Below, piece by piece: positions 1-64,000 of a stretch of DNA of 64,000 nt. The notes beneath the pieces were generated by a model. It had not been told where the DNA came from. It saw nothing but the letters and a program-made list of their open reading frames with translations, and did not search any database. The first letter of the stretch is position 1. Each line of letters starts with the position of its first letter. A program made the translations under genes and the position numbers. The stretch covers positions 1,120,001 through 1,184,000 of the forward strand of contig CAWCFX010000001.1 in assembly GCA_963795085.1 (NCBI GenBank). The letters are read 5' to 3'. The stretch is from an uncultured Gemmatimonadales bacterium (GTDB lineage Bacteria; Gemmatimonadota; Gemmatimonadetes; Gemmatimonadales; GWC2-71-9).

Positions 1-117
1 ATGCAACCCAGGCCAATGCCTCACCCCGCAGGGGCGCGAGAGCGCAAGGTCCTAACCTCACGCCCGACGACCCACGAGGCGCGCCGGGAGATTCAGGCGG
101 CTCCGTGAGATCGAGAG

Positions 118-493
118 ACCTACGCGATCCTCTGCTACCATATCGTCTTCAGCACACAGTGGCGACGGCGAACAATCAAGAAGGAATGGTGCGCGCGATT
201 GCATGAATTTCTGGGGGGGATGGTCCGGGGACAGGGTGGGCACGCCGTTGTGGGAGGGGTCGAGGACCACGTTCATATGCTGATCAACTTGAAACCAAAC
301 CACCGGCTGTCGGACGTCATGAAGGAGGCCAAACACGAATCGTCGCGCTGGATTCACGAAAAGCCTGGGTGAACCAGGATTCCGCTGGCAAAAGGGTTAT
401 GGGGCCTTTACGGTGAGTCCCTTGGCGTATCCGAAAGTCAAGGAATACATTCTCAATCAACGCAAACATCACGAGAGGAAGACATCTCGCCGG
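118..493 (+). pseudogene. tnpA: IS200/IS605-family (Y1 HUH) transposase, frameshifted
   Basis: Frame +1 reads TYAILCYHIVFST...VGGVEDHVHMLI...ESSRWIHEK (HUH motif), then TGA at 370-372. Frame +2 continues SLGEPGFRWQKGYGAFTVS...VKEYILNQRKHH (catalytic YxxxQ). One extra A near 359-362; no in-frame start codon seen. Confidence 0.85.
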
Positions 494-633
494 TCTCACG
501 TCTCGCGCCGCTCCGCGGTGCCGGGGTGACGTTGGGGTTTACATCTCACGTCTTGCGCCGCTCCGCGGCGTCGGGGTGATCGCCGGGGGTCGTACGTCTC
601 ACGTCGCACGCCGCTCTCCGGCGCCGGGGGTGA
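494..633 (+). repeat. Three REP-like palindromic direct repeats (494-529, 544-579, 597-633)
   Basis: Unit TCTCACGTC..GCGCCGCTCCGCGG.G.CGGGGTGA with an internal hairpin CGCCGC-TCC-GCGGCG; a shorter inverted relative lies at 21-41. Confidence 0.75.
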
Positions 634-658
634 TCTCCCTTCCAATTACATTCCGCCC

Positions 659-1807
659 GTGCATCTCTACCTCCATGTCCCCTTTTGCGCCCGGCGCTGC
701 AGCTACTGCGATTTTGCGATTGCCGTGCGCCGTACGGTGCCGGCCCGTGCTTATGCCGACCTGGTTATCCGGGAATGGCAGGCCTGGCAGGCCTCCCCGG
801 CGTGGGACGGAGACATCGAGACGATCTATTTCGGCGGGGGTACTCCCTCGCTGCTCGATCCCGCCGAGCTGGAGCGGATGCTCGAGGCCTTTCGCCACCA
901 GCGGCCGGTGGCTGCCGCTGCTGAGATTACGCTGGAGGCCAATCCGGACGATGTGTCGCCTGAGCGGGCCCGGGCCTGGCGCTTGCTGGGATTCAACCGG
1001 GTGTCGCTGGGAGTCCAGTCCTTCGATCCGGGCGTGCTGCAATGGATGCACCGCACCCACACATCGGAGGATGTGCCCCGCGCCGTCGCCGCCCTCCGCG
1101 CCGCGGGGTTCGCCAACCTGTCGCTCGACCTGATTTTCGCCCTTCCCGCGCACCTGGGCCGGGACTGGTCACGTGACCTGTCCCTCGCGCTGGCATTGGG
1201 GCCGGAGCATCTCTCCCTTTACGGCCTCACCGTGGAAGAGCGTACCCCGCTGGCCCGCTGGGTGGCCCGGGGTGAGACCATCCGGTCTGATGACAGCGCC
1301 TACGCCGGTGAGTTCCTGGAGGCCGATGCCGCGATGCGGCAGGCCGGTTTTGAGCATTACGAGGTTTCCAACGCGGCCCGGCCGGGATTTCGGTCCCGCC
1401 ATAACAGCGCCTACTGGCACCGGCGACCCTTTATTGGCCTGGGCCCATCCGCCCACAGCGGCTGGGACAACCAGCGCCGCTGGAACATCCGGGAGTGGAG
1501 CGCCTACGAGCGGGCGGTCAGTGAGGGCCGGCCGGCGATGGAGGGCGAGGAGCACCTCGACGAGTCCGCGGTGGCCCTGGAGACCCTCTATCTGGGCCTG
1601 CGCACCACGGAAGGTGTCCCCCAATCCTCGGTGCCCAAGGACCAAGCCGACGCGTGGACTGCGGCCGGCTGGGCCCAGCGCTACGAGGGCCGACTCCGCC
1701 TGACGCCCGAAGGGTGGCTCCGGCTGGATGCCCTGGTGGCGTCGGTGGAGATGGCCCGAAGCTTCCCCACCGGCTTAGGTTTGGGTCATGACCGAACCTC
1801 TGACTGA
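659..1807 (+). CDS. hemW: Radical SAM heme chaperone HemW
   Basis: LYLHVPFCARRCSYCDF (CxxxCxxC), YFGGGTPS, HYEVSN, HNSAYW; lies upstream of hrcA. Confidence 0.92.
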   Translation: MHLYLHVPFCARRCSYCDFAIAVRRTVPARAYADLVIREWQAWQASPAWDGDIETIYFGGGTPSLLDPAELERMLEAFRHQRPVAAAAEITLEANPDDVSPERARAWRLLGFNRVSLGVQSFDPGVLQWMHRTHTSEDVPRAVAALRAAGFANLSLDLIFALPAHLGRDWSRDLSLALALGPEHLSLYGLTVEERTPLARWVARGETIRSDDSAYAGEFLEADAAMRQAGFEHYEVSNAARPGFRSRHNSAYWHRRPFIGLGPSAHSGWDNQRRWNIREWSAYERAVSEGRPAMEGEEHLDESAVALETLYLGLRTTEGVPQSSVPKDQADAWTAAGWAQRYEGRLRLTPEGWLRLDALVASVEMARSFPTGLGLGHDRTSD

Positions 1808-2819
1808 GCGGCAGCTTCGGGTGCTGGAGGCTGTCGTCCAGACGTATATCCAGACGGCGGAACCCGCCGGCAGCCAGACCATTGCCAGCCGGTTCGGGCT
1901 GGGCGTGTCTTCGGCCACCATCCGGAACACGATGAGCGAGCTGGAGGAGAAGGGGTACCTGTTTCATCCCCATACCTCGGCCGGCCGGATTCCCACCGAC
2001 CGGGCCTACCGGCTCTACGTGGACAACCTGATCCGGCTCAGCCCGCCCAGCCACAAGGACCAGACCACGCTCCGGCAGGAGCTCCCCCAGGCCAGGAGCG
2101 AGGTTGAAGAGATCCTGAGCCGCGCCGCTCAGGCGCTCAGCGTGCTCACCGCGGAGCTCGGCGTGGCGGTGGCGCCCGCGCTGGACAGCCTGGTGCTGGA
2201 GCGGCTGGAGCTGGTGCAGGTCTCGTCCGAGCGGCTGCTGCTGGTGTTCAACCTGCGAAGCGGAGTGGTCCGGACCCTCTTCGTCCAGGTTCCGTCCACT
2301 ATGGCGGCGGAATCGGTGCACCGGGTCGCCCAGGTTCTGAACGAGCGTCTCGCCGGGTTGACTCTGCAGGAGATCCGGAACACGCTGGGCGAGCGGCTTC
2401 GCGACTGGGACCACAGCGTCGAGGGTACCCGGCTGCTCAACATATTCATTGAAGAGGGCGACGAGATCTTCGACCTTTCGGCCGGGCGCAGTACCCTGGT
2501 CCTGGGCACCGCCCAGCGGCTGGCGGAACAGCCGGAGTTCGCGTCCAACACCCGGATGCGGGACCTGCTGGAACTGACCGAACGGCGCGACCTGCTCAAG
2601 ACCGCCCTGGAAGCCCGCCGGACCGGCGGCCTCAGCATCAGCATCGGCGCCGAGAACCTGAACCCCCGGCTCACCGATTTTACGCTGGTGACGTCGTCCT
2701 ACCGGGCCGGGGACCTCACCGGTGTCATCGGCGTCCTTGGACCGACCCGGATGCCCTACGAAAAGATCATTGGCCTGGTGGCCCACACCACCCGATTGGT
2801 GGAAGGTTTGCTTGAATGA
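1788..2819 (+). CDS. hrcA: Heat-inducible transcription repressor HrcA
   Basis: SSATIRNTMSELEEKGYL, PHTSAGRIPTDRAYRLYVD, IGVLGPTRMPY. Confidence 0.96.
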   Translation: MTEPLTERQLRVLEAVVQTYIQTAEPAGSQTIASRFGLGVSSATIRNTMSELEEKGYLFHPHTSAGRIPTDRAYRLYVDNLIRLSPPSHKDQTTLRQELPQARSEVEEILSRAAQALSVLTAELGVAVAPALDSLVLERLELVQVSSERLLLVFNLRSGVVRTLFVQVPSTMAAESVHRVAQVLNERLAGLTLQEIRNTLGERLRDWDHSVEGTRLLNIFIEEGDEIFDLSAGRSTLVLGTAQRLAEQPEFASNTRMRDLLELTERRDLLKTALEARRTGGLSISIGAENLNPRLTDFTLVTSSYRAGDLTGVIGVLGPTRMPYEKIIGLVAHTTRLVEGLLE

Positions 2820-3940
2820 GTGAGTTCTATCGTTTGCTCGACGTGTCCCGTGAAGCCTCCGAGGCCGAGATCAAGAAGGCCTACCGGAAGCTGGCGATGG
2901 AGTACCATCCCGACCGCAACCGGCAAGCGGGCGCCGAGGAGAAGTTCAAGGAGATCACCGAGGCGTACCAGGTCCTTTGCGATCCCCAGAAACGCGCGCT
3001 CTACGACCGCTACGGCAAGGCGGGCGTGGAGCGGGGCGGAGGCGGGTTTCACCACGTGGATCTCAGCGAGGCGCTCAACATTTTCATGCGCGACTTCGGG
3101 GGATTCGGCGGGTTCGAATCGTTCTTTGGCGGCGGCCGCAGCCAGGAGGACCACCGGCGGGGCCAGGACATCCGGGTCACGGTGAAGCTGACCCTGGCCG
3201 AGGTCGCGACGGGCATCAAGCGGACGCTCAAGCTCAAGACCCTCGACCGCTGCACCCAGTGCGAGGGAAACGGCGCGGCCCGGGGCACCCGGCCGGTGGC
3301 CTGCTCCACCTGCAGCGGCAGCGGGGAAGTCCGCCGCGCCACCCGCAGCATGTTCGGCCAGTTCGTATCGGTGCAGCCCTGCCCGACCTGCGCCGGCGAG
3401 GGAGAGGTCATCACCTCCCCGTGCGAGGTGTGCCGCGGCGAAGGCCGCGTCAAGTCGGACAAGACCGTCTCGGTCGAGGTCCCGCCCGGCGTCTCCAGCA
3501 ACAATTACCTGACCCTCCGGGGGCAGGGAGCCGCCGGCCCGCGCAACGGGCCCAACGGCGATCTCCTGGTGCTGCTGGAAATCAAGGACGACGAACGGTT
3601 CGAGCGCTCCGGGGACGACCTCATCTTCGACCTCCCGCTCGCCTTCTCGCAGGTGGCCCTGGGCGGTGTGTTCCTGGTCCCGAGCGCCACCGGCGAAGAG
3701 GAGGTCACCGTGGCACCGGGGACCCAGACGGGCACCATCATCCGTCTCAAGCACAAGGGGCTTCCCCATCTGGGCCAGGACGGCAGGGGCGATCTCCACA
3801 TCCGGATCCACGTCTGGACCCCGGAATCGCTCTCCCCCGAGCAGGAACGCCTGTTCCGGGAACTGTCCGCCCTGGAGGGAGAGCCGCCGCGGCGCAGCGC
3901 AGGGTTCTGGACCCGGGTCAAGGAAGCCCTGCGCGCGTGA
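2816..3940 (+). CDS. dnaJ: Chaperone DnaJ
   Basis: J domain with HPD, G/F-rich region, four CxxCxGxG repeats. Confidence 0.97.
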   Translation: MSEFYRLLDVSREASEAEIKKAYRKLAMEYHPDRNRQAGAEEKFKEITEAYQVLCDPQKRALYDRYGKAGVERGGGGFHHVDLSEALNIFMRDFGGFGGFESFFGGGRSQEDHRRGQDIRVTVKLTLAEVATGIKRTLKLKTLDRCTQCEGNGAARGTRPVACSTCSGSGEVRRATRSMFGQFVSVQPCPTCAGEGEVITSPCEVCRGEGRVKSDKTVSVEVPPGVSSNNYLTLRGQGAAGPRNGPNGDLLVLLEIKDDERFERSGDDLIFDLPLAFSQVALGGVFLVPSATGEEEVTVAPGTQTGTIIRLKHKGLPHLGQDGRGDLHIRIHVWTPESLSPEQERLFRELSALEGEPPRRSAGFWTRVKEALRA

Positions 3941-4764
3941 GCTGGTGGGCGCTGGATATTCGCCCTGGACGGCATGACCAGCAGCAGCTCGCCGCCTGGC
4001 TGGTGGAGCGTACCGGCCAGTCGGTGGAGGAGCGCGACGACGGCACGGTCGTCACCTTCGCCCCCGATGGGGACAGTGCCGACCAGCTGGTCTCGGCCAT
4101 CGCCAAGTACGACCGGGAGACTCGGGTCACCCGGCGGGCGCTGGAGGATCACGACTGGTCGGTCCGCTGGCGCGACGGCCTGGGCCCCCGCCGCCTGGGC
4201 CGGCTGGTGATCGTGCCCTCCTGGATTCCCTACGCCGCCGGGCCGGACGACGCGGTGGTCATCATCGATCCCGAAACCGCGTTCGGCAGCGGCGAACATG
4301 GCTCCACCCGGGCGGCGCTCACCCTGCTGGAGCGCCACCTGCGGCCGGGCGACCGGGTCCTCGACCTGGGCAGCGGCAGCGGCATTCTCGCGATCGCCGC
4401 CGCCCGGCTGGGCGCCCGCACCGCTGTGGGCATCGAGATCGACCCGGAAGCCGCCCCGGTGGCGGAGAAAAACGCCGAACGCAACACGGTCCAGGACCGC
4501 ACCCGCTTCCTCACCGAGGACGCGGTGGTCGCGCCGCTTCTCGGCCCCGTGGACCTGGTCTGTTCCAACATCCTGCGCCTGATCAACGAGGGGTTCCTGC
4601 CCGAAATCCGGCTCGCCCTGCGCCCCGGCGGCTTGGCGATCTTCTCGGGGATGCAGGCGGACGAAGCGGACCTCTTCCGGCCGGCGCTGATGCGGGCCGG
4701 GTTTACCGTGAAGGACGAGATCGTGGACGAAGCGTGGTGGGCGGTGGTGGGTAGTCGGGCATGA
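3937..4764 (+). CDS. prmA: Ribosomal protein L11 methyltransferase
   Basis: GTG start overlaps the dnaJ stop; IDPETAFGSGEHGST, VLDLGSGSGIL; dnaJ-prmA-rsmE synteny. Confidence 0.92.
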   Translation: MSWWALDIRPGRHDQQQLAAWLVERTGQSVEERDDGTVVTFAPDGDSADQLVSAIAKYDRETRVTRRALEDHDWSVRWRDGLGPRRLGRLVIVPSWIPYAAGPDDAVVIIDPETAFGSGEHGSTRAALTLLERHLRPGDRVLDLGSGSGILAIAAARLGARTAVGIEIDPEAAPVAEKNAERNTVQDRTRFLTEDAVVAPLLGPVDLVCSNILRLINEGFLPEIRLALRPGGLAIFSGMQADEADLFRPALMRAGFTVKDEIVDEAWWAVVGSRA

Positions 4765-5459
4765 TTACCGTGCTCGCCGAGCCGGGCATGATCAAGGTCG
4801 GTGCCCTGCTGGCGCTGGACCCCCAGGAAGCCCACCACCTCCAGGTGCGGCGGGCCGCCTCGGGCGACAGCATCCGCCTGATTGACGGGCGGGGGACCGT
4901 GGGGACCGGCGTCGTCAGCCTGGCCAGGAAGGAAGCCCGGGTCGAGGTGCGGGAGGCGGTGACCTTCCCCCCTCCCGCGCCGCTCCTTCTCGGCGTCGGC
5001 GGCGGAGACCGGGAGCGGTTTGCCTGGATGGTCGAGAAGTGCGCCGAACTGGGCGTGACCGCCATCGTGCCGCTCACGACCACGCGCTCCGCCAATGTCG
5101 CGGGCCGGATCCGGCCCGAGCACAGCCTGAAGCTGGCCCGGCGGGCGCTCGAAGCCTGCAAGCAGTCGGGCAACCCCTGGACTACCGCCGTCGATTCTCC
5201 CATGGAACTGGAGACCTTCCTGGCGTCCCTCTCCGCCTCCACCAGGCTCGCGGCCGAGCCGGGCGGAGCCCCGGTGCCGCCGACCGGGGCGGGCGAATCG
5301 ATCGCGGTGCTCATCGGGCCCGAGGGTGGCTGGACCACCGGGGAAACCGCCGCCAGCCGTCAGGCCGGCTTCATCGCGGTGAGTCTCGCCCCGCATACGC
5401 TGCGCTTCGAGACCGCGGCCGTCGCCGCGGCCGCGCTCATTGTTTCCCGGAGGTCCTGA
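4761..5459 (+). CDS. rsmE: 16S rRNA m3U1498 methyltransferase
   Basis: EKCAELGV, ACKQSG, IGPEGGW, LRFETAA. Confidence 0.93.
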   Translation: MITVLAEPGMIKVGALLALDPQEAHHLQVRRAASGDSIRLIDGRGTVGTGVVSLARKEARVEVREAVTFPPPAPLLLGVGGGDRERFAWMVEKCAELGVTAIVPLTTTRSANVAGRIRPEHSLKLARRALEACKQSGNPWTTAVDSPMELETFLASLSASTRLAAEPGGAPVPPTGAGESIAVLIGPEGGWTTGETAASRQAGFIAVSLAPHTLRFETAAVAAAALIVSRRS

Positions 5460-5462
5460 GCC

Positions 5463-5813
5463 ATGGCAACCGATTGCGTGTTCTGCCGGATCGTATCGGG
5501 AGAGATTCCCGCCACCATCGTCCGGCGGTCGCCCCACGCGGTGGCCTTCCGCGACCTCGATCCCAAGGCGCCATCGCACGTACTGGTGATTCCGACGACG
5601 CACGTCGCCGCGGTCCGCGACGCGGACGGTCCCGGGGGGGAGCTCCTGCTCGGGCGCCTGCTTGCGTTCGCGGCCGAGGTGGCTACCGGACTGGGCCTGG
5701 ATGAGGGAGGATACCGCATCGTCACCAACACCGGTTCCGATGGCGGCCAGTCGGTCTTTCACCTGCACTTGCACCTGCTGGGCGGCCGCCGGCTCGGCTG
5801 GCCTCCGGGATGA
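5463..5813 (+). CDS. Histidine triad (HIT) nucleotide-binding protein
   Basis: DCVFCRI, GQSVFHLHLHLLGGR. Confidence 0.93.
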   Translation: MATDCVFCRIVSGEIPATIVRRSPHAVAFRDLDPKAPSHVLVIPTTHVAAVRDADGPGGELLLGRLLAFAAEVATGLGLDEGGYRIVTNTGSDGGQSVFHLHLHLLGGRRLGWPPG

Positions 5814-6217
5814 GCGACCCGGTGCTCCTCTACGACGGCGTGTGCGGCTTCTGCAATGACAGCGTCCAGTTCATCCTTCGCCATGAATCGCGGCGCGACC
5901 TGCGGTTTGCCGCCTTGCAGGGGCACCATGCCGCGGGCGTGATCGCCCGGCACGCCGAGCTTCTCGAGGTGGACTCCCTCATCTGGGTGGAAGGCCGGGA
6001 CGGGGCGGAAATCGTAAAGGTCCGGTCCGCCGCGGCCCTCGCCGTGGCCGCCTACCTGGGCGGCGCCTGGCGCGCGCTGCTGGCGCTCTGGCTGGTGCCC
6101 CGGCCTCTGCGCGACTGGGGATACGACCTCTTCGCCCGCCACCGGTACCGGTTCTTCGGCCGCCATGCGAGCTGTCCGGTTCCCCCGCCGGAACTGCGGG
6201 CGCGCTTTCTCGGGTAG
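5810..6217 (+). CDS. DCC1-like thiol-disulfide oxidoreductase
   Basis: LLYDGVCGFC, FAALQ, LRDWGYDLFARHRYRFFG. Confidence 0.88.
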   Translation: MSDPVLLYDGVCGFCNDSVQFILRHESRRDLRFAALQGHHAAGVIARHAELLEVDSLIWVEGRDGAEIVKVRSAAALAVAAYLGGAWRALLALWLVPRPLRDWGYDLFARHRYRFFGRHASCPVPPPELRARFLG

Positions 6218-6261
6218 GGGCGTCCTCTTATCTTTCCCGCCCTACCCCTTGTGAGGACCTC

Positions 6262-6711
6262 GTGGCGCCACCCCTTTCCATCGCGACCCGGCTGCAGGAA
6301 TCGCTCAACGCGGCCCGCAAGGCCCAGGACAAGCCGCGGCTGCTGCTGGTGGGAACCATTCTGGCGGCGATCAAGAATCGGGAGATCGAACTGGCCCGCT
6401 CGCCTTCCGAGGAGGAAGTCATCGAGGTCCTCCGTCGCGGCATCAAGACCCGGCGCGAGTCGGTGGAACAGTATCGCAAAGGCGGGCGCCCGGAGCTGGC
6501 CGACCAGGAAGCCGCCGAGATCGCCATCCTCCAGGAGTATCTCCCGGCGGACGTAGATCCGGCCGAGATCCGTGCCGCGGTGAAGAGCGCCATCGCGTCC
6601 GGCGCCGGCGACGTGGGGAAGGTGATGGCCCAGGTGATGCCGAAGTTCAAGGGCCGGGCCGATGGCAAGGTGATCACCGAGATCGTGCGCGAGGAACTGC
6701 AGACCGGATGA
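6262..6711 (+). CDS. GatB/YqeY domain protein
   Basis: IKTRRESVEQYRKGGRPELA, EYLP, GKVM, GRADGK. Confidence 0.9.
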   Translation: MAPPLSIATRLQESLNAARKAQDKPRLLLVGTILAAIKNREIELARSPSEEEVIEVLRRGIKTRRESVEQYRKGGRPELADQEAAEIAILQEYLPADVDPAEIRAAVKSAIASGAGDVGKVMAQVMPKFKGRADGKVITEIVREELQTG

Positions 6712-9152
6712 CCGGGACGACCGCCGCCGAGACGACCGGGGTGCCAGCGATGGACACTGGCACCCCGGTGTCGTTGGCGCCCGACGTCTTCGCCGATGCG
6801 CTCGAGTCGCTGGAGTTTGCCGCCGTGCTGGACCGGGTCGCCGGCCACGCGGCCGGCCCCCTTGGGGCGGCGGTGATCCGTACCCGCCCTCCCACTGGAG
6901 ACATCGCCTGGATCGAGGGTGAACTGGCCCTGGTCGATGACGCGGCCGGGCTCATCCGGACCCGGCAGGGGGTGGCCGCGGAATCGGTCCCCGACATCAG
7001 CCGGGCGCTGAGCCGGCTCGGCATTGATGGAAGCGTACTCGAGATCGGCGAGATGATCGCGATCCGGCGGGCGCTGGCGGCCGCCCGCCTGGTCGCCGCC
7101 GAACTCAAGCGGGTCGAGAAGGATGCCCCCCGCCTCGCCCTGCTGGGCCGGCCGCTGCCATCCCGGACCGTCGAGAAACGGCTTGAGCAGTCGTTCGATA
7201 CGGACGGCTACCTGCTCGATACCGCGAGCCCCGGGCTGGCGGCGGCCCGGAAAGACGTCCGTGCCGCCCGGGACCGGCTGGTGAAGCGACTGGAGTCCCT
7301 GCTCAAGGCCGCCGAAGGGTCCGGCGCCGAGGGCTCGGTGACGGTGCGCAACGGCCGCTACGTCATCCCGCTTCGCCGCGACGCCCGGAGCCGCCCCGGC
7401 GGCATCGTCCACGGGGAGTCGGCGAGCGGGGGCACGCTCTTCGTCGAACCGGCCGAGGCGATCGAGCTGGGGAACGCGCTCCGCGCCGCCGAGGCGGCCG
7501 AGGAGCGGGAGGTGCTCAGGGTGCTGCGCGAACTGACTGAGCTGGTGCGGCCCGAGGCGGCGGTGATTCGCGAGGCGCAGGCCATGTGCGTGCGGGTGGA
7601 CGAGGTCGTCGCGCGCGGCAGGTATGCCGTGGCGGTGGACGGGCAGCGGCCCGCGGTTCGCGCCGCCGGAAGCGACATTACAATCCGGCACGGCCGCCAC
7701 CCGCTGCTGTTCGGGGACCGGGAGGTCATTCCCTTTGACCTCGACCTGGCGGGCGGGGAACGGACCGTGCTGATCAGCGGCCCCAACACCGGCGGCAAGA
7801 CCGTCCTGCTCAAGGCGGTCGGGCTGATCTCGGCCCTGAGCCAGTGCGGCATTATCCCTCCGGTCGGAGCGGGCACCGCGCTCCCGGTGTTCCTGAGCTT
7901 TTTCGCCGACATCGGGGACCGCCAGTCCATCGCGGCGAGTCTTTCCACCTTCAGCGCCCACGTCAAGGCGCTCCGCGATATCCTCGAGCACGCCGATGGG
8001 GCCAGTCTTATTCTGCTGGACGAGGTCGGCAGCGGCACCGACCCCGCCGAGGGGGCCGCCCTGGCGGCGGCCGCCCTGCTCTCGCTCACCGGCCGCCGCG
8101 CGCTGACGCTGGCCTCCACCCACCTCGGCACCCTCAAGCAGCTGGCCTCAGTCTCGCCGGGGGTGGTGAATGCCTCGCTGGAGTTCGACGCCGCGTCGCT
8201 GTCCCCCACCTACCGGTTCCTCAAGGGGGTGCCGGGGCGATCCTACGGCCTGGCGATCGCCCGCCGGTTGGGGGTGCCGGAGCCGGTGCTGGCCGCCGCC
8301 GAGGCGCAGGTGCCCGATACGGAGCGCCATCTCGATGCCGTCCTGGCCGCCGCCGAGCAGCGGGAACGGGAGATGAACGCGCGCCAGCAGGCCATGGAAG
8401 AGCGGGCCTCGGGGCTGGAGATGCTGGCCGCCCGGCTCACCGCGCAGGCCGGGATCCAGGAGCAGAGAGAGGTGGAGCTCCGGAAACGGGAGCGGGACGC
8501 CGAGAAGCAGGCTCGCAAGGAATCGAAGACCTATCTCCTGGAGGCGCGCCGGCGCGTCGAGGCCGCCATCTCCACGGTGCAGTCGGGCGCGGCCGAGACG
8601 ACTTCCCGGGAGGCGAGGCGGCTGGTGGAGGAGGGGATCAAGGCGGAGGCCGAGGCCCTGGACCAGGTGGAACAGGCGGAACGGGACGGCCGCACCGCGG
8701 CGCCGGTCTCGATCGGGCAGCGGGTCCGGATCGGGGCAGGCAGCGTGGGCCAGGTCAGGAAGCTCCGCTCCGACGGGAAGCTGGAGGTGATGGTGGGTGC
8801 CATGCGCATGATCGTTGACCCGGCGGGGGTCACCCCGCTCGGGGCGGAGGCCGAGGTGCCGGCGGCTCGCCCGGCGGCCCCGTCGCGGGACCCGGTCACG
8901 CGGGAATCGCCGTCGGAAGTAGATCTTCGCGGCATGACCGGCGAGGAGGCCGAAGCGGCGACCGAACAGGCGGTGGACGCGGCCTTCCTCGCCGAACGCC
9001 CCTTCCTGCGTATTATTCACGGCATGGGGACCGGGGTCGTGCGCGAGCGGGTGCGCCGGGTCGTATCCGCGGACCGGCGGGTCGCGAAATTCGGATTCGC
9101 CCCCGCCAACCAGGGCGGCACCGGGGTCACCATCGTGGAGTTCGCGGAATGA
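6708..9152 (+). CDS. mutS2: Endonuclease MutS2
   Basis: SGPNTGGKT Walker A, DIGDRQSI...LSTFS, DEVGSGTDP, C-terminal Smr domain (DLRGM, IIHGMGTG). Confidence 0.95.
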   Translation: MTGTTAAETTGVPAMDTGTPVSLAPDVFADALESLEFAAVLDRVAGHAAGPLGAAVIRTRPPTGDIAWIEGELALVDDAAGLIRTRQGVAAESVPDISRALSRLGIDGSVLEIGEMIAIRRALAAARLVAAELKRVEKDAPRLALLGRPLPSRTVEKRLEQSFDTDGYLLDTASPGLAAARKDVRAARDRLVKRLESLLKAAEGSGAEGSVTVRNGRYVIPLRRDARSRPGGIVHGESASGGTLFVEPAEAIELGNALRAAEAAEEREVLRVLRELTELVRPEAAVIREAQAMCVRVDEVVARGRYAVAVDGQRPAVRAAGSDITIRHGRHPLLFGDREVIPFDLDLAGGERTVLISGPNTGGKTVLLKAVGLISALSQCGIIPPVGAGTALPVFLSFFADIGDRQSIAASLSTFSAHVKALRDILEHADGASLILLDEVGSGTDPAEGAALAAAALLSLTGRRALTLASTHLGTLKQLASVSPGVVNASLEFDAASLSPTYRFLKGVPGRSYGLAIARRLGVPEPVLAAAEAQVPDTERHLDAVLAAAEQREREMNARQQAMEERASGLEMLAARLTAQAGIQEQREVELRKRERDAEKQARKESKTYLLEARRRVEAAISTVQSGAAETTSREARRLVEEGIKAEAEALDQVEQAERDGRTAAPVSIGQRVRIGAGSVGQVRKLRSDGKLEVMVGAMRMIVDPAGVTPLGAEAEVPAARPAAPSRDPVTRESPSEVDLRGMTGEEAEAATEQAVDAAFLAERPFLRIIHGMGTGVVRERVRRVVSADRRVAKFGFAPANQGGTGVTIVEFAE

Positions 9153-10990
9153 GCATGATCCCGGATGAAATCATCGACCAGGTGCGGGACAGCACCGACC
9201 TGGTCGGGGTCATCGGGGAATCGGTCGAACTCAAGCGGATGGGGGCCGATTACCGCGGGCCCTGTCCCTTTCACGGCGGAACTCACCGCAACTTCGCGGT
9301 CATCCCCAAGAAGAACCTCTTCTACTGTTACGTCTGCCACGCAGCCGGGGACGTCTTCTCCTATTTCATGAAGCGGTTCGGGATGGACTATCCCAGTGCG
9401 GTGCGCGAGGTGGCGCGCCGGGCCGGCATCGTGATCCCGGAGCAGACCAGCCGCGCCGGCCCCGACCCCCGGGAGCCGCTGTACAGCGCGGTCTCCCTGG
9501 CCCAGGACTGGTTTGCCCGCCAGCTGGCTGAACTGCCGGAGGCCGAGGGAGCCCGGAAGTACCTGGAGGGCCGCAGCCTTGCCCTCGACATCGTCCAACC
9601 GCTTGGACTCGGCTATGCGCCGCTGGGCAACCTGTTCACCGCGGCCATGGCCAAGCACCAGATTCCCGAGGGAGTGCTGCTGGAGGCCGGGTTGCTCCAC
9701 AAGCGGGACGACGGCAAGGTCTCGCCCCGCTTCCGGGGCCGGCTATTGTTCCCCATTCACGACCTGCGGGGGCGGGTGGTCGGGTTCGGGGGCCGGATTC
9801 TGCGGGATGGCGAGCCCAAGTATCTCAACAGCCCGGAGTCGCCGATCTTTCACAAGGGGACCATGCTGTATAACCTCCACCAGGCCCGCCATCCTATCCG
9901 CAAGGCGGAAGCGGCGATCGTGGTGGAGGGCTACTTTGACGTGCTCCGGCTGGTGCTCGCGGGGATCGAGAACGTGGTCGCGCCGATGGGCACCGCCATG
10001 ACCGGCGACCAGGCCGTGCTGCTGCGCCGGTTCGCCCCGACCGCGATTCTCATGTATGACAGCGACACCGCGGGGCAGCGGGCCACCTTCCGGGCCGGGG
10101 ATGAACTGCTGCGGCGGGAGTTCCGGGTGAAAGTCGCCACCATGCCGCCGGGCGAGGACCCCGACACGCTGGCGAAGAACGGCGGCGCGGCCGCGGTGGA
10201 GGCGGTGGTCCGGGACGCGGTGGACCTGCTGGAGCGCAAGATCCAGTTGCTGGAACAGCGAGGCTGGTTCCGCAACGTCGAGCACCGCCGGGAGGCGCTG
10301 GACCGGCTGCTTCCCACCATCCGGGCGGCGAAGGACCCGATCACCCGCGACCTCTACCTCGGGCTGGTGGCGGAGCGGACCGGCGTGAGCAAGAGCGTAC
10401 TGGAGCAGGAACTGGCCCACGCCCCGCCGCCGCCCCCCCCGGCCCCCCCGTCCCGGGAACCTCCATCCACCCAGCGGTCGGCCGGCAAGGGCAGGGCGTT
10501 TCGGCAGGGCAGTCCGCAGGAGCGCACCTTTCTCCGGGTGCTGGTGCACTTCGAGGGATGGATCGAGCGGGCCCGCACCGACATTCCTCCCGGCCTGATG
10601 GAGTCGGCGGAGACCCGCGCGATCTACGAGGCGCTGCTGCGCCAGGGGGACCGGAACCTTCCCATCGACGTTCTCGATGGGCTGCCGGCGGAGTCCCGGG
10701 CCCTGTGGGGCGAGGTGAATCGGCCCATGAACGAAGCGGACTCCATGACCGCCGGCGACATCTACGAATGGGCCCGGCAGAACCTCGAGGCACGGCCCCA
10801 CTTCCGGGAGTATGAAGACTTCATGGACCGGCTCAAGGGCGCGGAAGGAGCCGAGAAGACCGCCCTCGCCGCCGAACAACTGGAGCGCCGGCGCGCGCTC
10901 AAGGAGCGATACCCCATTGCCGCAGACAAGTATTTCATGGGTACCGTAGGCCGCCGGCTGCGCCGCGAGAAGAAGGGGAACTCCCGCTGA
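9149..10990 (+). CDS. dnaG: DNA primase
   Basis: CPFH...CYVC zinc finger, KYLNSPES, TOPRIM VEGYFDV and YDSD. Confidence 0.96.
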   Translation: MSMIPDEIIDQVRDSTDLVGVIGESVELKRMGADYRGPCPFHGGTHRNFAVIPKKNLFYCYVCHAAGDVFSYFMKRFGMDYPSAVREVARRAGIVIPEQTSRAGPDPREPLYSAVSLAQDWFARQLAELPEAEGARKYLEGRSLALDIVQPLGLGYAPLGNLFTAAMAKHQIPEGVLLEAGLLHKRDDGKVSPRFRGRLLFPIHDLRGRVVGFGGRILRDGEPKYLNSPESPIFHKGTMLYNLHQARHPIRKAEAAIVVEGYFDVLRLVLAGIENVVAPMGTAMTGDQAVLLRRFAPTAILMYDSDTAGQRATFRAGDELLRREFRVKVATMPPGEDPDTLAKNGGAAAVEAVVRDAVDLLERKIQLLEQRGWFRNVEHRREALDRLLPTIRAAKDPITRDLYLGLVAERTGVSKSVLEQELAHAPPPPPPAPPSREPPSTQRSAGKGRAFRQGSPQERTFLRVLVHFEGWIERARTDIPPGLMESAETRAIYEALLRQGDRNLPIDVLDGLPAESRALWGEVNRPMNEADSMTAGDIYEWARQNLEARPHFREYEDFMDRLKGAEGAEKTALAAEQLERRRALKERYPIAADKYFMGTVGRRLRREKKGNSR

Positions 10991-11054
10991 TGCCCTGGGC
11001 GACTCCGCCCCGCTCCACCTGACCACCCTTTCCCGGATATGCGACCACTGCCCT

Positions 11055-11762
11055 ATGCATGCTGACCTGACCAAACTGCTCGACCTCCAGGCGAAGGACA
11101 GCGAACTGTTCCACCTGGACGACCGGCTCCGCCTGCTGGACGACGAACTGGCCGTCCTGGAAACCTCGATGGGGCAGGCCCGGGAAGGCGTCGCCGCCGC
11201 CCAGCGCGCCATCCAGGCGGAGTCGGTTCGCCGCGACGAGCTGGAACAGAAGATCGAAGCCCACCGCAAGCACCAGGAGAAGCGGCGCGAGAAGCTGGAA
11301 TTCATGAAGACCCAGAAGGAAGTGGCCGGCCTGATGGCGGAGATCGACCTGGCCAGGGGCTCCATCGTTACCGAGGAGGGCGACTGGCTCAAGTCCAGCG
11401 AACAGGTGAGTCAACTCGAGATGAGGAAAGTGGACGCGGAGCAGGGGGTGGCCGCGATGGAAACGGAACAGTCCGCGGCCCGCGCCGCCATCGGCGCACG
11501 GCGCCGGGACCTCGAGGCGGAACGGGCGGCCGCCCAGGCCCGCCGGGACGCCAGCGCGGCCGGGGTCCCGAAACCCGTCCTCCAGCACTATCTCAAGTTG
11601 CGCGCGTCCAGCACCCGCGCCGAGGTGGTCGTGGCCCTGGCGGGAGCGGCCTGCGGCGCCTGTTTCACTACCATTCCCATGAGCCGCAGGAGCCTGATCC
11701 GGGGGGGCGAGGCCATCGAAGGATGTGAGAATTGCGGCGTAATCCTGTACTTCGCGGGCTGA
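11055..11762 (+). CDS. Coiled-coil protein with C-terminal C4 zinc ribbon
   Basis: Long coiled coil followed by ACGAC...CENCGVILY. Confidence 0.85.
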   Translation: MHADLTKLLDLQAKDSELFHLDDRLRLLDDELAVLETSMGQAREGVAAAQRAIQAESVRRDELEQKIEAHRKHQEKRREKLEFMKTQKEVAGLMAEIDLARGSIVTEEGDWLKSSEQVSQLEMRKVDAEQGVAAMETEQSAARAAIGARRRDLEAERAAAQARRDASAAGVPKPVLQHYLKLRASSTRAEVVVALAGAACGACFTTIPMSRRSLIRGGEAIEGCENCGVILYFAG

Positions 11763-11807
11763 CTTTTTGATGCGCCATTCGTCCCCCGCATCCGCTACCT
11801 TTCCCGC

Positions 11808-13526
11808 ATGACCGCACCTCCGTCCGCCTTGCCGCTCCGCTGGGTTCTCACTCCCGCGCCCCCCGCCGAACGGGTGCGCGCGCTGGCGGCGGACCTGAAT
11901 CTCCCGGAGCCCCTCGCGGCGCTCCTGATTCAGCGGGGGCATGCCGACCCGGGCGCCGCGAAACGGTTCCTGCGCCCGTCGCTCACCGACCTGGCCAATC
12001 CCCTGGACCTGGCCGGCATGGCCGCCGCGGTCGCGCTGGTCAGCGAGACCGTCCGGTCGGGCGGCAGCATCCTGGTGCATGGCGACTACGACGTAGACGG
12101 GCAGTGCGCCTCCGCGCTGCTGACCCGGGCCCTCCGGATCGGCGGGGCAACCGTCCATACCTTTCTGCCCCACCGGCTCCGCGACGGCTATGATTTCGGG
12201 ACGGCCGGACTGAACGCCGCGGTGGCCGCCGGGGCCGCGCTCATCATCACGGTGGATTGCGGGATCACGGCCACCGAAACGGTGCTGGCGGCCCGGGCCG
12301 CCGGGATCAAGGTGATCGTCACCGACCATCACCTGCCGGGGCCCGAGCTGCCCGCCGCCAACGCCATCATTAACCCCCAGCAGCCGGGCGATATGTCCGG
12401 GCTCACCATGCTCTGCGGGACCGGGGTAGCCTTCAAGCTGGTACAGGCCCTGGTGCCGGCCCTCGGCCTCCCCCCCAATCTTCCGTTCCACCTGCTCGAC
12501 TACGTCGCGCTCGCCTCGGTGGCCGACCTGGTTCCCCTGGTGGGCGAGAACCGGATCCTGGTCAAGCACGGCCTCAAGCTCATCGCCGACCCCCGCTGGC
12601 CCGGTCTCCGGAGCCTGCTCAAGGTCACCGCGCTGCTCGGCCGGGAGGTCAAGGCCAGTCATCTCGGCTTCATGCTGGGGCCCCGGCTGAACGCGGCCGG
12701 GCGGGTGGGCGATGCGGCGGACGGGCTCCGCCTGCTGCTCACCGATGACCCGGCGGAAGCCGACCGGCTGGCCGGCAAGCTGGAGATTCTCAACACCGAA
12801 CGGCAGGCGCTGGACCAGCAGATCCTGGAGGAGGCGCTCAAGCAGGTCGAGGAGAAACCGCTGGACCGCACCGCCGCCTTCGTGCTGGCTGGCGAGGGCT
12901 GGCATCCCGGCGTGGTCGGCATCGTCGCCTCCCGGGTGGTCGAGCGGTACGGCCGGCCGACTTTCATCGTGGCGCTGGACGGCGACATCGGCAAGGGCTC
13001 AGGGCGCAGCATTTCGCGCTATGATCTCCACCGGGCGCTGGTGGGGTCAGCCGAATTCCTCGAACGGTTTGGCGGCCACCACATGGCGGCGGGCCTGACC
13101 ATTCTCCGGACCCAGCTTCCCGCCTTCGAGCGCCGGTTCCAGGAACTGGCGCTGGAACAGCTCGACCCGGACCAGCTGGGACCGGAGCAGCGGGTGGATC
13201 TCGAGGTCGGGGTGGCCGACCTGACCCGGGGGCTGGAGCGGCTCTGCCGCTACCTGGAACCCTGCGGCATGGGCAACCCGGGGCCGGTGTTCGGGGTCCG
13301 GGGCGTGCGCTTCGGCGAGCGAAAGCGGGTCGGCGACCGCCACCTGAAGGGACTCATCGTGCGGGACGCGTCGAGCATCGCGGCGATCGGTTTCGACTGG
13401 GCGGACCGGGTACCCTGGCTGGGCGACGACCCGGTGGACGTGGCCTTCCGGCTGGAATGCAACGAGTGGCAGGGCCGGGAGTCGCTGCAGGCCCGGGTGA
13501 TGGGGATCTCGCCGGCCTCGGGCTGA
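11808..13526 (+). CDS. recJ: ssDNA-specific exonuclease RecJ
   Basis: GDYDVDG, TVDCG, TDHH, PRLNAAGR, GSGRS, GGH. Confidence 0.96.
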   Translation: MTAPPSALPLRWVLTPAPPAERVRALAADLNLPEPLAALLIQRGHADPGAAKRFLRPSLTDLANPLDLAGMAAAVALVSETVRSGGSILVHGDYDVDGQCASALLTRALRIGGATVHTFLPHRLRDGYDFGTAGLNAAVAAGAALIITVDCGITATETVLAARAAGIKVIVTDHHLPGPELPAANAIINPQQPGDMSGLTMLCGTGVAFKLVQALVPALGLPPNLPFHLLDYVALASVADLVPLVGENRILVKHGLKLIADPRWPGLRSLLKVTALLGREVKASHLGFMLGPRLNAAGRVGDAADGLRLLLTDDPAEADRLAGKLEILNTERQALDQQILEEALKQVEEKPLDRTAAFVLAGEGWHPGVVGIVASRVVERYGRPTFIVALDGDIGKGSGRSISRYDLHRALVGSAEFLERFGGHHMAAGLTILRTQLPAFERRFQELALEQLDPDQLGPEQRVDLEVGVADLTRGLERLCRYLEPCGMGNPGPVFGVRGVRFGERKRVGDRHLKGLIVRDASSIAAIGFDWADRVPWLGDDPVDVAFRLECNEWQGRESLQARVMGISPASG

Positions 13527-14041
13527 TGCGCATCATCGCCGGCGTCTATAAGGGCCGCCGCCTCGCGGCGCCCCGGGACGGCCGGGTGCGCCCTACCGGC
13601 GACCGCCTGCGGGAAGCATGGATGAGCATCCTGCAGCCCGCGCTGCCCGGCGCCCGGGTGCTCGATCTCTTCGCCGGCAGTGGCGCGCTGGGCCTGGAGT
13701 CGCTCTCCCGGGGCGCCCGGTCGGCGGACTTCGTGGAGTTGCACCAGGCGTCGCTCACCGCCTTGCGGCAGAACATCGAGGCGCTGGGCGCCGGCGACCG
13801 GGTCACCGTGCACCGGGGCGATGCCCTGCGATTCCTGGAGCGGGTCGTTCCCGGCAGCTATGACATCGTCCTGGCCGACCCCCCGTATACCATCGATTAT
13901 GCCGCCCAGCTGGTCGCCCTCTTCCGGGCGCGGCCCTTTGCCCCCATTCTTGCGGTCGAACACCGCGCCACCACCGTGCTCCCCGGCGACGACACCCGTC
14001 GCTACGGCGACTCCGCTCTTACCTTCTGCCACGCGCCATGA
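13526..14041 (+). CDS. rsmD: 16S rRNA m2G966 methyltransferase
   Basis: MRIIAG, RPTGDRLRE, LDLFAGSGALG, DPPY; ATG overlaps the recJ TGA. Confidence 0.93.
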   Translation: MRIIAGVYKGRRLAAPRDGRVRPTGDRLREAWMSILQPALPGARVLDLFAGSGALGLESLSRGARSADFVELHQASLTALRQNIEALGAGDRVTVHRGDALRFLERVVPGSYDIVLADPPYTIDYAAQLVALFRARPFAPILAVEHRATTVLPGDDTRRYGDSALTFCHAP

Positions 14042-14529
14042 CCCGACTCGCCCTCTACCCCGGCTCGTTCGATCCGCCCACCCGCGGGCACGAGGACCTG
14101 ATCCGGCGCAGCCTGGCCCTGGCCGACCGGGTCATCGTGGCGGTCGCCGCCAACGCCTCCAAGCAGCCCCTGTTCACGGTGGCCGAGCGGCTCCAGCTGC
14201 TCCAGACCGTCGCCGGCGATCTTCCCGCGGTCAGCTTCGAGACCTTCGACGGCCTGCTGGTGGATTTCGCCCGGAAGGTGAAAGCCGATATCATCGTCCG
14301 GGGCCTCCGGGCGGTCAGCGACTTCGAGTACGAGTTCCAGATGGCCCTGATGAACCGGCAGCTGCACCAGAAACTGGAGACCGTCTTCCTGGTCCCCGCG
14401 GTGGACCAGACCTATTTGAGCTCCAGCCTGGCCCGGGAAGTCGCCCGCTATGGCGGCGATGTGAGCGCCCTGGTTCATCCCGCGGTGGCCGAAGCCCTGC
14501 GGCGGAAGTTCGCGGCGCGGGCCCCCTGA
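14038..14529 (+). CDS. coaD: Phosphopantetheine adenylyltransferase
   Basis: YPGSFDPPTRGH, RGLRAVSDFEYE, LSSS. Confidence 0.97.
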   Translation: MTRLALYPGSFDPPTRGHEDLIRRSLALADRVIVAVAANASKQPLFTVAERLQLLQTVAGDLPAVSFETFDGLLVDFARKVKADIIVRGLRAVSDFEYEFQMALMNRQLHQKLETVFLVPAVDQTYLSSSLAREVARYGGDVSALVHPAVAEALRRKFAARAP

Positions 14530-14558
14530 TCTCACCGTCCCCCACGCCTGGAATCTCC

Positions 14559-15041
14559 ATGACCACCCCCCGCGTCTTCGTTTTCGTCGCGCTCGCCTTT
14601 CTCGCCCGCGCTCCAGTGGCCGCGCAGGAGGCGGCACCCGCGGAGCGGCGGGCGGTCCTCGCCGCGGTGGACAGCCTGTTCACCGCGATGACCCGCCGGG
14701 ACTCCGCCGCCTCGCGCCGGGTCATGGTGCCGGGGGCGGTTTTTTACTACCTCGGTGCCGGCCGCCCTTTCGGCACCACCACGGACACGGAATACCTGGG
14801 GATGCTGGCCGATGGGGGCCCGGTATTTCTGGAGCGAATCTGGAACCCCGCGGTCCGGATTTCGGGACCCATCGCCATGGTCTGGACCCGCTATGACTTT
14901 CACCGCAATGGAAAGTTTTCGCACTGCGGAGTGGATAACTTCAGCCTGGTCCGGCAGGGGGAGCGTTGGCTGGTTGCCTCCATTACCTACACCGTTGAAA
15001 CCGCCGGCTGTCCGGAGAGTCCGCTCGGCCCCGTGTCCTGA
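14559..15041 (+). CDS. Secreted NTF2/SnoaL-like fold protein
   Basis: Signal peptide (ARAPVAA-Q); ERIWNP, IAMVWTRYDFH..GKFSHCGVDNFSL. Confidence 0.75.
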   Translation: MTTPRVFVFVALAFLARAPVAAQEAAPAERRAVLAAVDSLFTAMTRRDSAASRRVMVPGAVFYYLGAGRPFGTTTDTEYLGMLADGGPVFLERIWNPAVRISGPIAMVWTRYDFHRNGKFSHCGVDNFSLVRQGERWLVASITYTVETAGCPESPLGPVS

Positions 15042-15150
15042 GGGGGAGGGGGCAAAAGCGCGGCCCACCGGCCTGCCCGCCCCGCCATCTAGCCCCATAA
15101 GCCCAAACCTTGTATGATCTTATAGCGGTCGGTTCCCCACCAATGGAGGC

Positions 15151-15489
15151 ATGATGGGCTTCACCACCCAGAAGGATTCCGGGGGCGTCCTGGTTGTCCG
15201 CGTCGAGGGCCAGTTGATCGTGGGCAATCGGCAGGAGCTCAAGAGCGTCATCCAGGAGGCGGTGGACAACGGGGAGCGCAAGTTCCTCATCGATTTCTCC
15301 AAGACCGGCTATATCGATTCCTCGGGACTGGGCGCGCTGGTGTCCATCTCGAAGAAGGTGCGCGAGCAGGGCGGCGAGCTGCGGCTCTCCGGACTCAACG
15401 AGGATCTCCGGTCGCTGTTCGAGCTGACCAAGCTGGACACCCTGTTCGCCATTACCGATACGCCTGAACAGGCGCTCGCGGCGTTCTGA
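15151..15489 (+). CDS. STAS domain anti-anti-sigma factor (RsbV-like)
   Basis: YIDSSGLGALV phosphorylatable Ser motif; GGAGG SD. Confidence 0.92.
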   Translation: MMGFTTQKDSGGVLVVRVEGQLIVGNRQELKSVIQEAVDNGERKFLIDFSKTGYIDSSGLGALVSISKKVREQGGELRLSGLNEDLRSLFELTKLDTLFAITDTPEQALAAF

Positions 15490-15491
15490 CC

Positions 15492-16010
15492 GTGCTGGAC
15501 CGTGAGCCGGCTCCCGGCGGGACCGCACCCCGTCACGAGGACGAGGGGCGGTCTTCCCTGCGGGTGGTGGTCCGCCGGGCCCCGGCCCGGGATGCCGCCG
15601 GGATCCTGGTCCGGGTCGAGACCCGGTTCCCCAGCGAAATTCACGCGGTGGAAGAGGCCGTTGAACTGATCGTACGGCATTGCCTCTCCGGCGCCGCGGT
15701 GGCGCAGCGGCTCCGCTTCAATCTCTGCGTCGCCCTGGCGGAATCGCTCGCCAACGCCATCATCTGCGGCAACCAGGAAGATCCCGTCAAATGGGTGCAT
15801 GTCCGGGCCGAGCTTCGGCCTGAGTCCATCGTCGTGCACGTTACGGACGAAGGCGACGGGTTCGATCCCGCCGCCGTCCCCGATCCCACCGGCCCGGAAG
15901 ACCTCGACGCCCCCTGCGGCCGCGGCCTCTTCCTGATTCGCAACCTGGTTGACGACGTCCGGTTCAACTCCAAGGGGAACTCCATCTGCTTCACGCTGCG
16001 CCGCAAGTAG
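15492..16010 (+). CDS. Anti-sigma factor / Ser kinase (RsbW-like HATPase)
   Basis: ESLANAI, DEGDGFD, GRGLFLI; start position uncertain. Confidence 0.88.
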   Translation: MLDREPAPGGTAPRHEDEGRSSLRVVVRRAPARDAAGILVRVETRFPSEIHAVEEAVELIVRHCLSGAAVAQRLRFNLCVALAESLANAIICGNQEDPVKWVHVRAELRPESIVVHVTDEGDGFDPAAVPDPTGPEDLDAPCGRGLFLIRNLVDDVRFNSKGNSICFTLRRK

Positions 16011-16090
16011 CGCGGCTTCGTTCCGTCCTGGCCCAACTCGGTGAACTGGTCGGCGGCACGCTCCGCCTGTGGCGCTTCGATGGCCACCGG

Positions 16091-17590
16091 ATGTGCGGCC
16101 TGCCGGGTGACCCGGCCGGGTGGACGCCGCCGGCTCCGCCCCGGGAGGGAGAAGTGGACTCTCCCCAGGGCCGGGCCGTGCTGGTCCCCCTGCCGGAGGC
16201 CGAGGATGTCTGGCTCAGCCTGAGCGGTCCGGGCGACCTCGCCGCCGGCATTCGCCGGATCCTTCCCATCGCGGAAGCCATCTGTTCCTCCGAACGCCAC
16301 GCCTTCCAGATCTCCGACGAGCTGGCCAGCCTCTACGAGGAGGTGGACCTCCTCTACGCCATCTCGGACACGCTCGGCCGCACCGTGCAGCTGGAAGAAG
16401 CCGCCCGGCAGATCGTGCACGATGTGAGCAACGTCGTCGGCGCCAGCCGGGCATCCATCATGGTGTACGACGACCAGGCGGCGGTGCTCCGGACCGTCGC
16501 CGCCCGGGGGTTCAAGGCCGACCAGCTGGTCCCGGTGGACCCGGCGTCTGACCTGTCCATCGCGGCCCTGGTCTTCCGGGAGTCCCGGGTGATCGCCTAT
16601 GATCCGGGCGACCCGTCGCAGGAAAACCTCGCGCTGGCGCCGGAGCGGGGCTATCGCGGCGGGGCCTTCGTCAGCCTCCCCATCATGTACTCGGTGCCGG
16701 GCCTGCCGTCTCGATGTATCGGCGTGATGAACCTGACGGAGCGGCTGGGGAGTGATTCCTTCAGCCGGCGGGACATCAAGCTGCTCACCGCCATCGCCAA
16801 CCAGGTCGGCTCCGCGATCGAGAACTCCCGGCTGGCCGCCCACGACCTTCGGCAGCGGGCCCTGCGGCGCGAGCTGGAACTGGCCCGCGACCTCCAGTTG
16901 CGGCTGCTGCCCTCGCCAGCGGTGCTGCAGGGGGCAGCCCGGATCGCCGCCCGCTGCCACCAGGCCGAGTCGGTGGGCGGCGACTTCTACACGTTCAGCC
17001 GGCTGGGTGGCGGCCGCATCGGCGTCATGGTCGGCGATGTGTCGTCCCACGGTTTTTCCGCGGCCCTGGTCATGGCGCTGGTCCTCTCCGCGGCGGGCAT
17101 TCACGCCGCCTCGTCGTTCACCCCCGACGAGACGCTGCGCTCCCTGCTGGAGAGCCTGGCCACCGAGCTCGCCTCCGCCGACATGTACCTCACCGCGTTT
17201 TATGGCGTGCTCGATCCCGATGGCCGGCACCTGGTCTATGCCAGCGCGGGCCACCAGCATGCCTTCCAGGTCCCCGCGACCGGCGATCCGGTCCGGCTGG
17301 AGTCCACCGCGCCGCCGCTGGGCCTCGCCGCCGGAGACATGATCGAGCGGCGCGACCTCGAGTGGGACGGTGAGAACGACCTGCTCTGCCTGTGGACCGA
17401 CGGCCTGGTCGAAGCCAGGAACGAGGCGGGCGAGCCCTACGGTGAGCCGCGTCTCCTGGAGGCGATCATGCGCCGGCGCCACCTGCCGGTGGACGACATC
17501 CTGGCCGGCGTGTTTGAAGAAGCGGACGGCTGGAATCCCACGCCCACCGACGACCGCACCTTCCTGGTCATGCGGATGAAGGGCGAGTGA
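16091..17590 (+). CDS. GAF + PP2C (SpoIIE/RsbU-like) phosphatase
   Basis: GAF domain; VGGDFY, GDVSSHG, WTDGLVE, DDRT. The frame is open upstream, so the true start may be earlier. Confidence 0.9.
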   Translation: MCGLPGDPAGWTPPAPPREGEVDSPQGRAVLVPLPEAEDVWLSLSGPGDLAAGIRRILPIAEAICSSERHAFQISDELASLYEEVDLLYAISDTLGRTVQLEEAARQIVHDVSNVVGASRASIMVYDDQAAVLRTVAARGFKADQLVPVDPASDLSIAALVFRESRVIAYDPGDPSQENLALAPERGYRGGAFVSLPIMYSVPGLPSRCIGVMNLTERLGSDSFSRRDIKLLTAIANQVGSAIENSRLAAHDLRQRALRRELELARDLQLRLLPSPAVLQGAARIAARCHQAESVGGDFYTFSRLGGGRIGVMVGDVSSHGFSAALVMALVLSAAGIHAASSFTPDETLRSLLESLATELASADMYLTAFYGVLDPDGRHLVYASAGHQHAFQVPATGDPVRLESTAPPLGLAAGDMIERRDLEWDGENDLLCLWTDGLVEARNEAGEPYGEPRLLEAIMRRRHLPVDDILAGVFEEADGWNPTPTDDRTFLVMRMKGE

Positions 17591-18408
17591 CCCTGGCAAA
17601 AAAATCGCTGGGCCAGCACTTCCTGTTCGATCCCCGGATTCTGGCGCGGATCGCGGACAGCCTGGCCCCGGAACCCGGAGAGACGGTGCTGGAAATCGGG
17701 CCGGGGCGGGGCACCCTCACGGAAACCCTGGCGCTCCGGGCCGGGCGCCTGGTCGCGATCGAGAAAGACCGGGACCTGATCGGGGGGCTCCGGGCCAGGT
17801 TTCCCGGGGTGGAGATCGTCGAGGGCGATGCGCTGGAGGCGGATTGGCATGCCCTGGCCGGGCCGGGGGCCTTCGCCGTCATCGGCAACATTCCCTACAA
17901 CATCACGTCCCCCCTGATTGACAAGGCACTGACCCCGCCCCGTCCCCGCGCGGTCGTCTTCCTGGTCCAGAAGGAAGTCGCCGACCGGGTGGCCGCTCCG
18001 CCGGGGGGCCCCGACTATGGGGCGTTGAGTGTGGGGGTGCAGGCGGTGGCGAAGGTGGAGCGCCTCTTCCGGGTTCCCGCCGGCGCCTTTTCGCCGCCGC
18101 CCCGGGTGGATTCCGCCGTCGTCCGGATGACGCCGCTGGACCCGCCGCTGATCGCGGACCGCGAGGTCGCGCCCTTTCGCCGCATGGTGGTGGGGCTCTT
18201 CGGATTTCGGAGGAAGCAACTGGCCCGGGGGCTGCGCGAACTCACCGGGGCGGGCCCCGAACAGGTCATGATCTGGCTGGGGCAGGCCGGCGTGACGTAC
18301 TCCCAACGACCCCAGGAACTCTCTCCCGGCCAGTTCGTGGGACTCTTCCGGACCATCACGGGTTCCCCGCGGGGGGGCGGAGCCGGTGAGCTAAGCGCTA
18401 TACAGTGA
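17587..18408 (+). CDS. rsmA: 16S rRNA dimethyladenosine transferase
   Basis: KKSLGQHFL, LEIGPGRG, NIPYNITS, QKEVADR, PRVDS. Confidence 0.96.
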   Translation: MTLAKKSLGQHFLFDPRILARIADSLAPEPGETVLEIGPGRGTLTETLALRAGRLVAIEKDRDLIGGLRARFPGVEIVEGDALEADWHALAGPGAFAVIGNIPYNITSPLIDKALTPPRPRAVVFLVQKEVADRVAAPPGGPDYGALSVGVQAVAKVERLFRVPAGAFSPPPRVDSAVVRMTPLDPPLIADREVAPFRRMVVGLFGFRRKQLARGLRELTGAGPEQVMIWLGQAGVTYSQRPQELSPGQFVGLFRTITGSPRGGGAGELSAIQ

Positions 18409-18454
18409 TAGACATACGCTTCGTGATTGCTCTTGGTCGCGGCTTGCCGTAGAT

Positions 18455-18472
18455 TTGTGAATCATTTCACAA
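18455..18472. promoter_or_regulatory. Rex operator
   Basis: TTGTGAA-TCAT-TTCACAA, an exact match to the Rex consensus palindrome, ending 6 bp before the rex ATG. Confidence 0.9.
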
Positions 18473-18478
18473 AGCATC

Positions 18479-19099
18479 ATGCGCAAGATCGCCGAGTCAA
18501 CCGTCCGCCGTTTGTCCCTGTACCTGCGGTTCCTTGAAGAGTTCGAGGAACAGGGCATCGCCACGGTCAGTTCCGACGCGCTGGCGCTGCGCGGCGGCAC
18601 CACCTCCGCGCAGGTACGGAAGGACCTGTCGTTCTTCGGGTCATTCGGCAAGCGGGGCATGGGGTACGCGGTGCCGGAACTGGCCAGCCGGCTGCGGGAG
18701 ATTCTGGGTCTGGGGCGGGAATACCGGGTCGTGCTGCTGGGGGCCGGCAAGATCGGCAGCGCCCTGATCCAGTACCGCGGGTTCCAGCGCCGGGGTTTTG
18801 ATATCGTCGGGATCTACGACATCGACCCCGCCAAGATCGGCCGCCGCTGGAACGGCCTCACCGTGAGCGACATCGCCAGCCTGGAAACGGAACTGGCCGG
18901 AACGAGCACCGACATCGCCGTGCTGGTGACCCCGGCGGAGGTGGCCCAGGAACTGGCCGACCGGCTGGTACGGCTGGGCATCAAGGCGATCCTGAACTTT
19001 GCACCCCTCCAGCTGTCCGTGCCGGACGATGTCTCGGTCAAGAACGTGAACCTGGCCCTGGAACTGGAAGCGCTGAGCTATGCGTTGACCAACCGGTAG
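18479..19099 (+). CDS. rex: Redox-sensing transcriptional repressor Rex
   Basis: RRLSLYLR, QVRKDLSFFG..GKRGMGY, GAGKIG, ILNFAP. Confidence 0.96.
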   Translation: MRKIAESTVRRLSLYLRFLEEFEEQGIATVSSDALALRGGTTSAQVRKDLSFFGSFGKRGMGYAVPELASRLREILGLGREYRVVLLGAGKIGSALIQYRGFQRRGFDIVGIYDIDPAKIGRRWNGLTVSDIASLETELAGTSTDIAVLVTPAEVAQELADRLVRLGIKAILNFAPLQLSVPDDVSVKNVNLALELEALSYALTNR

Positions 19100-19146
19100 C
19101 CACCGGGGCCACGCCACCCGTCACCCACCGGTTGTAGATTGACTCC

Positions 19147-20379
19147 ATGACTGCGCTGAACGTAACCTCCGAAATTGGCCGCCTGCGGTCGGTCCTGGTC
19201 CACACGCCCGGGAACGAACTGGAGGCGGTGACGCCCGGGACCCGGGAAGATTATCTCTACGACGATATCATCGACCTGGAGATTGCCCAGCGGGAGCACC
19301 GGAAGTTCGTTTCGGTGCTGTCCCAGTTCACCGAGGTCCACGAGGTGGCCGACCTGGTGACCGACGTGCTGGCCCAGCCGGAGGCCCGGGAGTTTCTCAT
19401 CACCAAGACGATGGACGTCTTCGCCTCCGACGCGCTGGCGCAGACGCTCAACGCGCTCCCCCCGCCGGCGATCGTCCAGATGCTGATCGAGGGCGTCGAG
19501 GAGGAATCGGGCCCCATTGCCCGGAGCCTGAACGAGGCGGGCTATGTCTTCCCCCCGCTGCCCAACCTGTTCTTTCCCCGCGACATCGGCATCGTGATCG
19601 GCGAGCACGCGATCGTCGGCTCCATGCGGTACGGCGTGCGCTGGACCGAGGAACTGCTGATCAAGGCGCTCTTCCGGTTCCATCCCGCCCTCAGCAACGC
19701 GGGGATTCTCTACGATGGCTCGGAGGAGCGCCGCAGCAACTATACCCTCGAAGGCGGGGACGTTCACGTGCTCCGCGAAGACCTCCTGGTGCTGGGGTTC
19801 AGCGAGCGGTCCTCGCCCGCGGCCCTGGACCAGTTGTGTGACGTGGTCTTCGCCAGCGGGACGGTGACGGACGTCATCGTGGTGGTGATGCCCAAGGAGC
19901 CCACCGCGATCCACCTCGACATGCTGTTCAGCCAGATCGACCGCGAGCTCTGCGCGATCTACCCGCCCTACTTCGTGGGCCCCGAACGGCTCGCCGTGCT
20001 GCACCGCCGGAAAGGCCTCCAGGCGGTGCGGGAGATGCCCAATTTCTTCGCGGCCCTCCAGGCGGTAAACCAGCCGCTGGAACCGGTCTTCTGTGGCGGC
20101 GCCCATCGCCCCACCCAGGAACGGGAACAGTGGGCCTCGGCCTGCAACTTCCTGACGCTCTGGCCGGGCACGGTGCTCAGCTACCACCGCAACGAAGGCA
20201 CCCTGGGCGAACTGATCAAGGCCGGGTTCAAGGTGATGCCGGGGAGCGAGTTGATTGCCACCGGTACGATGCCGGCGGAGGGCGGGCGCACCGTCATCAC
20301 CATCGAAGGAAGCGAACTGGTGCGGGGCGGGGGCGGGCCGAGGTGCATGTCGTTGCCACTGAATAGAGATGAGCTGTAG
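19147..20379 (+). CDS. arcA: Arginine deiminase
   Basis: SEIGRLRSV, LPNLFFPRD, EGGD, HLD, ELVRGGGGPRCMS. Confidence 0.92.
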   Translation: MTALNVTSEIGRLRSVLVHTPGNELEAVTPGTREDYLYDDIIDLEIAQREHRKFVSVLSQFTEVHEVADLVTDVLAQPEAREFLITKTMDVFASDALAQTLNALPPPAIVQMLIEGVEEESGPIARSLNEAGYVFPPLPNLFFPRDIGIVIGEHAIVGSMRYGVRWTEELLIKALFRFHPALSNAGILYDGSEERRSNYTLEGGDVHVLREDLLVLGFSERSSPAALDQLCDVVFASGTVTDVIVVVMPKEPTAIHLDMLFSQIDRELCAIYPPYFVGPERLAVLHRRKGLQAVREMPNFFAALQAVNQPLEPVFCGGAHRPTQEREQWASACNFLTLWPGTVLSYHRNEGTLGELIKAGFKVMPGSELIATGTMPAEGGRTVITIEGSELVRGGGGPRCMSLPLNRDEL

Positions 20380-20380
20380 G

Positions 20381-20436
20381 GCAGCGTGGGGCGTGCAGCG
20401 TGCAGCGTGGGGCGTGCAGCGTGCAGCGTGCAGCGT
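20381..20436 (+). repeat. Heptamer tandem array, left arm (GCAGCGT/GGGGCGT x8)
   Basis: Units counted directly; begins 2 bp after the arcA stop. Confidence 0.95.
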
Positions 20437-20441
20437 GCCGT

Positions 20442-20855
20442 TCAGTCAGGGGGATGGCCAGGTTTGCGCTTCTGAGTCTTGAGATTTGCTATCCTCCGTT
20501 GCAACGATCGCTTGAGGGCGCTGACCAGTTCGGACGTTGACCGCCCGAGCTTCATGAGATGGTCGAACTCGCTTGCATCAATGAGTTGTGCATCGAACGC
20601 CACGTAGAGGTGGGATCGAACCTCGGCGGCGGATGCTTTTGCAATTCCCAGAAAGCGATGAAATTCTGCCGTGGTACTGCTCTCGAAACCTTCCGCAATG
20701 TTGGCCATGACCGAGGCAGCGGCCCGGTTCAACTGGCCCGCGAGAGCGTAGTCGCGACCGAGCAACGCAGAGCCAGGCACGCTGCGTAGGGCCTTCGTTA
20801 ATTCCCGGGCCCGTTGCCAGGCAAGCAGATCCTCAAACTGGGTGACTCCGGCCAT
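20442..20855 (-). CDS. Four-helix-bundle protein (23S rRNA IVS protein-like, TIGR02436 type)
   Basis: FEDLLAWQRA, QLNRAAASVMANIAEGF, FLGIAKASAAEVRSHL. Confidence 0.92.
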   Translation of the reverse strand: MAGVTQFEDLLAWQRARELTKALRSVPGSALLGRDYALAGQLNRAAASVMANIAEGFESSTTAEFHRFLGIAKASAAEVRSHLYVAFDAQLIDASEFDHLMKLGRSTSELVSALKRSLQRRIANLKTQKRKPGHPPD

Positions 20856-20958
20856 GGGTGATTGTACCGGGAACCGACCCGGGAACCATCATCGAAAAGC
20901 AGCCACACCCCACCAGGAAAACGCGTTGCCGCCTATGCCTATCCAGGTTCAACATCCC

Positions 20959-21007
20959 ACGCTGCACGCTGCCCCTTGCACGCCGCATGCCCCACGCTGC
21001 ACGCTGC
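20959..21007 (-). repeat. Heptamer tandem array, right arm (ACGCTGC x7, degenerate), inverted relative to the left arm
   Basis: ACGCTGC is the reverse complement of GCAGCGT. Confidence 0.9.
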
Positions 21008-21022
21008 ACGTCTGAACTCTAA

Positions 21023-21847
21023 ATGATCTCCGCCCACCCCGACCGCACCCTCGCCGACCGCGCGCTGGACCGGATGCTCCAGGGGCCCCAGTCCGCGCTG
21101 GACCTCGCCAGCCAGGTGCTGGGTCTCGCCCAGGCCTCGCCGGTCATCGCCGAGCGGCTGGCGATCGCCCTGCTGGGCGCGGATCCCCGGGTGCGCCAGC
21201 TCCCCGATGGCCGCTGGGCCGCGGTGTCCGCGGTGCGGGAGGTCCCGTCGCTCCGCGAATGCAGTTTTGCGGTCGTGGACGTGGAAACCACCGGCATGCG
21301 GTCGCGGATGGACGACCGGATCACCGAGATCGCGGTGGTCACCGTGAGCAACGGAGTGGTGCGGCTTGCCTTCGATTCGCTGATCAACCCCGGGCGCTAC
21401 ATCCCGCCCCGCATTACCGCGGTCACCGGCATTACCAACGACATGGTGGCCCGGGCGCCCCGGTTCGCGGAGGTGAGTGATGCGCTGCTCGGCGCGCTCT
21501 CCGGCCGGGTGTTCGTGGCCCACAATGCCCGCTTCGACTGGAACTTCGTGGACGCCGAGATGCGCCGGGCTCGGGACCTGGTGCTGACGGGACCGCGACT
21601 CTGCACCGTCCGGCTGGCCCGCCGGCTAGTGCTCGGGGTGCAGTCCTGCGGACTGGATTCCCTGACCCACTACTTTGGCTGGGAGAACCAGGCCCGGCAC
21701 CGGGCCGCCGGCGATGCGCTGGTGACCGCCCAACTGCTCAACCGGCTGATCCAGCTGGCGACCGAGCGGGGCGCCCACACCGTGGACGACCTGGTGTCCA
21801 TCAGCACGCTGCCCAAGCGCCGCTTCCGGGACCGCTGGGCCTCCTGA
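21023..21847 (+). CDS. DEDDh 3'-5' exonuclease (Pol III epsilon-like) with N-terminal extension
   Basis: VVDVETTG, AHNARFD, LCTVRLAR, HRAAGDA. Confidence 0.9.
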   Translation: MISAHPDRTLADRALDRMLQGPQSALDLASQVLGLAQASPVIAERLAIALLGADPRVRQLPDGRWAAVSAVREVPSLRECSFAVVDVETTGMRSRMDDRITEIAVVTVSNGVVRLAFDSLINPGRYIPPRITAVTGITNDMVARAPRFAEVSDALLGALSGRVFVAHNARFDWNFVDAEMRRARDLVLTGPRLCTVRLARRLVLGVQSCGLDSLTHYFGWENQARHRAAGDALVTAQLLNRLIQLATERGAHTVDDLVSISTLPKRRFRDRWAS

Positions 21848-21986
21848 CCCACTGTCCCACTGACCCACTGACCCACTGTCCCACTGTCCCACTGACCCAC
21901 GTCCCACTGACCCACTGACCCACTGTCCCACTGTCCCACTGACCCACTGACCCACTGTCCCACTGTCCCACTGACCCACTGACCCA
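21844..21986 (+). repeat. 8-bp tandem array CTG(A/T)CCCA x18
   Basis: Counted directly; one 7-nt unit at 21900. Followed by about 4 copies of (G/A)CCC(C/T)CTT at 21994-22024. Confidence 0.95.
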
Positions 21987-22033
21987 CTGACATACCCCTT
22001 GCCCCCTTACCCTCTTGCCCCCTTCTTAGCTCC

Positions 22034-22975
22034 ATGACCATCGCGCACTCATTCCATGTCGGCGGCCTTCGCTGTATCACCCTGGAGGCGGGCCGAATCC
22101 GGCTCGATGGCGGCGCCATGTTCGGCGTGGTACCCAAGCCTCTCTGGTCAAAGCGGATTCCCGCGGACGAACGGAACCGGATTCCCCTGGCCATGCGCTG
22201 CCTGCTGATCGAACATCCCGGCGGACTCGTCCTGGTGGACACCGGCCTGGGCAACAAGCAGGATGCCAAGTTCCAGGATATCTATGGCGTCGAGAACCGG
22301 GGATCGAGCGGCGCCACCCAACTGGAGGACGGCCTGCTCGACCTGGGGTATACGCCCGGTGAAGTGACCATGGTGATCAACACTCACCTTCACTTCGACC
22401 ACGCCGGGGGGAACACGGCGGACCGGCGCGCGGCCGGGCAGGGGGAGGAGACCGACCGCGCGGTCGCCGCCGTGGAACTTGCCTTCCCCAATGCGACGTA
22501 TGTCGTGCAGCGCCGGGAACTCGAGTTCGCCCGGATCAGGAACGAGCGGATCCGCGCCAGCTACCTGGCCCCCAATTTCGACCCGGTGGAAGCCGCCGGT
22601 CGCTGGAAACTGCTGGATGGAGACAGCGAGGTGCTGCCCGGTATCTCCGTCCGGCTGACGCCGGGTCACGTGCCGTTTCATCAATCGGTCGTCATCCAGG
22701 ACCAGGGCGAGACCGCGGTCTTTCTCGGCGACGTGATGCCGACCGCCGCCCACCTGCCGCTGCCGTGGATCATGGGGTACGACCTCGAACCGCTCCGCAC
22801 CCTTGAGAGCAAGCGCGGACTGGTCGCTGAAGCCGCTGATGGGAACTGGCGCTTTGTCTTCGAGCACGACCCTGTGGTGGCCTTCGGCCGGGTGGTCCGG
22901 GAAGGAAGGGACGTGGCGCTGGCCGATGTGGTGACGGCGCCACTGGGGAAGGTGCCGTCCGCGTCGGGGGTGTGA
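22034..22975 (+). CDS. MBL-fold metallo-hydrolase (YtnP-like)
   Basis: LDGGAMFGVVPK, THLHFDHAGG, PGH, GD, WIMGYD, FEHDP. Confidence 0.92.
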   Translation: MTIAHSFHVGGLRCITLEAGRIRLDGGAMFGVVPKPLWSKRIPADERNRIPLAMRCLLIEHPGGLVLVDTGLGNKQDAKFQDIYGVENRGSSGATQLEDGLLDLGYTPGEVTMVINTHLHFDHAGGNTADRRAAGQGEETDRAVAAVELAFPNATYVVQRRELEFARIRNERIRASYLAPNFDPVEAAGRWKLLDGDSEVLPGISVRLTPGHVPFHQSVVIQDQGETAVFLGDVMPTAAHLPLPWIMGYDLEPLRTLESKRGLVAEAADGNWRFVFEHDPVVAFGRVVREGRDVALADVVTAPLGKVPSASGV

Positions 22976-23165
22976 GGCCCCCACCCCCTGTGGGCACGAA
23001 TCATTCCTCACAGGCTCCGTCGCCTAAGGGCTGGCAGGCCTTCGGCTTGGCCATTCATGTGTCGATGAGGGACCTGGCCCTTCACTTAGATGAGTCGGCC
23101 GAGAGCGACGAGTTGTGCGCCGGGACCTCGGGTTACTCGTCTCTTAGTGCATCCAAGGAGTCCCC

Positions 23166-24479
23166 ATGCCTAGGCCGCGTTCGCGCCGAACCCTGACGTC
23201 GAAGACAACCGTTTTCTTTGCCGCCGTGGTCCTGGCGTGCTCAGGGGACGATCCCACTGAACCAGTCGATCCGCTCGATGTGCGGGTGTCTCCCAGTCAT
23301 GTCTTCGCCGGTGGAGAGGTCTTCCTGGTCGGTGACTGGTATCGAGCTTCCGGCAAGGCGTATTCGCTGAGCTTGGATACGGTCAGCCTGGCCGTGCGCC
23401 GGGTGAACGACTCCACGGTCGGCATCACGGTTCCGCCCGGTAAAAACGGCGTGGCGACGCTGGTTGAGCGGATCGGCGGCACGGATATCCAGCGGGCATC
23501 CCTGGAGGTGTACGGCCTCGCTCGCATCGCGACTATCCCGATGCCGGTCCAGGCGCAATTCACCCCATCCCAAAACCCTGCGGTTCCCTATGCGGTCACT
23601 GGGGACTCGGGTGGAGTGTCGGTCATTAGCCTTCGAACCGACCTGGTAAAACGCTACCCTGGAATCGGGCGTCTGGGCTACGAATTGGGAAGCTGTCACC
23701 GTATCGCCGGTCCCAGCTACGCGGATGGGGCGTTTCTGATCTGGGATTCGACTCCGTATCCGTCAATGAAAGCAACTCGATGGCAGTTAATCCCCGACAC
23801 CCTCCGGGGCCAAGCCTTGTTCCCCCCTGGCGCAACCTGCGGGATGGCAGAGGTCAGCCCGCAGGTCTTCATGCATACGGGAAGCCAGGGTGGTGCGGCG
23901 TTCGTCTCCCTCGATTCCATCGACGATGCCGGGAACCGGACCAATTTCTACAGTGATGTCGTCATCAGCAACAAGGGGTTCTTCTGGTCCGGGAGCAGAA
24001 TGGTGTTGCGGGGAACGAACAACGAGGGCGTGAGCGTCATTGATCTGCAGGCCCGAGCGCGTGCCTTTGTGGTTCCATGGATGAGGACGGTGCACTCGGC
24101 CGCCTTTTCCATCGATGGGACAGCGATCTACTTGTGTGGGTACGGTCCTCTCCCCTCCCTTCTGATCTCGGTTAGCGCCGCCACCGGAGATTCGCTTGCC
24201 GCGAAGCCAGGTTCGTGTCTGGCCTTGGCCATCGATCCGCAACTCGGGGTGCTCTACACCCTGGCAGGCGGAACCGATGGGACGTCCGTTCTGGTGCTGA
24301 ATCCGGTGACGCTGGGGGAAGTCGGGAGAATCAATCTCACCTCCATGGAATGCGTTAACTGCGAGGAAAGCGTGATCAGCGTGGATCGGGCGAACGGGGA
24401 ACTCGTAGTTCTCCATTACCTGCTCTCCCAGTCAGGGATCGGCCTCGCCCATGTACGGATTCCGCCCGAGTTCCCATAG
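23166..24479 (+). CDS. Hypothetical lipoprotein, probable Ig-like + beta-propeller
   Basis: Lipobox-like VLAC; beta-rich repeats; lower GC3 than neighbours. Confidence 0.65.
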   Translation: MPRPRSRRTLTSKTTVFFAAVVLACSGDDPTEPVDPLDVRVSPSHVFAGGEVFLVGDWYRASGKAYSLSLDTVSLAVRRVNDSTVGITVPPGKNGVATLVERIGGTDIQRASLEVYGLARIATIPMPVQAQFTPSQNPAVPYAVTGDSGGVSVISLRTDLVKRYPGIGRLGYELGSCHRIAGPSYADGAFLIWDSTPYPSMKATRWQLIPDTLRGQALFPPGATCGMAEVSPQVFMHTGSQGGAAFVSLDSIDDAGNRTNFYSDVVISNKGFFWSGSRMVLRGTNNEGVSVIDLQARARAFVVPWMRTVHSAAFSIDGTAIYLCGYGPLPSLLISVSAATGDSLAAKPGSCLALAIDPQLGVLYTLAGGTDGTSVLVLNPVTLGEVGRINLTSMECVNCEESVISVDRANGELVVLHYLLSQSGIGLAHVRIPPEFP

Positions 24480-24630
24480 CCGCCCTGAGCGGAGCTTCCT
24501 GGCAAGCCGTCAATCCCGCGACCTTCTACCCTTTCCCGCCGTTCCCCGTCGGGTAGCCAACCGCCGGGTTCTCCGGTATCTTCACCTACCCCCGTTCACG
24601 CAATAACAGGTCACTCAGTTCGGAGCACCC

Positions 24631-27600
24631 ATGCGACTCGCCCAGCGTCGCGGCCTCGCGTTTGCCGCTTCCCTCCTGTTGCTTAGTGCAACGTCTGCCA
24701 TTGCCCAGGTCCGGTCTCCCGAGGCCGCCAACTTGGCGCCCGTGTTCAGCCGGATGGGCCACGACACCGCAACCCTTCCGCTAAAACCCGCCCGCTGGGC
24801 CCGGTTTACCGCGACCAAGTCGACCTGGATGTCGGTGGACGTGAGTCCCGACGGCCAGATGCTGGTGTTTGACATGCTGGGAGACTTGTACACGATGCCC
24901 ATCACCGGCGGCCGGGCCACCCGGCTCACCCAGGGCATTGCCCATGACATGCAGCCGCGCTTCAGTCCCGATGGCAAGCGGGTGGTTTTCGTCTCGGACC
25001 GGAGCGGCGACGAGAACGTCTGGATCATGAGCGTGGACGGCCGGGACACCGTCTCGGTGACCCGGGGGGTGGCCAGCGCCTATCTCTCTCCTGATTGGAC
25101 CCCTGACGGGGAGTACATCGTCGTGTCCCGCCAGGCCCCCCTCGCGGGACTCGAAAAGATCTGGCTCTACAGTGTGCGGGGCGGCACCGGCCTGGAGATG
25201 GTCGCCGGTCCACCCGGTGCCCGCATGATGGGCCCCGCCTTCGGCAAGGACCCGCGCTACGTCTGGTACGCGGTCCGCTTCGGCGCCTGGCAGTACAACG
25301 CCGTCTTCCCCCAGTTCCAGCTCGAGGTGTACGACCGCGACAACGGCACCCGGACGACCATGAGTTCTCGTTACGGATCGGCCTTCCGCCCCGCTCTCTC
25401 GCCGGATGGTAAGTGGCTGGCCTACGGCACCCGGCACGACGCCGAGACCGGGCTCCGCATCCGGGACCTGGCGACCGGCGAGGAGCGCTGGCTGGCCCAC
25501 CCGATCCAGCGGGACGACCAGGAGTCCATCGCCAACATGGACGTGCTGCCCGGCTATTCCTTTACCCCCGACTCGCGCGCCGTGGTGATCTCCTACGGCG
25601 GGGAGCTCTGGCGGGTGCCGGTGGCGGGTGCAGCGGCCGAGAAGATCGCCTTCTCGGTCGAGGCCGAAGTCGCGGTGGGGCCGGAGCTCAAGTTCGAGTA
25701 TCCCATCGACGATTCACCCACCTTCACGGTCAAGCAGATCCGCGACGGAGTGCCCTCGCCGGACGGGCGGCGCGTGGTCTTCAGCGCGCTGGACCGGCTT
25801 TACGTGGTCGACCTCGCGGGCGGCGCACCACGCCGGCTCACCAACCAGGAGGTGGGCGAATACAACCCGGCCTGGTCTCCCGACGGCAGTGCGGTCGCCT
25901 ACGTGACCTGGGACGAGCGCGAGGGCCACGTCATGCGGGTCCGGGCGACGGGCACCGCGCCGTCGGTGCCCCGGCGCCTGACTCGCGCCTCCGCGTACTA
26001 TCAGCAGCTGGCCTGGTCGCCCACCGGCGGCCGGATCGTGGCCATGCGGGCGTCGCACCGGGACCTCCATGAATCCGTTGATCCGTTCATGGGGAACGGG
26101 CTCGGCGCCGAGTTTGTCTGGCTTCCCGCCGAGGGCGGCGATGCCACCGTGATCGGCCCCACGGAGGGACGCCAGCGGCCCCACTTCACCACCGATTCCA
26201 CCCGCATCTACACCTACGGCTTCGTGCCGCCGCCGACCGAGGGCGGGCCCGGTACGGTGGCCCTCGTCTCCACCCGGTGGGACAACACCGATCTCAAGAC
26301 CCACCTCCGGGTCACCTGGGAGATCCCCATCTTCTCGGGCGCCTGGGTGCCGGACCGCCACTCCGACATCATGCTCCCGCGGGACTACAGCCGGGAGCAG
26401 GAAGTGATTCCCCAGGCCTCAGCGGACCTGGTCATGATGGCGCCCCGGGGCGACCTGGCGCTGGCCCAGGTCAACAACGACATGTACGTGATCACGGTGC
26501 CCCGCACTGGCGGCGCGGTTCCCTCGGTGCGGGTCAGCAAGCCCGACAGCGCCGCCATGCCGGTGCGGAAGCTCTCGGATATCGGGGGTGAGTTCCCGGC
26601 CTGGGGCGCCGACGGGCGGACCGTGCACTGGGCCATCGGCAATGCCTTCATTACCTATCGCCTGGACCGGGCCGAAGCGGTGGACGACAGCCTCTACCAG
26701 GCCCACGCCGACTCGGCCGCCCGGATGCAGGCGGCCTATCGCCCCGAGGAAAAGCGGATCGCGATCAGTGCCGCCCGGGACATTCCGCAGGGCGTCGTGG
26801 TGCTGCGCGGCGCCCGGGTGATCAGCATGCGCAATCGCGAGGTGATCGAGAACGCGGACGTCGTCATTACCAACAACCGCATCACCTCGGTCGGCCCCCA
26901 GGCCGCGGTCCCGGCGGGGGCCCGCGTCATTGACGTGAACGGCAAAACCATCGTGCCCGGCTTCGTGGATACCCACGCCCACATGTGGAACCTTTGGGGG
27001 CTGCACTGGAGCCGGCCCTGGATCTACCTGGCCAACCTGGCTTACGGCGTCACCACGACCCGGGATCCCCAGACCGCGACGACCGACGTGCTGACCTACG
27101 CGGACCGGGTGGACGCCGGCCAGATGCCGGGGCCCCGCGTCTATTCCACCGGCCCCGGCGTGTTCTTCACCGAAGGTGTGCGCAACCTGGACCACGCCCG
27201 GGAGATTCTTCGCCGCTACAGCGACTATTACGACACCAAGACGTTCAAGATGTACATGTCGGGCAACCGCCGGCAGCGGCAGTGGCTGGTCATGGCGGCG
27301 CGGGACCTCAAGCTGATGCCCACGACCGAAGGTGGACTGGACTATCGCCTCAACATGACCCACGCCATGGATGGGTATCCCGGCATCGAGCACGCCATGC
27401 CGATCATCCCGGCCTACGACGACGTGGTAGAACTGTTCAAGACCTCGCAGACCACCAACAGCCCGACGCTGCTGGTCTCCTACGGCGCGCCCTGGGCGGA
27501 GAACTACTTCTACACCACCGAGAACGTGGTGGGAGACAAGAAGCTGGCGTGGTTTACGCCGGAGGCCGAGCTGGATGCCAAGATCCGGCGCCGCAACCCG

Positions 27601-28068
27601 GGTCCCGGCCCCGGCGGCTGGTTTCGCGAGGATGAGTATGCTTTCAAGAAGCACTCGGCCTGGCTGGCCCGGCTGGTGGAAGCCGGCGGCCGGACCGGGG
27701 TCGGCAGCCACGGGCAGTTGCAGGGCCTGGGCTATCACTGGGAGCTCTGGGCCCTGCAGAGCGGGGGAATGAGCAACCACGACGCGCTCCGCGCGGCCAC
27801 CCTGATGGGCGCCGAGGCGATCGGACTGGGCCGCGACCTCGGGTCCATCGAGGCCGGCAAGCTGGCGGACCTCCTGGTGCTCGACGCCAACCCGCTGGAG
27901 AACATCCGGAATTCCAATACCCTGCGCTACGTCATGAAGAACGGCCGGCTCTACGACGCCGGCACCATGGACGAGATCTGGCCCCGCCAGTTGCCGGCGC
28001 CGGACGAGTCGTGGCGGCATTCCCGGCCCGCCAATGTTTCGGCCGGCGTGGCGGGAGGTGCCCGATGA
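24631..28068 (+). CDS. Secreted PD40/TolB-like beta-propeller + amidohydrolase
   Basis: Signal peptide, many SPDG repeats, PGFVDTHAH, GSIEAGKLADL. Confidence 0.9.
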   Translation: MRLAQRRGLAFAASLLLLSATSAIAQVRSPEAANLAPVFSRMGHDTATLPLKPARWARFTATKSTWMSVDVSPDGQMLVFDMLGDLYTMPITGGRATRLTQGIAHDMQPRFSPDGKRVVFVSDRSGDENVWIMSVDGRDTVSVTRGVASAYLSPDWTPDGEYIVVSRQAPLAGLEKIWLYSVRGGTGLEMVAGPPGARMMGPAFGKDPRYVWYAVRFGAWQYNAVFPQFQLEVYDRDNGTRTTMSSRYGSAFRPALSPDGKWLAYGTRHDAETGLRIRDLATGEERWLAHPIQRDDQESIANMDVLPGYSFTPDSRAVVISYGGELWRVPVAGAAAEKIAFSVEAEVAVGPELKFEYPIDDSPTFTVKQIRDGVPSPDGRRVVFSALDRLYVVDLAGGAPRRLTNQEVGEYNPAWSPDGSAVAYVTWDEREGHVMRVRATGTAPSVPRRLTRASAYYQQLAWSPTGGRIVAMRASHRDLHESVDPFMGNGLGAEFVWLPAEGGDATVIGPTEGRQRPHFTTDSTRIYTYGFVPPPTEGGPGTVALVSTRWDNTDLKTHLRVTWEIPIFSGAWVPDRHSDIMLPRDYSREQEVIPQASADLVMMAPRGDLALAQVNNDMYVITVPRTGGAVPSVRVSKPDSAAMPVRKLSDIGGEFPAWGADGRTVHWAIGNAFITYRLDRAEAVDDSLYQAHADSAARMQAAYRPEEKRIAISAARDIPQGVVVLRGARVISMRNREVIENADVVITNNRITSVGPQAAVPAGARVIDVNGKTIVPGFVDTHAHMWNLWGLHWSRPWIYLANLAYGVTTTRDPQTATTDVLTYADRVDAGQMPGPRVYSTGPGVFFTEGVRNLDHAREILRRYSDYYDTKTFKMYMSGNRRQRQWLVMAARDLKLMPTTEGGLDYRLNMTHAMDGYPGIEHAMPIIPAYDDVVELFKTSQTTNSPTLLVSYGAPWAENYFYTTENVVGDKKLAWFTPEAELDAKIRRRNPGPGPGGWFREDEYAFKKHSAWLARLVEAGGRTGVGSHGQLQGLGYHWELWALQSGGMSNHDALRAATLMGAEAIGLGRDLGSIEAGKLADLLVLDANPLENIRNSNTLRYVMKNGRLYDAGTMDEIWPRQLPAPDESWRHSRPANVSAGVAGGAR

Positions 28069-31000
28069 ACCGGATCGCGACGATCAACCGGAGATACCTG
28101 ATGACCGTATCCGCGCGGGCCCTGGCGCTGGTTGTGGCGCTGGCGTGGCCGAGCGAATCGCCCGCGTTCGCCCAGGAGGGCGGCGGCAAGCCCAAGCCGC
28201 CGCTGCCGCTGGAAGCGGCGCGCAAGGCGGAGTTCACCGCCACCCACGGCACCTGGATGTCGCTGGACGTGAGCCCCGACGGCCAGACGATCGTCTTCGA
28301 TCTGCTGGGCGACCTCTACACCCTGCCCATCGCCGGCGGCCGCGCCACCCGGATCACCAGCGGAATGGCGTTCGATGCCCAGCCCCGCTTCAGTCCGGAC
28401 GGCAGGCGGATCGCCTTCGTCTCCGACCGGAGCGGCGGCGACAACCTCTGGACCATGGCGCTCGACTTCCGGGATACCACCCAGGTGAGCCAGGGCAACG
28501 GCAACCTGTACGTCTCGCCCGAGTGGTCGCCGGACGGCCGCTTCCTCATCGTCAGCAAGAGCAGCGGCCCGCTGGGCGGCGCCGCCAAGCTGGAGATGTA
28601 CCGGGTCGGCCGGCGGAGCCCCATTCCCGTGATCCGGGCTCCCCAGCCCTTCAAGACCCTGGGGGCGGCATTCAGCCCCGATGGCCGCTACATCTGGTAC
28701 GCGGGCCGCAACGGCGACTGGACCTACAATGCCAATTTCCCCCAGCTCCAGCTCTTCCGCTACGACACGGAGCGGGGCCAGTCCACGCTGATGAGCAGCC
28801 GTTATGGCTCCGGCTTCCGGCCGGCCATCTCGCCCGACGGCAAGTGGCTGGTCTACGGCACCCGGCAGGGCGCCGAGACCGGCCTTCGGATCCGCGACCT
28901 CGGCACCGGCGACGAGCGCTGGCTGGCCTACCCGGTCCAGCGGGACGACATGGAATCCCGGGCCCCGCTCGACGTGCTGCCCGGCTACAGCTTCACCCCC
29001 GACAACAAGTCGGTCGTCGTTTCGTACGGCGGCGAGATCTGGCGGGTCCCGGTGGATGGCGGTGCCGCGGTCAAGATTCCGTTCGAGGCGCCGGTCCAGG
29101 TGGATATCGGTCCCGAGGTGAAGTTCGCGTACCGCATTGATACCACCAGCAACGTCACCGCCCGGCAGATCCGGAACCCGGTCGCTTCCCCCGATGGCAG
29201 GAAGCTCGCGTTTACCGCCTTTGACCGGCTCTACATCAAGGACATGCCCGAGGGCACGCCGCGCCGGGTCAGCGAGGCCGACCTGAGCGAGCACCACCCG
29301 GCCTGGTCGCCGGACGGGCAATGGCTGGCGTACGTCACCTGGGACGACACCTCCGGCGGCCACATCATGAAGGCCAGCGCGACCGGCCGCGGTGCCCCGG
29401 TGCGGCTCACCTCGGTGCCGGCCCTGTATTACAACCTGGCCTGGTCTCTCGACGGCCAGCGGATTGTCGCCACCCGGGGCGCCGCCCGGGAAATGAAGGA
29501 AGCCGCCGGCGCCTTTTTCGGCCCGCTGGGCGGGGAGTTTGTGTGGGTGCCCGCGGCCGGCGGAACGGTGATGGTCATTGCGCCCACCGGGTCGCGCGAC
29601 GTGGCCCACTTCGCCAGTGACCAGCCGGATCGGATCTTCGCCTACAGCCCCTCGGAAGGGCTGGTATCGTTCCGCTGGGACGGCACCGACATCAAGCGCC
29701 ACCTCCGGGTGGTCGGCGCCCCCGCCGGGTCGGCGGGCGCGCTCGATCCCGATGAGCCGGAGTTCCTGCCCCGGCGGGTCGGCGCCCTGATACGGAACCT
29801 GGAGCAGCACGCCGAGCTGGAGCAGAACCCCACGCCGCCCGCGGCGGGCCTGGTGCTGATGTCGCCTGCGGGCGGGCGCGCGCTGGCCCAGGTGGGCAGT
29901 CACCTGTACGCGCTGGAGGTCGCCGAGGTGGGCGGCCCGGTACCGGTGGTCTCGGTGGCGAATCCGAACGGCGCCACGGTCCCGGTCCGGAAGCTGACCG
30001 ATGTCGGCGGCGAATTCCCGTCCTGGAGCGCCGACGGCCAGCGGATTCGCTGGTCCATCGGCAACGCGTTGCTGACCTACGACCTCTCGCGCGCCGAAGC
30101 CATTGATGACAGCGTGCTGGAAGCGGGGCGCGAACGGGTGGGCCGGGCCCTCCGGGTGCGGGCGGTGCTGGACAGCCTCAAGGCGGCGCGCGCGCTGGTG
30201 GACAGCATCAAGAAGGCGGGCCAGCTGGTGCCGGACTCGCTCAAGAGCAAGCTGAACGGCCTGATCGCCGACTCGGTGCGGTCCCACGCCGACATCCTGA
30301 CCCACCAGGCCGATTCCATCCGGGCCCGCGCGCTCGCGATCATCGCCCGGGCCGATTCCCTGCGTCTCACCGGGCCCGACTCGGCCCGGGTGGATACCAC
30401 GAGGCTCTACAACCCGAGGGAGACCCGGATCTACGTCCCCCTCGCCCGCGACGTCCCCCGCGGCGTGGTGGTGCTGCGAGGCGGACGCGTGGTCTCGATG
30501 AAGGGGATGCAGATCATCGAGAACGCCGACGTGGTGATCCGGGACAACCGGATCGTGGCGGTGGGCGTCCGGGACTCGGTGCCGATTCCCGAGGGGGCCG
30601 AGATCGTGGACGTCGCCGGAAAGACCTTGCTCCCCGGCTTCGTGGATACCCACTATCACGCCCAATGGCTGATCCCCGAGATCCATCCCCGCCAGGCGTG
30701 GCAGTATCTCACCAACCTGGCCTACGGCGTCACCACGACGCGCGATCCGCAGACCTCGTCCACCGATATCCTGAGCTACCAGGACCGGGTGGAGACCGGC
30801 GGGATGCTGGGCCCCCGCATCTTTTCCACCGGCCCCGGGGTGTTCGTGGGTGAGAACATCGCCAGCGCCGAGCAGGCGGAGAGCGTGCTGCGGCGGTACT
30901 CCGAGTACTACGACACCAAGACGCTCAAGATGTACATGACCGGCAACCGGCAGCAGCGGCAGTGGATCATCCAGGCCGCCAAGAAGCTGCAACTGATGCC

Positions 31001-31748
31001 GACCACCGAGGGCGGGCTCGATTTCAAGCTGGACCTGACCCACGCGCTGGACGGGTATCCGGGGATCGAGCATGCCTTGCCGGTGGCGCCGATGTACGAG
31101 GACGTGGTGAAGCTCTTCCGCGCGTCGCAGACTACGAACACGCCCACCCTGCTGGTCTCCTACGGCGGCCCGTTCGGGGAGAATTACTTCTACGCGAAGG
31201 AAGAGGTGCACGACAACCCCAAGCTGCGCCGCTTCGCGCCGGAGGCCAACATCGATGCCCGGAGCCGCCGCCGGGGGCCCGGCGCCGGGGGCAGCCCCGG
31301 CCAGGCCGGCTGGTTCCTGGACGAGGAGTACGTGTTCGGGAGGCACGCCGACTTTGCCCGCCGGATGATGGCGGACAGCGCCCGGGTGGCGGTGGGCAGC
31401 CACGGCCAGCTGCAGGGGCTGGGCTATCACTGGGAGCTGTGGGCGCTGGCCTCGGGCGGGATGTCGAGCCACGACGCGCTCCGGGCCGCGACCATCTTCG
31501 GCGCCGAAGCGATCGGGCTGGGCCAGGATCTCGGTTCCATCGAGCCGGGCAAGCTGGCCGATATCCTGGTCTTCGACCGGGACCCGCTGGCCGATCTTCG
31601 GAACTCGGTTGCGATTCGATATGTCATGAAGAACGGCCGGCTCTACGACGCGGAATCTCTGGACGAGGTGTGGCCTCGCAAGCGCGCGCTGGGGTCGCAG
31701 CCGTGGCAGGCATTCGGGCCGGGTGGCGTGAGCGCGGGGGTTCAGTAG
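28065..31748 (+). CDS. Secreted PD40/TolB-like beta-propeller + amidohydrolase (paralog 2)
   Basis: ATG overlaps the previous TGA; SPDG repeats, PGFVDTHYH, GSIEPGKLADI. Confidence 0.9.
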   Translation: MNRIATINRRYLMTVSARALALVVALAWPSESPAFAQEGGGKPKPPLPLEAARKAEFTATHGTWMSLDVSPDGQTIVFDLLGDLYTLPIAGGRATRITSGMAFDAQPRFSPDGRRIAFVSDRSGGDNLWTMALDFRDTTQVSQGNGNLYVSPEWSPDGRFLIVSKSSGPLGGAAKLEMYRVGRRSPIPVIRAPQPFKTLGAAFSPDGRYIWYAGRNGDWTYNANFPQLQLFRYDTERGQSTLMSSRYGSGFRPAISPDGKWLVYGTRQGAETGLRIRDLGTGDERWLAYPVQRDDMESRAPLDVLPGYSFTPDNKSVVVSYGGEIWRVPVDGGAAVKIPFEAPVQVDIGPEVKFAYRIDTTSNVTARQIRNPVASPDGRKLAFTAFDRLYIKDMPEGTPRRVSEADLSEHHPAWSPDGQWLAYVTWDDTSGGHIMKASATGRGAPVRLTSVPALYYNLAWSLDGQRIVATRGAAREMKEAAGAFFGPLGGEFVWVPAAGGTVMVIAPTGSRDVAHFASDQPDRIFAYSPSEGLVSFRWDGTDIKRHLRVVGAPAGSAGALDPDEPEFLPRRVGALIRNLEQHAELEQNPTPPAAGLVLMSPAGGRALAQVGSHLYALEVAEVGGPVPVVSVANPNGATVPVRKLTDVGGEFPSWSADGQRIRWSIGNALLTYDLSRAEAIDDSVLEAGRERVGRALRVRAVLDSLKAARALVDSIKKAGQLVPDSLKSKLNGLIADSVRSHADILTHQADSIRARALAIIARADSLRLTGPDSARVDTTRLYNPRETRIYVPLARDVPRGVVVLRGGRVVSMKGMQIIENADVVIRDNRIVAVGVRDSVPIPEGAEIVDVAGKTLLPGFVDTHYHAQWLIPEIHPRQAWQYLTNLAYGVTTTRDPQTSSTDILSYQDRVETGGMLGPRIFSTGPGVFVGENIASAEQAESVLRRYSEYYDTKTLKMYMTGNRQQRQWIIQAAKKLQLMPTTEGGLDFKLDLTHALDGYPGIEHALPVAPMYEDVVKLFRASQTTNTPTLLVSYGGPFGENYFYAKEEVHDNPKLRRFAPEANIDARSRRRGPGAGGSPGQAGWFLDEEYVFGRHADFARRMMADSARVAVGSHGQLQGLGYHWELWALASGGMSSHDALRAATIFGAEAIGLGQDLGSIEPGKLADILVFDRDPLADLRNSVAIRYVMKNGRLYDAESLDEVWPRKRALGSQPWQAFGPGGVSAGVQ

Positions 31749-31990
31749 CCGCCGCGCCGCATTTCTCTCCGAGAGCGACTAACCGACTGGATGCCGGATG
31801 GATGGGGGCCCCGGTCAGGCGGTCCTGGCAAGTGCAACCGGTTCGCTGACGATTGGTATGTCGTTATACACCAATATATTATGTCGTCACATTTGAACTG
31901 ATTCGATGCCCCGATCCCCATCTGCCTCCGGGATCGCCGAAGCGATCGGGCTGGGGCAGGAGTCCCGGCAAGTCAGCCGGGGGTCTGCAC

Positions 31991-32019
31991 TTGGCCTTGA
32001 GTCCCGGCCGGGTTATCTT
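31991..32019 (+). promoter_or_regulatory. Putative sigma70 promoter for the infC operon
   Basis: TTGGCC-N17-TATCTT. Confidence 0.4.
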
Positions 32020-32149
32020 CGCAGCAGTCAATGAAGCGGGGCCCTATCGCCCCCACCCCAACGCCGCGGGCCGATCCTGGCCGATACGCGTGTAACCGGG
32101 TCCGAAAACGCCACCCAATGGGCGCTACGCGCTACGGTGTGGCCTGTGT

Positions 32150-32193
32150 CGGACATCCGGTCGGGTAGGTTTCCCGGATGTCCGTTTTCTTTT
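32150..32193 (+). terminator. Intrinsic terminator-like hairpin in the infC leader (possible attenuator)
   Basis: 11-bp stem CGGACATCCGG/CCGGATGTCCG followed by TTTTCTTTT. Confidence 0.7.
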
Positions 32194-32215
32194 GCCCCTG
32201 AAGCGGAGGCCATAA

Positions 32216-32737
32216 CTGTCCACCAACGAGCGTGAAAAGCGGGTTCGGGTCAATCGCCAGATCCGAATCAGCCCGGTCCGCGTGATCACCAACACTGGCG
32301 AGCAGTTGGGCGTGCTGCCGATTGACCAGGCCCTGGCGGCGGCCGAGGAACGTGGATTGGACCTGGTGGAAGTCGCCCCCCTGGCGCGGCCCCCCGTGGT
32401 CAAGATCATGGACTACGGAAAGTTCAAGTTCGAAGAGGCCAAGGCGGCCCGGGCCGCCAAGAAAAAGCAGCACATCATCCTGCTCAAGGAAGTGAAGTAC
32501 CGGCCCGGCATCGACGATCATGACTTCGAGTTCAAGACCCGCCATGCGCGCGAGTTCCTGGGCGAAGGTAACAAGGTCAAGGTCACCATGATGTACCGGG
32601 GCCGGCAGATGGCCCACATCGAGCTGGGCAAGGCGGTGCTGGACCGGGTGGCGGCCGACCTGGCCGACATCGGCAAGATCGAAATGGAAGCCAAGCTGGA
32701 AGGCCGGAACATGACAATGGTCCTGGCCCCCAAATAG
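32216..32737 (+). CDS. infC: Translation initiation factor IF-3 (CTG start)
   Basis: [46 protein letters not shown] at 32205-09 and in-frame TAA immediately before the CTG. Confidence 0.95.
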
Positions 32738-32783
32738 CCGGACGGACCACCGGGCAGCACGACCCCAAGGGAGAGAAGCAGAA

Positions 32784-32978
32784 ATGCCGAAAATGAAGAC
32801 CAAGCGGGCGGCCATGAAGCGCTTCAAGAAAACCGGCACCGGGAAGCTCAAGCGCTGGCACGCCAACCATTCCCACATCCTGACCAAGAAGAGCCGCAAG
32901 CGGAAGAACAAGCTGCAAAAGTCCGATCTGGTCAGCTCCGCGGATTTCCCCCGCGTCAACCGACTCCTGCAGGCGTGA
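32784..32978 (+). CDS. rpmI: 50S ribosomal protein L35
   Basis: [28 protein letters not shown]. Confidence 0.97.
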
Positions 32979-32989
32979 GGGATACCTAA

Positions 32990-33346
32990 ATGCCACGCGT
33001 AAAGAACGGACCCGCGCACCACGCGCGCAAAGCCAAGATCATGAAGGCCGCCAAGGGGGCCCGCGGCGGACGCAGCAAGCTGTACAAGGCCGCCAAGGAG
33101 ACGGTCGAGCGCGGCATGCGCTACGCCTACCGGGACCGGCGCAAGAAGAAGGGCGAGTTCCGGATGCTCTGGATCACCCGGATCAACGCCGCCGCCCGGA
33201 TCCACGGCCTCTCCTACAGCCGGATGATGAGCGGTCTCCGCAAGGCCGGGCTGGACATCAACCGGAAGATGCTGGCCGACCTCGCGGTGCGCGATGCCGG
33301 CGCCTTTGCCAAGTTTGCCGAGGTGGCCAAGGGCCAGCAGAACTAG
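32990..33346 (+). CDS. rplT: 50S ribosomal protein L20
   Basis: MPRVK, YAYRDRRKKKGEFRMLWITRINAA, NRKMLADLA. Confidence 0.97.
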   Translation: MPRVKNGPAHHARKAKIMKAAKGARGGRSKLYKAAKETVERGMRYAYRDRRKKKGEFRMLWITRINAAARIHGLSYSRMMSGLRKAGLDINRKMLADLAVRDAGAFAKFAEVAKGQQN

Positions 33347-33381
33347 CTCGGCGCCTGCACCGGGCCCCGAGGGGCGAAAAG

Positions 33382-33422
33382 AAAGGGGTCGCCCGCCGGC
33401 GGATGCGCGGTCGATCCCTTTT
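33382..33422 (+). terminator. Putative terminator after rplT
   Basis: AAAGGGGTCG...CGATCCCTTTT stem. Confidence 0.5.
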
Positions 33423-33606
33423 GGCTTGTAAAGCGCCTCACCGGCCGGGTTTTGACGAATGAGTTCCCTGGCAAAACCAGAGCCGCCAAAGCCTGGACGC
33501 ACGGAACACTGCACAAAATGGCTCAGTTACTTTGTTCGTTTCGTGTTTTGTCGTTGGCTGTTGTGTAAGCGCAGGATTTCCAGCGGCAACCTGGGGCACC
33601 ACGACA

Positions 33607-34728
33607 ATGTCACATGATGAGATCCTTGCCCGTCTTGAAACGCGGCTCGGGGCGCTTGCCGCCCTGGGGCACGAGGCCCTCGAAGCCGAGCACGTCGCCA
33701 TCCTGGGCCGGAAGCAGGGCGAACTCAACAACCTGCTGAAGAGCCTGGCCACGCTGCCCGCCGAGGAACGCCGCAGTGTGGGGGCCGCGGCCAATCAGCT
33801 GCGGCAACGGTTCGAGGCGGCCTTCGAGGCCCGCCGCGCCGACCTCAAGCATCAGTCGGAGACGGGCCGCCAGTCCGGGCTCGATCTGAGCATGCCCGGG
33901 CGGGAGCGGTTCGTGGGCGCGGAACACCCGGTGACCCGGGTGGTGGACGAGATCGCCGAGATTTTCCGGGAACTGGGCTTCGTCAGGGTGGTGGGCCCGG
34001 AGGCGGAGACGGAGTGGTACAACTTCATCGCCCTCAACTTCCCGCCCGATCACCCGGCGATGGACCTCCATGACACGCTCTACCTGGACACCGGTGACCG
34101 GCGCGCCCCGGGGCGGGACCGGCGGAAGAACCGGTCGTCCGGGGTAGGACCGCACGAAAAGCGGGAAACCGACCGCCGCGAGCTGCAGGGCGGCAGGGTC
34201 CTGCTCCGCACCCATACCTCGCCGGTGCAGATTCGCACCATGCTGGCGCACCGGCCGCCCATCCGGGTGATCATGCCCGGAATGGTGTACCGCAAGGACA
34301 CCTTCGACGCCTCCCACGCCCCCGCCTTCAGCCAGATCGAAGGCCTGGCGGTGGACGACAACATCACCTTCGTGGACCTCAAGGCCACGCTGACCCACTT
34401 CGCCCGCCGTTTCTTCTCGGCGGCGACCCGGGTCCGTTTTCGCCCCTCGTTCTTTCCCTTCACGGAACCGTCGGCCGAGATGGATGTCAGTTGCGGGCTC
34501 TGCGACGGCGCCGGTTGCCCCGCCTGCAAGGGCTCCGGCTGGATGGAAATCCTGGGCTGCGGCATGGTCCACCCCAACGTGCTGGAGACCTGCGGCATCG
34601 ACCCCGAGGTGTACTCCGGCTGGGCCTTCGGCATGGGCCCCCACCGGATCGCGATGCAGCGTTACGGCATCCGGGATATTCGATTGCTGTATGAGGGCGA
34701 TATGAGGTTCCTGAGCCAGTTTCGGTAA
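33607..34728 (+). CDS. pheS: Phenylalanine--tRNA ligase alpha subunit
   Basis: LLRTHTSPVQ, FRPSFFPFTEPS, WMEILGCGMVHP, GWAFGMG, DIR..YEGDMRFL. Confidence 0.96.
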   Translation: MSHDEILARLETRLGALAALGHEALEAEHVAILGRKQGELNNLLKSLATLPAEERRSVGAAANQLRQRFEAAFEARRADLKHQSETGRQSGLDLSMPGRERFVGAEHPVTRVVDEIAEIFRELGFVRVVGPEAETEWYNFIALNFPPDHPAMDLHDTLYLDTGDRRAPGRDRRKNRSSGVGPHEKRETDRRELQGGRVLLRTHTSPVQIRTMLAHRPPIRVIMPGMVYRKDTFDASHAPAFSQIEGLAVDDNITFVDLKATLTHFARRFFSAATRVRFRPSFFPFTEPSAEMDVSCGLCDGAGCPACKGSGWMEILGCGMVHPNVLETCGIDPEVYSGWAFGMGPHRIAMQRYGIRDIRLLYEGDMRFLSQFR

Positions 34729-34776
34729 GCTGTGCAAGGCTAGTGGCGTAGTAGAGGTGAGAGCAACAACTGCGTC

Positions 34777-34929
34777 AACGCAGAGGGCACTGAGAGCAGC
34801 GGAGTTCGCGGAGAGATCGTCTATCCTCCGGATTCCAATGATCATGCTTTTGTACAAAGCATCTGAGTCGAGATCTCAACCCGCATGTTGATCTCTGCGC
34901 ATTCTGCGGCTCTCCCTGTCCTCTGCGTT
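34777..34929. mobile_element. Gene-less inverted-arm element between pheS and pheT
   Basis: Arms 34777-34818 and 34890-34929 are imperfect reverse complements and resemble the arms around the GxxExxY gene. Confidence 0.65.
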
Positions 34930-34986
34930 AATGCTTTTGTTGAGGTTAAAATCTGTACGCAGGTTTGCCTAATAACACGGAGCTAG

Positions 34987-37356
34987 ATGAACATCTCCCG
35001 CATGTGGCTCGAAGCGTTCCTCCGCCGCCCGCTTGATTCGAAAGAGCTGGCGGCCAGGCTGGCCATGCTCGGCGCCCCGGTGGACGCCATCGAGCCGCTC
35101 AACCCCGGCCTCGAGGATATCGTCGTCGGCCTGGTCGAGGCCGCCGAGCCGCACCCCAACGCCGACCGGCTCAGGCTGTGCACCGTGAACGACGGCGCGG
35201 CCACGCACCAGGTGGTGTGCGGCGCGTCCAACGTGCTGGCCGGGAAGAAGTATCCTTTCGCACCACTCGGCGCGACGCTGCCCGGCGGCCTCAAGATTGA
35301 AAAGCGCAAACTCCGCGGCGTGGCCTCCGAGGGCATGCTCTGCTCGGCCCGGGAACTGGGCCTGGGCCAGGACCACGACGGAATCCTGGAGCTGGATACG
35401 CCCGCGCCGCCCGGCACCCGCCTGCTCGATGCCCTGCCGCTGGGTGACGAGCGCCTGGTGGTGGACGTCACTCCCAACCGGCCCGACCTGCTGGGTCACA
35501 AGGGAGTCGCCCGCGAACTGGCGCATTCCTATGGGAGCCCGTTTCGCCTTCCCGAAATACCGGGCGGGTCCGGCGATCCGGTGCCCTCGCCCCGTAAGGC
35601 CGAGGGCGACCAGGCGACGGTGGGCGGCGTCCGCATCCAGATCGAGGACCAGGAAGGCTGCCGCCGTTTTCTCGGAGCCGTTATCCGCGGCGTATCCGTG
35701 GGCCCCTCGCCGGCCTGGCTGGCCCGGCGCATCACCGCGGTCGGGATGCGGCCCATCAACAACGTGGTGGACGCGACCAACTACGTGATGTTCGAGTTGA
35801 ACCAGCCGGTGCATGCCTATGACATCGCCACGGTACGAGGCCCCGAGATCATCGTGCGGCGGGCCCGGATGGCGGAAACCCTGGTGACCCTGGATGACGT
35901 GAGCCGAACCCTGGCCGGGGACATGACGATCATTGCCGACGCCGGCGGGCCGGTCGGCGTGGCCGGCGTGATGGGCGCGGCTCACGTCGAAGTAAGCCCG
36001 TCCACCACCGGCGTCTTCCTGGAATGTGCCTGGTTCGAACCACGTGGTATTCGCCGGGCCCGCCGGGCGCTTAACCTGAGCAGCGAGGCGAGTTACCGGT
36101 TCGAACGGGGCGTGGATCTCTGGAACGGTCCCGAAGTCATGCGCCGCTGCATCGAGATCATCCTGGCGACGGCGGGCGGCAGCCTGGCCGAGCCGCCGGT
36201 GGACCTGTTCCCCCAGGCGGTCCATCCGCCCCGGATCTTTCTCCGGCCTGCGCGGGTGACCCGCCTGCTCGGCGTTGAACTGCCCTGGGTCGAAATGGAA
36301 AAGGCGCTCGTGGCCATTGGCGCCACCGTGCTTTCCAAGCCGGACGATGCCCGGATCGCGGTGGACGTGCCCGGCTGGCGGCCTGACCTGCTCAAGGAGA
36401 TTGACCTGGTGGAGGAGGTCGCCCGGGTGTACGGGTACGACCGGTTTCCCTCCGAGTTGCGGCCCTACCGGGTGGGCGAGATCGAGGAATCCACATTGGA
36501 GCAGGCCGACACCCGGCTGCGCCGGGGCCTGGCCGCCCGGGGACTCTACGAAGTGATCACGCTTCCCATGGGGCCGGGGGCGGACGGCGATCACGTGCGG
36601 CTCGTCAACCCGCTGGCCTCCAACGAGTCCTTCATGCGGGCCGGGCTCCTGCCCGGCCTGGCCCGCCAGGTGGAACTCAACTGGCGGGAACAGGTCCGGT
36701 CGGTGCGGCTGTTCGAGGTCGGGACGGTCTTCCAGCCCGATGGGGTAGGGCAGGTTCCGGTCGAAACCCGGCGGGTGGCCGGGGTCCTGACCGGGCATCG
36801 GGAGCCGGAGCACTGGAGCGCGCCCGGGCCCGACCTGGATGCGTGGGACCTCAAAGGGATGTTCGCCGCCGCGCTGTCACTGGCGGTTCCGGCCGCTACC
36901 GTGCAAGTTGAAGGCAACGCTTGGGTTGGGGTAACCCCGAGCGGCCAGGTGGTGGGGCGCGCGGAACGCCTGGCCGCCGATGCGCCGCCGTGGGCCGCGC
37001 CCCTCTTCGGGTTTGAAATCGACATCGATCCGGCGCCCCCGGCGGCACCTTCGGTCCGCCCCCCGGCGGCGACCCCGGCGTCGGAACGCGACCTGGCCCT
37101 GGTGGTGCCGGGGGACGTGACCGCCGCCCAGGTCCTGGATGGCGTGCGCCAGGCCGGCGGTGCGCTGCTGGAGTCCAGCCGGGTCACCGACGAATACCGG
37201 GGCGATAAACTCCCGGCGGGAATGCGCAGCATCGGGTTCCGCCTGGTGTTCCGGGCCTCCGACCGGACGCTGGCGAAGCCGGACGTGGACCAGGCCGTGA
37301 CCCGGATTCTCAAGCACCTGGAGAAAGACCTCCGTGTACACATACGAGCGACCTGA
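34987..37356 (+). CDS. pheT: Phenylalanine--tRNA ligase beta subunit
   Basis: HPNADRL, VVCGA, SEGMLCS, TPNRPD, INNVVDATNY, RFERGVD, DLVEEVAR, RDLA. Confidence 0.97.
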   Translation: MNISRMWLEAFLRRPLDSKELAARLAMLGAPVDAIEPLNPGLEDIVVGLVEAAEPHPNADRLRLCTVNDGAATHQVVCGASNVLAGKKYPFAPLGATLPGGLKIEKRKLRGVASEGMLCSARELGLGQDHDGILELDTPAPPGTRLLDALPLGDERLVVDVTPNRPDLLGHKGVARELAHSYGSPFRLPEIPGGSGDPVPSPRKAEGDQATVGGVRIQIEDQEGCRRFLGAVIRGVSVGPSPAWLARRITAVGMRPINNVVDATNYVMFELNQPVHAYDIATVRGPEIIVRRARMAETLVTLDDVSRTLAGDMTIIADAGGPVGVAGVMGAAHVEVSPSTTGVFLECAWFEPRGIRRARRALNLSSEASYRFERGVDLWNGPEVMRRCIEIILATAGGSLAEPPVDLFPQAVHPPRIFLRPARVTRLLGVELPWVEMEKALVAIGATVLSKPDDARIAVDVPGWRPDLLKEIDLVEEVARVYGYDRFPSELRPYRVGEIEESTLEQADTRLRRGLAARGLYEVITLPMGPGADGDHVRLVNPLASNESFMRAGLLPGLARQVELNWREQVRSVRLFEVGTVFQPDGVGQVPVETRRVAGVLTGHREPEHWSAPGPDLDAWDLKGMFAAALSLAVPAATVQVEGNAWVGVTPSGQVVGRAERLAADAPPWAAPLFGFEIDIDPAPPAAPSVRPPAATPASERDLALVVPGDVTAAQVLDGVRQAGGALLESSRVTDEYRGDKLPAGMRSIGFRLVFRASDRTLAKPDVDQAVTRILKHLEKDLRVHIRAT

Positions 37357-37642
37357 TTTCCGCGCGCTGGACGAGCTGGAGCAGCTGCTGCGGCACGTGG
37401 GAGAGGAACTGGCGGCCTGGCGGCGGCGGTCCCTCAAGGCGGAAGCCGAGCTGCAGGAGTACCGGTCCAAGGGGAGCGGCCCCGCGGGGCCCGAGCTGCT
37501 GCAGGCCCGGCAGCGGGTGATCGAGGTCGAAATGGAGAACCAGCAGCTGCGACTCCGCATCGAGGCGGCCCGGGAGCGGGTCGCCACCATCGAGAGCCGG
37601 CTGACTTTCCTGTCTCAGGAGCGGGAGGACGGCGCCGCGTGA
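37334..37642 (+). CDS. Coiled-coil protein (ZapB-like position)
   Basis: Heptad-rich small ORF between pheT and zapA. Confidence 0.65.
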   Translation: MYTYERPDFRALDELEQLLRHVGEELAAWRRRSLKAEAELQEYRSKGSGPAGPELLQARQRVIEVEMENQQLRLRIEAARERVATIESRLTFLSQEREDGAA

Positions 37643-37965
37643 ATCCCAACAAGCACGCGGTGAAGGTGACGATCGGCGGCGAAGAGTACACCGTCAAGTC
37701 GGAGCTGCCGCCCGAGTATACCAAGGAGGTCGCGGCCTACGTGGACGCCGCCCTCAAGCGGGTCAAGGACATGGTCCCCATGGTGGAGAGCCACAAGGCC
37801 GCCATCCTGGCGGCGCTGGCCATCACCGACGAACTGTTCCAGGCCCGGCGGGGCGATCGCGAGATGGCCGCGCGGCTCAACACCGTCGCGGACGACCTTG
37901 CGCGCCTGCTGCCGCCCGCCAAGCGGGGCAGCCGCGCCTCCGGGACTTTCTCCATGAACGAATAG
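37639..37965 (+). CDS. zapA: Cell division protein ZapA
   Basis: VKVTIGGEEY, VAAYVD, AILAALAITDEL; pheT-zapA-rny synteny. Confidence 0.88.
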   Translation: MNPNKHAVKVTIGGEEYTVKSELPPEYTKEVAAYVDAALKRVKDMVPMVESHKAAILAALAITDELFQARRGDREMAARLNTVADDLARLLPPAKRGSRASGTFSMNE

Positions 37966-38025
37966 GGCAACACCATCCCGTCTCCCGACACCCCGGCGGT
38001 GCCGTCCGCCTGTTGGAGATAAATC

Positions 38026-39660
38026 ATGCTGCAACAAAACCTCCTCTTTCTTCTCGGCGGGTTGGCCGCGGGATTGTTGCTGGCCACCCTCGCCTCCCTG
38101 GCATATCACCGGGTCAAAGGCAGCACCGCCGCCGCGATGCTCAGCGCCGCCCGCGCCGACGCCGCCCGGATCCAGGTCGATGCCCGCCACGCGGCGGAGC
38201 GGACGGTGGCCGACTCGGCCCGCGAAATCGAAACCGTGCGGGCCGGCGCCCTGGTCGAGGGCAAGATGGCCACCCTCAAGCTCCGCGAAGAAGTCGAGCG
38301 GGAGGCCGCCAAGCGGAGGGAGGAACTCGACCGGCTCGATAAGCGGGCGCTGGAACGGGAACAGTCCCTGGACCGCCGGGGCCAGGAACTCAAGGAGCAG
38401 GAAAACCGGAACGCCGCCCGCGACGGCGATCTCCGCAAGCGAAGCCAGGAACAGGATGCGCGGCACCAGGTCCTGGAGGCTCGGCAGCAGGAACTGGAGA
38501 AGCTGGAGGGCGAGGAGCGCCGGCGGCTGGAGCGGGTGGCGGGTCTCTCGGTCGAAGATGCCCGGAGAGAGTTGATGCAGAAGGTCGAGGACCAGGCCCG
38601 CGGGGAGGCCGCGGCGCTGGCCCGGGACATCAAGGAACAGGCCCGCCGGTCGGCGGACAAGGACGCCAAGCGCATCCTGTCCATGGCCATCCAGCGGATT
38701 GCCGCCGAGCATACCGCGGAGAGCACCGTGGCCGCGGTCACCCTGCCCAATGACGAGATGAAGGGCCGCATCATCGGCCGGGAAGGCCGGAACATCCGCG
38801 CCTTCGAAACCGCGACCGGCGTGGACGTCATCATCGACGACACACCCGATACCGTGGTCATCTCCTGTTTCGATCCGATTCGCCGGGAAGTGGCCCGCCG
38901 GGCGCTGGAGGCGCTGATCGCCGATGGCCGGATCCATCCCGGCCGGATCGAGGAGGTGGTGCTCAAGCTGCAGGCCGAGATCGACGCCCAGCTGGTCGAA
39001 CTGGGGGAACAGGCCGCCTACGATGCCGGGGTCAACGGTCTCCATGCGGAGCTGATCAAGCTGATCGGCCGGATGCGCTACCGCACCTCGTACGGCCAGA
39101 ACCTGATGGAGCATTCCAAGGAGGTCGCCTGGCTGGCCGGCATCATGGCGGCGGAACTGAAAGTGGATGTCACCCTCGCCCGGCGGGGCGCGTTGCTCCA
39201 CGACATCGGCAAGGTGCTGACCCACGACCACGAGGGAACCCATGTCGAGCTGGGCGTGGAGGTGGCCCGCAAGTATGGCGAGAGCGCCCCGGTGATCAAC
39301 TGCATCCAGGCCCACCACGACGACGTGCCGCACGAGAGCACCGAGTCGGTGCTGGTGCAGGCGGCCGATGCCATCAGCGGCTCCCGCCCCGGCGCCCGGC
39401 GCGAAGCCTTCGAGAGCTACGTAAAGCGGCTCACCCGCCTGGAAGAGATCGCCAACGGCTTCGAGGGCGTCGAGAAGACCAGCGTCATCCAGGCGGGCCG
39501 CGAGATCCGGGTCGTGGTCCGGCCCGAGAAGGTGGACGATCTCGCCGCGCTGAGCCTGTCCGAAACCATTGCCCGCCGCATCGAAGGCGAGCTGCAGTAT
39601 CCCGGCCAGATCAAGGTGGTGGTGATCCGGGAAACCCGCGCCACAGACTACGCCCGGTGA
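38026..39660 (+). CDS. rny: Ribonuclease Y
   Basis: N-terminal TM and coiled coil, KH domain ([13 protein letters not shown]), HD domain (LLHDIGK). Confidence 0.97.
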
Positions 39661-40544
39661 GCGCCCGGGTCATTGACGGCGTCGCCCTCGGCAAGGCGAT
39701 CCGCGCCGAGGTCGCCGCCGAGGTGGCCGGGCTCCGCCGGCAGGGGATCATCCCCGGCCTGGCGGTGGTGCTGGTCGGCGAGAACCCGGCGAGCCAGGTC
39801 TATGTGCGCAGCAAGGGCAAGGCCTGCGAAGAGGCCGGCATGCACTCGGTCACCCTCCGGCTGCCGGCGGAGACCAGCGAGGCCGAGCTGCTGGCCACCG
39901 TGGACCGGCTCAACGCCGATCCGGCCATCCACGGCATGCTGGTGCAGCTGCCGCTGCCCAGGCATATCAACAGCGACAAGGTGATTCACCGGATCAGCCC
40001 GGCGAAGGATGTGGACGGATTTCACCCGGTCAACGTCGGTAAACTGGTGCTCGGGGATCCGACCGGGTTCCGGCCGGCCACGCCGTACGGCGTGCAGCAG
40101 ATGCTGATCCGCTCCGGCGTGGAAACAAAAGGCGCCCACGTCGTGGTGGTGGGCCGCTCGGCCATCGTGGGCAAGCCGATGGCCAGCCTGCTGATCCAGG
40201 ACGGGCCGGGCGGCAACGCCACCGTCACCGTCTGCCATTCCCGCTCCCGGGACCTCCCGTCCATCACCCGGGGCGCCGACATTCTGGTGGTCGCCATCGG
40301 CAAGCCGGAGTTCGTCACCGGCGGCATGGTCAAGCCGGGCGCGGTGGTGATCGACGTCGGCATCAACCGGGTGGACGATGCCGCCCAGCCCAGAGGCTAC
40401 CGGCTCTGCGGCGACGTGAACTACGCCGAAGCGGCCGAGGTCGCCTCCGCCATTACCCCGGTACCGGGCGGCGTCGGCCCGATGACGATCGCGATGCTGC
40501 TCCGGAACACCCTGCAGGGAGTACAGCAGGCGATTCGCGATTAG
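39657..40544 (+). CDS. folD: Bifunctional methylene-THF dehydrogenase/cyclohydrolase
   Basis: [33 protein letters not shown]. Confidence 0.97.
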
Positions 40545-40594
40545 CGTGGTCAGCCCATGACTGATCGCCAATCTGCCTGACTGGTTGCCCGCCT

Positions 40595-41749
40595 ATGTCG
40601 CATTCGCTGCCCCTCTTCGATGCCCCCCTCGATGGCGCCGTGTCGGTGACCGCGGTCGCCCGGGCCGCCCGCCGGTCCATCGAGGGAAACCTGGGGCCGC
40701 TCTGGATCCGGGGCGAGGTCTGCGGGCTGAAGGCCTATTCCTCGGGCCACTGGTATTTCTCGATTCGGGACGCGGAATCCCAGATTCGCTGTGTGATGTG
40801 GCGGACCTATGCCCAGCAGGTACGGCCCCGGCCGGAGGAAGGCACCGAGGCGTTTATCTTTGCCAGCCCGACCGTGTGGGAGGAGAAGGGCGAGTTCCGG
40901 CTCAACGTGACCCGGATGATCCCCACGGCGGGAATCGGCGGCCATTCGAAAGAGTACGAGCGGGTCAAGGCGCTGCTGGAAGCCGATGGACTGTTTGATC
41001 CGGCGCGGAAGCGCCCGCTTCCCGACATGGCCACCTGTATCGCGGTGGTCACCAGCACCGACGGGGCGGCGCTCCGGGACATCGTGACCGTCACCCGGAA
41101 ACGGTGGCCCGCGGTGCGGCTCATCGTGGTGCCGGCCCGGGTCCAGGGCGAGACCGCGGAGGCCGAGCTGGTCCAGGCGCTCGGCCGGGTAAACCGGATC
41201 CGGCCCGCGGAACTGTGCATCATCGGCCGGGGCGGGGGCGCCAAGGAGGACCTGCTGGTCTTCAACCGCGAGTCGGTGTGCCGGGCGCTGGCGGAAGTGC
41301 GCATCCCCACCATCTCGGCGGTGGGGCACGAGACCGATGTGACCCTCAGTGACTTCGTGGCCGACGTGCGGGCCGCCACCCCCTCGGCCGCCGCCGAGAT
41401 GGCGGTGCGGGACCGCAACGAGATCGACGCCCGGGTGCAGACCATCGCGTCCCGGCTGGCGAACGGGCTCACCCGCCATACCCGGGTGACCGCGGAACGG
41501 CTGCACCGCACCGACGACCGGATGCTGGCCGCGGTGACCCGCCACCGGGAGCACCACCACCGCCGCCTGGACCAACTCGGCTCCCAGCTCGATGCGCTGA
41601 GCCCGTTGCGGGTGCTGGAGCGGGGGTACAGCGTGGCGCGGAACGGCGAAGGGCGGGTGCTGCGCCGTTCGGCCGATTTTTCGCCGGGACTTTCTTTTAC
41701 CCTGCGGGTCCAGGACGGCGACGTCCCGGCCCGCGTGAACGACCTATGA
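40595..41749 (+). CDS. xseA: Exodeoxyribonuclease VII large subunit
   Basis: SGHWYF, GRGGG, SAVGHETD, RAATPSAAA, LERGY. Confidence 0.95.
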   Translation: MSHSLPLFDAPLDGAVSVTAVARAARRSIEGNLGPLWIRGEVCGLKAYSSGHWYFSIRDAESQIRCVMWRTYAQQVRPRPEEGTEAFIFASPTVWEEKGEFRLNVTRMIPTAGIGGHSKEYERVKALLEADGLFDPARKRPLPDMATCIAVVTSTDGAALRDIVTVTRKRWPAVRLIVVPARVQGETAEAELVQALGRVNRIRPAELCIIGRGGGAKEDLLVFNRESVCRALAEVRIPTISAVGHETDVTLSDFVADVRAATPSAAAEMAVRDRNEIDARVQTIASRLANGLTRHTRVTAERLHRTDDRMLAAVTRHREHHHRRLDQLGSQLDALSPLRVLERGYSVARNGEGRVLRRSADFSPGLSFTLRVQDGDVPARVNDL

Positions 41750-41982
41750 CCGATCCATCCGCGACACCGGTGTCCCTGCAGGACGAACTCCGCCGGCTGG
41801 AGGAAATCGTCCGCCGCCTGGAGACGAATGATCTCGACCTCGATGCCGCGCTGGCCCTCTTCGAGGAAGGCATCACCCGGCTCCGCGGCGCCCGGGAGCG
41901 GCTCCAGGACGCCGAGGTGCGAATCCAGCGGGTGCTGGAGCGGGCGGACGGCACCCTGGAACTGCGCAATATGAAGGAGTAA
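41746..41982 (+). CDS. xseB: Exodeoxyribonuclease VII small subunit
   Basis: LEEIVRRLE..DLDLDAALALFEEG. Confidence 0.93.
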   Translation: MTDPSATPVSLQDELRRLEEIVRRLETNDLDLDAALALFEEGITRLRGARERLQDAEVRIQRVLERADGTLELRNMKE

Positions 41983-41991
41983 GGCCGGCCG

Positions 41992-42345
41992 ATGGATGAT
42001 CTCGAAGCCGCGGCCCTGCCAATGCGAGTGCTGGCCCCCCTGCTGCCGCTCGTGGCGGCCGTACTGGCGGGAACCCGCCGGCACCTGGTACGCCGCTTTC
42101 AGAGGGAAGGCGCGTTCGAGGAAGCGCGGTCCCTGGCCCTGCCGCCGATGACGCCGGTGCACCGCTGGTGGCTGCGGCGGCTGGCCGGCGCCGGGGTCAT
42201 CCGGCCCGGCCCCCGGGAGACGTGGTGGCTCGACCGCGAGGCCTGGGGGCGGTACCGGTCGGTCCGCCGCCGCCGGGCGCTTGTCGTCGTGCTGGCGCTG
42301 ATCGTGATGGTCGCCGTGTTATGGTTCTCCGGATTCTTTGCATAA
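41992..42345 (+). CDS. Hypothetical membrane protein
   Basis: Hydrophobic N- and C-terminal segments. Confidence 0.6.
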   Translation: MDDLEAAALPMRVLAPLLPLVAAVLAGTRRHLVRRFQREGAFEEARSLALPPMTPVHRWWLRRLAGAGVIRPGPRETWWLDREAWGRYRSVRRRRALVVVLALIVMVAVLWFSGFFA

Positions 42346-42374
42346 CCTTCTCAACTCCCACCAGGAAACGAATC

Positions 42375-42908
42375 ATGCGTACAACCACCGCTCTGGCCCT
42401 GTTGCTGGCCGCATCCACCGCGGCCCCGCTGTCCGCCCAAGGCGCCCCGCCCTCCGGAGGTGTCGCGACCAGCCGCGCTCTCTGGGAGCAGATCACCGGC
42501 TACATCACCACCGCCGCCGAAGAGCTTCCCGAGGCCACCTACGGCTTCAAGCCCACGCCGGAGGTCCGCAGCTTCGGCCAGCTGATCGGCCATATTGCCG
42601 GCGCCCAGAACCTCATCTGCGCCGCCGCGCTGGGAGAGCCAGCCCGGTCCGAGGACGAAATCGAGAAAAGCCAGACCACCAAGGCGGGCCTGGTCGCCGC
42701 CCTCAAGGCGTCCACCGAGTACTGCGCCCGGGCCTACCGGCAGACCGATGCGCAGGCCGCCGCCGCCGCCCAGCTCTTCGGCATGAACCAGACCCGGATG
42801 TACGCCCTGATGCTCAATGCCACCCACAATGGCGAGCACTACGGCAACATTGTGACGTATCTCCGGATGAACAAGATCGTCCCGCCCTCCAGCCGCCAGG
42901 GGATGTAG
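42375..42908 (+). CDS. Secreted DinB-family protein
   Basis: Signal peptide; FKPTPEVRSFGQLIGH, HNGEHYGNIVTYLR..IVPPS. Confidence 0.88.
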   Translation: MRTTTALALLLAASTAAPLSAQGAPPSGGVATSRALWEQITGYITTAAEELPEATYGFKPTPEVRSFGQLIGHIAGAQNLICAAALGEPARSEDEIEKSQTTKAGLVAALKASTEYCARAYRQTDAQAAAAAQLFGMNQTRMYALMLNATHNGEHYGNIVTYLRMNKIVPPSSRQGM

Positions 42909-43058
42909 GCCGGCCGGAATGCCCGGAGTTCAACACCCGCGAGCCCCGATCACGGTACCCCGGGGCGGAGACCGCCACGGGGTTGAGGCTCCGGCCGGCG
43001 CGCGGGGGCTCCGTTCTCTCCGCACTCCGGTCCTGGTGTGCACACCGGTGTCCGTTTG

Positions 43059-43976
43059 ATGGCCACCGCGGATCCACCCCTGGCGTCACCGGAGTTCCTG
43101 CTGGGCGAGGCCCGCACCGCTACCGACGCGATCCTGGCGGAGTGGTCCGGCCGGCTGGCCCGGCGTTTCCCCGGCCTGGATGGGCCTGCCATTGCCTACG
43201 CGCTGGCCAGCCCGGGCAAACGGGTGCGCGCGGCGCTGGTGCTGGCATCCTATCGCGCCGTGGGGGGAACCTCGCCCGCCATCGCCGGCGTGGCAGCGGC
43301 GGTCGAGACGGTGCACACCTACTCACTGATTCATGATGACCTGCCCTGCATGGACGACGACGACCTGCGGCGGGGACGGCCCACCACGCACCGGGCCTTC
43401 GACGTTCCCACCGCGACCCGGGTCGGGTTCCTCCTGGTCCCGGTCGCGGCGCTGGTGCTGAGCCGGGCCTCCGGCGAACTGGGGTTGGACGCCGCGCCCC
43501 TGGGCCGGATGGCGGCCACCCTGTTCCAGGCCGGCGGCATCGAAGGGATGGTCGGCGGCCAGTGGATGGACCTCGAGGCGGAGCAGCGGGCGCTGAACCT
43601 GGAGGAACTGACCACGGTCCACCGCGGCAAGACCGGGGCGCTGATTCGGGCCGCCTGCATCCTGGGCGCCCAGGCGGGCCTGGCCGGGCCCGGCCAGCTG
43701 GCCGCCCTCTCAGGCTTCGGCGAAGACATCGGGCTTGCGTTTCAGATCGCCGATGACGTACTCGACGTGACCGGCACCAGCGACGAACTGGGCAAGACCG
43801 CCGGGCGGGACGAAGCGCTGCAGAAGTCCACCTTCGTACGGCTGATGGGCGTGGAAGCGGCCCGCGAGGAGGCCGCCCGGCTGGCCCGCCGGGCGACCGG
43901 CCACCTGGCCGGCGCCGGTATCGCGTCTGGTTCGCTCATGGCGCTGGGTGACTATATTGTAACTCGACGCTCATAA
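43059..43976 (+). CDS. ispA: Farnesyl/geranyl diphosphate synthase
   Basis: SLIHDDLPCMDDDDLRRG, KTGAL, FQIADDVLD, GKTAGRD. Confidence 0.93.
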   Translation: MATADPPLASPEFLLGEARTATDAILAEWSGRLARRFPGLDGPAIAYALASPGKRVRAALVLASYRAVGGTSPAIAGVAAAVETVHTYSLIHDDLPCMDDDDLRRGRPTTHRAFDVPTATRVGFLLVPVAALVLSRASGELGLDAAPLGRMAATLFQAGGIEGMVGGQWMDLEAEQRALNLEELTTVHRGKTGALIRAACILGAQAGLAGPGQLAALSGFGEDIGLAFQIADDVLDVTGTSDELGKTAGRDEALQKSTFVRLMGVEAAREEAARLARRATGHLAGAGIASGSLMALGDYIVTRRS

Positions 43977-43995
43977 GGAACGACAAGGAACCCGC

Positions 43996-45891
43996 ATGAG
44001 TCTGCTCGCTGCGATCACATCCCCTGCCGACCTCAAACAACTCTCCCGGGACGACCTGATCGCCCTGGCCGCCGAGATCCGGGAACGGCTGATCGAGTGC
44101 TGCTCGGTCACCGGCGGCCACATCGGCGCCAGCCTGGGTGTCGTCGAGCTCTCCATCGCGCTGCTCCGCGAATTCGATTCGCCCCAGGACAAGATCGTCT
44201 GGGACGTCGGCCACCAGGCCTACGCCTGGAAGCTGCTTACCGGCCGCAACGAGCGATTCAGCACCCTCCGGCAGACCGGCGGCATCTCCGGGTTCCTCAA
44301 GCGGGACGAAAACGAGCACGACCAGTTTGGCGCCGGCCACGCGGGCACCGCGATGTCGGCCGCCCTGGGCATGGCCACCGCCCGGGATCTCAAGGGCGAG
44401 AAGCACAAGGTGGTGGCCATCGTCGGCGATGGGGCCCTGACCTCGGGCCTCTCCTACGAGGGAATGAACAACGCCGGGCACTCCGACCGGGATATCATCC
44501 TGATCGTCAACGACAACGGGATGAGCATCTCGCCCAACGTCGGGGCCATCTCCAAGATGCTGGGCCGCATCGTCGCCAACCCCGCCACCAACCGGGTCCG
44601 CGAGGGCATCAAGAGCGTGACCCAGAAGCTGGGGGACGTCTTCGGGCAGGGCGTGGTCGAATTCGCCCGTAACGTGGAAGAGAGCGCCAAGAACCTGTTC
44701 TCGGCCGGGATGCTCTTCGAGGAACTGGGCTATCGCTATTTCGGTCCCTTCGACGGCCACGACCTGCCCAAGCTGCTCGACACGTTCCAGTTCGTGAAGC
44801 CGATGACGGGACCCCGGGTCATTCACATCATCACCGAGAAGGGCAAGGGGTTCGCCCATGCGGAATCCAATCGGGAAAAGTGGCACGGGCTCGCCGCCTA
44901 CGACCCGGTCACCGGCGAGGCCCGCAAGAAAGCCAGCGGCCCGGCGACCTGGACCCAGGTCTTCGGCGAAGGCCTGACCGGCCTCGCCGCCGAGTACCCC
45001 GGCCTGCTTGCCATCACGGCCGCCATGCCCTCCGGCACCGGCACCAGCATCTTCCAGAAGACATGGCCGGGCCGCTTCTTCGACGTGGGCATTGCGGAGG
45101 GACATGCGGTCACCTTTGCCGCCGGGCTCGCGACCCAGGGGTTCCGGCCGGTGTGCGCCATCTACAGCACCTTTCTGCAGCGGGCCTACGACAACATCAT
45201 CCACGACGTGGCGGTGCAGAAGCTGCCGGTGGTCTTCGCCATGGACCGCGCCGGCCTGGTGGGCGAGGACGGGCAGACCCACATGGGCCTGTACGACATT
45301 GCCTACATGCTGGCCGTGCCCGGCATGACCGTCTCCGCGCCCCGGGATGGCGACGAGTTGATCGGCCTGCTCCGCACCGCCATGGCGCACGACGGCCCCT
45401 TCGCCACCCGCTACCCGCGGGACAAGGCGCCCCGGGAGCCTCGACCCGTCGCCGAGATCCCGGCGGTGCCCTACGGCACCTGGGAGACCCTGCGGTCCGG
45501 GTCCGACATCGCGATCCTGGCGGTGGGCACCATGGTGGACCCCAGCCTGGGCGCGGCGGCGCACCTGGAGACTGAAGGCGTGGACTGCACCGTGGTCAAC
45601 TGCCGCTTCATCAAGCCGATGGATACCGCGCTGCTGGAAACCATCGTCGCCCAGCACCGCACCCTGATTACGGTGGAAGAGGGCACCGTGGTGAACGGGT
45701 TCGGCGCCCATCTCGCGGAACGGATGCAGACCACCCACCCCGAAGTCCGGGTGGTGGCTCTCGGTGTCCCCGACCGGCTGATCGAGCAGGCCCCCCGCGC
45801 CGAGCAGCTGGAGACCTTCGGGCTCACCCCGGGCGGGATCGCCCGCCGGATCCTGGCGCTGCATCGCGAGGAGAGTCTCGAGCCACGATGA
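43996..45891 (+). CDS. dxs: 1-deoxy-D-xylulose-5-phosphate synthase
   Basis: WDVGHQAY, GDGA..., DVGIAEGH, YSTFLQRAYD, DRAG. Confidence 0.97.
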   Translation: MSLLAAITSPADLKQLSRDDLIALAAEIRERLIECCSVTGGHIGASLGVVELSIALLREFDSPQDKIVWDVGHQAYAWKLLTGRNERFSTLRQTGGISGFLKRDENEHDQFGAGHAGTAMSAALGMATARDLKGEKHKVVAIVGDGALTSGLSYEGMNNAGHSDRDIILIVNDNGMSISPNVGAISKMLGRIVANPATNRVREGIKSVTQKLGDVFGQGVVEFARNVEESAKNLFSAGMLFEELGYRYFGPFDGHDLPKLLDTFQFVKPMTGPRVIHIITEKGKGFAHAESNREKWHGLAAYDPVTGEARKKASGPATWTQVFGEGLTGLAAEYPGLLAITAAMPSGTGTSIFQKTWPGRFFDVGIAEGHAVTFAAGLATQGFRPVCAIYSTFLQRAYDNIIHDVAVQKLPVVFAMDRAGLVGEDGQTHMGLYDIAYMLAVPGMTVSAPRDGDELIGLLRTAMAHDGPFATRYPRDKAPREPRPVAEIPAVPYGTWETLRSGSDIAILAVGTMVDPSLGAAAHLETEGVDCTVVNCRFIKPMDTALLETIVAQHRTLITVEEGTVVNGFGAHLAERMQTTHPEVRVVALGVPDRLIEQAPRAEQLETFGLTPGGIARRILALHREESLEPR

Positions 45892-46751
45892 ACGTCGGCG
45901 TCGTCGGCAACCCGCGGTACAAGGACCTCAAGGCCGTGCTGAGCCAGCTCACGGCCGGGGCTGCCTCCCGCGGGTTTTCCTTTTTCGCCGAGCCGTCGCT
46001 GACCACGACGTGGGACGTACCCTCCCTCGACGGGGTGCCGCTCACCTTCCTCCTGACCCTCGGCGGTGATGGCACGCTGCTGCGCGGCGCCCGGCTGCTC
46101 CAGGGCCGGGACATCCCCATCCTCGGCGTCAACATGGGGCGGGTCGGGTTTCTCACCACGGCGACGGCCGATCAGCTGGAACCGGCCCTCGATGCCCTCG
46201 TCAGCGGCGCCTATATCGTGGAGCGGCGGCTGGCGCTCGCGGTGTCCATCATCGGCGATGACGGGATCGCCCGAAGCCAGCAGCATGCCCTGAACGATGT
46301 CGTAGTCCACAAGGGCGGGGTCGCCCGGGTGGTCCGGATGAACGTCGTGATCGAAGGCGAGGAAGTCGGCCCCTACAGCGCCGACGGCATCATCATCGCG
46401 ACCCCGACCGGTTCCACCGCGTATTCGCTGAGTGCCGGCGGCCCCATCCTGGTGCCCGGGGTGGAATCCATCGTCATCACGCCCATCTGTGCCCACACCC
46501 TGGCGGTGCGTCCCATCGTGGTCCCCGGCCGGTTTACCATCAACATCGAACCGGTGGCCCCCTGGGCCGATGACCTGCTGGTCTCCTATGACGGCCAGGT
46601 CGGCACCACCCTTTCCAGCGGCGACCGGGTCATCATCCGGCGCGCCCCCACCGACGTCCACCTGGTCCGGCTGGGCCCCGGCGGATTCCTCACCCGGATG
46701 CGGAAGAAGCTGCAGTGGGGCGACCTCTCCGGCCGGGAAGACGCCCGGTGA
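45888..46751 (+). CDS. nadK: NAD kinase
   Basis: LGGDGTLL, LND, ATPTGSTAYSLSAGGP. Confidence 0.95.
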   Translation: MNVGVVGNPRYKDLKAVLSQLTAGAASRGFSFFAEPSLTTTWDVPSLDGVPLTFLLTLGGDGTLLRGARLLQGRDIPILGVNMGRVGFLTTATADQLEPALDALVSGAYIVERRLALAVSIIGDDGIARSQQHALNDVVVHKGGVARVVRMNVVIEGEEVGPYSADGIIIATPTGSTAYSLSAGGPILVPGVESIVITPICAHTLAVRPIVVPGRFTINIEPVAPWADDLLVSYDGQVGTTLSSGDRVIIRRAPTDVHLVRLGPGGFLTRMRKKLQWGDLSGREDAR

Positions 46752-48421
46752 TCGTCGAGCTGCGGGTCCGCGATCTCGCCACCATCGCCGATGTCACGCT
46801 GGAATTCGGCGATGGGCTCAACGTCCTCTCCGGCGAGACCGGGGCCGGCAAATCCATGATGGTGGACGCGCTGGCCCTGTTGCTGGGCGAGCGGGCCGAC
46901 AGCCAGCTGGTCCGCCCGGGGACCGCCCGGACGGTGGTCGAGGGGGCGTTCGAGGTGGCCAGTGCCAGGGTGCGGGGCCAGGTCGAGGAACTGGGGCTCG
47001 ATTTCGACGAGCATCGGCTGGTGGTCCGGCGGGAAGTGCAGTCCGGAGGGCGTTCCCGGGCCTGGATCAACGGCAGTCCTACTACCGCCTCGGTGCTGGC
47101 GCAGGTCGGCGCCCTGCTGGTAGATCTGCATGGCCAGCACGAGACCCAGTCGCTGCTCCGCCCCGAGGCTCAGCGCGATATCCTGGACGCGTACGCCCAT
47201 GCCTCGGCCGAGCGTGCCGCCGTGGCCGAGGCGCATGCGGCCCTGCGCCGGCTGGTAGACAGCGAGGCGGAGCTGGCCGCCCGCCGGGACGAAGTACGCC
47301 GGCGGGCCGATTATCTCCGGCACGTGGTCCAGGAGATCGACGGGGCCCGGCTCCGGCCCGGGGAAGACGAGAGCCTGGAACTGGAATCCCGGCGGTTGAG
47401 CCATGCCGTGCAACTGGGCGAATCGGCCGCCCGGCTGGCCGCCGCGCTGGATGGCGGCGAGGGCGATGCGCTGAGTGCGCTGGCCCAGGCCGATCGCGCG
47501 CTGGGCGGGCTCGAAAAAGTAGATCCCGCCGTGGCCCCGTGGCGGGAGATGCTCGATGCCGCCTATGCCAACCTCACCGAGCTGAGCCGCGCCGCCGCCG
47601 ACTACGCCGGCCAGGTCCAGGAAGATCCTTCCCGGCTGGCCGAAGTGGAGCAGCGCCGCGATCTGTTGTTCCGGCTGGGCCAGAAATACGGCGCATCGCT
47701 GGCCGCCATCCTGGCGACCCGGGAGTCCGCCGCGGGTGAGCTTGACCTGCTCGATACGGCGGACCTCGATCTCAGGGCCATCGCGGCCCGCCGGGTGGCG
47801 GCGTCGGCCGCCCTGGCGACGGCGGCTGCGAGTCTGACCGACAAGCGGAAAGAGGCGGCGGGCCGCCTGGCCCGGGGAGTCAACCGGCTGCTGGCGAGCC
47901 TGGGCCTGGCAGGGGGAAAGCTGAGCGTGGCGCTGGACCCGCTGGCGGAACCGGGCCTCCACGGTCAGGAGGACGTCACCTTCCTGGTGGCGTTGAACGC
48001 CGGCCTGGAGCCGCGGGCGCTGGCCCGCTCCGCCTCGGGCGGCGAGTTATCCCGGCTGATGCTGGCGCTGAAGGTGGTGCTGGCGGGACACGATGCCATC
48101 CCCACCCTGATCTTCGACGAAGTGGACCAGGGGATCGGCGGCGAGATCGGCAGCCAGGTGGCCGATGCCCTGGCCGAGGTGGCGAACAAGCACCAGGTGC
48201 TGGTGATAACCCATCTGCCCCAGATCGCCGCGCGGGCGGACCGTCACCTGCTGGTGTCCAAGGAGACTCGCGGCGGCATGGCGACCAGCAGCGTGGAGGT
48301 GATTCACGGCGAAGACCGGGTGGCGGAACTGGCCCGGATGCTGGGTGACCCCGACGGCGCCGAATCCCGAAAGCACGCCCAGGCCATGCTGGGCCGGACC
48401 GCCCGCCGAGCCCGGGCCTAG
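46748..48421 (+). CDS. recN: DNA repair protein RecN
   Basis: GETGAGKS, LHGQH, ASGGELSR, FDEVD, ITHLPQ. Confidence 0.96.
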   Translation: MIVELRVRDLATIADVTLEFGDGLNVLSGETGAGKSMMVDALALLLGERADSQLVRPGTARTVVEGAFEVASARVRGQVEELGLDFDEHRLVVRREVQSGGRSRAWINGSPTTASVLAQVGALLVDLHGQHETQSLLRPEAQRDILDAYAHASAERAAVAEAHAALRRLVDSEAELAARRDEVRRRADYLRHVVQEIDGARLRPGEDESLELESRRLSHAVQLGESAARLAAALDGGEGDALSALAQADRALGGLEKVDPAVAPWREMLDAAYANLTELSRAAADYAGQVQEDPSRLAEVEQRRDLLFRLGQKYGASLAAILATRESAAGELDLLDTADLDLRAIAARRVAASAALATAAASLTDKRKEAAGRLARGVNRLLASLGLAGGKLSVALDPLAEPGLHGQEDVTFLVALNAGLEPRALARSASGGELSRLMLALKVVLAGHDAIPTLIFDEVDQGIGGEIGSQVADALAEVANKHQVLVITHLPQIAARADRHLLVSKETRGGMATSSVEVIHGEDRVAELARMLGDPDGAESRKHAQAMLGRTARRARA

Positions 48422-49002
48422 GAGTCGAGGACCGCCGCCAGCTCGGGATCGTCCAGCCAGACCACCGAGGCCGACACCCGGAACCGGCCGCTGGCCATGA
48501 TGCACTGCCCGGCCCGGTTCAGGTCCATGGCCGGGTACGCCGCCGGGTGTACTTCGAAAAACACGTCCTCCCCGCTGTCGCCGTCCAGCATGTCGATCAG
48601 CAGCTTGCCAGCCTTGAGCTTGACCGCCGACTTGATCTCTCCGATACACGTCACCGGATAGCCCAGGAAGCTGTCGATCAGGTCCTCCCGCTGAGTGGCC
48701 GGAGCGCGGCGGACTTTGCTGAGCACTTCCTGCAGCCGGGGGCGGGGGTTCTGGAGGGCCAGCACCGCGAGATCGCTGCGGGGCTGGGAAGGCAGGGCGA
48801 GGGTGTGCTCGGGCCGCTTGAGTGACGAGGGAGTGATCCGGGGTTCCGGGGGCGGCTGGGGCGGGAGCACCACCTCGGCGGCCGGGGGCGGCGTCCGGCG
48901 CCGGGTCATGATCCGGGCCACGATGCCGACGAGTATCGTGACGACGACGATACCGCCAGCCAGGGCGAGCCACTCCTCGTTCTCTACGATCCAGTTCATC
49001 AT
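48418..49002 (-). CDS. Hypothetical membrane-anchored protein (possible OB-fold)
   Basis: N-terminal TM, Pro-rich linker, beta-rich C-terminus. Confidence 0.65.
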   Translation of the reverse strand: MMNWIVENEEWLALAGGIVVVTILVGIVARIMTRRRTPPPAAEVVLPPQPPPEPRITPSSLKRPEHTLALPSQPRSDLAVLALQNPRPRLQEVLSKVRRAPATQREDLIDSFLGYPVTCIGEIKSAVKLKAGKLLIDMLDGDSGEDVFFEVHPAAYPAMDLNRAGQCIMASGRFRVSASVVWLDDPELAAVLDS

Positions 49003-49011
49003 AGGGGTAAT

Positions 49012-49809
49012 CTACTCCTCGTCCCATTCCCGCTGTATGGCCGGGTGCCCGTACCGGGCGCCGCCGGTGATGACCCTGAGATTAGGTAGTATCTCTACTT
49101 CCCCCGCGCTGTGCGTATGCCCACACAGGACCATGACATCCCGGCCGGGCCGCTGCGCGGCGGCCGTCCGGATGGCGTCTCCGGCCGCGCGGCTGCTGAA
49201 GTGGGGCAGCCAGTCGTTGTCGGACATCCGGCCCCGGTGCCACGCCGCCTCGGCGAAGGGGGGGACGTGGGTCAGGACGATGGTCCGCCGGAACCGCCCG
49301 AGCGCCTGGGGCAACTCGCGGGCGAAGTAGGCGGCGGCCTCGTCGCCCAGGCGGTTGAGTTGCGCCAGCCGGGGGCCCGCTTCGAGTCCTTCGAAATCGG
49401 CGATCATACGGTAGTCGTTGAGCAGGACCGGGGAGGCGGCGTAGTCGCCGAATCGCCCGTCGGCCCAGCCATCGTGGCCCACCAGGCCGGTTCCGTCCGT
49501 CAGGGAGACCAGGCCGGCGTCGGGGAGCCACCGGAGGTACTCCGACTCGCGGCAGGTCTCCCGCACGACCTCTCGCACCCCCGCGATGTCTCCCTGGTAG
49601 AAATCATGGTTGCCGAGCACGAAGTAGATGGGGCGCTCCAGCACCCGCGCCAGGACCCGGAGGTGGCTCCGCAGGTGTTTCGCCTGGCTGATATCGCCCC
49701 CCAGCAGGAACACGTCCGCGTTTGATTCCGCCAGCGTGACACAGAAGGCGGCCAGGGCAGGCGGCGCGAGGAACTCGAGGTGGATGTCCGTCGCCCAGGC
49801 GATGCGCAT
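49012..49809 (-). CDS. Metallophosphoesterase
   Basis: TDIH, GGD, LGNHD, THVPP, GHTH. Confidence 0.92.
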   Translation of the reverse strand: MRIAWATDIHLEFLAPPALAAFCVTLAESNADVFLLGGDISQAKHLRSHLRVLARVLERPIYFVLGNHDFYQGDIAGVREVVRETCRESEYLRWLPDAGLVSLTDGTGLVGHDGWADGRFGDYAASPVLLNDYRMIADFEGLEAGPRLAQLNRLGDEAAAYFARELPQALGRFRRTIVLTHVPPFAEAAWHRGRMSDNDWLPHFSSRAAGDAIRTAAAQRPGRDVMVLCGHTHSAGEVEILPNLRVITGGARYGHPAIQREWDEE

Positions 49810-49811
49810 GG

Positions 49812-51371
49812 CTACAACTTGAGGTACATGCGAAACTGCACCCGCATGACCCGCTCCTTCGCGACGATGCCGCCGCCTCCGCTGACCGGCCCTTCGATCG
49901 TCCAGCTGGCCTCGACCGGAAAGCCCGGCTGGCCCAGCGCCACCGCCGCGGGACTCATATAGGTCACCCCGCCCTGGACGGTGGCCAGCGTCCAGTCGGT
50001 GGCCTCCGCCAGCAGGGACGCCGGGGCGAGGCCGGGGACCAGGTCAGTGCCGCCGTAGGTGACCGCGTCGCGGGAACGCCGGCGGTAGCGCAGGCCGCCG
50101 GTCAGGGCCAGCGTGGATCCCAGTCTGAAGAACGGAGCGACGGCCACGTCCAGGGTGCCGCCCGGCTGGCGACGGACCCGGGCCAGCCGACTCGCGAGGG
50201 GGACCGGTTGGAAGGGTCCGGCGACCCGCTGGTCGAGGTCGGCGGCGAATCCATGCTCATATCCGGCCATCACCCGCGCCCCGATTCGGCCCCGTCCAAG
50301 ATCCACCGTCCCGGTCACCCGTGCGACGAGGTGCCCGCTCCCGGTACCCACGTCCAGGAAGTTGGCTGGCAAATCGACTTCGCCGGTCGGAAGCCGGATC
50401 GCGCCGGTGACCGCGGCGCGAAACCCGCCCGGCTCCCCGCCCCGATACCAGCGGTCCTGGACCAGCCAGGAGATCCCCGCCTCGATATCGCCCAGCAGGT
50501 TGAGGGTGGCTTCCTCCAGTGGAAACCCCTGGATGGGTCCGCCCGGCGAAGTCAGCAGATTGGTAAAGTCGTCCTGGCTCAGCGGAGCGGTCGCGAGGGC
50601 GGGGGTGGACGCAAAACCGGTGACCCCGAGTCCGCTCAGGGTCGCCTGATACGAGGAAACGGTGTCCACGATTGCCGCGCCGGTACCGCTGGTCCCGGTG
50701 GGCACGAACGGAGAAGCGGGGTCGTTGAAGGCGGCCTCGAACCCGGCCCGGAGCGCGGTGCCATCCGCCAGCGCCTGGTCGGCCTGGGCCCTCTGCTGCG
50801 GGTTGCCGTCGTACATGCCGCTGGCGATGTTCGCGGCCAGGGTGGACAGGGCCGCATCGAACTCGCCCAGGAACGCGCCGGTCTGGGCCCGGCCCGCGGG
50901 CGTTCCGAGAACCGGGTCGCCGGGATTGAGGCCGGCATCGGCACCGGTGGAGTCGAGCCGGAAGCTGAGCTGCATCCTGGTCCGGACGATCGGCACGGCG
51001 GCGAACAGCGTGAGCCGGCTGGAGAGGCCATAGGACAGCCCGATGGTCGCCGTGCCGATGTTGCGGAGCCCGTTCGCGGTGCTGCGCCCCAGGTTGAGAC
51101 GGTAGCTCGCGTTCCCGAGGATGGCGCCGAGTCCCGATTCGGCGCTACCCGGCGCGGCAAAGAACCCCGGGCCCAGCGGAATCGCGGTAAAGGATCGCGC
51201 CAGGTCTTCGGTGACGCCAGCGTTGTAGCGGGAATCCGCATTGCGGAACTCGCCGCCCAGTTCCAGCCGGAATAAGCCGCGCGGTATGGTGACGGGTGCG
51301 AGCTGTGCTCCCAGCGCCGTGGGGCAGGAGGCCAGCAGGATCAAGGCCCACCGGCGGGCACATTGCTTCAA
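49812..51371 (-). CDS. Hypothetical exported/outer-membrane protein
   Basis: Signal peptide, amphipathic beta strands, RLPTG motif. Confidence 0.65.
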   Translation of the reverse strand: MKQCARRWALILLASCPTALGAQLAPVTIPRGLFRLELGGEFRNADSRYNAGVTEDLARSFTAIPLGPGFFAAPGSAESGLGAILGNASYRLNLGRSTANGLRNIGTATIGLSYGLSSRLTLFAAVPIVRTRMQLSFRLDSTGADAGLNPGDPVLGTPAGRAQTGAFLGEFDAALSTLAANIASGMYDGNPQQRAQADQALADGTALRAGFEAAFNDPASPFVPTGTSGTGAAIVDTVSSYQATLSGLGVTGFASTPALATAPLSQDDFTNLLTSPGGPIQGFPLEEATLNLLGDIEAGISWLVQDRWYRGGEPGGFRAAVTGAIRLPTGEVDLPANFLDVGTGSGHLVARVTGTVDLGRGRIGARVMAGYEHGFAADLDQRVAGPFQPVPLASRLARVRRQPGGTLDVAVAPFFRLGSTLALTGGLRYRRRSRDAVTYGGTDLVPGLAPASLLAEATDWTLATVQGGVTYMSPAAVALGQPGFPVEASWTIEGPVSGGGGIVAKERVMRVQFRMYLKL

Positions 51372-51441
51372 TTCGCCTCCACGGGTTACTGTGCAGACCT
51401 CGGCTGGACCAAAAGTATGGCCCTCAGCGCGGTTTCCATAG

Positions 51442-52593
51442 ATGAAAGCACTCTCCGCCTCGACCCGCGAGGCCCTGGCCCTCTTTCGGTCATGCTACCA
51501 GGCCGACCCCGCGATGGCGGCTTCCGCGCCGGGACGGGTCAATCTGATCGGCGAGCACATCGATTATAACGGGGGACCGGTGCTGCCTTTCGGCCTCAAG
51601 GTCCGCACCACGGTCGCCGCCCTCCCCGGGGTAGGCTGGCGGCTGGTGTCCGCGCTGGAGCCGGCCCCGGTGGATCTGGACCCGGCAGCGCCGATGCGGA
51701 GCGCCTGGACCGATTACCTGGTAGGTGTCATCCGGGTGCTCCGGTACATGAACGCCGCACCGGCAGGAGCCTCCATTGCGGTCGCCAGCACGGTGCCGGT
51801 CGGGGCCGGGCTTTCGTCCTCGGCGGCTCTCTGCGTGGCCGCGGTGAAATGCCTGAGCCTGCTCGCCGGGCGGCGGCTCAGCCCGGCCGACATTGCCGAG
51901 GCGGCCTATCGGGCGGAGCACTACGAGGTGGGGGTCAAGGTCGGCCGGCTGGACCAGACCGCCGTCACCTTTGCCAAGGCGGGGAGCGCGCTGTTATTCG
52001 AAACCGCCACCGGCTCCATCGGGCTGGTGCCGATGCCGGCCAAGGTGTGGATCATCGAGACCGGGGTGACCCACCGCCTGGCCGGGGGCGACTACAACCA
52101 GCGGCGCCGCGAGTGCGAGGAGGCCCTGGCCATTCTCCGTGAGCACGGCTTCCCGCTGACCGCGCTTGCGGAGCTGCCTCCGGACCGGCTGGACGAGGCG
52201 ATAGCCCCGCTGCCGCCATCGCTGCAGAAGCGGGTGCGGCATGTGGTGAGCGAAACGGCCCGGACCCGCCGCGCCGCTGACGTCCTGATGCGGCGCGACC
52301 TGGCCACCTTCGGCCGGCTGCTGGTGGAAGGCCATGAATCGCTCCGGCTGGATTACCAGAGCACCGTCCCGGAGGCCGACTTCCTGGTGCATACGGCGGT
52401 GCAACTGGGCGCCTACGGGGCCCGGCTGACCGGCGGAGGCTGGGGTGGGGCGGTGATCGCCCTGCTGCCGCCGGAGAAGGAGCGGCGCATCGTGGCCGAC
52501 CTCGGCGCCGCGTTCCAGCAGGAGTACGGCCGGCTTCCGGTGACGTGGTGGTCCCGCGCCAGCGGCGGCGTCAGGCGGGAGCCGGTGGCCTGA
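51442..52593 (+). CDS. galK: Galactokinase (GHMP kinase)
   Basis: APGRVNLIGEHIDYNGG, GAGLSSSAA, YNQRRREC, GARLTGGGWGG. Confidence 0.9.
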   Translation: MKALSASTREALALFRSCYQADPAMAASAPGRVNLIGEHIDYNGGPVLPFGLKVRTTVAALPGVGWRLVSALEPAPVDLDPAAPMRSAWTDYLVGVIRVLRYMNAAPAGASIAVASTVPVGAGLSSSAALCVAAVKCLSLLAGRRLSPADIAEAAYRAEHYEVGVKVGRLDQTAVTFAKAGSALLFETATGSIGLVPMPAKVWIIETGVTHRLAGGDYNQRRRECEEALAILREHGFPLTALAELPPDRLDEAIAPLPPSLQKRVRHVVSETARTRRAADVLMRRDLATFGRLLVEGHESLRLDYQSTVPEADFLVHTAVQLGAYGARLTGGGWGGAVIALLPPEKERRIVADLGAAFQQEYGRLPVTWWSRASGGVRREPVA

Positions 52594-52612
52594 CCGGTTA
52601 CTTTCCGGGCGG

Positions 52613-52696
52613 GCCCGGGTGGCGAAACTGGCAGACGCATGGGACTTAAAATCCCAAGGCTGAAAGGCCGTGCGGGTTCGATTCCCGCCCCGGGCA
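52613..52696 (+). tRNA. tRNA-Leu(TAA)
   Basis: Acceptor GCCCGGG/CCCGGGC-A, anticodon arm TGGGA-CTTAAAA-TCCCA, long variable arm, GGTTCGATTC; CCA not encoded. Confidence 0.95.
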
Positions 52697-52813
52697 CTGG
52701 TGACGCAGCAGGCACGGCATAAAGGAGAGTGGGAACCGGGGGGTATAAGCGGGGTACCAGACACCACAGTCTCCTCGTGGTTCTGTCCCACCCCAAGATG
52801 GACCGGTGCCCTG

Positions 52814-53005
52814 TTGACCGAGAAACCCCGCAAAGTCGCATGGTTGAAGCCCGAACATCACGCCTTGTATCCCAGGATTCTGCCCGGCGTCCCCTACCGC
52901 GTCACCAAAACCGAATCCTTCGGTCTGTTTATTGACCTGGCCGGAACCTCGAGGTTTGTTTACTCCGAGCATTTTACGATCACCAGCGATCCGCTGGACG
53001 ATTGA
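52814..53005 (+). CDS. Small hypothetical protein
   Basis: TTG start (inferred); protein-like composition. Confidence 0.45.
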   Translation: MTEKPRKVAWLKPEHHALYPRILPGVPYRVTKTESFGLFIDLAGTSRFVYSEHFTITSDPLDD

Positions 53006-53021
53006 CAACGGGGAGGTCACG

Positions 53022-53471
53022 GTGCGAATCCTGGGCTTGGCTATCCTGGCAATGACCCTGGGCTGCGGCCGGGAGACCCCGGCCCGGTCTCCCGATGCCC
53101 GGTCCGATGCCGGGGTGACACCGCCGCCGCCAGCGGCCCCGGCCGAGAAACCCGACCTGATCCGACTCGACACGCCCCTCCCCAACGCGGTGGTCAGCAG
53201 CCCGCTCTCAATTCAGGGCGCGGCGCGGGGGCCCTGGTTCTTCGAGGCCTCCTTCCCGGTGTACCTGCTCAACGCCGCCGGCGATACGATCGCGGTCATT
53301 CCCGCCCAGGCCCAGGGCGAGTGGATGACCCGCGACTTTGTGCCGTTCACCGCCACCCTCATCTTCACGCCGCCGGCCTCCGCCGCGGGCACCCTGGTGC
53401 TCGCCAAGGACAATCCGTCCGGGCTCGCCGAGCACGCGGATGAGCTCCGAGTGCCCATCCGGTTCCGCTGA
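53022..53471 (+). CDS. Lipoprotein with Gmad2 immunoglobulin-like domain
   Basis: GGGAGG SD, lipobox TLGC, GAARGPWFFEASFP, WMT.DFVPF, KDNPSGL. Confidence 0.82.
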   Translation: MRILGLAILAMTLGCGRETPARSPDARSDAGVTPPPPAAPAEKPDLIRLDTPLPNAVVSSPLSIQGAARGPWFFEASFPVYLLNAAGDTIAVIPAQAQGEWMTRDFVPFTATLIFTPPASAAGTLVLAKDNPSGLAEHADELRVPIRFR

Positions 53472-53490
53472 TCCTCAACATCCCAAGGCT

Positions 53491-54627
53491 ATGATGACGC
53501 TGTTTCGCCGACGCCGCTGGCCATCCGTCCCGCTGATCGTCGCCGTCCTCGCCGGCTGCACCGACAGCAAGCCAGGCCAGAGCGATGCCGTGGTTCCCCG
53601 CTGGTCCGGCACCACCGAACTCAGCATCGCCGGTACGGAAACGGCCGGGTTCAGTTCGGTCTCCGGGGTAGCGGCGGACGCCCGGGGACGGGTGTATGTC
53701 GCCGAAGCGGAGCGGGGCACGGTGAGCGGGTTCGATTCCGGCGGCCGTTTCCTCTTCCACCTGGGCGAACCGGGCGGCTTCAAGACGCCCTGCTGCCTCG
53801 CCGTGGGACCCGGGGGGGATGTCTGGTTCCGGGAAACGGGGAACGCCCGCTATCACCGGTTCGTAGCCGGTGACAGCGGGGCCGCGCTTCGGGAAACCCG
53901 CGCCGGTGCGGCGGCGGCCGGCGCACTCCGCAGTGAACTCACCTTTGATGCGGCCGGGCGGCTGATCGACGTGGTGGTTCGCCCCGCGCTCGATGGCCAG
54001 ACTCGCATGCTCCGCTTTCACCTGGACTCGGCGGGCGGCGCGCCGGTGGCCACCGATACCATCGTGGCGCCCCCCGGTGACAGCCTGGGAGTACACCAGG
54101 TCGCGATGGGCAACAACTCCTTCGGATTCATCAGCCAGCCGTTCGGGCCCCGGCTGCTGGTCGCCCACGCGCCGGGCGGCGGCTGGGCCCGGGCGGTCTC
54201 GTCCCGCTACCTGGTGCAATGGCAGACCGCAGACGGCGGGTCCCGGCAGATCCGCCGCGACATGATCGGGCCGGCGCTCTCCGCCCGGGAACGGCGGGAG
54301 GCCGACTCCGTGCTCCAGGCCCAGGTGGCGCGGGTAGGGGAGGCCGCGGGCCGGGTGCCGTTCGGGGTGCCCGGCTCCAAGACACCGATCACCGGGCTCC
54401 TCTTCGACCAGCAGGGGCGGCTCTGGGTTCAGCTGAATGTCGGCGACGGCGAGGTGAACCGGGCGGACGTCTGGGACGCCAGCGGGCAGCGGGTGGGCAA
54501 CGCGGAGTGGCCGGCCGGGGTGGACCTGCGGCCAGGCTTCATCAGCGAACACCTGGCCTACGGCGTCACCACCGACAGCTCGGCAATCCAGCGGGTCGTG
54601 CGGGTACGGTTTCAAACCCGGCGATAG
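53491..54627 (+). CDS. Lipoprotein, 6-bladed (NHL-like) beta-propeller
   Basis: LAGC lipobox, DARGRVYVAE, DQQGRLWV. Confidence 0.75.
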   Translation: MMTLFRRRRWPSVPLIVAVLAGCTDSKPGQSDAVVPRWSGTTELSIAGTETAGFSSVSGVAADARGRVYVAEAERGTVSGFDSGGRFLFHLGEPGGFKTPCCLAVGPGGDVWFRETGNARYHRFVAGDSGAALRETRAGAAAAGALRSELTFDAAGRLIDVVVRPALDGQTRMLRFHLDSAGGAPVATDTIVAPPGDSLGVHQVAMGNNSFGFISQPFGPRLLVAHAPGGGWARAVSSRYLVQWQTADGGSRQIRRDMIGPALSARERREADSVLQAQVARVGEAAGRVPFGVPGSKTPITGLLFDQQGRLWVQLNVGDGEVNRADVWDASGQRVGNAEWPAGVDLRPGFISEHLAYGVTTDSSAIQRVVRVRFQTRR

Positions 54628-54678
54628 CCATGGGCCGCCCGGGATGAGCCATTGAGCACAGGCAATGGCTCATCGGGC

Positions 54679-55395
54679 TCATCTCACCCGCTTCACCTCG
54701 AACTCCGCGCGGCAGCCCCGGTCCACCCACAGGATTCCATCCTGCCGCCCCCAGGTGGTCCCCTCGGTGCAGGCCGTGCGGCCGAGCTGGCGCACTACCC
54801 GGGGCACATCCTGCTCGCCGATCCGGCACTCGAACCGGAGGTTGTCGGCGGACTCACAGGTCACCCAATACATCGTATTGGTGGGACGGGGGAAGCCCGC
54901 CGGCCGGATGGGAGGTGTCACCGCGAACTCGGCGCGGCATCCACGGGAGACGAACACCGAGCCTCCCAGGCGTCCCCAGGTCTGGCCCTCGGTGCAGGCC
55001 GCCGCGCTACGCTGTTTGACCAGCGTGACCGGTGCCGAGGGATCCACCGGGCATTCCGCCGGGGCGTTCCGGGTTGACTCGCAGCGCACCAGGTAGGAAG
55101 GGGCGACGGGTTTGGGTGGCTCGGGCTCTGACGGGGTGCCCGGGGTTGCCTCGAATACGCCGCGGCACCCGCCCCGGACCCAGATCCGGGTGCGCTCCGC
55201 CCCGTAGGTCCGCCCCGGGGTGCAGGGCGTGCTGCTGAGGGTGCGCACCAGCCTGACCTGACTGTTCTCGGGGATGGGGCACTCCGCATACCGGTCGCTC
55301 CGCGATTCGCAGGTAATCTCCCGGGAGGACTGGGCCTCGCCGCTGCAGGCCGGGACCAGCACAAAGAGCACGCACGCCGCCAGGAACCGAAGCAT
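54679..55395 (-). CDS. DUF3011-type repeat lipoprotein
   Basis: Three repeats of CES...C...C..G.TWG....WV..GCRAEF. Confidence 0.82.
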   Translation of the reverse strand: MLRFLAACVLFVLVPACSGEAQSSREITCESRSDRYAECPIPENSQVRLVRTLSSTPCTPGRTYGAERTRIWVRGGCRGVFEATPGTPSEPEPPKPVAPSYLVRCESTRNAPAECPVDPSAPVTLVKQRSAAACTEGQTWGRLGGSVFVSRGCRAEFAVTPPIRPAGFPRPTNTMYWVTCESADNLRFECRIGEQDVPRVVRQLGRTACTEGTTWGRQDGILWVDRGCRAEFEVKRVR

Positions 55396-55526
55396 GGAAT
55401 CCGTCCGATAGAAGTTCCTTCAATAGTTGCCGGGCCCGGCCGGGCATGGCAAGGGAGGCGGGCCGGCTTGCCACGGCCGCCGATATCGCGCACGTTTGTC
55501 GCTTCACCTTGAGCAACGAGACCCCC

Positions 55527-56333
55527 ATGGCGCTTCAGCCGATCACGCCCGGATCCCGGCTTCCCCTCGACGACGATGATGCCAAGGCCCCGAAAGAGCT
55601 GCCCGGCAGCGATGATCTGCGCCAGGAGCTGGGCGGGCTGACCGAGCGGCTCGATCTCCTCCAGCGGGCCTTTTACGCGGAGGGCAAGCGGTCCCTCCTC
55701 GTTGTGATCCAGGGGCGCGATACGTCCGGCAAGGACGGGCTGATCCGCAAGGTCTTCGGGCCGCTCGACGCGCAGGGCTGCGTGGTGACTTCGTTCAAGA
55801 AGCCATCCGATCTCGAACTGGCCCACGACTACCTCTGGCGGGTGCACCATGCGGTGCCCCAGCGGGGCGTGATCGGGGTATTCAACCGCTCCCACTACGA
55901 GGACGTGCTGATCGTCCGGGTGCGGAAACTGGTGCCCGAGTCGGTCTGGAGCCGCCGCTACAGCCACATTAATGATTTCGAGCGGATGCTGACCGATTCG
56001 GGGGTCACCGTGCTCAAGTTCTTTCTTCATATCTCGAAAAAAGAACAGAAGGAGCGGCTGGAAGAACGGTTGATCGACGCCAACAAGAACTGGAAGTTCA
56101 ATCCCGCCGACCTCGACGAGCGCGCCCTCTGGGAGGACTACACCGAAGCCTACCGCGAGATGCTGGCCCGCTGCAGCACCGAGTGGGCGCCCTGGTACCT
56201 GGTCCCCGCCGACAAGAAGGCGGCGCGGGACGTGCTGGTCGCCCGCACCGTGGTGCGGACGATCGAGAAGCTGGATCCCCAGTTCCCCCGCGCCAACCCG
56301 GAAGTGCTCAGGCTGGCGAAGGAAATCATCTAG
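55527..56333 (+). CDS. ppk2: Polyphosphate kinase 2 family
   Basis: QGRDTSGKDG, ELAHDYLWR, FNRSHYEDV, KFFLHIS, APWYLVPAD. Confidence 0.93.
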   Translation: MALQPITPGSRLPLDDDDAKAPKELPGSDDLRQELGGLTERLDLLQRAFYAEGKRSLLVVIQGRDTSGKDGLIRKVFGPLDAQGCVVTSFKKPSDLELAHDYLWRVHHAVPQRGVIGVFNRSHYEDVLIVRVRKLVPESVWSRRYSHINDFERMLTDSGVTVLKFFLHISKKEQKERLEERLIDANKNWKFNPADLDERALWEDYTEAYREMLARCSTEWAPWYLVPADKKAARDVLVARTVVRTIEKLDPQFPRANPEVLRLAKEII

Positions 56334-56351
56334 CCGGCGGGGACGCCGCCG

Positions 56352-56828
56352 CTATTCCTCCAGGATCGCGAAGGTCGTGCTGTTGCCGCTGACGAAGTGC
56401 AGGGTGCGGCTCCCCAGCTTGATGCGGATGGTGTTGGCAAGCTGGGTATCCGGGGTCGTGATGGTGAGGGCCATCAGCATGTTCTGCCCGGGAAACTGCG
56501 GCAGCCCGTTGGGGAGCTGCCAGTTCTGCCAGTCCAGCGAGTACTCCCCCCGGTCAAACCGAAATCCATCCGGCAGGTCGTCCACCAGCTCGGCCGGCAC
56601 CACGCCGGCCCCCACCTCCGCCGGCCAGGTCTGGAACTCGGTGTGAAAGGCGTAGCTGCCCAGCTTGATGGCGTGGTAGTCGGCCGCCGCCTTTCCCGCG
56701 ATCGCCTGCCGCTTCAGCTCGTGGTAGCGGGGGTAGGCGATTTTCACGAGCAGGCCGACGATGATCATCACCATCAGGATCTCGATGAACGTGTATCCGG
56801 CCCGGGCACCTCGGCGGGGCGCCTTCAT
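56352..56828 (-). CDS. Type IV pilin / pseudopilin-like protein
   Basis: Prepilin cleavage motif AG|YTFIEILMVMIIVGLL. Confidence 0.85.
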   Translation of the reverse strand: MKAPRRGARAGYTFIEILMVMIIVGLLVKIAYPRYHELKRQAIAGKAAADYHAIKLGSYAFHTEFQTWPAEVGAGVVPAELVDDLPDGFRFDRGEYSLDWQNWQLPNGLPQFPGQNMLMALTITTPDTQLANTIRIKLGSRTLHFVSGNSTTFAILEE

Positions 56829-57322
56829 GGTGCCGGCCGCAGGACGGCGACGCTGGAGCCGAGGAAGGCGTGGGGCGAGTCGGTCGAGGCGTAGCGGATG
56901 GCGGTGTCCGTGGTGGAACGGAGGGAGTACACGTTGCCGTCCAGGACATCGTACCTGATGGCGGGGAGCGGCGCGCCCGCCTCCGCGAGGGTGGCGGGCA
57001 GCCGTCCCCGGGTCCGGCGGAACTGTTCCAGCTGCTGGGCCTGCAGGTAAATCGTAAGGCGGATGCTGGCCTCCTGCTCCGCCGGGCTGGGCCCCGGGGC
57101 AAGCCGCGGCGAGAGCCAGGCGGGGGAACTGAACGCGAGGTAGAGCATGAGCAGGGTGATCACGCCCAGGCTCACCGGCCGGACCAGGCGCTGGCGGCGG
57201 AGCGCGTCCGCCTGCTCGCCGCTCAACCGCGCCTGTTCGGTCCGCCGGGTGTGCTCGTACTCCTCGATCAGCTTGTTCCGTTCAGCTTCGCTGGACGGTT
57301 CCGGAGTTGAAGGGCCTGCCAT
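56825..57322 (-). CDS. Hypothetical membrane protein, GspG-like C-terminus
   Basis: Single TM; LEQFRRTRGRLPATLAE. Confidence 0.6.
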   Translation of the reverse strand: MAGPSTPEPSSEAERNKLIEEYEHTRRTEQARLSGEQADALRRQRLVRPVSLGVITLLMLYLAFSSPAWLSPRLAPGPSPAEQEASIRLTIYLQAQQLEQFRRTRGRLPATLAEAGAPLPAIRYDVLDGNVYSLRSTTDTAIRYASTDSPHAFLGSSVAVLRPAP

Positions 57323-57382
57323 GGGCTGCCTGGAAATGGAAGTGTCGGCAATATAAGCGTCGAGGGGGCGGTTGGCCCACGG

Positions 57383-57763
57383 TCACCCGTCGGTAACCTG
57401 CTGTCCATCGAGCGCGCGCTGGACCTGGAGCGGGAAGTTGCGAATGTCCAGGGGCTTGGTGATGTACCCGTCGAAGCCGGCACGCAGCGCCCGTTCCCGG
57501 TCGCCCGACATCGCGTGGGCGGTGAGCGCCACCACCCGGAGGCCGCGGTGCGCCGAGCCGCGGATTTCCCCCAGCAGGGTGAAACCGTCCTTGTCCGGCA
57601 ACTGGATGTCCATCAGCACCAGGTCGGGCGGGGCGGCATCGAGGGTGCCCAGCAGGCCTTCGCCACTGGGGAGTCCGGTGACCTGGTGTCCCTGGAGGGT
57701 CAGCAGGGTCCGGCAGAGTTTCATGTTGTCCGGGCTATCTTCAACGACCAGGATATGAGCCAC
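57383..57763 (-). CDS. Single-domain response regulator (DivK-like)
   Basis: ILVVEDS, LMDIQLP, ALTAHAM, YITKP. Confidence 0.92.
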   Translation of the reverse strand: MAHILVVEDSPDNMKLCRTLLTLQGHQVTGLPSGEGLLGTLDAAPPDLVLMDIQLPDKDGFTLLGEIRGSAHRGLRVVALTAHAMSGDRERALRAGFDGYITKPLDIRNFPLQVQRALDGQQVTDG

Positions 57764-57783
57764 GCATCACCGGGTGAATGTTG

Positions 57784-57812
57784 TTGGCGGGGTAGCAGCC
57801 TATAGGTACAAT
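57784..57812 (+). promoter_or_regulatory. Putative sigma70 promoter for aroA-cmk
   Basis: TTGGCG-N17-TACAAT. Confidence 0.5.
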
Positions 57813-57854
57813 TCACCCACTGGGTTCGCAACTGCTTCGGGGGTCTCGTCGCCT

Positions 57855-59129
57855 ATGAAAGTGGCCGGGTGGGTCCGGGTTCCCGGGGATAAGAGCATCA
57901 CCCACCGGGCGCTCCTGCTGGCGGCCATGGCCCCGGGGCGGAGTTATCTCGGCTCACCCCTGACTTCGGCGGATGCCCGCAGTACGGCGCGGGTGCTCCG
58001 GCAGCTCGGCGCCCGCATCTCTCCCCTCGCGCCCGGCCGGACGGTGCAGGTGGCCGGCCGCGGCCGGCTGGGGCGCCCGGACCGGGTCCTCCACTGCGGC
58101 AACTCCGGCACCACCGCCCGGCTGGTCCTCGGTCTCCTCGCGGCCCACCGCTTCAGGGCCACCCTCACCGGCGATGCCTCGCTCCGCCGCCGCCCCATGC
58201 GGCGCGTCACCCTCCCCCTCGCCACCATGGGCGCCCGCTTCACGCCGGCAGAACCGGCAGGGCTGCCGCTCGAGGTGCGGGGCGGGACGCTCCAGCCGCT
58301 GCACTATGAAATGCCGGTCTCCAGTGCCCAGATCAAGAGCGCTCTCCTGCTCGCCGGCTATGCCGGACAGGTCGGGGTGACCGTGAAGGAGCCGGGAGGG
58401 CGCTCCCGCGACCACACCGAAGTGATGTTCCGGGGACTCGGCCTGTCCCTGGCGGAGCGGGACGGATGGATCGAGTACCGTCCCGGGCCCCCCATCGCGG
58501 CCTTCGCGATGCAGATTCCCGGCGATATCTCCTCGGCGGCGTTTCTCGTGGGGGCCGCGTTGCTCGCCGAGGGCGGCGAGGTGGGAATCCACCAGGTGGG
58601 GGTCAATCCGACCCGCACCGGTTTTCTCTCCGTGCTGTCCCGGATGGGGGCCGACATCGATATCCGCGAAACCGGGCTGGAGTCGGGAGAGCCAGTGGGC
58701 GAGCTCGTGGCCCGTGCCGGTGTCACCCGGGGCACCGAGGTGGGGCCCGGGGAAATTCCCGGAATCATCGACGAGATTCCCATGCTCGCGGTGGTGGCGA
58801 CCCGGGTGTCCGGGGTCACCCGGTTCAGGGAAGCCGGCGAACTCCGGGTGAAGGAGAGCGACCGGCTCGGCCTGCTCGCCGCCAACATCCGGGCGGTCGG
58901 CGGCCACGCGGCGGTCGAAGGCAACGACCTGGTCATCGAAGGCTCGGACCGCCCGCCCAGGGGGCGGGTGACCACGGAGGGAGATCACCGGCTGGCCATG
59001 GCGTTTGCCGTACTGGGAACCGTGTCCGGCGCGACGGTGAAGGTCGACGACATGGACTGCGCCGGCGTGAGCTTTCCCGGGTTCCGCGAGTCGCTCCGGT
59101 CGATCCGGGTGAAGGGCGCCCGTGGCTAG
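57855..59129 (+). CDS. aroA: EPSP synthase
   Basis: PGDKSITHR, CGNSGTTAR, SAQIKS, RDHTE, RVKESDR, GDHRLAM. Confidence 0.96.
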   Translation: MKVAGWVRVPGDKSITHRALLLAAMAPGRSYLGSPLTSADARSTARVLRQLGARISPLAPGRTVQVAGRGRLGRPDRVLHCGNSGTTARLVLGLLAAHRFRATLTGDASLRRRPMRRVTLPLATMGARFTPAEPAGLPLEVRGGTLQPLHYEMPVSSAQIKSALLLAGYAGQVGVTVKEPGGRSRDHTEVMFRGLGLSLAERDGWIEYRPGPPIAAFAMQIPGDISSAAFLVGAALLAEGGEVGIHQVGVNPTRTGFLSVLSRMGADIDIRETGLESGEPVGELVARAGVTRGTEVGPGEIPGIIDEIPMLAVVATRVSGVTRFREAGELRVKESDRLGLLAANIRAVGGHAAVEGNDLVIEGSDRPPRGRVTTEGDHRLAMAFAVLGTVSGATVKVDDMDCAGVSFPGFRESLRSIRVKGARG

Positions 59130-59832
59130 CCGAGTAATCGCGATCGACGGCCCCGCGGCGAGCGGCAAGTCGAGCACTGCCCGCGCCGTGGCGACCGCGC
59201 TGGGGTTCGCGCACCTCGATTCCGGCGCCCTCTATCGCGGGGTGACCCTGGTGGCCCTGCGGGAATCCGGCCGGGCCGGCGCGGCCGGTGCCACTCCACT
59301 CGATGCCCTCGAGCCCGACGTCATCCTGCGTCATGCGGAGGACCGGGGCCTCAAGCTGCTGCCCGACGGGCCGGGGTTCGCCACCTACCTGGAGGGCGAG
59401 CCGGTGGACGATGCCATCCGCGCCCAGGATGTCACCGCCCAGGTGTCCGCGGTGTCGGCGGTACCGGTGATCCGGGAATGGGTGAACAGCTACCTCCGGT
59501 CCATCGTACGGGCGGGGAGCGACGTCGTGATCGACGGCCGCGATATCGGCACCGTGGTCTTTCCCGATGCCGATCTCAAGATCTTCCTGACCGCCTCGGC
59601 GGAGGCGCGAGCCGGCCGCCGGATCTCCCAGCGGGGCCGGGCCGTGGATGCCGAGCGCCTGAAGCGGGAAACCGAAGCGCTGGCCGCGCGGGACCATGCC
59701 GACTCCACCCGGGAGGTGGCGCCGCTGCGGCAGGCGCCCGACGCCATCGAAGTGGACACTACGGCGCTGACGTTCGCCCAGCAGGTGGAGGGCATCGTCA
59801 CCCTGGCGCGGGAACTCTTCGCCGCCCAGTAG
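59122..59832 (+). CDS. cmk: Cytidylate kinase
   Basis: IDGPAASGKS, DSGALYR, DGRDIGTVVFP. Confidence 0.96.
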   Translation: MASRVIAIDGPAASGKSSTARAVATALGFAHLDSGALYRGVTLVALRESGRAGAAGATPLDALEPDVILRHAEDRGLKLLPDGPGFATYLEGEPVDDAIRAQDVTAQVSAVSAVPVIREWVNSYLRSIVRAGSDVVIDGRDIGTVVFPDADLKIFLTASAEARAGRRISQRGRAVDAERLKRETEALAARDHADSTREVAPLRQAPDAIEVDTTALTFAQQVEGIVTLARELFAAQ

Positions 59833-59871
59833 GCCGCCGGCCGCCAGGCCGGCGCGAAAAAGGGGACAACC

Positions 59872-60888
59872 ATGGCGGAATCCGCGCGGGTCTCGCGGGG
59901 TGGCCGGTGGGGCCGCTGGCTCCTCGTGGCGGCGGCCGCGCTGGTCGGTTCCACGCTTGTGAGCTCGCTGCTGCTGCTCCGCTGTGCCCCGGAGCCACCG
60001 GCGGCTCCGGCCCAGCCTGTCCCGGCTGCACCGGCCGACACCGCCGGGATGGTCCGGACCGAGATGCGCAACGTGGACTACCACGTGGACGCGGATATCG
60101 TCCTCCGGATTCAGTATCTCCGCGGGCACCTGGTCCCGGTGCGAGCCGGGGAAGTGCCGGTGTTCGAGAACGGTGAATCCTACCGGCTGCGCATCGAAAC
60201 GGCGGAGATCTTCGTGGATACCCTGGATCTCAGCCGGCTGATCAATCGGCGGGTATTCGGCTACCGGGGAGCGCCCATCCGGGACCTGGCCCTCTCGGTG
60301 GACGGCGAGGAACTGGTCCAGCGCGGCAAGCTCGGCAACGTGCCCTTCGTCATCCGGTCCCGGGTGTCGCTGGCGGCCGACGGCGAAGTCCGGCTCCATC
60401 CCGTGGACGTCAAGGTCCTGGGGATCCACGCCGACGGCCTCATGCGCCGGCTGGGCCTCGAACTGGATGAGATGCTCAAGGTGCAACCGGACCGGGGGAT
60501 GCGGATCGAGGGGAACGATTTCCTCCTGGATGTCACCGCCATCCTTCCGCCGCCCCGCGTCCTGGGCCGGCTGGCCGCGGTGAGCCTCGAGCCCGGCGGC
60601 ATGCGGCAGCGGTTCGGACCCCGCGACAGCCTGCCGCCGCGCCCGGTCTTCGGCGACACCATCCCGGCGGCCAATTACCTGGCCTATCGCGGGGGCAGCA
60701 TTCGCTTCGGCAAGCTGACCATGCGGGGCACCGACCTCCTCATCGTGGACGCGGACCCGCGCGACCGTCTCGATTTTTACCTGGCCCGGTACCACGAGCA
60801 GCTGGTGGCCGGCACCCATCGGACCACCCCGGAGGACGGCCTGGTGGTCTGGATGCCGGACCAGAACGACCTCGGCAAAGCGCCCTGA
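59872..60888 (+). CDS. Hypothetical membrane-anchored protein
   Basis: N-terminal TM, beta-rich body, high GC3. Confidence 0.7.
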   Translation: MAESARVSRGGRWGRWLLVAAAALVGSTLVSSLLLLRCAPEPPAAPAQPVPAAPADTAGMVRTEMRNVDYHVDADIVLRIQYLRGHLVPVRAGEVPVFENGESYRLRIETAEIFVDTLDLSRLINRRVFGYRGAPIRDLALSVDGEELVQRGKLGNVPFVIRSRVSLAADGEVRLHPVDVKVLGIHADGLMRRLGLELDEMLKVQPDRGMRIEGNDFLLDVTAILPPPRVLGRLAAVSLEPGGMRQRFGPRDSLPPRPVFGDTIPAANYLAYRGGSIRFGKLTMRGTDLLIVDADPRDRLDFYLARYHEQLVAGTHRTTPEDGLVVWMPDQNDLGKAP

Positions 60889-61054
60889 AAGACGGCGGGT
60901 TTACCGCCCCGGACCAAGAGAAATGGGTGGGTTCGCCGCGGGCGGCTCCGGCCGGGAGCGGTGCCCACAAGGGAGAAGTGCCAGCCAGGGTGGGCTGCAC
61001 AGTGTGCGCCGGGGATGGCCTGGTCGCCTAATTTCGGGTAGCAGTGCCCCGGGG

Positions 61055-61083
61055 TTGTCTATTTGGGGCCCAATTTCTATGTT
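61055..61083 (+). promoter_or_regulatory. Putative sigma70 promoter for rpsA
   Basis: TTGTCT-N17-TATGTT. Confidence 0.55.
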
Positions 61084-61196
61084 CTAAGGCTCTCTCCGGT
61101 CCTTTGGGCCGGCTGAGACGGGCTGCCGCATTCCGCGCCGGTCCTACCCCAACCCGCAGAGTGGCCTGCTGCGGCTATCGAGGAAACCCAATCCGC

Positions 61197-62933
61197 ATGC
61201 CCGAACTGTACACCGCCGAACACCCCTATAGCTCGCCCACCGGCCTTCGCGTCCGGCAGGACCTGATCGACGAAGACTACACCTCCGAAGACTACGAGAA
61301 GATGCTCCCCCTCTACGAACAGACCATGGCGTCTATCGTGGAAGGCGAGATCGTCAAGTCCAAGGTCCTCCGGGTGACCGACAACGCCGTCATCCTGGAC
61401 GTGGGCTTCAAGTCCGAAGGCTCGGTGCCGCTGGACGAGTTCAAAGACCCCCAGTCGCTCAAAGAGGGCGACGAGGTCGAGGTCTTCCTCGAGCATCTCG
61501 AGGACAGCGAGGGCGCGGTCGTCCTGTCCAAGAAGAAGGCCGACTTCATGCGGGTCTGGGAGAAGATCCGCCAGGCCCACGAAAGCGACCAGCCGGTCGA
61601 GGGCACCCTGGTCAAGAAGATCAAGGGCGGGGTGGTGGTCAACCTGATGGGCGTGGATGCTTTCCTCCCCGGCAGCCAGATCGCGCTCCGCCGGGTGCCC
61701 AACATCGACGAGCTGCTGGGCAGCACCTACGAGTTCAAGATCATCAAGCTCAACAAGCGCCGGCGGAACATCGTGGTCAGCCGCCGGGTGATCCTCGAGA
61801 ACGAGCGGGCCCACAAGCGGGAGCACCTGATGAAGGAGCTCCAGGTGACCCAGGTCCGGAAGGGCGTGGTCAAGAACATCACCGACTTCGGCGCCTTCAT
61901 CGACCTGGGCGGCGTGGACGGCCTGCTCCACATCACCGACATGTCCTACGGCCGGGTGTCCCACCCGTCCGAGGTGGTGTCCATCGGCAAGGAAGTCGAG
62001 GTCAAGATCCTGGACATCGACTGGCAGCGGGAGCGCATCAGCCTGGGCATGAAGCAGCTGATGGCCTATCCGTGGAAGGACGTGGCCAGCAAGTATCCGG
62101 TCGGCACCCGGGTGCAGGGCAAGGTCGTCTCGATCACCAATTACGGCGCCTTCGTGGAGCTGGAGCCGGGCATCGAAGGCCTGGTCCACATCTCCGAGAT
62201 GAGCTGGACCCGCAACGTCCGCCACCCGTCCAAGGTGGTCAGCATCGGCGAGACCATCGAAGCGGTCGTGCTCAAGGTGGACGAGAACGAAGAGAAGATC
62301 TCGCTGGGCATGAAGCAGACCGAGCAGGACCCCTGGGTCGTGCTGCCGCTCAAGTACCCGGTCGGCACCATGATCACCGGCAAGGTCCGCAATCTCACCA
62401 GCTTCGGCGCCTTCGTCGAGATCGAGCCGGGCATCGACGGCCTGATCCACATCTCCGACATGTCCTGGACCAAGCGGATCCAGCACCCGTCGGAGGCGGT
62501 CAAGAAGGGCGATACCGTCAACGTCGTCATCCTCAACATCGACGCCGACAACAAGCGGATCTCCCTCGGCCTCAAGCAGGCGGAGGAAGACCCCTGGCTC
62601 AAGATCGGCGAGACCTACCCGGTCGGCACCGAGATGCGGGGCACCGTGACCCGCCTGATGGACAAGGGGGTGGTGGTGGACCTGGGCAACGACATCGAGG
62701 GCTTCGTCCCCATGTCCCAGCTGGGCGTGCCGGATATCGAGAACCCGGGCGATGCCGCCCGCGAAGGCCAGCTGGTCGACCTCAAGGTCCTCGAGGTGGA
62801 CCCGATCCATCACCGGATCGTGCTGGCCGTGGTGAGCTTCCCGGAGGACTCCGAGGAGAACATCCAGGCCCGCGCCGCCGCCATCCGGGCTGCGCAGGTC
62901 ATCATCCCGGACGATGAAGCTCCGATGGAGTAG
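61197..62933 (+). CDS. rpsA: 30S ribosomal protein S1
   Basis: Repeated S1 domains (FGAFIDLGGVDGLLHITDM, RISLGMKQ); downstream of cmk. Confidence 0.97.
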   Translation: MPELYTAEHPYSSPTGLRVRQDLIDEDYTSEDYEKMLPLYEQTMASIVEGEIVKSKVLRVTDNAVILDVGFKSEGSVPLDEFKDPQSLKEGDEVEVFLEHLEDSEGAVVLSKKKADFMRVWEKIRQAHESDQPVEGTLVKKIKGGVVVNLMGVDAFLPGSQIALRRVPNIDELLGSTYEFKIIKLNKRRRNIVVSRRVILENERAHKREHLMKELQVTQVRKGVVKNITDFGAFIDLGGVDGLLHITDMSYGRVSHPSEVVSIGKEVEVKILDIDWQRERISLGMKQLMAYPWKDVASKYPVGTRVQGKVVSITNYGAFVELEPGIEGLVHISEMSWTRNVRHPSKVVSIGETIEAVVLKVDENEEKISLGMKQTEQDPWVVLPLKYPVGTMITGKVRNLTSFGAFVEIEPGIDGLIHISDMSWTKRIQHPSEAVKKGDTVNVVILNIDADNKRISLGLKQAEEDPWLKIGETYPVGTEMRGTVTRLMDKGVVVDLGNDIEGFVPMSQLGVPDIENPGDAAREGQLVDLKVLEVDPIHHRIVLAVVSFPEDSEENIQARAAAIRAAQVIIPDDEAPME

Positions 62934-62956
62934 GTTGGCGGGATCAGGCAGGGATT

Positions 62957-62986
62957 TCAGGGCCCCGATGAGGGGCCCTGATTGTT
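62957..62986 (+). terminator. Hairpin after rpsA
   Basis: TCAGGGCCCC-GATGA-GGGGCCCTGA followed by TTGTT. Confidence 0.65.
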
Positions 62987-62992
62987 AACCGC

Positions 62993-63598
62993 AACTGCCT
63001 CACCGCAGAGGCGCCAAGTGCGCCAGGGAGCGCGAAGAAATCCGAGGCTCAAAAGCCGTTTGCCAATCTCTTGATGCCGTTCTTGAGCAATGTCTCATTA
63101 AAGTTCAACAGGAGACCAATGGGTAGGCCGGTAAGCTTGAGATACGTCAGGACCTGGGAATCGTGAATGGGGGCAAGTTTGTCGACTGACTTCACCTCTA
63201 CCAGTAATGAATTCTGCACGACCAGATCGGTACGAAGTGTCGTCTGAAGGTCATGTCCTTTGTATTTGAGCGGAGTGTGAACCTGCCTTTCCGCTTCAGT
63301 ATCTCGTAACCTGAGCTCCAGAATCAGGCACTCTTCGTACACCGACTCCATCAATCCCGGGCCCATGATCCGATGGACCAATCGCTGCTCCAATGACAGT
63401 CCCGGAAACAGCGTTTACGGCATCCTGCTCCTCAATGGTCCGCATAATGTGCCTTCCTGTTGAGTCAGGGCAAGCACAGGGTTACTGTCGCATGGACCAT
63501 CATCGTTTTTACCCCGGTCGGATCCAAAAACCGCACCCACATCCACAGATGTTCTCTGCGCTCCTTCGCGTCCTTTGCGCCTTTGCGGTGGCGCAGTT
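62993..63598. mobile_element. Inverted-arm cassette carrying a GxxExxY gene
   Basis: Arms 62993-63042 and 63548-63598 are imperfect reverse complements with ~9-bp internal periodicity. Confidence 0.7.
63049..63445 (-). pseudogene. GxxExxY protein (PD-(D/E)XK-like), frameshifted
   Basis: MRTIEEQDAVNAVSGTVIGAAI, then a 2-nt deficit at ~63379, then VHRIMGPGLMESVYEECL...DLVV...VEVK...QVLTYLK..GLLLNF. Confidence 0.85.
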
Positions 63599-63636
63599 TT
63601 TCGCGCTCTTGCTCCTATCTCTTATATTGAACCCCC

Positions 63637-64000
63637 ATGCCAGACCCCCGCACCCTCCTTGACGACCTCCACCACCGCCAGGCCCAGGCCGAGCAGGGTG
63701 GGGGGCCGCAGCGCATCGCGCAGCAGCACCAGCGCGGCAAACTCACCGCCCGCGAACGCCTCGACCTCCTGCTGGACGAGGGCAGCTTTGTCGAGCTGGA
63801 CCGGTTCGTGGTCCACCGCGCCACCGATTTTGGCCTCGCCGACGAGAAGTATCCCGGCGACGGGGTGGTCACCGGATACGGCCGGATCGAAGGCCGGCTG
63901 GTGTACGTGTTCTCCCAGGACTTTACTGTCTTCGGCGGCTCCCTCTCGGAGACCTTCGCCGAGAAGATCTGCAAGGTGATGGACCTGGCCATGAAGACCG
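63637..64000 (+). CDS. pccB: Acyl-CoA carboxylase carboxyltransferase (beta) subunit, partial
   Basis: [37 protein letters not shown]; runs off the window. Confidence 0.9.

Follow-up and report, generated by a model that had tools for sequence, protein, structure and literature searches.

Why do small genes lie between housekeeping genes of a bacterial genome, each enclosed by inverted arrays of a short repeated word? This question is raised by a stretch of 64,000 nucleotides (the window) from an uncultured Gemmatimonadales bacterium (assembly GCA_963795085.1, contig CAWCFX010000001.1, positions 1,120,001 to 1,184,000). The initial annotation described a recurring system of such genes and read it as possible mobile cassettes or mRNA intervening sequences, an interpretation that our analysis partly supports. 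The genes encode either a four-helix-bundle (4HB) protein or a GxxExxY protein, and we refer to each gene with its two arms as a cassette.

Two cassettes, a gene-less hairpin and a solo array in the window

The first cassette lies between arcA and an exonuclease gene (exo).

20381..20438, no strand: arm 1 (4HB cassette), tandem array of the 7-mer GCAGCGT, 8.3 copies (TRF, period 7)
20442..20855, minus strand: 4HB gene, 137 aa, 23S rRNA-IVS protein family (PF05635, 92.2 bits; TIGR02436, 89.5 bits)
20856..20957, minus strand: non-coding leader of about 100 nt, from the upstream arm (in gene sense) to the start codon of the 4HB gene, recognised by comparing cassettes in gene sense
20958..21010, no strand: arm 2 of the 4HB cassette, an inverse 7-mer array, 7.6 copies (TRF, period 7)

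Both profile matches exceeded their cut-offs (33.8 bits for PF05635, 24 bits for TIGR02436), and the closest solved structure to the protein is 2gsc (XCC0516; E 2.4e-8). Arm 1, which is G-rich on the plus strand, begins 1 nt beyond the arcA stop codon, and arm 2 ends 12 nt before the exonuclease start codon. The arm pair spans 53 nt with 83% complementarity and 520 nt between the arms, as expected from the annotated 4HB gene between inverted 7-mer arrays. The proposed long stem was recovered as a prediction: arm pairing appears in the MFE as well as in the centroid structure of the 651-nt fold (z -5.1), and inverted-repeat search and folding give a stem of about 48-53 bp. Each of the genome's four long-armed 4HB cassettes has a leader of about 100 nt, and no sigma-70 consensus site was found in that of the window cassette. 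The window 4HB protein is 23-34% identical to the three paralogs of its own genome that were aligned; judging from these identities, recent copies within the genome appear to be absent.

The second cassette lies on the rpsA side.

62993..63039, no strand: GxxExxY cassette arm on the downstream side, as read in gene sense (47-nt pair, 79% complementary; family alignment)
63049..63445, minus strand: GxxExxY / PD-(D/E)XK-like gene, frameshifted near codon 20 (PF13366, 126.8 bits; TIGR04256, 129.7 bits)
63552..63598, no strand: second GxxExxY cassette arm, purine-rich in gene sense, outer end AACTGC (inverted-repeat pair and family alignment)

Here too the annotated gene between inverted arms was found, with the arms 512 nt apart. 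By profile score (PF13366, TIGR04256) the gene is a member of its family, yet its reading frame is broken: the main frame (63049-63393, minus, 114 aa) aligns with residues 21-125 of a paralog, while residues 5-19 align with an N-terminal piece in another frame (63296-63445). The copy retains a D...EVK stretch, which we take to be the catalytic motif. The periodicity of about 9 nt ascribed to these arms is weak but real (matches at lag 9 of 0.37 vs 0.28 in shuffled sequence, z 4.4, eight arms); TRF reported a period of 8 on one arm.

Two further elements contain no cargo gene.

34764..34942, no strand: gene-less hairpin between pheS and pheT with a 77-nt loop (arms 34764-34814 and 34892-34942)
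21844..22024, no strand: solo array after the exonuclease gene, 8-mer CTGACCCA/CTGTCCCA followed by 3.8 copies of CCCCTTGC (TRF)

The pheS|pheT arms (51 nt each, 76% complementary) align with those of the rpsA-side GxxExxY cassette, with 13 invariant columns over eight arms, in agreement with their assignment to the same arm family. The lone 8-mer array noted at 21844 was confirmed, its 8-mer part covering 21844-21991 with 18.6 copies (TRF). Its composite make-up matches the right arm of an 8-mer-armed 4HB cassette elsewhere in the genome (C6:720769), and the array is missing in two congeners, where the gap between exo and mbl is 0 and 8 nt.

Both window cargo genes are GC-poor, as first reported (0.52-0.64 in 300-nt windows vs about 0.67 for the genome), and their GC3 (0.65 and 0.63) lies below the median, which is 0.85 in crude in-house gene calls. 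Both are also antisense to their neighbours. This observation stood for the window but antisense orientation is no general rule: crude gene calls gave 4 antisense and 3 sense cassettes between co-directional genes of the same genome, and 14 antisense and 4 sense in relatives.

Inverted arms are enriched around both gene families

We took the best ungapped inverted-repeat score as the measure of arms and called a gene armed at a score of 15 or more. Among 300 random 310-nt places of the same genome, which served as the chance control, none reached this score (0/300; maximum 14), whereas the two window cassettes scored 32 and 17. Four of the six 4HB genes of the genome were armed, with scores of 24-40, and a fifth has short 7-mer arms visible by eye. 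Arms were also found at 23 of 29 4HB genes of relatives (absent at this score for 6), at 45 of the 69 nearest 4HB homologues from other phyla (absent for 24) and at 13 of 23 GxxExxY genes (absent for 10). Arms around 4HB and GxxExxY genes are far from chance, and the architecture recurs as described. The ordinary genes adk and lexA are likewise flanked by inverted arrays. Across 21 related genomes, the copy number ranged from 0 to 13 for 4HB genes and from 0 to 15 for GxxExxY genes.

Two of the explanations raised by this locus can hardly be right, namely a chance neighbourhood in a repeat-rich genome, where arrays occur about once per 10 kb, and a diversity-generating retroelement (DGR) with Avd, whose family includes the 4HB protein (PMC10053308, in the part available to us): no random place scored as armed, the design recurs in genomes with few arrays, and RVT_1 reverse transcriptase had no match in this genome (93% complete). 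The resemblance to DGR Avd therefore holds for family membership (PF05635-like) only; with no reverse transcriptase found, and with no template/variable repeat pair, the cassettes were rejected as a DGR.

Cassettes appear to come and go among close relatives

The gap between arcA and exo is 0-22 nt in 10 of the 13 relatives that share the synteny and 646 nt in the window. One congener (G004) has 657 nt there, carrying a 4HB protein only 51% identical, and another (G003) has 312 nt with different arms and no gene. An AU test did not reject vertical descent with fast divergence at this junction (p 0.805); replacement there is therefore no more than a possibility. Between pheS and pheT, the gap is 5-37 nt in 16 of 19 relatives and 226-239 nt in two congeners. 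On the rpsA side, 3 of 4 congeners carry a GxxExxY gene (45-48% identical), and G002 retains arm stumps only; in other genera, this spot is taken by periodic hairpins or a plain terminator. At a further cassette site (L061/L065), the flanks are contiguous in congener G016, and this single clean filled/empty junction showed no clear target-site duplication.

The cassettes are not fixed at the same places in all relatives, since filled, empty and stump alleles exist there at arcA|exo, at pheS|pheT and on the rpsA side. The arcA|exo and pheS|pheT junctions are empty in other genera, and congeners have differently filled junctions or arm stumps in their place. The frameshifted GxxExxY cargo and nested gene-less arms are signs of decay, and cassettes seem to come and go among close relatives, leaving gene-less hairpins behind.

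Arm words follow protein clades

A clade of 4HB proteins with GGCGGTA-type arms (SH-aLRT 97) shows 57-69% protein identity vs an overall median of 32%, and its members occupy non-homologous loci in 4 genomes, one of which holds two. The clade of the window 4HB protein (SH-aLRT 99) draws its members from at least 12 phyla and has GAGTGCT-like heptamer arms. Arm words follow protein clades in these comparisons. At two orthologous sites whose proteins are 63-64% identical, both arms have changed in concert (GGGTGTA vs TAGGGGC; ACGCACAG vs GGCACAGG), and at both sites the arm pairs are complementary within each own genome; the arms thus remain complementary although the words differ between species. 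G-U compatible arm mismatches numbered 87 on the cargo-sense strand and 117 on the antisense strand; this strand bias is weak, and therefore does not establish RNA-level selection on the arms.

A proposed explanation: selfish hairpin-loop cassettes

Our preferred explanation, which we hold with moderate confidence, is that these elements are horizontally spreading, selfish, IVS-like hairpin-loop cassettes sitting between protein-coding genes. In each unit, one small gene and its leader of about 100 nt, together 420-600 nt, lie inside the loop of a long stem. The encoded protein is either of the 4HB ring type or of the GxxExxY type with its nuclease fold, and the stem arms are inverted arrays of one short word. 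We infer that the cassette is mobile as a unit, protein and arm word moving jointly, and that it inserts at tight gene junctions or at hairpin tips, in place of an intergenic hairpin. Arm pairing, in RNA or single-stranded DNA, is probably the conserved property, because the arms are kept complementary although the word drifts. The likely role of the stem is that paired arms loop the insert out and return the flanking genes to adjacency. Once the gene decays, hairpins without cargo, stumps of arms and solitary arrays would be left, and these remnants, or copies of them, may have multiplied to the roughly 400 arrays of the genome. Points against this explanation are the absence of recent copies within the genome, of a target-site duplication at the one clean junction and of a transposase, integrase or reverse transcriptase in or next to the cassettes, together with the unrejected vertical descent at arcA|exo, the genes at which no arms were found, the weak strand bias of arm mismatches, the undetectable RNase III and the inverted arrays around adk and lexA.

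The closest likeness is to the intervening sequences (IVSs) of rRNA, which according to the available part of PMC4990558 contain the same ORF family, have complementary borders and take the place of a helix tetraloop. As described there, ORF-bearing 23S rRNA IVSs of Coxiella, Leptospira and Brucella carry a 4HB/S23p ORF of about 120-140 aa in an insert of about 430-650 nt whose complementary ends pair into a long stem; they are sporadic, horizontally transferred, prone to ORF decay and replace hairpin tips. The cassettes have complementary borders as well, predicted to form a stable stem-loop. Unlike the IVSs, however, the cassettes lie between protein-coding genes, have arms that are tandem arrays of 7-17-nt words, include a second, unrelated cargo family (GxxExxY) and have gene-less derivatives across the genome. 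One window cassette separates arcA from exo and the other follows rpsA, and these positions led us to reject a 23S rRNA IVS in the strict sense.

What the cassettes share with MITEs and integron cassettes (attC) is either the small, non-autonomous insert with its inverted ends or the folded single-strand site and the single cargo gene poor in promoters. They differ in having tandem-word arms on both gene sides, no known transposase or integrase partner and no target duplication seen at the one clean junction. The window cargo genes match PF05635 or PF13366 only, and no transposase, integrase or reverse transcriptase was found inside or adjoining the cassettes.

Short-word arrays across the genome

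The genome contains 408 arrays of at least 28 nt, and 45 of the 406 classifiable ones fall inside called genes (crude in-house calls). The window arrays fit long simple sequence repeats (5-11-nt units), being tandem, longer than chance and mostly intergenic. Cyanobacterial STRRs are short-word tandem arrays of a similar kind. Like the cassette arms, the long simple sequence repeats and heptamer arrays treated in PMC4692102 and PMC4679880 (MacGregor 2015; Mrazek 2007 as cited there) are, as far as the available text goes, intergenic tandem 7-9-nt words, often in convergent pairs, with patchy phylogeny and no known function. The texts of these two papers make no mention of S23, of a helix bundle or four-helix protein or, where searched, of an intervening sequence, and they do not connect their arrays with 4HB or GxxExxY genes. 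The repeat-armed cassette design is widespread and barely described in the literature searched, and there without a link to either gene family.

It is possible, though rather unlikely, that each 4HB ring recognises its own word and seeds or maintains its arrays, in a partnership like that of RAYT and REPIN; the arrays, roughly 400 in number, would then be the offspring of the cassette as their master copy. The genome has five armed 4HB cassettes, each with a word family of its own, and these families account for all but one of the six abundant array families (60, 72, 55, 13 and 24 arrays); from the array counts we calculate a probability of about 0.05 that five random draws would all differ. 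Of the 60 8-mer arrays, 37 have words of the sixth family (AAGGGGGC) no more than 70 nt away. The covariation of arm word and protein clade across genomes points the same way, but may be mere common descent because kin share labels. A Xanthomonas S23p is a toroidal homopentamer (PMC4990558, available part), a shape that could read tandem words; the 4HB protein, however, has no catalytic fold and no known binding or enzymatic activity. Neither does dose agree: G019 and G020, with 8 and 4 4HB genes, had 0 large arrays in 100 kb sampled, against 9 in the genome of the window. The two orthologous sites that changed word at 63-64% protein identity also speak against such recognition. Like REP/REPIN elements with their RAYT, the cassettes pair a single-copy gene between inverted repeats with gene-less intergenic copies of those repeats, one repeat family per gene copy. 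Unlike them, they have tandem words, not single palindromes, and activity on the repeats is unreported; as the cargo is no Y1 transposase, membership of the REP/RAYT system was rejected. Y1_Tnp genes are present elsewhere in the genome.

We consider it unlikely that the arrays are host-serving intergenic hairpins (terminators, mRNA end protectors or insulators) that arose from slippage-prone repeats, with the small genes as passengers settling in their loops. Such hairpins would account for the 26 cargo-free back-to-back hairpins and the approximately 289 solitary intergenic arrays of the genome, and for the periodic hairpins or plain terminator of other genera at the rpsA-side spot. They are also consistent with the 70-75 convergent heptamer pairs per Xanthomonas genome described by Rehm et al. 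2015, where most repeats are transcribed (PMC4692102, available part). However, solitary arrays favour neither strand with respect to transcription (93 against 95), and host service leaves unexplained the two unrelated gene families in many phyla, the words tracking the protein clade and the splitting of junctions that, like arcA|exo, are tight and probably coupled.

RNase III is undetectable in the genome and its class

In true mRNA intervening sequences, RNase III would cut the stem and release the cassette RNA as in 23S rRNA. The ORF family and the stem-loop design are those of rRNA IVSs, which are excised by RNase III in Coxiella (PMC4990558, available part), and a stem of the length found here would suit such a cut. 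However, the genome has no match to PF14622, PF00636 or TIGR02191, and tblastn of it with RNase III ORFs of the same phylum gave a best E-value of 0.8. PF14622 had no match in any of 45 further genomes of the class vs matches in 14 of 15 genomes from the phylum's other classes. The genome's own 23S rRNA is uninterrupted (2958 nt vs 2925 model positions). Because RNase III is undetectable in the genome and the class, in which the cassettes also differ from 23S rRNA IVSs, excision of this kind, which the initial annotation had considered, is very improbable.

Implications

A broader reading is tentative, and we give it a low chance of being right. The unexplained short-word arrays of many bacterial phyla, heptamers among them (LSSR, STRR, GGGAATC repeats and similar), would be offspring of such cassettes; the toroidal 4HB protein would read its own tandem word on the single-stranded arm, the GxxExxY nuclease would cut at its own arms, and both would thereby copy, insert or maintain the hairpins of that word. 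If true, this would be a gene-plus-repeat symbiosis parallel to RAYT/REPIN, with new chemistry.

In practical terms, the arms yield spurious repeat-peptide ORFs and break short-read assemblies. RNase III, the enzyme presumed to render rRNA IVSs tolerable, is apparently absent throughout the class, which means that the design can persist in its absence. The cassettes extend the idea of the rRNA intervening sequence to ordinary operons, and they offer a possible origin for the short-word arrays that have long been known from bacterial genomes without an explanation. Neither PF05635 nor PF13366, both very large families, has an assigned function, and their shared context, the loop of a word-repeat hairpin, offers a testable role for both.

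Hairpin-loop cassettes in the window

What recurs in this window is a hairpin-loop cassette of a design akin to that of the intervening sequences (IVSs) of 23S rRNA. It occurs with two cargo families and in many gene-less derivatives. The cargo is a small gene of either the four-helix-bundle (4HB) family of 23S rRNA-IVS proteins or the GxxExxY family (PF13366/TIGR04256), and the inverted arms around it are made of short tandem words. The following elements were located:

19147-20379, arcA-like gene (PF02274)
20381-20438, 7-mer array, first arm of the 4HB cassette
20442-20855, 4HB ORF of 137 aa, opposite strand to its neighbours, matching PF05635 and TIGR02436
20958-21010, inverse 7-mer array, second arm of the 4HB cassette
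21023-21847, RNase T-family exonuclease gene, exo (PF00929)
62993-63039 and 63552-63598, arms of the GxxExxY cassette, downstream of the presumed rpsA gene, 47 nt, 79% complementary

The spacer between the arcA-like and exonuclease genes measures 643 nt and contains an array, an opposite-strand ORF and an inverse array. Its arms are 53 nt long and 83% complementary, and they are paired in the predicted fold of the cassette as a 651-nt RNA (z -5.1 against 20 shuffles), in line with the arm pairing proposed in the initial annotation. No site was found by a scan for consensus promoters and terminators at 20300-22100, and an Rfam search of the whole window returned one tRNA only, with no match on the arms. 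3' of the exonuclease gene, an 8-mer is repeated 18.6 times in a solo array.

The second cassette follows a gene that we take to be rpsA, as named in the initial annotation, and its GxxExxY gene carries a frameshift near codon 20. Two arms from this same family, 51 nt long and 76% complementary, lie between pheS and pheT with only 77 nt separating them. The GC content of both cargo genes is below that of their surroundings, as the initial annotation had suggested, and the four initial observations on genes and arms in the window were all confirmed. The antisense placement described there applies to both cargo genes of the window; as a rule it does not hold, since cassette orientation is mixed.

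At 130-369 and 494-635 of the window, we also observed a fragment of a Y1 transposase (IS200/RAYT-like; PF01797, 56 bits) and, adjoining it, a tandem repeat with 2.7 copies of a 50-nt unit.

Enrichment of arms around the cargo genes

The whole genome (G000; 3.89 Mb, six contigs C1-C6, GC 0.67) contains 408 arrays with a length of 28 nt or more and a period between 5 and 30, and 285 of the 408 belong to seven word families. We scored each gene by the best inverted repeat around it and counted 15 or more as a pass, a value never reached at 300 random places in this genome. Four of the six 4HB genes of G000 score 24-40, a fifth has short 7-mer arms, and no arms flank the sixth, which is a weak match of high GC. 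In the fifth gene (C1:181411-181665), the N-terminal frame is seemingly lost, with the profile match beginning at position 21 and the gene start in another frame.

Among 20 related genomes, 23 of 29 4HB loci pass the arm score (28 listed loci of 83 matches, plus locus L026). The closest homologues of the window 4HB protein in other phyla pass at 45 of 69 loci; these were gathered with the single window protein as query, the profile alignment being too diverse, and 11 of 80 loci were dropped for flanks shorter than 300 nt. A control with mismatched flanks reached 15 or more at 7 of these 69 loci, a control that is contaminated because the same heptamer is common to many loci. For GxxExxY, 13 of 23 loci pass, from 30 loci of which 25 were analysed (five partial matches were left out) and two more were dropped for short flanks. 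Imperfect purine-rich arms are visible by eye at all four GxxExxY genes of G000, and only the window copy passes the score. Set against the random places, these counts bear out the expectation that arms are enriched around both gene families. Inner arm-to-arm distances cluster at about 400-600 nt. An HMM search with the arms recovered only nine arms at five loci, mostly its own training set.

Filled and empty junctions in relatives

Comparison with relatives revealed both filled and empty states at the three junctions for which the initial annotation had suggested it. At arcA|exo, synteny is kept at 13 of 19 relatives' loci, with a gap of 0-22 nt in 10 of the 13 and of 113 nt in one. The congener G004 carries an insert of 657 nt whose 4HB protein is only 51% identical to that of the window, compared to 79-84% for the flanking genes. 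In the congener G003, the spacer of 312 nt lacks a gene, and its 45-nt arms are quite different. An AU test of replacement by transfer at this junction was not decisive: the sister placement of the window 4HB and the syntenic G004 copy was not rejected (p 0.805).

Of 19 relatives, 16 have 5-37 nt between pheS and pheT and one has 86 nt with arrays; in two congeners, degenerate arms without a gene span 226-239 nt at this junction. In this genus, the pheS gene itself (window 33532-34728) contains about 30 additional residues (query residues ~164-194), a segment that cuts the match into two in the other genera searched.

On the rpsA side, a GxxExxY gene with 45-48% identity is present in three of the four congeners, across which rpsA itself is 95% identical. 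In the congener G002, the spacer is gene-less and 148 nt long, and we interpret what it retains as the outer remnants of the two arms. Alignment of the right stump is good; the left one was judged by eye and is poorly aligned by MAFFT. The gene was found at none of the other genera's loci, where we saw either a plain hairpin resembling a terminator or periodic hairpins without a gene.

A further cassette, common to the related genomes G014 and G020, is absent from the congener G016, where the flanks abut (2 nt versus 519 nt); this comparison showed no clear target duplication. For the cassette at loci L046/L047, the orthologous G016 site is masked by N. Copy number among 21 genomes ranges from 0 to 13 for 4HB and from 0 to 15 for GxxExxY. 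Contigs from four soil-metagenome runs supplied short stretches of low depth without any joints, and these are uninformative about alleles.

Protein clades and arm words

Arm words are common to the most similar 4HB protein pairs. We built a quick tree of 62 rows, in which columns are few and many forks are unresolved; G000 contributes 5 rows and relatives 29, and the other 28 were selected among the 80 loci of other phyla so as to span the taxonomy. The clade with GGCGGTA-type arms (SH-aLRT 97) unites proteins of 57-69% identity, compared to an overall median of 32%, and its loci in G000, G003, G004 (twice) and the related genome G007 have non-homologous flanks. Judged by record title, the clade of the window 4HB (SH-aLRT 99) draws its members from at least 12 phyla. 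Most of its arms are built of heptamers resembling GAGTGCT, and the window word GCGTGCA is close to these.

At two orthologous sites of G014 and G020, protein identity is 63-64% and the arm words differ (GGGTGTA versus TAGGGGC; ACGCACAG versus GGCACAGG), with each arm pair still complementary inside its own genome. The arms thus evolve in concert, words changing while complementarity is retained. The five armed 4HB cassettes of G000 use five different abundant word families.

Gene-less hairpins and arrays

In G000, we identified 48 pairs of inverted arrays lying no more than 3 kb apart, 26 of them back-to-back hairpins with a gap of at most 120 nt; inverted arrays flank ordinary genes too. The G-rich arm lies 5', on either strand, in all 26 back-to-back hairpins, and the same polarity is seen in armed cassettes of relatives (17/23) and of other phyla (37/45). 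Solitary arrays have no strand bias relative to crude gene calls (93 versus 95), and a G-U strand test on the arms was weak (87 versus 117). Array density did not correspond to 4HB gene number in eight relatives, sampled at 87-100 kb each from arbitrarily chosen positions.

Two loci, C1:270550-271199 (L195) and C1:1307314-1307696 (L196), hold gene-less arms of two GxxExxY-type families, CACGGAG-type outside and AACTGC...CGCAGAGG-type inside, nested and tandemly duplicated, as if one element had landed inside the loop of another.

Other palindromic sequences were also observed. A 40-nt REP-like unit (AGTCATTGCGAGG...GCAATCTG) forms clusters in alternating orientation in G000 (C1:849320-850411, C4:22363-25104, C4:754392-755183 and C1:5807-6077), and the gene-less arms at arcA|exo of G003 are a unit related to it. 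A palindrome of about 1.3 kb at C3:387492-388801, with arms that are 76-100% complementary over segments 36-169 nt long, seems to run across coding-like sequence.

Excision and possible carriers

RNase III is a near-universal enzyme. Three models did not find it in G000, nor did tblastn with ORFs from this phylum reveal it. PF14622 matched none of 20 relatives of the order. In a phylum sample, it had no match among 45 other genomes from the class and matched 14 of 15 genomes from other classes, a pattern that looks like a class-wide loss. Since RNase III is undetected in the host and its class, IVS-type excision of the cassettes is unlikely here, and the earlier suggestion of mRNA intervening sequences is disfavoured.

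PADLOC gave no match for 4HB and only weak Cas4/RT-associated PD-(D/E)XK matches for GxxExxY (E 4e-5 to 4e-4), and a PHROGs search gave none. Viral contigs yielded a single relative of the window 4HB; phages are therefore not shown as carriers. A DGR reading was rejected, as no reverse transcriptase was found in G000.

Relation to rRNA intervening sequences

PMC4990558 describes the Coxiella IVS with its excision by RNase III, the S23p protein as a pentamer, and the replacement of tetraloops by IVSs. The cassettes have the hairpin-loop insert design in common with these IVSs, and they differ in that their host has no detectable RNase III, the enzyme that excises the Coxiella IVS. Heptamer arrays are the subject of PMC4692102 and PMC4679880; in both, 'S23' and the helix-bundle terms sought are absent, as is 'intervening sequence' in PMC4679880. 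The literature covered, with subscription journals outside it, yielded no report linking the 4HB or GxxExxY families to repeat arms.

Taken together, it is well supported that the cassette has spread as a unit, a mobility that we infer, and that selection, or templated homogenisation, has acted for arm pairing.
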